Shown here one piece after another: positions 1-28,826 of a stretch of 28,826 bases of DNA (the first letter of the stretch is position 1; every line of letters starts with the position of its first letter). The position numbers and the translations under genes are program-made. The stretch lies in the IMG/VR virus record IMGVR_UViG_3300043178_000179. One strand, written 5' to 3'. Source of the stretch: a virus. Taxonomy: Duplodnaviria; Heunggongvirae; Uroviricota; Caudoviricetes. The notes beneath the pieces were generated by a model that ran no database searches, had not been told where the DNA came from, and saw only the letters and a program-made list of their open reading frames with translations.

Positions 1-1
1 G

Positions 2-1195
2 CTCCGCGCGGACGCGGACGAGGACGAGGACGAGCTCGGCCGCATGGCCTTCCGTGCCCGCCGTCGCATGGCCCCTTCGCGCCGCCGCCGTGGCCCGCCT
101 CCCGGGATGCGTCCCCAGCTCCCGACGGACACCTACGACGCGATGCAGCAGCAGTACCAGCAGCCCTACCCGCAGCCCGCCTACGAGGAGCCCGCCTACG
201 AGGAGCCCGCCTACGAGGACGAGGGCTACGAGGAGGAGGGCTACGAGGACGAGGAGTACGGCGCGACCCGCTCGTCGCGGCTTCGTCGCCAAGCCTTCAT
301 CGGCTTCTTCCAGCGCCGGGCCGACGCGCTCGGCGCGACGGAGGAGGATCACGAGTCGGCGAGCCGGCTGCTCGCTTCGGCCGGCAAGGGCCTCCAGGCG
401 GCCGGCCGGGGCCTCGAAGCCCGCGGCGAGGTCCGAAAGGAGCACGCGCCCGAGGTCGAGGCCGCGCGCAAGGGCCTGACGAGCGCGCTCGTACAGCGCG
501 CGAAGGAGTCCCGCGCGGCGGCCAAGGCGGCACGCAAGGGCGTGCAGCCCGCCGGCGACGAGGACGAGAGCGTCGAGCTCCAGCCCAGCGCGCCGACCGC
601 GCGGGTGGTGCAGGGCTCGGGCGGCTGGACCTACGAGCAGCGGGCCGACGGTGCCGTGAAGATCGTCGGGGCGCCGTCCGGGCACGAGGGCGCGGTCGGC
701 AAGCTCCTGACGACGGGCCCGCAGTACGAGGCCATCGTCTCCGAGATCGGGGAGTTCGAGGCGACGGTGGGCCAGGAGCCGCGGACCTACGGCGAGCGGG
801 TGGACTCGCTCATGCGGTCCATCGACGACCTGATCGCCGAGGGGGTCGATCCGGAGAGCCAAGAGGTGTCACAGCTCCAGGATCTGCTGGACACGGCCCA
901 GGCCGAGGCCGAGCAGTACGGGCCGGACGAGCCGTTCTTCGGGGACGACCTGGGCGGCCGCGACCCCGGGGACGACGACGACATCGACGAGCTGCTGGCC
1001 GAGGACGACGACCTGCTGGGTGACGACGACGACGATGCCGTCGGCGGCCGCGATCCCGGGGACGAGGACGACCTCGACGAGCTGCTGGCCGACGATGCCG
1101 TCGGCGGCCGCGATCCCGGGGACGAGGACGACCTCGACGAGCTGTTGGAAGAAGCGCTCGCGGGCGCGGACGCCGACCTCCAGGCCGCGGGGTAG
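2..1195 (+). CDS. 5'-truncated acidic low-complexity repeat protein (>=397 aa); Arg block, Tyr/Pro/Glu repeats, GGRDPGDEDDLDELL repeats
   Basis: The frame is open from nt 2 (LRADADEDEDELGR) into the ATG at 44, so the true start is probably upstream of the window. Strong G/C-ending codon usage; TAG at 1193-1195. Confidence 0.8.
   Translation, partial: LRADADEDEDELGRMAFRARRRMAPSRRRRGPPPGMRPQLPTDTYDAMQQQYQQPYPQPAYEEPAYEEPAYEDEGYEEEGYEDEEYGATRSSRLRRQAFIGFFQRRADALGATEEDHESASRLLASAGKGLQAAGRGLEARGEVRKEHAPEVEAARKGLTSALVQRAKESRAAAKAARKGVQPAGDEDESVELQPSAPTARVVQGSGGWTYEQRADGAVKIVGAPSGHEGAVGKLLTTGPQYEAIVSEIGEFEATVGQEPRTYGERVDSLMRSIDDLIAEGVDPESQEVSQLQDLLDTAQAEAEQYGPDEPFFGDDLGGRDPGDDDDIDELLAEDDDLLGDDDDDAVGGRDPGDEDDLDELLADDAVGGRDPGDEDDLDELLEEALAGADADLQAAG
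175..249 (+). repeat. 15-bp tandem repeat (GCCCGCCTACGAGGA x3, then two degenerate units) encoding PAYEE/EGYEE
   Basis: Exact units at 175, 190, 205; variants at 220, 235. Confidence 0.9.
1031..1144 (+). repeat. 60-bp tandem duplication encoding DDAVGGRDPGDEDDLDELL; related copies at about 952-1002 and 3289-3336
   Basis: Units starting at 1031 and 1091 are identical over 54 bp. A degenerate copy lies upstream and another lies in the gene at 3145. Confidence 0.92.
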
Positions 1196-1202
1196 GGGAC
1201 CG

Positions 1203-1841
1203 ATGGGTCGCTTCCGCCGCCGCTACTGGGGCGACCACTCGCCCTACACGATGCCGGCCTACCAGTCGGGGTACTACGTCGAGATCCCGCCGGTCGACCC
1301 CTACCGGTCTCCGTCGCCGGTCGACGTGTACCCGCGGGCAGGCTTCTCCCCGAGTCCGTACCTGGGCGCGAAGGATGCCCGTCGGCTCCACATGATGCCG
1401 ATCCTGCGACACTCCCCGGACTGGATCGACCGGGACCGGGCGCTGTGGGGCGCACCGAACCGGATGGGCGAGGAGGCGGCGCCCGCCGCGCCCAAGCGGA
1501 AGCGGCCCTTCGAGGCGGTGAGCCGGGTCTTCACCCCGGCCGAGCCGGGCGGGACGAGCCCGGCCGCGCAGGCGGTCCAGAAGATCCAGGAGATCGCGCC
1601 GAAGGTCCAGGCGCTGGCCACCGGTCGCTTGTCCCAGGCCGAGCAGGCCCAGCAGGCGCAGCAGGCGCTTCGCCAGGCGCAGCAGGCGCTCCAGGAGACG
1701 CGCACGGCATTGGTGGCACCGCCTCCGACCACGGTGGTACAGCAGGACCGCTTCACCGGAGCCGAGATGGCGATCACGGCCGGGGTCGCGGTCGCTGCCT
1801 TCGGCCTGGGGATCTGGATCGGCCGCTCGCTGGCGCGGTGA
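1203..1841 (+). CDS. Hypothetical protein, 212 aa; Arg/Tyr/Pro-rich N-terminus, Gln/Ala helix, C-terminal TM helix
   Basis: ATG 1203 follows the preceding stop and GGGG; C-terminal AEMAITAGVAVAAFGLGIWIGR is hydrophobic. Confidence 0.8.
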   Translation: MGRFRRRYWGDHSPYTMPAYQSGYYVEIPPVDPYRSPSPVDVYPRAGFSPSPYLGAKDARRLHMMPILRHSPDWIDRDRALWGAPNRMGEEAAPAAPKRKRPFEAVSRVFTPAEPGGTSPAAQAVQKIQEIAPKVQALATGRLSQAEQAQQAQQALRQAQQALQETRTALVAPPPTTVVQQDRFTGAEMAITAGVAVAAFGLGIWIGRSLAR

Positions 1842-1845
1842 GCGG

Positions 1846-2130
1846 GTGTCGCGCGGCTCGCTGGCGCCCTGGGACGAACGGGATCGCTACGCGCTCGGCG
1901 TAGCGGTACTCTCGGCGGCCGCGGTCCTCGGAGGGACGGTCTGGCTCCTGCGTCGCCAGGTCGAGCAGGGCGGCGTGTTGCAGGTCCGGGTGATCCACTC
2001 CGCGGACGCGGCGGTGCATGCGAAGCTCGACCGGATCGGGCACGTCCTCGACGCCTACCTGCCCGCGATCCAGAAGATCGCGGACGAGGGGGTGGACCTG
2101 CACGTCCGGTCGCCCCGGCGGCGGGTGTGA
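1846..2130 (+). CDS. Small membrane protein, 94 aa
   Basis: GTG start; hydrophobic YALGVAVLSAAAVLGGTVWLL; its stop overlaps the next GTG start. Confidence 0.7.
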   Translation: MSRGSLAPWDERDRYALGVAVLSAAAVLGGTVWLLRRQVEQGGVLQVRVIHSADAAVHAKLDRIGHVLDAYLPAIQKIADEGVDLHVRSPRRRV

Positions 2131-2648
2131 GTTCAGCGACCGCGCCGAGCCCGATCTACGTCGGGATGATGGCGGCGCTCGGCGCGACGGCCGCGGTGGC
2201 CACCCTCGGCGCGATCGGCGTCGCGGCCGTCGGTTTCGGCAGTTCCGCCAAGCGCCGTACGCCGGGATTCGTTGCCTGGGAGGAGGACACACCGGTCGCG
2301 GTGGTCTTCCGCCGCTTCAAGGACGACGGGGTCATCGCGCTTTTCCCGGAGATTCCCGCGGACGACGTGGGCTTGGCGATGTCATCCTACATGCGCGTCG
2401 GCGAGCACGGCCCGGCCTCGTGGGATCTCATCGCGAGGACGAGGCCCGCCTCGATGGACGAGCCGGACGTCAAGGCGCTCTACGACCTGCTGACGAAGGT
2501 CATCGGCTACCGGCTGATCGTGCGCAGGCGCATCACGTCCGAGATGAGCGCGTTTCGTCGTGCCTCGGCCCGCGGCTGGAACGTCTTGGAGTTGCCGACC
2601 CGGAAGCTCGCGCTGGCTCCGCCCACCGCGCGCCGGGCGCGCCGGTGA
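2127..2648 (+). CDS. N-terminally anchored hypothetical protein, 173 aa
   Basis: TM segment, then GSSAKRR, then a globular domain (VVFRRFKDDGVIALFPE...SYMRVGEHG...IGYRL) that I recall as a recurrent phage/plasmid hypothetical (unverified). Confidence 0.75.
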   Translation: MSSATAPSPIYVGMMAALGATAAVATLGAIGVAAVGFGSSAKRRTPGFVAWEEDTPVAVVFRRFKDDGVIALFPEIPADDVGLAMSSYMRVGEHGPASWDLIARTRPASMDEPDVKALYDLLTKVIGYRLIVRRRITSEMSAFRRASARGWNVLELPTRKLALAPPTARRARR

Positions 2649-2679
2649 GGGCTCACGGCTTCCATCCCCGGAGGTAACC

Positions 2680-3087
2680 ATGAACGACGGCACGCTTCTC
2701 GCACTGACCTTCGCCGGTGTCGGTGTGATCGCGAAGTGGGTACAGACCGGCTCCTGGAACGAGGAAGAGGAGCCGGCCTGGAGGCCGACCCCTCAGCAGC
2801 GGAAGCGGTTCCAGGAGCAGGCCGCTCGTGCCCAAGCCTGGGAACGCGCGCAGGTCGAGCAGTTCCGCCGCGGCGGGCCGTTCGGTGGGCCGAGGAAGAT
2901 CAACAGCGGGTCGTTCGCCGCGGCCGGCCGCTGGAAGGTCGTTGTCGGCGGGTCGATCGCCGCGCGGCAGCGCTGGCCGGCGAGGGTCTACAAGTCGAAG
3001 AAGTCGGCCCAACGCCGGCGCAAGGAGATCATGGAGGCGCACGACTTCGGCGTGCAGACCGTCTGGATCCTGCCCGAGGACGACTAG
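2680..3087 (+). CDS. Basic protein with MNDGT-hydrophobic leader, 135 aa
   Basis: GGAGGT SD at 2670-2675 and ATG 2680; the first 26 aa are homologous to the gene at 15087. Confidence 0.8.
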   Translation: MNDGTLLALTFAGVGVIAKWVQTGSWNEEEEPAWRPTPQQRKRFQEQAARAQAWERAQVEQFRRGGPFGGPRKINSGSFAAAGRWKVVVGGSIAARQRWPARVYKSKKSAQRRRKEIMEAHDFGVQTVWILPEDD

Positions 3088-3112
3088 CCTTCCGCCCCAA
3101 GTCCGGATCGAA

Positions 3113-3118
3113 TACACT
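3113..3118 (+). promoter_or_regulatory. Candidate sigma70-type -10 element (TACACT)
   Basis: TAnnnT hexamer in the short intergenic gap upstream of the gene at 3145; no clear -35. Confidence 0.35.
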
Positions 3119-3144
3119 CTGCCAACCACCCGGAGAACTTTCCC

Positions 3145-4221
3145 ATGACCGACGCCCTGATCGATCGCTCGACGACGGCCTCTCGCGCGCCCCGCGACCT
3201 GGCCGACGAGATCGACGACCTGCTGGACGACAGCGACGACGACCTGCTGCTGGACGACGAGCTGGAGGCGGAAGACGACGACGCCCAGGTCGGCGGCCGC
3301 GATCCGGGGGACGAGGACGACCTGGACGAGTTGCTCGACGAGGACGAGATGGGCGCCGAGGCGGTGGCCGCGGAGGAGGGGGAGTTCGGCTTCTTCCTGG
3401 CGATCGCGCCGGTCCTGGCGGCCGCGGTCGGCACGGCCGCGCTGGGCAAGCGGCACCAGAAGCAGGTGATCTCCTCGATGCCGTACCTGCGCGACGAGAC
3501 GCTCTACCAGCTCGCCTACAACCGGTTCCGCACCCGGAACATCCGCAACTCGGCGCTCCGGGAGATCCAGCGCCGCCAGCGGGGTGGCCGCCGCCAGTCC
3601 TGGCCGCAGGAGTACCGGAGCGCGACGCCGGTCCAGGAGGAGGAGGGCTTGCCGCGGTACGAGCCGCAGCGGGTTTCCCCGTACGTGCGCCGGGTCCCGC
3701 AGCTCCCGACGCAGACCTACGAGCGTCCGATCCAGGTGCTGACGCCGCAGCAGATCGCGGCCCGGCAGGCCCGGGCCCGCCAGGTGGCGAGGCAGCAGGC
3801 GGAGAAGGCCCGCGCCGCGCAGCAGCGGCTCGCCGCCCAGCGCGCGCAGGCCGCCGCCGCGGCCCGCGCCGCCGCCCAGCAGGCCGCGGCGAAGCCGAAG
3901 GCGCTGGTCGAGGCGCTGGCGCCCCGCGTGCGTCCCGAGGTCGCGCCGCCGCGCGGGGTGCCCCGGCGCCCCGAGGTCGCGCGCCCCGGCGGCCCTCGCG
4001 CCGTCCCTCGCGTCGCCCCGCAGCGCGTGGTTTCGGCGGCCGCGCTGCGGAAGCGCGCGGTCCTCGGAGCCGAGGCGCCCGCGCCGGCCACCTACACGCC
4101 GCCGACGAACCTGGTCGCGGCCTGGGGCCAGTGGCCGGTGCAGACGCTCGTCGCGGGTACCGCGATGTTCGCGCTCGGCGCCTGGGCGGGCCCGAAGCTG
4201 ATCGCCGCCTGGAAGGCGTGA
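3145..4221 (+). CDS. Acidic-leader, Arg/Gln/Ala-rich protein with internal and C-terminal hydrophobic helices, 358 aa
   Basis: GGAG SD; acidic N-terminus with GGRDPGDEDDLDELL; hydrophobic FFLAIAPVLAAAVGTAALG and C-terminal LVAGTAMFALGAWAG. Confidence 0.85.
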   Translation: MTDALIDRSTTASRAPRDLADEIDDLLDDSDDDLLLDDELEAEDDDAQVGGRDPGDEDDLDELLDEDEMGAEAVAAEEGEFGFFLAIAPVLAAAVGTAALGKRHQKQVISSMPYLRDETLYQLAYNRFRTRNIRNSALREIQRRQRGGRRQSWPQEYRSATPVQEEEGLPRYEPQRVSPYVRRVPQLPTQTYERPIQVLTPQQIAARQARARQVARQQAEKARAAQQRLAAQRAQAAAAARAAAQQAAAKPKALVEALAPRVRPEVAPPRGVPRRPEVARPGGPRAVPRVAPQRVVSAAALRKRAVLGAEAPAPATYTPPTNLVAAWGQWPVQTLVAGTAMFALGAWAGPKLIAAWKA

Positions 4222-4228
4222 CCCGGCG

Positions 4229-5629
4229 GTGAGCGCGTCCCCGCTGCTGTTGGCGCTCGTGCCGCACCGCGCCGAGACGCGGGAGCGGTTCGGCATCGCC
4301 ACGGCCGTCGTCGTGGCGGCGCTCAAGAAGGCGGGAACGCTCGCGGCGGGCAAGGGCCTCCAGTGGGTCCAGACCCCAGAGGGCAAGGAGCACCTGTCCA
4401 AGCTCAAGGAGCGGGTGAAGGTCACCGAGGCATCGGAGCGGAAGCGGCTCGACTTCCTGGAGCACAAGGCGCGCACCGCCAAGGGCGAGGACGCGAAGGC
4501 CCGCTGGGCGTCCCGCGCGAAGGCGTTGCGGCGCAAGCTGGACGACGCGCAGCTCGACGTCCAGCTCGCCGAGCAGGGCATCGTGGGCGAGGGCCCGGTG
4601 CTGGAAGCCAAGCGGAACCTGCTCGCGGCCGAGTGGGAGGACGCGGACGATGCGCGGAAGGCCGAGGTCGAGGCCGAGGTCGCGGACCTGGACAAGCGGA
4701 TCGCGGAGGTCGCTCGTCGCGCGAAGGCGCTGGCGACGGCCGCCGTGGCTCCCGCCGCGCCGGCGGCGACCGCTGCTCCCGCGAAGACGGGCAGCGCCCA
4801 GCGTCGTCGCCGGAAGCCCTCCGAGCTGGAGGAGGTCGACCGGAAGCTGCTCAACGGGATGGGGGGCCTGCGGTTCACCGCGCTGGCACCGCCGGGTCCT
4901 GGTCGGCTTTGCCGGTTGCCGTTCTACCCGGTCGACGACGCCGACGCATGGTCGGGCGCGACGGGGATCGACGAGCCAGGGGACGACCCGATCCTGCGGC
5001 TGACGATCCCGGCGACGCTCTTCACCTCGGGCCCGGTGCTGATGGAGACCCCGGTCCTGGACTGGGCGACCTACCGGCTGGTGGGACTCCAGACGGTGGA
5101 CGACGGCGTGTATATCGGCAGCGCGGCGGCCGCCGGTACCGCCGCGCCCGGGATCACGCTCTCGAACCTGAGCGTCTACAACTCGCGGAGCCTCTTCCTC
5201 CAGGAGGCGCAGGTCCCGGCCTGGACGTACTCGGTGATGCCCGGAGACATGACGGTGGCGCCATCGGGCACGATCGGGGTGTTCGAGCCGGTCACGCACT
5301 ACCTCCGGAGGAAGTCTCGCTTCTTCTCGGGGCTCCGGGACTACCCGGTGGTGAACGACACGGCCTCGGTCCGGATCACGGTACGGGCCTTCACCGGCCC
5401 GGCCGCCGCCGAGGGTGCGGACGGCCTGGCGATCCCCTTCTCCTGCAACCTCGTGGTCGAGATCCTGGAGGACAAGCTGATCGGGGATCCGGTGAACCCG
5501 GGGCCGTACGCCCGCGCCGGTGCCCTGATCAAGGCGGGCACCCGAGAGATGGGGCTCACGACGGGGATCCTGGGTGGTCCTCCCCGCGAGGTCTTCCAGA
5601 TCACCTCCTCGCGCTATCGGCGCGAGTAG
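4229..5629 (+). CDS. Coiled-coil N-terminus plus beta-rich C-terminal domain (candidate jelly-roll structural protein), 466 aa
   Basis: GTG start; heptad-like K/E/A/R region; after NGMGG (4859) alternating-hydrophobic strands (ILRLTIP, YRLVGLQT, ITLSNLSVY, SVRITVRAF, FSCNLVVEIL). The fold is inferred. Confidence 0.8.
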   Translation: MSASPLLLALVPHRAETRERFGIATAVVVAALKKAGTLAAGKGLQWVQTPEGKEHLSKLKERVKVTEASERKRLDFLEHKARTAKGEDAKARWASRAKALRRKLDDAQLDVQLAEQGIVGEGPVLEAKRNLLAAEWEDADDARKAEVEAEVADLDKRIAEVARRAKALATAAVAPAAPAATAAPAKTGSAQRRRRKPSELEEVDRKLLNGMGGLRFTALAPPGPGRLCRLPFYPVDDADAWSGATGIDEPGDDPILRLTIPATLFTSGPVLMETPVLDWATYRLVGLQTVDDGVYIGSAAAAGTAAPGITLSNLSVYNSRSLFLQEAQVPAWTYSVMPGDMTVAPSGTIGVFEPVTHYLRRKSRFFSGLRDYPVVNDTASVRITVRAFTGPAAAEGADGLAIPFSCNLVVEILEDKLIGDPVNPGPYARAGALIKAGTREMGLTTGILGGPPREVFQITSSRYRRE

Positions 5630-5642
5630 CGAGGCCGGCGCG

Positions 5643-6137
5643 ATGCGTCCCCGGGCCATGGTGCTGCCACCCCGCCGGACGGCCGTCGTGCTGCCGACGG
5701 TCGCGAACCAGTTCTACCCGGGCTCCCCGGCCTGGGAGACCTTCGTCATGCACCTGCGCTCGAAGGCGGACGTGCTGGCGCTCACGCCGTTCGGCCCGAT
5801 GTCCGAGCCCATGGTCGCGGTCCACCCGGAGCTCACCGCGCCGGCCGAGCCGGACGACCGCCGTCTCGCGCAGGAGGCTCGGGTCCGGATCCGGACCTGG
5901 CTGAGCACGATGGGCTACGAGAAGGTCATCCTTCTGGCCTTCGGTCCCATGATGAGGCATTGGACGGACGCCGCGATCGGCCACCCCGCGGCGTTGCGGA
6001 CGAAGATCCTCCCGGTCCGCAAGAGTCGTCTCTGGGACTCGGTGCTGCGTCGGGACCTCTACAAGGCGGTCGGGATCGACATGTCCCAGCCCTCCGGCGC
6101 CAAGGAGGGCGGCGAGACGATCGCGGAGGTGGCATGA
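5643..6137 (+). CDS. Hypothetical protein, 164 aa
   Basis: ATG 5643; protein-like composition; ATGA overlap with the next gene. Confidence 0.7.
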   Translation: MRPRAMVLPPRRTAVVLPTVANQFYPGSPAWETFVMHLRSKADVLALTPFGPMSEPMVAVHPELTAPAEPDDRRLAQEARVRIRTWLSTMGYEKVILLAFGPMMRHWTDAAIGHPAALRTKILPVRKSRLWDSVLRRDLYKAVGIDMSQPSGAKEGGETIAEVA

Positions 6138-6571
6138 CCGCCCCGTCCGCCACGCCGAACGCCCCCAAGCCGATCGCGATGTTCGCGGAGGGCCCGGTGG
6201 TGATCGGTCGGATCGCGGTCGCCGAGCTGGACCGGGTGGTCCGGACCTCGGCCGATGTCGCGGGCTGGTACCGGTTGAGCCCGACCTGCCCGGCGCCGGA
6301 GTTCGCCGACGTGCTGCTCCAGGTCCGTTGCCGGATGGGCCAGCGGCTGCCCGTGCTTCCCTCGACGCAGGCGACGCTTGTGGTGCCGGAGGACGAGGAC
6401 GAGATCAAGCTGGTGATCACCGTGAGCCTGGCCTACATGGCGGCGTTGCGGGACGCCGCGCGGAGTTTCCGGGCTCCACCTCCGGCGCTCGTGTCGGATC
6501 TCGCGGTCCGGATGGCCGCGCTGGGCTATCTTCGGAACGCGGGCTATCTGCCCACGGAGCGCGAAGGATGA
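6134..6571 (+). CDS. Hypothetical protein, 145 aa
   Basis: GGAGGT SD and ATGA coupling at 6134. Confidence 0.75.
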   Translation: MTAPSATPNAPKPIAMFAEGPVVIGRIAVAELDRVVRTSADVAGWYRLSPTCPAPEFADVLLQVRCRMGQRLPVLPSTQATLVVPEDEDEIKLVITVSLAYMAALRDAARSFRAPPPALVSDLAVRMAALGYLRNAGYLPTEREG

Positions 6572-6768
6572 TCCACAGGCTGGTCCAGCCGCGACCCATC
6601 CGGTTGACGGAGCCGAAGGTGACGATCCCGCACATCGCGGTGGGTCTCTGGGTGGCGACAGCGCTGGTGCTGCTGCTGCCGTCGCCGCGGCAGCCCCGGC
6701 GGCGGCCCGAGGAGCGGGACGTGTTGCAGGCGCACGGGGTGATCATGGCGGCCTTCGGGCTCCTGTAA
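6568..6768 (+). CDS. Small membrane protein, 66 aa
   Basis: ATGA coupling; hydrophobic IAVGLWVATALVLLL. Confidence 0.6.
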   Translation: MIHRLVQPRPIRLTEPKVTIPHIAVGLWVATALVLLLPSPRQPRRRPEERDVLQAHGVIMAAFGLL

Positions 6769-6778
6769 GGAGGAAACG

Positions 6779-7069
6779 GTGGAGAAGATCACGGTCGGTG
6801 ACGGCTTCATGGAAGGCAACAAGCAGGGCGTGCAATGGGAGCGCGCGGCGCTCGGTCTGCCGCCGACTGCTTCTTCGGACGAGATGCTCGCCGAGACTCG
6901 GCGGGTCGGCGCCGAGCGGTACCGCTCGCGCCTGCTGGAGACCGGGAGTGCCTACCTGGACGGCTGGAGGGTGCCGGAGCACGCCCGCGCGAGCTTCGTG
7001 CTCGGGAAGGCCCACATGCAGTGGGCCATGGCCGAGACCCTGGCCGTCCTGACCGAGAGGGCTCACTGA
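6779..7069 (+). CDS. Hypothetical protein, 96 aa
   Basis: AGGAGG SD overlapping the previous TAA; GTG start. Confidence 0.75.
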   Translation: MEKITVGDGFMEGNKQGVQWERAALGLPPTASSDEMLAETRRVGAERYRSRLLETGSAYLDGWRVPEHARASFVLGKAHMQWAMAETLAVLTERAH

Positions 7070-7071
7070 CC

Positions 7072-7758
7072 ATGGAAGGCTCGACCAACGTGATGACGGA
7101 GCTCGGCTTCCCGGCCGACTACGGGTGGGGCGTCTACGACGACCTCCGTGGGGAGCCGCGCCGCCAGGCGGAGGTCGCGGCGCAGCAGCGGAAGTGCGGC
7201 ACCTGCCAGCGGTTCATCGTCCGGCCGCCGGAGGTCGACCTCGCCCGCGCCGCGCGTCCCGCCGGGGCTTGTGGCCCCGCGCAGTATTGCTTCGGCGGGG
7301 CGGTCCGGGGGAGCTGTACCTACCACGGCCAGCAGCGGGACAGCACGGACCTCTGTCCATTCTATCGCCCCGGCGGTCCCGGGATCCGCGGGATGGATGG
7401 CCAGGTGGCCGGCTCGCTGTCGCAGGGTTCCGCGAACGCGGCGTCTCCCGCCGCTCCTCCACCGGCCCCGTCGATCCCGACGAACGGCTGGGTGCTCTTT
7501 GCCGTCGCGCTGCTGACCGTGGCCGGGATCCAGCTCGCGCGAAGCGGGAGTCCGGCCCGCCGGCCCCCGCCGAAGGGCGGGTGGCTACCGGTGCAGATGG
7601 CGCGCTACTTCGGAGGTTCCTCGGTGCGCGCGGCGGACTTCCTCGACGCCATCGAGGAGCACGGCTTCGACCGGGCCGCGTGGGCAGCGGGCCTCGGTCC
7701 CGACGCCACCCAGGCCGTCTGGCGGTTCCTCGAAGGACGCCGTCGGCGCCCCTCCTGA
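7072..7758 (+). CDS. Six-Cys putative metal-binding domain, TM helix and short C-terminal domain, 228 aa
   Basis: C-x2-C-x21-C-x5-C-x8-C-x12-C; NGWVLFAVALLTVAGIQL followed by RSGSPARR. Confidence 0.75.
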   Translation: MEGSTNVMTELGFPADYGWGVYDDLRGEPRRQAEVAAQQRKCGTCQRFIVRPPEVDLARAARPAGACGPAQYCFGGAVRGSCTYHGQQRDSTDLCPFYRPGGPGIRGMDGQVAGSLSQGSANAASPAAPPPAPSIPTNGWVLFAVALLTVAGIQLARSGSPARRPPPKGGWLPVQMARYFGGSSVRAADFLDAIEEHGFDRAAWAAGLGPDATQAVWRFLEGRRRRPS

Positions 7759-7831
7759 CGGTCCCTCATGTGGACGATCGACACCGCGCAGAGCGACAAA
7801 CCTCGTCCGGGGAAACTCTCCCGCACGGGGG

Positions 7832-8299
7832 ATGACCTGGCTGATCTGTCGCGTGCTCCAGGATCTGCGCCGGGAGGGCCGGATAGAGATGGGTGCCATC
7901 CGCACTGGCCGGAAAGGACGACCGTCGCAGCGCTACTACGGTCTCGTTGGTTGGGAGGGATTTGTCCGCTTGACGCCTCCAAGCGCCGAGCCCTCTTTGC
8001 GATGGTGGGTGCCGGTGCTGAGCACGAGATGGCTTGAAAGCTGTCTCGTCGTCGAGCGTGCGATCCTGGAACGGCTTGTGAGTGGGCCAGCTTCGGTGGA
8101 TGCGCTTGCAGAAGACCTGCCACGCGGACAAGTCCACTTCGTGCTCCGCGAACTGTGCCAACAGAATCGGGTCCAGCGGACCTGGAGCGAGGAGGGAAGG
8201 AACCGTTCGCCAGCCTTTGCGCTGAGCCGCCCGGCTCCCCGCCGCCCGGCTCCCCGCCGCCCGGCCCCCCGCTGGCGGGATCCTTCGGTCGTGGTATGA
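7832..8299 (+). CDS. Tandem winged-HTH-like DNA-binding protein, 155 aa, atypical codon usage
   Basis: Wing-like GRKGRPSQRYY, then an ArsR/MarR-like unit (ILERLVSGPASVDALAEDLPRGQVHFVLRELCQQNRV). Many A/T-ending codons; the start is uncertain. Confidence 0.55.
   Translation: MTWLICRVLQDLRREGRIEMGAIRTGRKGRPSQRYYGLVGWEGFVRLTPPSAEPSLRWWVPVLSTRWLESCLVVERAILERLVSGPASVDALAEDLPRGQVHFVLRELCQQNRVQRTWSEEGRNRSPAFALSRPAPRRPAPRRPAPRWRDPSVVV
8226..8270 (+). repeat. 15-bp tandem repeat GCCGCCCGGCTCCCC x3 (encodes RPAPR)
   Basis: Units at 8226, 8241 and 8256 (the last has one mismatch). Confidence 0.9.
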
Positions 8300-8306
8300 G
8301 GAACCG

Positions 8307-8867
8307 ATGGACGGTCGCCTGCCCGCGCTGGCCGCACCCCTGGCGATGATCGCCATCGCCACGGCCAGACGCTCCCGCCGCGGCTCCTCGGCCCGTTCCC
8401 CTCTCGACCGCTTCCTGGCCATCGTGGAGGCCGGCCTCGGAGCCTTCCCGGACGAGATACCCCAGGAACTCACCCGTGCGCTCGACGCGGAGTTCCGTTT
8501 TCTCGGCGTGGGTGGGAGCCGCGCCGTCTACCGGCTGGACAAGGAGACGGTCGCGAAGCTGGGCGACGCGGTGGCGAACGAGGAGGAGTACGACACCTGG
8601 AAGCGCTTTGGCGAGAGGATGGGCTCCGACGACCTCGTCCCGGTGCGAGGTATCTACGCCGATGGCCGGGTCTTGGTCATGGACTACGCTCGTCCCGTGA
8701 CCCAGGCCCGCGCCGCGTCCCCAGCCGTGGCCGCCCGGATCGACCGCGCACGGGGCCGGCTCGACGCCATCGGCCTGGACAGCCTCGACGCGCGGTTCGA
8801 CTTCAACTGGGGCTGGCACCACGGGAAGGTGAAGCTGTTGGACTACGGGAGCGGCCCCGCCGACTAG
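8307..8867 (+). CDS. Minimal protein-kinase-like fold protein with hydrophobic leader, 186 aa
   Basis: Gly loop GVGGSRAVY, beta3 Lys (VAKL), alphaC Glu (NEEEY), catalytic D..N (DARFDFN) and DFG-equivalent DYG. Confidence 0.7.
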   Translation: MDGRLPALAAPLAMIAIATARRSRRGSSARSPLDRFLAIVEAGLGAFPDEIPQELTRALDAEFRFLGVGGSRAVYRLDKETVAKLGDAVANEEEYDTWKRFGERMGSDDLVPVRGIYADGRVLVMDYARPVTQARAASPAVAARIDRARGRLDAIGLDSLDARFDFNWGWHHGKVKLLDYGSGPAD

Positions 8868-8890
8868 TCCGTGCCCCCGCCCCACGGTCG

Positions 8891-8899
8891 TGGTAGGTT
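8891..8899 (+). promoter_or_regulatory. Candidate extended -10 promoter (TG-G-TAGGTT) positioned for a leaderless transcript of the 8906 gene
   Basis: The hexamer ends at 8899, 6 nt before ATG 8906; no good SD in between. Confidence 0.4.
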
Positions 8900-8905
8900 G
8901 GACTG

Positions 8906-10651
8906 ATGAAGCCCTCCCGTCTCCGCGGTGCCCGCGCGCTTCTACCGGACGAGGTCGAGCCGCTGACCGCGAAGGTGCTCGGTGAGCTGCGTGCCGCCGC
9001 CGGTGGATTCCTCGGCCAGCGCCAGTGGACGGGCTGGCTCTACCGGGGGATGTCCCGCGCGGAGTTCGGTCGTCACTGGGCGGACGGGACCATGCACTGG
9101 ACGGTCGACCGCCCGCTCGCGGAGGATCACGCGGCTCGGTATCCCGACGGCGTCGTGATCCGGGCGAACGCGAAGACCCTGATCGGGCTCGGCATCGGGA
9201 TCGGCCCGGACGAGGGGGTCCGGGAGGACCTCGGCGTCACCTCCTGGGAGAGCTCGCTCCAGGAGGGCGGGTCGCTCTCCCTGGTCGGGCCGCTGGAGAG
9301 CGTGCGGGCACGCGCGGCGATCGCGCCGCCGCGAGGGAGCCACGCCGATGCCCCCGACTCCAGGGGGATCCCGGTGCCGTCGAAGGCCACCAAGGGACTG
9401 AGGGCCGCGCGGCGCTTCCCGGACAGGACGCTGAGCGATCTGCCCGACGACGAGATCGAGGCGCGCCCCGGGGACATCGTCTTTCCCGTCCGTGGCGCCC
9501 TGATGCTGGCCGGCGTGATCCGCGGTGGCCGGGTGATCGGTTGGCTCAACGTCGGGGGCTACGGCTACCGGGACGTGCTCGCGCTCTACCCCGAGGTGGA
9601 TTGGCACCGCGGGGAGTCACCCCCCTGGCGCCACGGCCAGGACCTGGAGGTCCAGGGCGACCGGTTCGTGGCCCGCGAGGGCTCGCGCAGCCGAAAGGCA
9701 TTGAGAAAGGCTGCCCGCAAGGGCGTGCCCCCTGGCGTTTCGCGGGGGCCCAATCGTCCTTTCGACACGGGTGCCATTGGAGAGCCCAACTGGGGCCGTA
9801 TCGGCTTCGCTTCCACGCTGGCCGAGGCGACTTCGAGGTACAAGCAGTTCGAGACGGAGCAATCTCGTGAGGCGCGTCACTTTCTTACCCGCCTCGCGCG
9901 CCTCCAGTTCGACGAGGAACGCATTGCTGGTCGCGGCCGCGGCTCGCGGACCAACGGCGGCGGGGAGGAGCAGCGGCCGACGGCGCTGGTGGTCCAGCGG
10001 CAGCTGCTGGAGCCGGAGGTCATCGAGGAGCCTTTTGCGGGCACCGCGGTGCCCCAGCTTCGCCGCCGGGCCGACGTCGCGCTGCCCGACACGGTGCTCT
10101 GGGGGCTGATCGCGTCTCAGGGCGACGTCCTCTCGGGGATGACGTTCGAGCAGGCGGTGGTCGAGGACCCACGCCGGATCGACGCGCTGATCTCGCAGCA
10201 GATCGGCCTGGCCTTCGCGGAGGTGTTCGGCGTGCCGGCCGGTCCCGAGGCCGGAGAACTCTACCTGATGGGGATCGACTTCGCGCGGCAGGCGCACGGC
10301 GGCGAGCTGCCGGTTCGCGCGCTGGTGAGCCTCGTCGAGGAGAACATGGACCGGGCGCTCTTCGCGACGTTCCCGCGGATGCCGGTCTTCGCCAGGGCAG
10401 AGCTGCGCCGTCGGCTTCCCGTCTTCGACGCCGCGCTCGACGCCGGCGCGGCCATCGCGCGTCGCGCCCAGACGATCGCCCGTGCCCGGGGGCTTGGCGA
10501 GGACAGCCAGGCCTGGCGGGACCTCGCGGACTACCTCGAAGGGCACAAGGACATGATCCGGCACGCGCTGGCCCAGGGGCTGCCGGGTCCGGTCGCGCGG
10601 CCGATGCTGCCGCTTGGGCGCCGGATGCTTCCCGGGCCGCGACGGAGGTAG
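8906..10651 (+). CDS. Multi-module protein, 581 aa; N-terminal region weakly ADP-ribosyltransferase-like
   Basis: WLYRG...HWT.D...A...A...GVVI resembles ART-fold strand motifs (weak). The modules are separated by RGSH, EGSR and RGSR. Confidence 0.7.
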   Translation: MKPSRLRGARALLPDEVEPLTAKVLGELRAAAGGFLGQRQWTGWLYRGMSRAEFGRHWADGTMHWTVDRPLAEDHAARYPDGVVIRANAKTLIGLGIGIGPDEGVREDLGVTSWESSLQEGGSLSLVGPLESVRARAAIAPPRGSHADAPDSRGIPVPSKATKGLRAARRFPDRTLSDLPDDEIEARPGDIVFPVRGALMLAGVIRGGRVIGWLNVGGYGYRDVLALYPEVDWHRGESPPWRHGQDLEVQGDRFVAREGSRSRKALRKAARKGVPPGVSRGPNRPFDTGAIGEPNWGRIGFASTLAEATSRYKQFETEQSREARHFLTRLARLQFDEERIAGRGRGSRTNGGGEEQRPTALVVQRQLLEPEVIEEPFAGTAVPQLRRRADVALPDTVLWGLIASQGDVLSGMTFEQAVVEDPRRIDALISQQIGLAFAEVFGVPAGPEAGELYLMGIDFARQAHGGELPVRALVSLVEENMDRALFATFPRMPVFARAELRRRLPVFDAALDAGAAIARRAQTIARARGLGEDSQAWRDLADYLEGHKDMIRHALAQGLPGPVARPMLPLGRRMLPGPRRR

Positions 10652-10654
10652 GCG

Positions 10655-11545
10655 ATGGCGAAGACCGCCGAGGGTGTCGAGGTCGAGGACCGGCCGCAGC
10701 ACGAGCGCCTCCGGCTGCTCCCCGGCCGCCGTCGTCGCGGCCTGGACGAGACGGAGAAGGAGATCGCGCGGATGGTGTTCGGGAAGTCGCTCGACCCGGA
10801 CGCGGTACAGCTCCGGCTCAGGCCCATCCGACCCGCCGGTGTGCTGGCCTACGAGCGGGAGGGGACGGTCACGGTGCAACGGCCCGGCTACGCGCCGCAG
10901 TTCCGGCGCTGGAGCGGGAAGCTGTTGCCGCAGGGCATCACGACGCTGGTGCACGAGCTGGGGCACGTCTGGCAGGAGGGGAAGTACGGGGGGATCGAAC
11001 CGCTGGTGCGCCTCTCGCAGTCGTACAGGCAGGCCGCAGGTCTGGACGACCCGCTCGCGGCCTACGATTGGCTGGGCCAGGCGAAGCGCGGGCTGGGCCC
11101 CTGGGACTTCCACCCGGAGGCGCAGGCCGAGGCGATCGCCTCCTGGTTCGCGGCCAAGGCCGCGCTCGCGGGCTACCCGCAGTTCCTGTCTCCGACGATG
11201 ACGGACGTCCCGGCCGCGCTCAAGCTGGAGCCGTGGATCAAGGAACTCCAGGGCGGCGCGCATCGTTGGCCGGACCCCGCGGCCGTCCGCCGCGCGTTCG
11301 CGTCGGCCGCTCCGGCTCCAGCCCCTGCGCCCATCCCGGCCCCTGCGCCCATCCCGTCCCCTGCGCCCATCCCGGCCCCTGCGCCCATCCCGGCCCCCGC
11401 GCCCATCCCGCTCGCGCCTTCCGAACCGGCGGCCCCATCCGGCCCCTCCCTCGGCGTGCTGATCCTGGTCGGTGCAGCCGCCGTCGCTGCGGTTGCGTGG
11501 TGGGCGTCCGACTCCGGCGGTTCGCGCCCGGTGCGGTATGCCTAG
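10655..11545 (+). CDS. HExxH zinc-metallopeptidase-like (DUF4157/eCIS-core-like) domain, Pro-rich stalk and C-terminal TM anchor, 296 aa
   Basis: LDETEKEIARMVFG..LD...LVHELGHVWQ...FHPEAQAEAIA pattern; APAPIP linker; LGVLILVGAAAVAAVAWW. Confidence 0.75.
   Translation: MAKTAEGVEVEDRPQHERLRLLPGRRRRGLDETEKEIARMVFGKSLDPDAVQLRLRPIRPAGVLAYEREGTVTVQRPGYAPQFRRWSGKLLPQGITTLVHELGHVWQEGKYGGIEPLVRLSQSYRQAAGLDDPLAAYDWLGQAKRGLGPWDFHPEAQAEAIASWFAAKAALAGYPQFLSPTMTDVPAALKLEPWIKELQGGAHRWPDPAAVRRAFASAAPAPAPAPIPAPAPIPSPAPIPAPAPIPAPAPIPLAPSEPAAPSGPSLGVLILVGAAAVAAVAWWASDSGGSRPVRYA
11321..11410 (+). repeat. 18-bp tandem repeat GCCCCTGCGCCCATCCCG x5 (APAPIP stalk)
   Basis: Units at 11321, 11339, 11357, 11375, 11393 with minor variants. 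Confidence 0.92.
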
Positions 11546-12143
11546 GCCCCAGTTCGCGGTCGGGGATCGGGTGCAGGTCGTCCTGGGCCAGTCCCACGGC
11601 GTGGGGCAGACGACCGGGACGATCCGGGAGGTCCTGCGGACGGTCGCCTACGGGGTCGAGTTCGACGGGATGCCTGGGAAGGTGCACCGCTGGTACGTGG
11701 AGTCCGAGCTCGCCCCCTTGGCCCCCCCGCGGCGTCCGCGGATGGTCCGCGATGGCACCTGGGTCGCGCTTCTCGTCCCTGCCGCGCTCGCGCTGTTCTC
11801 GGCCGCGGCGGGGAGCGCGGACATTGACGCCGCGCGCCGCGCCGAGCGCCGGACCATCGAAGAGGTCGGCCTCGCCTGGGCCCGCGGCGTGCCGCTCAAG
11901 GGGGGCCGTGGGGCGTTCAAGACGGACGGTCAGACGATCTGGTCCTACTCCGAGGTCATCGGAGAGACGGTCATGGGCCGGAAGGTCGCGTACGACTTCA
12001 CCTACAAGGGAGGTCGCTCCTTCTCGGTCACGACCGGCAGGCACGTCGGCATCGCGAAGCGGTACGCCGACGTGGTCCGGCCTCCCTACACCCGCGACCT
12101 CCCTTCGATCTCCATGTACGCGCGCTTCCAGGGGCTGCGGTGA
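11538..12143 (+). CDS. SH3-like N-terminal domain, internal DGT-hydrophobic segment and TDG-WSY domain, 201 aa
   Basis: F.VGDRV...YGVEFDG....HRWYVESEL resembles YdhK/DUF1541 SH3-like repeats (recollection). The C-terminal domain is homologous to two domains of the next gene. Confidence 0.7.
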   Translation: MPRPQFAVGDRVQVVLGQSHGVGQTTGTIREVLRTVAYGVEFDGMPGKVHRWYVESELAPLAPPRRPRMVRDGTWVALLVPAALALFSAAAGSADIDAARRAERRTIEEVGLAWARGVPLKGGRGAFKTDGQTIWSYSEVIGETVMGRKVAYDFTYKGGRSFSVTTGRHVGIAKRYADVVRPPYTRDLPSISMYARFQGLR

Positions 12144-13045
12144 AGCGGGGCAGCGCGATGTCGCAGAAGGGGGCCCAGGAAGTCGCTCGCGCGTGGGGCG
12201 CCGGAGAGGCGGCGCATCGTGCGAACGTATGGACGGACGGCCAGTCGCTGTGGTCCTACGGGCTCTTGATCGGGCTGACGGACGAAGCGGGCCGGAAGGT
12301 GCTGCTCGACTACCGGGGTCGCTACTCGGTGAGCACGACGACGTCGGGCCACGTCGGGGCCGCGGAGCGCTTCGCGGATCGTGTCGAGACGCCGGAGAAA
12401 TGGCTCCCGAAGAAGTTCTTCAAGATCCCGAGGATCAGCCGTGGCTCGACCGCCCGCACCCAGGACGTGGTCCGGGCCTGGGTCGAGGGCCGCCGCGCCA
12501 AGGTCGGCGAGCTCGTGACGGACGGCGTGACGCTCTGGTCCTTCGACACGGTGATCGGACAGACCCGTGGCGAGGCCAAGGTCGCGGTCGAGCCCGACCG
12601 TCGCCGCCGTGGTCCGACCCAGCGGGAGCACCTCCGCCTGGCGAAGCTCGCGGCCGACCGGACGATCTCGGGCCTGCTGGTCCATATCCCCATGCCGACG
12701 CTCCCGGCCGCGGCCGACCCGACGAAGCCGAGGGTCGGACCCCGCTCGACGGCCCTGGAGATCATCCGTGCCGAGTACGGGTACTCGACGAACATGATGA
12801 CGCCGAAACGGATCGGGGCCTACAAGTTCCCCGGCGGCGCGGTCGAACTCTCGGTCGGTGTCGGCATCCCGCGGCGGTCTGGGGAGCCGGGGCCTCCGAT
12901 CTACGCCCTGAGCGTCGTCTACGTGAACGAGGACGGGACGACACGCCGCGCGGTGCGGGAGGAAGCCGGTGGGGTCTTCTTCGACCTGGACGCGGCCTAC
13001 GACGCGATCGAGGGCCTCGGCGGCCGCGTCCGTCGGCGTCGGTAG
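12140..13045 (+). CDS. Protein with two TDG-WS[YF] repeats and a third unrelated domain, 301 aa
   Basis: GTGA coupling (alternative ATG at 12158); internal duplication V.RAW..G...TDG..LWS[YF]...IG.T. Confidence 0.8.
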   Translation: MKRGSAMSQKGAQEVARAWGAGEAAHRANVWTDGQSLWSYGLLIGLTDEAGRKVLLDYRGRYSVSTTTSGHVGAAERFADRVETPEKWLPKKFFKIPRISRGSTARTQDVVRAWVEGRRAKVGELVTDGVTLWSFDTVIGQTRGEAKVAVEPDRRRRGPTQREHLRLAKLAADRTISGLLVHIPMPTLPAAADPTKPRVGPRSTALEIIRAEYGYSTNMMTPKRIGAYKFPGGAVELSVGVGIPRRSGEPGPPIYALSVVYVNEDGTTRRAVREEAGGVFFDLDAAYDAIEGLGGRVRRRR

Positions 13046-13723
13046 ATGGCCGGGCAGCTCTCGCTCGACGATCTCCTCCGGGTGGCCCGCGCGCAGTCCT
13101 GCCTCCCGGTCGGCCGCGCTTGTCCGGTCGTCGTGGCGCTCTTCATCGAGCCGACGGGGCCCTACGCGCAGCGCGCCGGAGTCGAGGGATGGGGTCCGGA
13201 CCGGGACGCCCGGACCTACGGTGGCCCGCACCCCGTGGTGGCGCACCCGCCGTGCGCCGCCTGGGGCCGCTATGCGGGGACGCGGGGCCCGCCGGTCGGC
13301 GAGGACGAGGGGTGCTTCGCGGCGGCGCTCGCGGCGGTGAAGCGGTACGGCGGCGTGCTGGAGCACCCGGCGGACACCAAGGCGTTCGCCGCCTTCCGCC
13401 TGCCCAAGCCGCCCCGCGAGGGTGGCTGGCTGCCCTTCACGCTGCGCGGTGCCCGTGCCCCGGCCTGGGTGGCGCACGTCGAGCAGGGGCACTACGGGCA
13501 CGAGGCCAACAAGCCGACCTGGCTGCTCTACGTGGGGAACCGCCCCCCGCCCGAGCTGCGCTGGGGGCCTTCCGGTGTTCCACGCCGTCCCGGGAGTTCG
13601 CCACGCCGGGGCAACGTAGAGCGGATGTCGAAGCGCCAGCGGGCGCTGACGCCTCCGGCCTTCGCGGACCTGCTGGTTCGGATGGCGCGGAACTCCCTTG
13701 CCGGTGGCACCATGCCACGCTAA
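13046..13723 (+). CDS. Truncated C5 cytosine-methyltransferase-like protein, 225 aa
   Basis: DAR...VVAHPPC (motif IV), VLEHP (motif VI-like) and Q.HYGH...KPTWL (motif VIII-like). Motif I is degenerate, and no TRD or motifs IX-X are evident. Confidence 0.65.
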   Translation: MAGQLSLDDLLRVARAQSCLPVGRACPVVVALFIEPTGPYAQRAGVEGWGPDRDARTYGGPHPVVAHPPCAAWGRYAGTRGPPVGEDEGCFAAALAAVKRYGGVLEHPADTKAFAAFRLPKPPREGGWLPFTLRGARAPAWVAHVEQGHYGHEANKPTWLLYVGNRPPPELRWGPSGVPRRPGSSPRRGNVERMSKRQRALTPPAFADLLVRMARNSLAGGTMPR

Positions 13724-13742
13724 GGGCCTGGTCGGAGGTCGG

Positions 13743-14003
13743 ATGGAACCCGATGCGGAGATCCCGGTGGTCGCGCGGCGGGCCTACGAGGTGGAAGGTC
13801 GCCGGGCGCTGGTGGTAGAACCGCCCGCGGCCCTCGTCCGGACGCCGCGCAAGGAGGAAGCTGGCTCCGTCCTTCGGGTGGTGCGGCGGGACGAGTTCGA
13901 GTGGCCCGAGTGGTCACAGGTGCCGCGGTTCGAGGTCCGGGGGGTGGTGATGCTGGCCCCCGGGCGGGAGGATGAGGTCCACCTCGTCGTGGCTCCGGCA
14001 TGA
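13743..14003 (+). CDS. Hypothetical protein, 86 aa
   Basis: GGAGG SD at 13734-13738; ATGA coupling with the next gene. Confidence 0.65.
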   Translation: MEPDAEIPVVARRAYEVEGRRALVVEPPAALVRTPRKEEAGSVLRVVRRDEFEWPEWSQVPRFEVRGVVMLAPGREDEVHLVVAPA

Positions 14004-14437
14004 CGCCACTGTCGCCACTGTCGGCCACCGAAGTCGCCGCCGCGCTCCAGCTGGATCCACCGCTTCCGGTGCGCTTCTGGACGCTCGTCTACCAGGTCCG
14101 GGATTGGCCTCCCGGCACGTTCGTATATCCGAGCGCGCCCGACCCTCACGGAGACATCACCTTCTGGTGGACCTGCCGCGGCCCCCGCGCTGGCCCTATC
14201 GGGATGATGATGACGGAGCCGGAGGCGCTCGGCAACGTGTCCGTGTTCGAGCACGCCGCGGCTCTCCATGCGGTTCGGACGGTGGAACGGCACGGTCGTC
14301 CCGTGGACGAGGGTCTCGTTACCGAGGTGGCGGAGCCGGTCTACGTGGGCGGGGGCGTCGCGATGGCCCGCCATCCTTTGCGCTCGCTCGCATGGATGCG
14401 GCTCGACAACCTCTTCCCGGTGCCACCGACGAAGTGA
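14000..14437 (+). CDS. Hypothetical protein, 145 aa
   Basis: ATGA coupling; protein-like composition. Confidence 0.75.
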   Translation: MTPLSPLSATEVAAALQLDPPLPVRFWTLVYQVRDWPPGTFVYPSAPDPHGDITFWWTCRGPRAGPIGMMMTEPEALGNVSVFEHAAALHAVRTVERHGRPVDEGLVTEVAEPVYVGGGVAMARHPLRSLAWMRLDNLFPVPPTK

Positions 14438-14637
14438 CGGCCGGTCAGCGCCACGAGGCCGGGGGTGGCCTTCGTGGTACTCTTGGCCGAGACCGCCTGG
14501 GAGTTTCCCTTCCCGAATCCCACGGTGAGGCCGGAGAGCGACGAGCGCACGCGGCCCCGGGCCCGACCAAGGTGCCAACCGATCGGGTCCGCTCGCCATG
14601 AGCGCCGAAAGCGAGTAGGATCGGTCAGGAGGTCGGC

Positions 14638-15057
14638 ATGCCCGAAGAGAAGAAGGACGAGAAGGGAATCCTCAACGAGGGCGCGAAGCTCGTCCTGGCG
14701 GCCGTCGGTGTCGCGGCCGCGCTCCAGGTGGCTACCGAGGGCGCCGGCCCGGTCCGCCCGTTCATCGGTCGCAAGGCCCAGAGCTCGCCATCGCATCCGC
14801 AGCAGCTCTCCCCGGCGGGCCCGCCACGTGGAGCCGCCCGCCCCACCCGCGGCGGCTCCTCCGCGAAGCCGTCCGGTTCCCCCGCTCGCGCCGCTGCTCC
14901 GAAGGCTCCGAAGGCTCCGAAGGCGGCGGGGGCCAAGCGCGCGTCTTCGGCCTACCAGAAGTTCGTGAAGGCGCGGCTCTCCGGCTACATCGCCAGCGGG
15001 ATGTCCAACGCAGACGCGATGAAGCGCGTGGCGGCCGAGTGGCGCCGGCGCAAGTAG
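14638..15057 (+). CDS. Basic protein: hydrophobic helix, Pro/Ala/Lys linker and C-terminal HMG-box-like motif, 139 aa
   Basis: AGGAGG SD; KRASSAYQKFVK...AMKRVAAEWRRRK parallels the HMG-box KRP.SAY..F...K...W pattern. Confidence 0.8.
   Translation: MPEEKKDEKGILNEGAKLVLAAVGVAAALQVATEGAGPVRPFIGRKAQSSPSHPQQLSPAGPPRGAARPTRGGSSAKPSGSPARAAAPKAPKAPKAAGAKRASSAYQKFVKARLSGYIASGMSNADAMKRVAAEWRRRK
14896..14922 (+). repeat. 9-bp tandem repeat GCTCCGAAG x3 (APK)
   Basis: Exact units at 14896, 14905, 14914. Confidence 0.85.
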
Positions 15058-15086
15058 ACGAGTCCTCTCGCACCCAGGAGACGACG

Positions 15087-15704
15087 ATGAACGACGGCAC
15101 GATCCTCGCGCTCACCTTTGCCGGAGTCGGCGCGCTCGCCAGGTGGTGGCAGACCGGTTCCTGGAACACGGAGTCGTCGGAGCAATCGGCTGGTTCCCTT
15201 GCCGCCCGTCGTCGGACCCGCGGCCCCAGCGTGGACGTGCCGGGCTACGGCCGGATCCCCGGCTTCGCGCCCGGGGACGCGCCGCCCGAACTCCTGGTCG
15301 AGCGGTCCGCCTACAAGCGCCGGAAGAAGGGCGGGCGCCGGCGGACCGTCCACGTCAGCGCCTCGGACTTCTACATCCAGGACCCCGGACGCCCCGGTCG
15401 TCGCGCCCGTGGCGGGACCAAGGGCTACTTCGCCGGGACCAGGCCCTGGATCACCCGGAAGGGCAAGCTGGGGGGTCCCGGGTTCCTCACGAAGTCCCGC
15501 TCCGAGCAGAAGGCGCTGCTGGACGCCTGCGTGGCCGAGTACGGTTACCGTTCCTGCCTCGGAAGCATCACGGTGCTGGAACGGAGCACGGCGATCCGGG
15601 CGAAGCACGGCAAGACCCTGGCGGCGCTGCGCGGCTGGCTCAAGAGGAGCTACGGCGGTGCCGGCACCTTCGGACCCCGGAAGAAGGCCCGCAGGGCGGC
15701 GTAG
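15087..15704 (+). CDS. Basic protein with MNDGT-hydrophobic leader, 205 aa
   Basis: AGGAG SD; leader shared with the 2680 gene; Arg/Lys-rich body ending KKARRAA. Confidence 0.8.
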   Translation: MNDGTILALTFAGVGALARWWQTGSWNTESSEQSAGSLAARRRTRGPSVDVPGYGRIPGFAPGDAPPELLVERSAYKRRKKGGRRRTVHVSASDFYIQDPGRPGRRARGGTKGYFAGTRPWITRKGKLGGPGFLTKSRSEQKALLDACVAEYGYRSCLGSITVLERSTAIRAKHGKTLAALRGWLKRSYGGAGTFGPRKKARRAA

Positions 15705-15712
15705 GAGGCTCC

Positions 15713-16642
15713 GTGGCCGGACTGTTCTCCGACGGCCGCGCCCTGGCGCTGGGCGCGGTCGCGACCTTGGCGGTCGCCGGGAAGCTCCGTGGGTCGAGCG
15801 CCCATGTGCTCCCGAAGCAGCTTGTCGACACGCCCGGAGCCGCGTCCGCGCGGACCTTCCTCGCTGGGCTGCTCGCGGCGCTCCGCGTGGCGCACTGGAA
15901 CGCCTGGAAGGCCCACTGGAAGGCCCGCGGAGACGCTTTCTACGGCGACCACCTGCTGTTCCAGCGGATCTACGAAGAGATCGTCCCGCAGATCGACGAA
16001 CTGGCCGAGCGGATGGTCTCGACCTTCGGGGACGCGGCGCTCGACCGGGTGGAGCCCTACGTCCGCCAGCTCGAAGGCCAGGCGAAGCAGAAGGGCGATC
16101 CGCAGGCCACGGCCGTCTGGTTGGAGCAGGAGATCCAGGAGGGCATCTCCCGTGCGCGGGAGGTGATGGAGAGGTACGAGGTGCTGTCGCTCGGATGGGA
16201 CGACTTCCTGATGGGGCTCGCGTCCGAGCACGAGCGGTTCTCCTACCTCATCGGCCAGCGGCTCAAGACCTGGAAGGGCTCGCCCGCCCGTGGTTCCACC
16301 TGCGGGTGTGGCAGCCGCGCGGTCTTTCGTGGTCGGCGCCTGCCGAAGGCGGTGCCCGAACCGCGGCCCGGGCTGGTGGTCCTGCTCCGCTTCCCGGGGA
16401 CGCGCCCGACGGCGTACCGCGTGCTGGAGGTCGGAGCGGCCGGGGTCCTGGCCGAGCGCCTCCGGTATCCGGAGCTCCATCCACCCTACGGGCCGACCCG
16501 GATCCAGTGGAGGAACTGGTCGCGCTGGGTCCGCATGCACCCCCAGGCCGCTCGGCTGATGGGGAAGGATCCGGCCCGCCTGGCCGCCGAGCGCCTCGCC
16601 TCCTGGCAATCGGAGGGCAGCTTCGCCCGCGGTCGCGCCTGA
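15713..16642 (+). CDS. Dps/ferritin-like four-helix domain fused to a hydrophobic leader and a C-terminal domain, 309 aa
   Basis: AGGAGG SD and GTG start; HWKARGDAFYGDHLLFQRIYEE...IDELAER matches the Dps HWN..G..F...H..F...Y...D..AER signature. Confidence 0.75.
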   Translation: MAGLFSDGRALALGAVATLAVAGKLRGSSAHVLPKQLVDTPGAASARTFLAGLLAALRVAHWNAWKAHWKARGDAFYGDHLLFQRIYEEIVPQIDELAERMVSTFGDAALDRVEPYVRQLEGQAKQKGDPQATAVWLEQEIQEGISRAREVMERYEVLSLGWDDFLMGLASEHERFSYLIGQRLKTWKGSPARGSTCGCGSRAVFRGRRLPKAVPEPRPGLVVLLRFPGTRPTAYRVLEVGAAGVLAERLRYPELHPPYGPTRIQWRNWSRWVRMHPQAARLMGKDPARLAAERLASWQSEGSFARGRA

Positions 16643-17079
16643 TGGCCTGGCGTCGTCCGCGCCGGACGGTGATCCAGCTCACCGGGGACCCCTCCGAGAG
16701 CGGGTCGGGCGGTGGGGTGCTGTACCGGGACGAGTACGGTGTCACCTGGCACACCTGGGAGTACGTGGAGGACCGCGAGGACGAGGACCCGTGGCTCCAG
16801 TGGTACATCAGCATCCCGGACGACGTCATCGCCTGGTACAACTGGGTGGACTGGCTCCAGGTCGCCCGTCACGAGGGCTGGCCGCCGCCGATCCCGCGGC
16901 CCTCGGATCCGTCGGGCACCCGCGAGATCGTCGAACTCGGTCGCTCGAAGGATCCGGTCCAACGCTGGCGGTTGGTCGACGCCATCGCCAGCTACTACGG
17001 GAATGAGAACCTCGCGGACCCGAGCGACTACGTCTCGTGGCGCGACATCAAGCGCCAGTGGCCGAGGATCCTCCGATGA
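16642..17079 (+). CDS. Trp-rich paralog array member 1, 145 aa
   Basis: TGATG coupling; IP.PSDPSG, SKDP and WPRILR shared with the next genes. Confidence 0.85.
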   Translation: MAWRRPRRTVIQLTGDPSESGSGGGVLYRDEYGVTWHTWEYVEDREDEDPWLQWYISIPDDVIAWYNWVDWLQVARHEGWPPPIPRPSDPSGTREIVELGRSKDPVQRWRLVDAIASYYGNENLADPSDYVSWRDIKRQWPRILR

Positions 17080-17085
17080 GCGGCC
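17047..17085 (+). repeat. 39-bp junction direct repeat, copy 1 (identical copy at 17484-17522; degenerate copies near 17961-17985 and 18437-18461)
   Basis: ATCAAGCGCCAGTGGCCGAGGATCCTCCGATGAGCGGCC occurs identically twice. The core GTGGCCGAGG(A/C)TC(C/G)TCCGATGAGC is present at all four junctions. Confidence 0.95.
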
Positions 17086-17516
17086 ACCCTCGCCGTCTGC
17101 GCCGCACTGTAATCGCGGTGACCGTGGAGCCCGACGGCGTCGTCTACCGCACCCGCGACGGGGTCTACTGGAACTTCTGGGAGCCTGCTGCCAGGTATCG
17201 ACACGTTCAAGGCCCCCCCCGATCCAGGTGGCTGACGTGGACGGCTGTCATCCCAGACGACGTGAGCGCCGAGCATGGCTGGGTCGACTGGCTCGGCTTG
17301 TCCCGCTTCGTGGGCCTCCCCCTTCCCATCCCGACTCCGAGCGACCCATCGGGCACCCGCGCTTTGCGGCGGGTGGCTCGGTCGAAGGACCCGATGGAAC
17401 GCTTCATACTCATCAAGGCGATCCGGGACTACCACGGCGCGGACAATCTCGACGCCTATCCCCGAGAGGTCTCCTGGGCCGAGATCAAGCGCCAGTGGCC
17501 GAGGATCCTCCGATGA
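17076..17516 (+). CDS. Trp-rich paralog array member 2, 146 aa
   Basis: ATGA coupling; IPDDV..WVDWL..IPTPSDPSG..SKDP..WPRILR. Confidence 0.85.
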   Translation: MSGHPRRLRRTVIAVTVEPDGVVYRTRDGVYWNFWEPAARYRHVQGPPRSRWLTWTAVIPDDVSAEHGWVDWLGLSRFVGLPLPIPTPSDPSGTRALRRVARSKDPMERFILIKAIRDYHGADNLDAYPREVSWAEIKRQWPRILR

Positions 17517-17522
17517 GCGGCC
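17484..17522 (+). repeat. 39-bp junction direct repeat, copy 2
   Basis: Identical to 17047-17085. Confidence 0.95.
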
Positions 17523-17983
17523 GGATCGTCATCGGGACGACGGGGGATCCCCGGCGCTCCCTTTATCCCAGCCTCGGCGCCCCCGCCGCCGGCGTAGTGT
17601 GGTCCTTGCCCAAGGGACGGGTCTACTGGGACGCTTGGGAGTGGTCGGAAGATGAGAACGACGCATGGATGTTTGTCACGATCCCGCTCTACGCGGATGT
17701 CCGGCGCCTGATGGAGGACTGGCCGAACGAGGGCCTTGTTCTCGCCCGCGACCTCGGGGTCATCCCGCTGCCGAGCGACCCGGACGGCGCCAGGCAGTTT
17801 GCCCGGATCGCCGCCTCTCCCGACCCGATGGAACGGGTCCGGGTGCTGGAAGCCGCGATGGCCGCGGGCGGCTTCCATTCGGTCGCCGCGCATCCGAGCC
17901 TCGACCCTGACCGCACGAATCCCAAGAGCCGTATGGTCACGCCGGGGTGGATTCAAGAGCGGTGGCCGAGGCTCGTCCGATGA
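17513..17983 (+). CDS. Trp-rich paralog array member 3, 156 aa
   Basis: ATGA coupling; IPLPSDPDG..SPDP..WPRLVR; very similar to member 4. Confidence 0.85.
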   Translation: MSGRIVIGTTGDPRRSLYPSLGAPAAGVVWSLPKGRVYWDAWEWSEDENDAWMFVTIPLYADVRRLMEDWPNEGLVLARDLGVIPLPSDPDGARQFARIAASPDPMERVRVLEAAMAAGGFHSVAAHPSLDPDRTNPKSRMVTPGWIQERWPRLVR

Positions 17984-18459
17984 GCCGCCGGATCGTGATC
18001 GGGACGACGGGGGCTCCCCGGCGCTCCCTTCATCCCCGCCTCGGCGCCCCCACCCCCGCCGCCGGCGTGGTGTGGTCTTCGCCCAAGGGCGGGGTCTACT
18101 GGGACGCCTGGGAGTGGTCGGAGGACGCGGACGACGCATGGTGGTTCGCCACGGTCCCGCTCTACGCGGACGTCCGGCGCCTGCTGGAGGACTGGCCGAA
18201 CCATGGCATCGGCACCGAGGTGGCCCGTGGCGTCGGGGTGATCCCGCTGCCGAGCGACCCGGACGGCGCCAAGCAGTTTGCCCGGATCGCCGCCTCTCCC
18301 GACCCGATGGAGCGGGTCCGGGTGCTGGAAGCCGCGATGGCCGCGGGCGGCTTCTTTACGATCGCCCCGCATCCGACGGACCCTTACCGCACGAATCCCA
18401 AGGCCCGCATGGTCACGCCGGAGTGGATTGGTAAGCGGTGGCCGAGGATCGTCCGATGA
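17980..18459 (+). CDS. Trp-rich paralog array member 4, 159 aa
   Basis: ATGA coupling; near-duplicate of member 3 in both protein and DNA. Confidence 0.85.
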   Translation: MSRRIVIGTTGAPRRSLHPRLGAPTPAAGVVWSSPKGGVYWDAWEWSEDADDAWWFATVPLYADVRRLLEDWPNHGIGTEVARGVGVIPLPSDPDGAKQFARIAASPDPMERVRVLEAAMAAGGFFTIAPHPTDPYRTNPKARMVTPEWIGKRWPRIVR

Positions 18460-20264
18460 GCGCCCGCCGCCGCGTGCTCGGCTGGACCGGCAACGAGGTC
18501 GTGGGGCACGTCGTGTACGAGGTTCCCGAGGGCCAGTTCTGGGAGGGGTGGTTCTGGTCGACCGCGCGTCCAGAACGCTGGGAGGTCGTCCGGTTGCCGC
18601 TCCCACGGGACCTGCGGTTCCTCGGGTCTGTTCCGTCCTTCCGTGGCTTGTTCGGGCCCTCGTCGCGCTTCGCCCACTTGCGGCTTTGGGTCCCGACCCC
18701 GACGGATCCCCTGGGCGAGCAGCGGTTCGCCAAGGTCGCGGCCTCGCCAGATCCGCTCGTGCGTGCCTCCCTGTTCGAGTCGCTGTTCAGCCACGGGCCC
18801 TATCGGCTGGCGCAGTTTCTGGAGCACACGCCCCTCTCCAAGGACCTGAGAACCTTCGCGGAGACCGCGGCTGGCATGGAGAAGCGCTGGGGCCGGCTCC
18901 TGCGGATCGAGTTCTCCCGGAGCGCGCCCTGGAAGACGCGACCCAGGCAGGGCAGTCGCGCGACGAGAATGGACCTCGATTCTCTGCTCGCCCGCGCATC
19001 GCGCACGACGCAAATGGACCTCGATTCTCTGCTCGCCCGGGCGCTGCCGGCTCCAAAGGAGCCGGCGCCGCAGCGGGAGCTGGAGTCGGGCGGCTGGCCC
19101 CTGCCGACCGCGGAGGCGCGTCGCGCGGTCGCGGCGCAGCAGCTCGACGTGGATCTGGACGAAGTGCTCCGGGAACTCGCGCAGCGGGTCGCGACGGTCC
19201 GGCTCGCGCAGATCGTGCTCCGGGACGAGTTGGCGCTTTCCGCCGCGCAGCGGTCGGCCGAACGGCTCACCGGCCTGCGGAAGGGGATCGAGGCCCAAAT
19301 CCGGGTGATCGACGGGATGCTCACCGAGGTGGACGCCCACTTCGGACACGCCGCGCTCGACATGATGTTGGGGCGGTTGAAGAGGGTCGGCGTACCCTGG
19401 CGCTTCATGGAGGAACGAGTGGAACCGCACACCGTACCGCCCGCCTGGCTCGCCGGTCGCGGCTCCCGCTCGGTCTACCGCCCGGTCGTTCCGCGCCTGG
19501 CGGCGCTGGAGCGGGCGCTTCGCGGCGTGCGGGGGAGCGCCGCCGGCGCGAGGCTCGCGAAGTCCGCGTCCTCGGTCGCGGCGGAAGAGTTCCTGCGCCT
19601 GGATCCGAAGGACGTGCCGGACGAGCTGCTGCTGGCCGTGGTGTTGGCCGGCGCGACGGGCCGCAAGGACCCGGTGCAGTCCGCCCGTGCGCTGTTGGCG
19701 GACGTGGGCGGCAACCTGGCGGCGCTGCTGGACACGGTGGCGCCGTTCAAGGACGCCGGCCTCGGCCCGGTGGCGATCGCGCGGGTCCATGCGGCGTCGG
19801 AGCTGGTTCGCCGGGCGCGGTACGCCGCCGTCGCGCGGCGGGAAGCGGCGGTCGTGACCACGCCATGGTCCGCGGTCGAGATCCTTCGGACGATGGCGCT
19901 GGGCCCAGACGAGGTCCTGGCCGCGATCTACCTCGACAAGAAGGCCCGGGTGATCGCCTCGCGGGTTCTGACCCGTGGAACGGAGAGCTTCACGGTGGTG
20001 GACCCGAAGCAGGTCCTGCGACCGGCCCTGGAGCGCCGTGCCGTCGCGATCATCCTGGCCCACCAGCATCCCAGCGGCTCCGCGCGCCCGTCGCAGGACG
20101 ACATCACGGCGACGCGCCATGTCGCGGTCGCCGCCCGGGCGGTGGGTCTCGAACTCATCGACCACATCGTCCTCGCGGCGGGGACCGGGGAATGGGTGTC
20201 CTTGGCGGAGATGGGCGAGCTGACGCCCTGGGCGGCGGCAGCGCAGTCCCCGGTGCTTCGATAG
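18456..20264 (+). CDS. radC: RadC-family JAB/MPN protein fused to array member 5 and a helical middle region, 602 aa
   Basis: From about 19560: RadC N-part (DELLLAVVL...ARALL...GLGP..ARV.AA.EL.RR) and JAB motifs E..HQHPSG..PS.DD..T...LIDHIV. The N-terminal VPTPTDPLG..SPDP matches the array family. Confidence 0.85.
   Translation: MSARRRVLGWTGNEVVGHVVYEVPEGQFWEGWFWSTARPERWEVVRLPLPRDLRFLGSVPSFRGLFGPSSRFAHLRLWVPTPTDPLGEQRFAKVAASPDPLVRASLFESLFSHGPYRLAQFLEHTPLSKDLRTFAETAAGMEKRWGRLLRIEFSRSAPWKTRPRQGSRATRMDLDSLLARASRTTQMDLDSLLARALPAPKEPAPQRELESGGWPLPTAEARRAVAAQQLDVDLDEVLRELAQRVATVRLAQIVLRDELALSAAQRSAERLTGLRKGIEAQIRVIDGMLTEVDAHFGHAALDMMLGRLKRVGVPWRFMEERVEPHTVPPAWLAGRGSRSVYRPVVPRLAALERALRGVRGSAAGARLAKSASSVAAEEFLRLDPKDVPDELLLAVVLAGATGRKDPVQSARALLADVGGNLAALLDTVAPFKDAGLGPVAIARVHAASELVRRARYAAVARREAAVVTTPWSAVEILRTMALGPDEVLAAIYLDKKARVIASRVLTRGTESFTVVDPKQVLRPALERRAVAIILAHQHPSGSARPSQDDITATRHVAVAARAVGLELIDHIVLAAGTGEWVSLAEMGELTPWAAAAQSPVLR
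18968..19039 (+). repeat. 27-bp direct repeat (period 45) encoding MDLDSLLAR twice
   Basis: AATGGACCTCGATTCTCTGCTCGCCCG at 18968-18994 and 19013-19039. Confidence 0.92.
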
Positions 20265-20273
20265 GAGGTCCGC

Positions 20274-20921
20274 ATGGCGAGTCGACGCGGCCACCTGGTG
20301 GAGATCGAGCCCTCGTTCGGGGACGTGCTGCACGAGTACCACGCCGGGCAGGCCGACCCGATCTATGCGATCAGCAGCCGGTGGCATGCCGGCCATTTCG
20401 AGCGCGGCAGCAACATCGGCCTCGACTGGCGTTCGGACCACGGCGAGGGCTACTTCATGCGGCTCTCGGACGAGGAACTTGCGGCGCTGGAGCGCCTCGC
20501 ACGGGACGTCCACAATGGTCGGTACCGGCCGTCCCGCGACGAGGATGATCCGAACGAGGACGCCGCCGCGGGCCAACTGGAACTGCTCCGCTACGTCCTG
20601 TACCTCCCTTCCGGTGCGGTGGAGCAGGGCTCGAAGTCCCGCGGCAGCCGCGCACGTCGCTTCAAGGTGTCCGCGTCCTCGCCCTGGGGCACCTACACCG
20701 CCGGGGTCTTCGAGGCAGAATCGCCGGCCGACGCGGTCGAGATGGCGCGGGAGAGCTACCGCCGCTCCACGCTTGGCCGCGAACTCAAGGACGTCGGAGC
20801 CTTCCGTTTCTACGTGACGGCCAGCGCGCCGATCGGGAAGCCGTTCGCCTCGGAACAGGAAAGCTCGGAACAGGAGGGCTCCAAGTCCCGCCACCCGCGC
20901 CCGCCGGCGAAGCGGCGGTGA
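20274..20921 (+). CDS. Two-module hypothetical protein, 215 aa
   Basis: AGGAGG SD overlapping the previous stop; the modules are separated by QGSKSRGSRARR. Confidence 0.8.
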   Translation: MASRRGHLVEIEPSFGDVLHEYHAGQADPIYAISSRWHAGHFERGSNIGLDWRSDHGEGYFMRLSDEELAALERLARDVHNGRYRPSRDEDDPNEDAAAGQLELLRYVLYLPSGAVEQGSKSRGSRARRFKVSASSPWGTYTAGVFEAESPADAVEMARESYRRSTLGRELKDVGAFRFYVTASAPIGKPFASEQESSEQEGSKSRHPRPPAKRR

Positions 20922-22171
20922 CCCGCGCGGGCAGTCGCTACGTCCCCGGCCAGCCGCTCTACCACGGGACGAGCCCCAACGCGGTGCCGAAGATCCTCCG
21001 CGCCGGGCTCCGCCCGGGCCGCAAGGGGAGAGACCCCGTCACGCTCCGCGCGGCGCTGGCCGCGATGGCTCCGTCCGGGCGATGGTGGGGCCCGTACCAC
21101 CGGCGGATCGCGGCGGCGAAGCGCGCCGGCGACACGGCGGCCGAGTCCGCGGCCTATGACGAGTGGGACGACTGGTACATGGGCACGTTCACGGAGCGGG
21201 CCGCCGCCCCGATGGGCGGGTACATCTACGTCACGACGGAGCTGGAGGAGATCCTGACCCGCTCGGCTTCCGGCGAGACCGAGTACGTCTTCGAGATCGA
21301 GCCGACCGGCCGGCTGATCCCGGACGAGGACTGGATGGGCGCGGCCATGATCTGGGCGTCGAGGGTGGCGCGGCCACGCCCTGGCACCGGCCCACAGCGC
21401 CTCTGGCGAAACCGCATCCTGTCCGACGCTCGGGCGGCCTACGACCGCCTGAGCGAGATCGAGGCGCGGCTCCCCGAGCAGCTCAAGAGGGACCTTCGGG
21501 GTGCCGAGGAACACGGAGCGGAGGAACGGTTCGAGTGGCAGGCTCTCGCGGGGAAGGCCGTCATCCGGCACCTGGAGAGGACGACCTGGGGCCGCGCGGC
21601 CCTGGAAGCCCTCGTTCCCTACGCCAGCACGCTGGCCCACGAGGGGTCGCCTCGCCTGACCAGGCTCTACCGCATGGAATCGCGGCAGCACCTCGGTCCG
21701 AGGGACGAATACGGGATGGCACCGGTGACCTTCCGCCGGGAGCTGGTACTGGACCGCACGCTGGCCGGGTCACCGTCCCGCGAGGGCTGGTACGAAGATC
21801 CCGCCCCGGTGATTGAGCGGCATGGATCGAATCGCATCCTCCGCGCGCCGATCCCGGTGCCGCTGCCCTCGCGGACGCTCTGGGTTCCGCGCCAGCTGAT
21901 CGCGCTAGAAGCCCTTCCCATCGACACGATCCGTTTGTGGCGCAAGGACGACGCCGCGGGCCAGCCTGACCGGCTCGCCGTGGTCACCCGTAGCGACTCC
22001 TTCCTGGAGGTCCTCCGCTTTCGCTGGAGCCGAAATGGATGGAGCCAGAGGCAGAGGTTCAAGGCCGAGCACCCAGCGGACGCCGCCGTGTTCGGCCCCG
22101 CGGGTATGGACACCGGGGATCGGTCCGTGCTCGTATGGCTCGATGCCCACCGTCCCTGGGGAGAACCGTGA
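20918..22171 (+). CDS. ADP-ribosyltransferase-fold (Tpt1/KptA-like HGT motif) domain plus C-terminal domain paralogous to the next gene, 417 aa
   Basis: LYHGTS....KIL..GLRPG ... YIYVT ... YVFEI, typical of H-class ART folds; GTGA coupling. Confidence 0.7.
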   Translation: MTRAGSRYVPGQPLYHGTSPNAVPKILRAGLRPGRKGRDPVTLRAALAAMAPSGRWWGPYHRRIAAAKRAGDTAAESAAYDEWDDWYMGTFTERAAAPMGGYIYVTTELEEILTRSASGETEYVFEIEPTGRLIPDEDWMGAAMIWASRVARPRPGTGPQRLWRNRILSDARAAYDRLSEIEARLPEQLKRDLRGAEEHGAEERFEWQALAGKAVIRHLERTTWGRAALEALVPYASTLAHEGSPRLTRLYRMESRQHLGPRDEYGMAPVTFRRELVLDRTLAGSPSREGWYEDPAPVIERHGSNRILRAPIPVPLPSRTLWVPRQLIALEALPIDTIRLWRKDDAAGQPDRLAVVTRSDSFLEVLRFRWSRNGWSQRQRFKAEHPADAAVFGPAGMDTGDRSVLVWLDAHRPWGEP

Positions 22172-22560
22172 TGGACGACGGTACCTTTCTCGCGCTGTCC
22201 GCGGCATCGGCGTGGCGGGATGTCACGGCCGAGTCCAGGGTTCCGGGCCAGCCGGCCGCCTTCAATGCCCCGATCCCCATCCCGCTGCCGAGTGGCCGGA
22301 CGCATTGGAAGCCCGGCGAGGAACTCGGGCTTCCGCTGCTGTACGACAAGGCTGGCTGTCCCGCCCGATACCGCATCTGGCGGCAGGACGACGCCAGTGG
22401 TCGACCGACCGCGCTCTATGCGCTCGCACGGGTCGAGGACTACGTCGCCTTCGCGCACTACAAGTGGTCCCCCACCAGGGGGACCTGGTTGGCCGAGCAC
22501 GTCACGGTCGTCCCGTCCGAAGATCACCCCTCGGATCTGCCGCCCGCTCGCAGGAAGTGA
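22171..22560 (+). CDS. Protein with short MDDGT leader and APIP.PLPS domain, 129 aa
   Basis: TGATG coupling; MDDGTFLAL; the domain is homologous to the C-terminus of the 20918 gene. Confidence 0.75.
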   Translation: MDDGTFLALSAASAWRDVTAESRVPGQPAAFNAPIPIPLPSGRTHWKPGEELGLPLLYDKAGCPARYRIWRQDDASGRPTALYALARVEDYVAFAHYKWSPTRGTWLAEHVTVVPSEDHPSDLPPARRK

Positions 22561-22584
22561 CCTCTCTCGGGTCGGGCCACGAGG

Positions 22585-23181
22585 TCATGCCGTCTCCTCC
22601 CACGGGGGGACGCCGCCCTCCTGGATCCATCGCGTCATGGCGACGAGCCGGGCGACGCCCGCCGTCTCGGCGGCGGTGATCACCGCCTCCCACCCCGCTC
22701 CCGGGGGCGGGGCGGGCTCGGCCACGCCCGGGACCGGCGGCGGGTGGTTCGTCCACCGGGCCCACGGGGCCCAGGGGCTCTCCTCCGCCGCTCGCTGCCG
22801 CGCTGCCTGCTCGGCGGCCTGCGGCGCTGCCGCAGCGCGGGCTTCCGCCTCCTTCATCGCCTCTCTCTCCTTGTAGCGGCGGAGCATCTCCGCCGTCCAC
22901 GCTTCCAGGGAGGGAGGGATGTGGCGGCGCGGGATGCCCCCGGCGTCCCGCAGGGTGATGGGCTGAAACTGCCCCTCGGCCTGACCTCCGGGCCACTCGG
23001 CCCGGATCCGGACGCTGGCCCAGGGGTCGGCCACCGTCTGGTCCCAGGTCCACGCCGCATCCGGGGGGACGCGCCGTGCGAACGTCGCGTTCCCGACCTT
23101 GACGACGGCCCACAAGCTCTCGCCGTCGCGCAAAGAGCCGTGGCTGGCGCTCAGCCAACCGCCCATGAGTTCTACCCGCAT
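22585..23181 (-). CDS. Hypothetical protein, 198 aa; the only convincing minus-strand gene
   Basis: GGAGG SD (CCTCC at 23186-23190 on +) precedes the ATG at 23181. The + frames here are junk; the protein has a beta-like N-terminus and an Ala/Glu helix. Confidence 0.75.
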   Translation of the reverse strand: MRVELMGGWLSASHGSLRDGESLWAVVKVGNATFARRVPPDAAWTWDQTVADPWASVRIRAEWPGGQAEGQFQPITLRDAGGIPRRHIPPSLEAWTAEMLRRYKEREAMKEAEARAAAAPQAAEQAARQRAAEESPWAPWARWTNHPPPVPGVAEPAPPPGAGWEAVITAAETAGVARLVAMTRWIQEGGVPPWEETA

Positions 23182-23256
23182 GGTGCCTCCCATCCAGAAG
23201 ACGCTGTATCACATGGCTCCTGACACCGGGGGCTGGACCTGACCATGTCCCCGGGG

Positions 23257-23262
23257 TAGGCT
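23257..23262 (+). promoter_or_regulatory. Candidate -10 element (TAGGCT) 6 nt before GTG 23269
   Basis: Lies in the divergent intergenic gap; spacing fits a leaderless start. Confidence 0.3.
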
Positions 23263-23268
23263 CGGAAA

Positions 23269-23463
23269 GTGCCTCTGCCCGGAACCCGGTTCTGGTACGT
23301 GCTGACCGTCGCGGATCGGCTCGGCGTCGAGGTGATGACGGGGCAACCCTCGATGGACCCGCTCACCTGGGCGATGAAGGCGGCCGCGACCGGTGACCAG
23401 GCACGCTTCGAGCGGGTGGTCGGCCAGTTCGTCCCCGAGCCCGGCACGTCGAGATCCGGTTGA
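23269..23463 (+). CDS. Small hypothetical protein, 64 aa
   Basis: GTG start; G/C-ending codons; fills the gap before 23537. Confidence 0.5.
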   Translation: MPLPGTRFWYVLTVADRLGVEVMTGQPSMDPLTWAMKAAATGDQARFERVVGQFVPEPGTSRSG

Positions 23464-23536
23464 TGCTGGAGCGGCTGATCGGCCCGCGAGGTGGGTTGCC
23501 ACCCCGTCTCTGCATGGACCCGCGGGAGTTGGGACC

Positions 23537-24454
23537 ATGCCCCTGATCCGCCGCGAGAAGGAGTGGCTGGGCGACCCTTCTCGGGCCGCGCGGCTCACGC
23601 AGCGGGACTTCGCGGCGCTGCGCGCCGTCCGAATCGGTCGAAATCGGATCCCGCTGAGAGACCTGGCGCCGAGCGAGATCCGGTACTACTTCCGCGGCTG
23701 GACCCCCGCGGACCACGAGGTCGCCATCGCCCGTGCGGTCGACCTCGCGAACGCCGCGGCCCACCGCTACAACCGGGCGCTCGCGGTCGCCTACCGGATC
23801 TACGGGGAGCGGGGCCCGCTGATCTCGGGAGTCGGCCAGGACCACTTTCCGGCCGAGGTGAAGGAGGGCCTGCGCGCCTCGCTCCGCGCGCATGGCGACG
23901 CCCAGATGGCGGCCGAGGTGCACTGGCTGGCGGCCCACGGCCGTCGTCGTCGGTTCGCGGACAGCGGGTGGCCCGAGAAGATGGTGAAGGCTGGCTACTA
24001 CGGCTATGGTCGCCGCGAAGCGATCGCACCTCCGCGCCGCGGCTCGAAGGCGCTGGACCTCGACGCGCTGCTCCGAAAGGCGCAGCGCCAGTCGAAGAAG
24101 GCCAGGTCGAAGAAGCCCCCCGGCGAGGTCCGTCCCTGGACGTTGGTGCGCCACATCGCGCCGGGGTCCTCCGTAACCGAGTCGCTCTACTCGCTCGCCC
24201 CGGCGGACGCGGTCGCGATGGCGTACCTCATCGATCGCTACGGGACGGGCGCGTCCGCGGATGTCGCCGGCCTGATCGTGGATGTCGAGGCGGGCCGCGA
24301 GCCTTTGCAGCTCGCGCGGGAGCGGCTGGAGGAGGCCCGTGCGCTGGTGAAGCCGGCTCGGATGCGTCCCGAGGTGGCCAAGATCGTGCTCCGCGACGGC
24401 CGCGCCTGGTTTGGCTTCCCTCGCGGTGGAAGCCGGTCGTCCGGCTTCGGCTGA
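23537..24454 (+). CDS. Two-module hypothetical protein, 305 aa
   Basis: GGGAG SD; the modules are joined by APPRRGSKALDLDALLRKA. Confidence 0.8.
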   Translation: MPLIRREKEWLGDPSRAARLTQRDFAALRAVRIGRNRIPLRDLAPSEIRYYFRGWTPADHEVAIARAVDLANAAAHRYNRALAVAYRIYGERGPLISGVGQDHFPAEVKEGLRASLRAHGDAQMAAEVHWLAAHGRRRRFADSGWPEKMVKAGYYGYGRREAIAPPRRGSKALDLDALLRKAQRQSKKARSKKPPGEVRPWTLVRHIAPGSSVTESLYSLAPADAVAMAYLIDRYGTGASADVAGLIVDVEAGREPLQLARERLEEARALVKPARMRPEVAKIVLRDGRAWFGFPRGGSRSSGFG

Positions 24455-24482
24455 GCGGCCTGAGCGGACTGCGGTCGCGGCC

Positions 24483-25610
24483 ATGCAGCTCAGCATCGAG
24501 CACCTCCTCCGCCGCGCGAGGCCGGACGACGGGCGGCTCACGATCCTCTCGTCCGGGCTCGGGCGGGACAGCTCGACGATGGTCTGCCTCCTCTTGGGCG
24601 GGAAGCTCTTGGCGGAGGGGCGGCCGTTGCGGCCATCGGACGTGGACGCCGTGGTCTTCTCGGACACGGGCATGGAGTGGCCCTTCACGTACCGCCTGGG
24701 GGAGCGCACGCGACGGCTGCTCGCGAAGGCCGGCGTTCCGTTCTACGTGTTGGCGAAGCCCCCGGCGAGGGACTGGCGGCCATACAGCCGCGGGCTCCGG
24801 GAGCGCTACGAGGCGATCCGCGCGGCCATCGCGAAGGCTCGCCGTTCCGGCGACGAGCGCCTGGCCTCGCACCTGGAGCACCGGTCCCAGCACCCGGCCA
24901 GCCACGACCCGGTATTCGAGGCTGCGACGGGCCAGCCCGCGCAGGTTCCACCCGCGCCCTGGCTGGAGCGGACCTGGCCGTCGATCGCCGCGAAGGCCGC
25001 TGGTGGCGGCTACCACCACCGCGCGCCGCTGTTGCCCAGCTTCGCGGAGCGCCGTCGGATCCCGATGCGGGCGAAGCACGAGTGCACGCTGCACCACAAG
25101 ATCCGGCCGATCCAGAGCTTCGCGGCCGACCTCGCGGCCGAGCGGTTCGGTGTCCCGTCGAACCGCGCCTGGGCGGCCGAGGTGACGGCCGGCCGTCGGC
25201 CTCCTCACCGGATGCTGATCGGCATCGCGGCGGACGAGGCCAGCCGCGCGACGCCGAGCGAAGAGCCAGCCTTCGTCAAGGTGTTCCCGCTGATCGAGAT
25301 GGGGATCTCCAAGATGGACGAGGAGCCGATCTTGCGCCGCTGCGGCTTCGAGGACGCGCGCAAGAGCGGGTGCTGGACGTGCATGTACCAGCCGATCTCC
25401 TGGTTCTGGGCGCTCCGCGAGGTGTACCCTGATCTTTACGCCGAGGTGGTCGAAACCGAGCGCCGCGCGCTGGAGCGCAATCCCTCCTTCTACCTCAAAG
25501 GCTCGGAGCCGGTGGACGTACAGGTCCGCCGATGGCGCGCAAACAACCCGGACGCCACGGTAGACTCGGTCCTCGACAAGGACTACAAGCGTTGCGGCGG
25601 AGGAGTCTGA
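24483..25610 (+). CDS. Phosphoadenosine-phosphosulfate (PAPS) reductase-family / adenine-nucleotide alpha-hydrolase protein, 375 aa
   Basis: PP-loop SSGLGRDS, FSDTGME, CT..HKIRPI, IGIAADEA.R, FPLIE and KSGCWTC motifs. Confidence 0.8.
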   Translation: MQLSIEHLLRRARPDDGRLTILSSGLGRDSSTMVCLLLGGKLLAEGRPLRPSDVDAVVFSDTGMEWPFTYRLGERTRRLLAKAGVPFYVLAKPPARDWRPYSRGLRERYEAIRAAIAKARRSGDERLASHLEHRSQHPASHDPVFEAATGQPAQVPPAPWLERTWPSIAAKAAGGGYHHRAPLLPSFAERRRIPMRAKHECTLHHKIRPIQSFAADLAAERFGVPSNRAWAAEVTAGRRPPHRMLIGIAADEASRATPSEEPAFVKVFPLIEMGISKMDEEPILRRCGFEDARKSGCWTCMYQPISWFWALREVYPDLYAEVVETERRALERNPSFYLKGSEPVDVQVRRWRANNPDATVDSVLDKDYKRCGGGV

Positions 25611-26362
25611 TGTCGAAACCCGAACTCAAGAACTACCTGCGCCTGATCCACGCCCACGGCGGCGCGCCGTTGGACCAGGCCGCCCGCGCTTTTCAGCGGC
25701 GGATGCTGGAGGACTGGCCGGATCCCGACGGCATCTTCCAGGACGTCGTGGAGCGATACGGCGATGCCCTGATGGCCGCGCTGGACGCCGAGGGAGTGCT
25801 CGACCGCCTGGAGGATGGCGCCCTGTTCGACCGGGCCTTCCGGCTGCTGGTCGAGTCCTACCCAGGGGTCCCCGCCGGCTCCCTCGCGGCCCCCTCCGCG
25901 CTCTTCGACCTCGCGGAGCAGTACGTGCGCCGGGTGATGGACATGGCCGCCGGCTTCGTGCTGCGCGGCGAGCCGGTGGCCCCGGTGCTCTTCGTGTTCG
26001 CCGCCGACGGCGACGAGCGGCTGGGCGTCGGGATCACCCCGCTGGGGCCGCAGAAGTCCACATGGCCTGCTGTGATCCAGGAGATCATGCGCCGAACCGA
26101 GGGCTTCGGCCACGCGATCGTCTCGGAAGCCTCGGAGGTGAAGGAATCCGCGGCGTTTCGTCGTCACCTCGCCGCTGGCGGTGGTCCCTCCGACTTTCCG
26201 GACCGGCAGGACGTCATTCTCCTCGTCCTGGAGCTTCCCGGTCGCCGGAGGATCTTCACCCGGACGATCTCTGCTGACCGCTCCTCGGTCGGCCCGATCG
26301 AGGAAAGTCGGGTCCAAGCGAGCCGCTGGGAGGGAGTCGGCGGAACGGGTGGACACAACTAG
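25610..26362 (+). CDS. Hypothetical protein, 250 aa
   Basis: GGAGGAG SD and TGATG coupling. Confidence 0.8.
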   Translation: MSKPELKNYLRLIHAHGGAPLDQAARAFQRRMLEDWPDPDGIFQDVVERYGDALMAALDAEGVLDRLEDGALFDRAFRLLVESYPGVPAGSLAAPSALFDLAEQYVRRVMDMAAGFVLRGEPVAPVLFVFAADGDERLGVGITPLGPQKSTWPAVIQEIMRRTEGFGHAIVSEASEVKESAAFRRHLAAGGGPSDFPDRQDVILLVLELPGRRRIFTRTISADRSSVGPIEESRVQASRWEGVGGTGGHN

Positions 26363-26374
26363 CCCCGCATCGGT

Positions 26375-26380
26375 TATCCT
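26375..26380 (+). promoter_or_regulatory. Candidate -10 element (TATCCT)
   Basis: TAnnnT in the gap upstream of the 26405 gene. Confidence 0.35.
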
Positions 26381-26404
26381 TGCGGGAACACCCAGGAGCC
26401 CACG

Positions 26405-26734
26405 ATGCTCAGTATCACCAAGCTGCTCGCGAAGGCCAAGCGCGCGACGCCCAAGGGCAAGAAGAAGACCGCCAAGCGCGGCAAGGCGGAGGTCGAGTTT
26501 CGGACCAAGGAAGGCAAGAAGGTCAGCTTCACGCCGAAGGGCAAGAAGAAGCGCCGCGCCTCGGCCCAGCTCACGCCCTACCAGCGCCATGTCCGGCACT
26601 ACATGAAGTCCCGCGGCGTGGTCAAGGGTACGGCCCCCTGGATAGTGCGGCCGATGATGCAGGCCGCAGCGCAGCAGTGGCGCCGCAAGCAGGCGCAGTT
26701 GGTGATCGTCAAGAAGAAGCGCCGCGCGGCCTGA
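26405..26734 (+). CDS. Highly basic histone-like protein with HMG-box-like C-terminal motif, 109 aa
   Basis: AGGAG SD; Lys/Arg-rich; TPYQRHV...MMQAAAQQWRR parallels the 14638 protein. Confidence 0.85.
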   Translation: MLSITKLLAKAKRATPKGKKKTAKRGKAEVEFRTKEGKKVSFTPKGKKKRRASAQLTPYQRHVRHYMKSRGVVKGTAPWIVRPMMQAAAQQWRRKQAQLVIVKKKRRAA

Positions 26735-26746
26735 GAGAGGTCCACG

Positions 26747-27520
26747 GTGGCCCGCGCCGTCGAGTTTGCCCGGCGCCAGGGTGGGGATCGTCCGCCCCGG
26801 TGGCTGGTCGAGCTGCTCTCGAAGCACCTGGGCCGCATCGAGTCCCGCGCGGGCATCCGGTTGCTGCGCGAGCCCGGTTCCGACAAGCTCTGGCCGTTGC
26901 TCGGCTGTGGGAGCTTCGGGTGCGTGCTCGCGCTCGTGGACGTGACGAAGGTGTTGAAGATCACCTCGGACGAGGAGGAGGGCCCGTTGACGGCGCACGT
27001 CCACCGGCTCCAGTCGCGCCAGGCCCGGACGCCGGTGGGCCCGGTGACGCACGCGACGGCCGTCGTCTTCGACGTGTTCCGCTTCCCGGGCAAGGTCGAG
27101 GCGAGCCTCGGCTACCGGACGAACGCTTACGGGATCGTCCGCGAGGCGGTAGACGTGGAGAGCCCGCTGCCGAAGGCCCTGGTCGCGGCCGCCGACGCCT
27201 ACACGGACGGCTGGGAGATGCACTGTTTCGCCCGCGGCGCATCGACGAGGGCCCTCGGGCACCTGATGGCCCGCGGCGCGCTGGAGACCTTGAAAGGAAA
27301 GGGTCCGGACGGTGCGCAGCTCGGCGCGGTGCTGGAGATGCTGTGGAACGATGGCGCGCCGCTGATGGACGCGCACCGGGACAACCTGGCGACCCGGTTC
27401 GTCCCGGGCCCGAACGGGGAGCGCCCGGGCCAGGTCCTGCTCTTCGAGTACGGGGCGAGCCCTTTCTGCCCGGTGAAGTTCCGCGAGATCGGCAGCCTCA
27501 AGGCCGCGAGCGTCGCGTGA
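26747..27520 (+). CDS. Protein-kinase-like fold protein, 257 aa
   Basis: LGCGSFGCV Gly loop, VLKIT..EE, catalytic DAHRDN, and EYG at the DFG position. Confidence 0.75.
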   Translation: MARAVEFARRQGGDRPPRWLVELLSKHLGRIESRAGIRLLREPGSDKLWPLLGCGSFGCVLALVDVTKVLKITSDEEEGPLTAHVHRLQSRQARTPVGPVTHATAVVFDVFRFPGKVEASLGYRTNAYGIVREAVDVESPLPKALVAAADAYTDGWEMHCFARGASTRALGHLMARGALETLKGKGPDGAQLGAVLEMLWNDGAPLMDAHRDNLATRFVPGPNGERPGQVLLFEYGASPFCPVKFREIGSLKAASVA

Positions 27521-28437
27521 TCGAGAGCTGTCCCCGCCAGTCCGTCCTGATCCCGCGGATCGAGAGGTCGCTTGGCGTGCGCCTTGGCAACGTCCAGTGC
27601 CGGATCGTGGATCAGGCCGGCATGGAGCAGGCGATGCGCCGCGCGGGCTGGTCACGGAACGAGACGCTCGGGGTCGTCGGCTTCCAGATCGGGAGCCGCG
27701 TCTACGTCCGGAAGGACGCGCCCTGGACGGTGCTGCACGAGCTGGTCCACCGCTCCGGGGTGAACGCCGACCGACTGAACCGGTTCGTGGCCGAGGGCTT
27801 GACCGAGGCGATCGCGCTGGAGCTCAAGGAGAGCGCGGCCGAGCACCAGCCGACGTACCCCGAGGAGACGCGGTGGGTGCAGCAGGTGCTGTTGGCGAAG
27901 CTCGGGATGACGGCGGTCGAGCTCGGGTCTCGGCTCGCGAAGTCCTCGAACCCGCCGCGGACGCTGGCCGCGCTCCTGGCGCGCAAGGACCCGTCGCTCG
28001 ACGAGGGGGTCTTGGCGCGCAGCCTCCAGCCCCAGCGTCCGGAGCGCCCGGCCATCGGGAGCCAGCTCGGCTTCGGCCCCAGCCTCTCCCCGACCAGGGA
28101 GCCGCCGCCGTTCTACCCCGACATCCCCCCCTGGAAGAAGGAGAGCCCGGCGGCGTTCGCGCGCCGAATCCGGGGCGCGATCGGCGAGATGACGAAGGGC
28201 AGCCCCGCCCGCTACGGCCCTCACGGTGAGCTGCTGTCGTACAGCTTCACGGTCGCGCCCGACGGGACCTACCAGGACACCGCCGGCCGCCGGGGCCGGT
28301 GCGTCGGTGGGCGTCTCCAGGTGGAGGGGTCGGCTGCCACCACCTCGGCCGAGGGCGACCTCGTGGGTACGGTCGCCATCGGGCTGATCCTGAGCGGCGT
28401 CGCGCTCGGCTTGCCTCGTCTCTTCGGCCGGAGGTGA
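27517..28437 (+). CDS. Zincin (gluzincin-like) metallopeptidase domain with C-terminal TM anchor, 306 aa
   Basis: VLHELVH followed by EGLTE (third ligand) and YPEE; C-terminal LVGTVAIGLILSGVALGLP; GTGA coupling. Confidence 0.75.
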   Translation: MIESCPRQSVLIPRIERSLGVRLGNVQCRIVDQAGMEQAMRRAGWSRNETLGVVGFQIGSRVYVRKDAPWTVLHELVHRSGVNADRLNRFVAEGLTEAIALELKESAAEHQPTYPEETRWVQQVLLAKLGMTAVELGSRLAKSSNPPRTLAALLARKDPSLDEGVLARSLQPQRPERPAIGSQLGFGPSLSPTREPPPFYPDIPPWKKESPAAFARRIRGAIGEMTKGSPARYGPHGELLSYSFTVAPDGTYQDTAGRRGRCVGGRLQVEGSAATTSAEGDLVGTVAIGLILSGVALGLPRLFGRR

Positions 28438-28453
28438 AGCCGCCGATCCTCCG

Positions 28454-28462
28454 TGCTACGCT
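28454..28462 (+). promoter_or_regulatory. Candidate extended -10 element (TG-C-TACGCT) between two GCCGATCCTCC direct repeats
   Basis: In the intergenic gap before the last gene; repeats at 28442-28452 and 28483-28493. Confidence 0.35.
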
Positions 28463-28565
28463 GACGTGGACGGTAGGCCAGGGCCGATCCTCCCTTGCTC
28501 ATCTGATGCCACGATCCAGTCGACCTGGACCTCCCGTCCCTTTCCGCCACCCAGAGGAAATGACC

Positions 28566-28826
28566 ATGGCCAACAACTTCGGACGTCACCGTGGATTCCG
28601 CCGCGGCCCCGGCCGCTTCCGCCCGGGCGGCTTTCGCCGCGGCGGGCGCTGGCCGCGTTGGCCGGGCTTCTACCCCTACGCCTACCCCTACTTCGTCGAG
28701 ACGGTCCCCTACCCCTACCCGGACTTCGACCTGGAGGACGAGTACGAGGACGAGCAGATCGACGACCTGATCGCCGAGACCGACGCGCTGCTGGGCGCCG
28801 AGGTGAAGTCCTGTCCCTGTCCCGGC
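28566..28826 (+). CDS. 3'-truncated low-complexity protein (Arg/Gly/Phe block, Tyr/Pro block, acidic block), >=87 aa; not in the supplied ORF track
   Basis: GAGG SD; MANNFGRHRGFRRGPGRF...YPYAYPY...EDEYEDEQIDDLIAETDALLGAEV is open to the window end. Alternative ATG at 28560. Confidence 0.8.
   Translation, partial: MANNFGRHRGFRRGPGRFRPGGFRRGGRWPRWPGFYPYAYPYFVETVPYPYPDFDLEDEYEDEQIDDLIAETDALLGAEVKSCPCPG

Follow-up and report, generated by a model that had tools for sequence, protein, structure and literature searches.

A directional Gly-Ser motif, probably a shared recognition site, on many unrelated proteins of a group of uncultured high-GC phages

In this paper we describe [RK]-G-S-[RPS]-A-[RKT], a real, directional and lineage-specific short linear motif carried by many unrelated proteins of an uncultured high-GC phage and its relatives. 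Judged from sequence, it may well be recognised by one common factor, possibly a membrane-tethered zinc protease that the phages encode. The motif has two settings: it closes a unit formed by [D/N]G and a hydrophobic helix, and it occurs in inter-module linkers as well as in disordered tails of basic character. Nearly every gene of the 29-kb window (the whole stretch of DNA analysed, 28,826 nucleotides) is without a Pfam or PHROG match, and the shared motif is therefore one of the few handles on protein organisation in this lineage. It also offers a practical rule for splitting the dark proteins of the lineage into modules. All genes described below lie on the + strand.

Results

Definition and enrichment of the motif

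The initial annotation had listed 20 Gly-Ser dipeptides as [R/K]-G-S-x-[A/R] joints. All 20 are found at the listed coordinates on the + strand, and each is in frame with a gene predicted by its third-position GC, which confirms that they belong to real proteins. The shared Gly-Ser core of the pattern stands, but it is better written G-S-[R/P/S]-A-[R/K/T], often preceded by R/K; the listed sites at 2749, 15156, 21824 and 11811 have the dipeptide without this refined context.

Chance expectations were taken from 1000-2000 within-protein shuffles. The window contains 67 GS dipeptides where 41.5 are expected (z 4.3), compared with 43 SG (41 expected), and the excess sharpens as the pattern is extended: 17 [RK]GS against 5.8, 25 GSxA against 5.4 and 13 GS[RSP]A against 1.3. 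A first pass over the window placed GS third of 400 dipeptides and GSxA as the most enriched of 8000 XYxZ patterns (24 against 5.4, Poisson 3e-9). Nine related phage contigs with a GC content of 52-72%, at loci mostly retrieved via the peptidase described below, hold 37 copies of GS[RSP]A against 5.05 expected (z 14.6). The control phages Mx8 (GC 68%) and phiC31 (GC 64%) have none and show no excess.

The excess persists when residues are shuffled inside 10- and 20-residue blocks and is therefore not a matter of local composition. GSxA in the window stays enriched after removal of the first 40 residues (19 against 4.5) and after masking of hydrophobic helices with the next 15 residues (21 against 4.6); this masking leaves 21 helix-free motif sites in the window and 33 in the relatives (seven contigs at that stage). 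Enrichment is lost in reversed and permuted versions of the motif and in most variants that differ by one residue. AxSG, SGxA, AxGS, GTxA and ASxA show no excess, nor, in the pooled relatives, do SG, AxSG, GT.., GA.., SS..A, GS..G and GS..V; AS[RSP]A and GS[RSP]V are in weak excess in the window only. Ala is replaceable only by Ser (GS[RSP]S 16 against 2.7), and neither Thr nor Ala is tolerated in place of the Ser. Acidic residues are depleted from -3 to +4, and Pro occupies +1 in 11 of 70 sites.

The observation that all four Gly codons and both Ser codon families are used holds at 42 sites (Ser TCN 29, AGY 13), where Arg is encoded by CGN 19 times and by AGG 5 times. Codons are diverse at all four motif positions. 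Since they vary freely, selection is on the protein level, and the earlier view that the constraint is not on DNA is upheld.

The helix tag

The first setting of the motif is a tag found on unrelated proteins. It consists of [DN]G, then a helix of Ala, Leu and Gly that is weakly hydrophobic, then a basic cluster with Gly-Ser. Within the window, N-terminal helices of this weakly hydrophobic kind belong to the genes starting at 2166, 2680, 8307, 15087, 15713 and 22168. Among the relatives, 66 proteins have an N-terminal helix and GS then follows in 42 of them, against 7.4 expected; the proposed association of GS with hydrophobic leaders is thus well founded, the motif following a portable anchor helix. 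The unit is usually N-terminal, internal in fused genes, and mirrored in order at the C-terminus of the peptidase family. Sec, Tat and lipoprotein signal peptides, which have a positive n-region ahead of the hydrophobic core and a small-x-small site or lipobox behind it, were considered and rejected: ahead of the helix the tag is either acidic or neutral ([DN]G), its basic cluster comes after the helix, and it has no Cys. The Gly-Ser part is a motif of its own and is enriched far from helices too, at interior joints and in disordered tails.

The small protein at 2166..2648 begins with a hydrophobic helix (mean hydropathy 1.87 over the 18 residues before GS) followed by GFGSSAKRR (GS 2238), which matches GS[RSP]A[RK], and the protein at 8307..8867 has the tag MDG-helix-RRSRRGSSAR (GS 8382). 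A variant, near-identical leader is common to 2680..3087 (MNDGT-helix-WVQTGSWN, GS 2749) and 15087..15704 (MNDGT-helix-WWQTGSWN, GS 15156), the start of the latter being revised to 15087 (orthologues L002_137 and L005_761). The helix-tagged basic protein at 14638..15057 carries GGSSAK and SGSPAR (14854, 14875) in a disordered basic tail, and its orthologue L005_334 has GGSRAK at the aligned place. The gene at 7072..7758 is a fusion of a Cys-rich domain, an internal NG-helix-RSGSPARR (GS 7546) and a small C-terminal domain, and in its orthologues L010_4695 and L009_5148 the Cys-rich domain is the whole protein (131-138 aa).

Sites at module edges

The initial annotation placed GS at domain edges, and this is largely borne out. 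Of the 20 listed sites, 17 lie at or near an edge defined independently, whether by homology, by the end of the ferritin domain, by a fusion point, by an AlphaFold boundary or by a change-point in GC3. The remaining three are 9335, 20628 and 20930, the last of which, placed before an ART domain, is instead the N-terminus of its protein. An automatic boundary-proximity test gives modest support: 9 of 40 boundaries have a GS no more than 5 residues away where 4.3 would be expected (P 0.016), and GS is the only one of 13 dipeptides with P < 0.05. The boundaries are noisy.

Several sites are joints in multi-module proteins. The conserved coiled-coil and beta-domain protein at 4229..5629 has KTGSAQRRRR (GS 4790) in a disordered inter-domain linker; its model shows helices at 23-171, a low-confidence stretch at 168-225 and the first beta strand at 207, and GS-x-[AQ]-R-R is found at the same place in 3 of 5 orthologues in a linker that is otherwise variable. 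The 581-aa protein at 8906..10651 contains GS at 9335 (AIAPPRGSHA), 9680 and 9941. An unbiased change-point analysis marks aa 263-342 as low in GC3 (0.69 against 0.91, Fisher 3e-6), and the GS at aa 259 and 346 (9680, 9941) bracket this segment. The 9-mer AIAPPR(R)GS is common to this protein and that at 23537..24454 without domain homology. In the latter, PPRRGSKA (24041) lies in the interior and is immediately followed by an LDLDALLRKA tag, likewise interior; no homologues of it were found, and position is therefore the sole evidence for this site. The two genes at 11538..13045 hold three copies of one repeat with a GS before each (11811, 12149, 12443), the copies beginning 6-11 residues past it; L010_5659 has RNQGSAAKL 8 residues ahead of its own copy.

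The tagged ferritin/Dps-like protein at 15713..16642 has the junction KLRGSSAH (15791) and KGSPARGSTCGCGSRA (16277-16321) at the domain C-edge. The ferritin/Dps domain spans aa 48-186 in >1000 matches, with GS at aa 189. All five tag-bearing Dps homologues have R(R)(G)GS after the helix, and P0005 has KGGSAS at the same C-edge. In the fusion of an array domain and RadC at 18456..20264 (RadC match E 1e-30) the array domain ends at aa 150 and QGSRATR (18951) precedes a doubled LDxLL tag; GRGSRS (19461) and VRGSAAGAR (19533) follow. Residue 336 aligns with RRGSRG directly after the N-terminal helix tag of the RadC orthologue L010_7392, and residue 360 with AGSPARGSRA. The 207-aa protein at 20298..20921 carries EQGSKSRGSRARR (20628, 20643). 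In the two-module protein at 20918..22171, GS 21824 is the first residue of a module shared with the paralogue at 22168..22560 (aa 303-388 match its aa 27-123), which instead has a DDGT-helix leader.

The orthologue check gave a divided answer: a subset of sites is clearly conserved, but GS in motif context is retained no better (12 of 31) than other GS (12 of 32). Position is conserved amid variable sequence at the Dps tag junction, the Dps domain edge, the RadC N-extension and the 4229 linker. Many plain GS inside globular domains are not kept in orthologues and are chance occurrences. Every motif site that was modelled is coil, and the motif lies in exposed, non-globular stretches.

Candidate readers

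The initial annotation suggested looking for an element-encoded protease, and a candidate exists at 27517..28437. It is a conserved zinc peptidase of the gluzincin type that ends in a hydrophobic helix and is represented by at least about 98 homologue clusters on contigs of up to 113 kb. It has HELVH-x18-E, in line with the HExxH and downstream Glu (~18-25 residues) of clan MA(E) gluzincins, and H74, E75, H78 and E97 are invariant in 40 sequences. The AlphaFold model reaches pLDDT 96 over aa 1-180, with GS 181, 228 and 271 at predicted domain ends. Its structural matches are nearly all zincins (LTA4H Z 8.1). As regards a thermolysin-like catalytic fold, the best of them are the catalytic domains of M1, M30 and M4, with Z only 5-8, and Foldseek against PDB was not significant. 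Its own linkers contain KGSPAR (28198) and EGSAAT (28327). In the peptidase family the motif stands on the [DN]G side of the helix, opposite to the N-terminal tags, which is at odds with a simple geometry of cutting at the cytoplasmic face.

Adjoining the peptidase gene and translationally coupled to it is the gene for a kinase-like protein (26747..27520; LGCGSFGCV ... VLKI ... HRDN). No Pfam or PDB sequence match was found for it, and its assignment comes from these motifs and from Atlas feature matches to clusters with Phage_T7_kinase and Kinase-PolyVal. The motifs are largely kept in L004_2213, L008_9123 and L010_9233; the third residue of the catalytic loop varies (HRYN in L004). As a candidate reader, this gene is equally as available as the peptidase.

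Discussion

Because dozens of unrelated proteins carry one and the same directional motif, we infer a single common reader. That the motif is read in trans seems probable to us. The fuller claim, a common factor with cleavage as the leading mechanism, we put at slightly under an even chance, and cleavage specifically by the gluzincin is possible though rather unlikely. In the scheme we favour, the motif would be the cutting site of the helix-tailed gluzincin, which would release cargo enzymes from the helices that anchor them and split fused modules apart. Such a release code is a plausible reading of the sequences. Somewhat more doubtful is the complete version, in which a family of large uncultured phages tethers dozens of unrelated effector enzymes by a common hydrophobic helix and the helix-anchored gluzincin, possibly gated by the adjacent kinase, acts at [RK]-G-S-[RPS]-A-[RK]. 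Many genes of a dsDNA phage would then share a cargo-release code resembling that of a polyprotein. Some motif copies lie 3-5 residues from the N-terminus (1855, 12149, L009_2646), where cutting would free nothing, which counts against cleavage. No orthologue split at the motif was found among those compared, and what links the peptidase to the motif is their joint occurrence at loci that had mostly been retrieved via the peptidase itself.

The strictness of the Ser, with Thr not tolerated, means that a modification site fits at least as well as a scissile site. The kinase-like protein might phosphorylate this invariant Ser in [RK]-G-S-[RPS]-A-[RK] and so control, or set the timing of, what many phage proteins do, be it their activity, their binding to membranes or their packaging. 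The basic residues on both sides, the depletion of acidic ones and the placement of the motif in disordered segments, as for kinase sites, agree with this, as do the largely retained kinase motifs and Atlas matches, and T7 kinase is a precedent for a phage kinase with many substrates (PMC5512222). We nevertheless regard phosphorylation as an unlikely explanation. Neither Pfam nor PDB gave a sequence match for the protein, Pro often occupies +1, where most basophilic kinases disfavour it, the targets of known phage kinases are host proteins rather than the phage's own, and L009 has motif and peptidase with no kinase-like gene beside the peptidase.

The motif might also have no dedicated reader, being a passive basic stop and flexible Gly-Ser hinge that ends an anchor helix and begins the cargo. 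It would then travel with shuffled or fused modules, and the joints would record module history, not a signal. Several interior sites were indeed once tag junctions or module N-termini (7072, aa 336 of 18456, 21824 and the repeat starts), some copies stand at the extreme N-terminus, and every modelled site is coil. A hinge should however tolerate SG, GT, GA and AS, whereas consistent enrichment is confined to G-S-[RPS]-A/S in that order; a hinge offers little reason for a basic residue at +4 or an Ala at +3, many sites remain after masking without a nearby helix, and two control phages of comparable composition lack the motif. We therefore give the passive hinge a low probability. Chance would be the simplest account, as GS is common in proteomes rich in Gly, Ser, Arg and Ala, composition alone predicts about 41 copies, many GS in globular domains are not conserved, and the listed sites were picked by eye after looking. 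It is very improbable, since none of the 1000-2000 shuffles reaches the observed GS, [RK]GS, GSxA or GS[RSP]A, GSxA heads 8000 patterns, and nine other contigs show the excess again while the controls lack it.

If the motif is a cleavage or modification site, many candidate host-takeover and anti-defence enzymes (RadC, ART-like, Dps-like and PAPS-reductase-like) would share a common regulatory step. Experimental entry would then be through one peptidase, one kinase-like protein and a six-residue site.

Virus-wide processing codes on unrelated structural proteins are familiar from eukaryotic viruses. The core-protein processing motifs (M/I/L)XGX-G of adenovirus, A-G-X of poxviruses and G-G-X of ASFV are likewise minimal and contain Gly, but they are read by clan CE cysteine proteases, and we saw none such here. 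To our knowledge, no shared cleavage motif has been described for the polyvalent proteins found in phages and in conjugative elements, which resemble the present system in their enzymes: RadC-JAB, a PolyVal/T7-type kinase, ART, a PAPS-reductase-like enzyme and a zincin peptidase. On our side this likeness is drawn from the RadC match (E 1e-30), ART-PolyVal in the relative L012 and, for the kinase, Atlas features only. Modules are freely shuffled and fused in both, and zincin-like peptidases have been proposed to process the polyvalent effector proteins and separate their modules (Iyer et al. 2017, PMC5512222). A polyvalent protein unites 2-15 disparate domains in one giant polypeptide (PMC5512222), whereas here most modules have a gene to themselves (130-600 residues) and each bears an address helix; the window genes encode 54-602 aa with at most 2-4 modules and fall outside that definition.

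A further likeness is to the prohead-protease/CTS systems of T4 (gp21), SPN3US (gp245) and the phiKZ-type giant phages (PMC10052503, PMC9026906), in which one short motif is placed on many unrelated phage proteins; for SPN3US gp245 a single cleavage motif serves many unrelated head proteins (PMC10052503). There the motif marks the point where an N-terminal targeting part of 20-254 residues, which can be removed, meets the mature protein, and we see one short motif at such junctions too, at the level of sequence; propeptides of the prohead systems contain further copies. The last residue of the prohead motifs is Glu, and assemblin-like serine proteases cleave them within proheads. Our system, known from sequence alone, has a basic Gly-Ser motif, a hydrophobic helix as targeting part and a candidate zincin with its own helix; no assemblin-like or HK97-type serine prohead protease was matched in Pfam or PHROG among the 40 genes of the window, which is part of a 95-kb genome. 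If the proposed reading is true, virus-wide processing codes would extend from head maturation to dispersed effector cargo.

Motif enrichment and specificity

All 20 of the Gly-Ser (GS) dipeptides claimed in the initial annotation are present at their positions in coding frames (20/20), and the start of one gene was corrected to 15087. GS occurs 67 times in the window against 41.5 expected (z 4.3), the third rank among 400 dipeptides in a first pass, and SG is flat. Alanine stands two places past the serine in 24 of 65 first-pass sites (8.7 expected), and GSxA tops all 8000 XYxZ patterns for enrichment (Poisson 3e-9). For the refined core, GS[RSP]A, we count 13 occurrences against 1.3 expected (z about 10). 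The excess persists after shuffling in blocks of 10 or 20 residues, without the first 40 residues of each protein, and with every hydrophobic helix plus 15 residues masked. The reversed or permuted patterns AxSG, SGxA and AxGS are not enriched, nor are most variants that differ in a single residue (GT, GA or SS ahead of [RSP]A; Ala changed to Gly or Val), and the alanine is replaceable consistently by serine only. A logo of 70 sites has R at -1 (2.5 times expected), R, P or S at +2, A at +3 and R, K or T at +4, with acidic residues depleted from -3 to +4. The control phages Mx8 and phiC31 show no GS excess, and GS[RSP]A is absent from both (0).

It had been proposed that the constraint acts on the protein rather than on DNA. 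The codons are diverse at all four motif positions, which bears this out. Because of this diversity, and because no Shine-Dalgarno sequence precedes the interior ATG at 18969, a DNA-level cause such as a recombination site, a Shine-Dalgarno overlap or a restriction site is rejected. Helix N-capping is rejected as well, given the coil state of the modelled sites and the absence of the motif from the control phages. A separate compositional feature, the depletion of Gly-Ala, is the strongest among the 400 dipeptides in the window (66 vs 105, z -4.4); we dropped it as a special feature of this phage because Mx8 is depleted too (z -2.9).

Gene content and related contigs

The window (28.8 kb, GC about 71%) carries about 40 genes called from third-position GC, all but one on the + strand and commonly with overlapping stop and start codons; independent calls on a second contig agree. 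Pfam searches with all 40 proteins returned RadC (E 1e-30) and a sub-threshold ferritin match and nothing else, and PHROGs matched only the Dps-like and PAPS-reductase proteins of the window. Outside the RadC, ferritin/Dps-like and PAPS-reductase matches, the genes are dark as judged by sequence. By megablast, 25 kb of the window matched no plasmid or phage, a search of viral contigs for related loci with the products of genes 4229 and 15713 (genes are named by start coordinate) found no relatives, and a word-based homologue search with the 18456 and 23537 proteins returned self-matches only.

Starting from the Dps-like protein (exhaustive HMMER search) and the 27517 protein (word-based search), we arrived at nine related metagenomic contigs with GC of 52-72%. 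The nine together have 37 copies of GS[RSP]A, where 5.05 are expected (z 14.6), and 277 of GS, where 207 are expected. Many of their proteins start with a tag, a hydrophobic helix followed by a basic cluster and GS (typical examples being DGT.LALGA.G..ALA.GL-RGSR and RRRGSRA): GS falls within a few residues after 42 of 66 N-terminal hydrophobic helices, against 7.4 expected, which shows that the helix tag itself accounts for part of the GS finding.

In the relatives, about 6-8 kb separate the 4229 orthologue from the peptidase gene downstream of it; in the window the distance is 23 kb. The additional stretch of about 17 kb, within 8900-26400, holds the ORFan cargo genes (ART-like, Dps-like, a five-copy Trp-rich array, RadC and PAPS-reductase-like); both of the two cargo proteins tested had no homologue among 5.8 billion proteins in a word-based search. 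In the related contig L012, an ART-PolyVal (PF18760) protein at 6537-7577 with a helix tag and ALGSRSAQ is encoded a few kb before the peptidase gene, and it links the cargo of this lineage to the polyvalent-protein domain repertoire.

The 4229-5629 product is conserved across the lineage, with an N-terminal coiled coil, a disordered Ala/Pro linker and a C-terminal all-beta domain. The beta domain has a weak likeness to single jelly-roll coat proteins (1stm Z 8.1, 2df7 Z 8.0), which is within noise and comes from a poor model (pLDDT 54); the domain can be assigned neither to the HK97 fold nor to the jelly roll.

GS sites and module edges

The initial annotation placed GS at module boundaries, and independent evidence now supports this for most sites. 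A caution against over-reading concerns conservation: orthologues do not keep the GS dipeptides that lie within globular domains, and sites in the motif context are as a class no better conserved than other GS (12/31 vs 12/32). An automated test used 40 boundaries, themselves noisy: GS lies within 5 residues of 9 of them, against 4.3 expected (P 0.016), and none of 12 other dipeptides passes, so the support from boundary proximity is real but modest.

Single proteins give further evidence. In the Dps-like protein (15713) the ferritin-like domain spans aa 48-186 in more than 1000 matches, with the second GS just beyond, at aa 189; a homologue, P0005, has KGGSAS at the equivalent edge, ahead of its own extension, and the helix is followed by a conserved R(R)(G)GS in all five tagged Dps homologues (5/5). 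In the array-RadC fusion 18456 the array domain reaches to aa 150; QGSRATR stands at aa 166, ahead of an LDxLL tag in double copy. GRGSRS, at aa 336, aligns to an RRGSRG that comes right behind the N-terminal helix in the RadC orthologue of the related contig L010, so aa 336 marks the spot of a swap between two address modules; VRGSAAGAR aligns to AGSPARGSRA. The LDxLL tag, of docking type, forms a tandem duplicate at 18951-19060 (MDLDSLLARASRTTQMDLDSLLARAL), and one further copy, also interior and not doubled, comes after the GS at 24041.

GS at aa 303 of 20918 opens a module common to this protein and the next gene, and in 7072 a helix-RSGSPARR unit is fused to a Cys-rich protein that occurs by itself in two relatives. 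Each of three repeat copies in 11538 and 12140 is preceded by GS, as is a fourth copy in L010. In that contig, one helix-tagged protein (5659-7059) holds the repeat module (window 11538-13045) and, from 8906, the C-terminal domain (aa 402-562) in a different order, direct evidence that this lineage shuffles its modules. In 8906, an unbiased change-point search on GC3 delimits aa 263-342 (GC3 0.69 vs 0.91, Fisher 3e-6), and GS stands at aa 259 and aa 346. Proteins 8906 and 23537 have the peptide R-[AE]-A-I-A-P-P-R-(R)-G-S-x-A (9311-9346 and 24014-24052) in common; BLASTP finds no domain homology between them and, as sole similarity, AIAPPR(R)GS. The AlphaFold model of 27517 puts GS 181, 228 and 271 where the catalytic domain, a helix and a small beta domain end. 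In 4229, GS lies in the disordered linker (low-confidence stretch aa 168-225), where GS-x-[AQ]-R-R is kept in 3/5 orthologues.

Candidate readers of the motif

The joints had been taken as a code for protease processing or sorting. An element-encoded protease was looked for, and the candidate is the 27517-28437 product, with an invariant HELVH-x18-E of gluzincin spacing. The model of the catalytic domain is a confident one (pLDDT 96), and its structural neighbours are nearly all zincin peptidases (LTA4H Z 8.1, M1, M30 and M4, and DUF4157/eCIS, IrrE, M56 and MA-like clusters). Foldseek of the model against the PDB gave no significant match, and a PDB sequence search with the peptidase and the neighbouring kinase-like protein gave nothing useful. 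Homologues form about 98 clusters, on contigs of up to 113 kb. The RadC-JAB domain is thought to act on nucleic acids, not proteins (PMC5512222).

The C-terminus of 27517 is a hydrophobic helix of the [N/S]GW...G..G..AGA type, as in the tags, and across the family this helix bears the tag's own signature (ENGWALGVGTAFLTAGAILLF; A5 alignment, e.g. the homologues P0244, P0246 and P0239). GSASRA stands before the helix, a mirror of the N-terminal tags, and this order questions a simple membrane-topology reading of the tag. A complex prediction for the catalytic domain and the Dps tag junction (score 0.20, mark 0.32) speaks neither for nor against binding.

Interpretation

Six residues long, directional, lineage-specific, selected at the protein level, confined to exposed segments and found on dozens of unrelated proteins, the motif is best taken for a short linear motif with one common recognising factor. 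In the reading we favour, the helix-tailed gluzincin would cut the motif, which would free cargo from its anchors and separate fused modules. A serious rival is that the kinase-like protein encoded just before the peptidase (start 26747) phosphorylates the invariant serine of the motif. Its gene is coupled translationally to 27517 by a GTGA overlap and the motifs GxGxxGxV, VLKI and HRDN are largely kept in three orthologues; the resemblance to T7-kinase and Kinase-PolyVal clusters is by language-model features only. The two genes are adjacent in the relatives L004, L008 and L010 and not in L009. A third reading is that of a passive hinge, inherited along with the shuffled modules.

Four points are new here: the motif is independent of the helix, it is enriched tenfold throughout the lineage, it is associated with module joints, and a peptidase gene and a kinase-like gene form a pair. 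For cutting by the gluzincin, there are precedents in the zincin processing proposed for phage polyvalent proteins (PMC5512222), with which this lineage has a domain repertoire in common, and in giant-phage head maturation, where a single motif serves many proteins (PMC10052503). We class the motif with the known virus-wide processing or targeting motifs.
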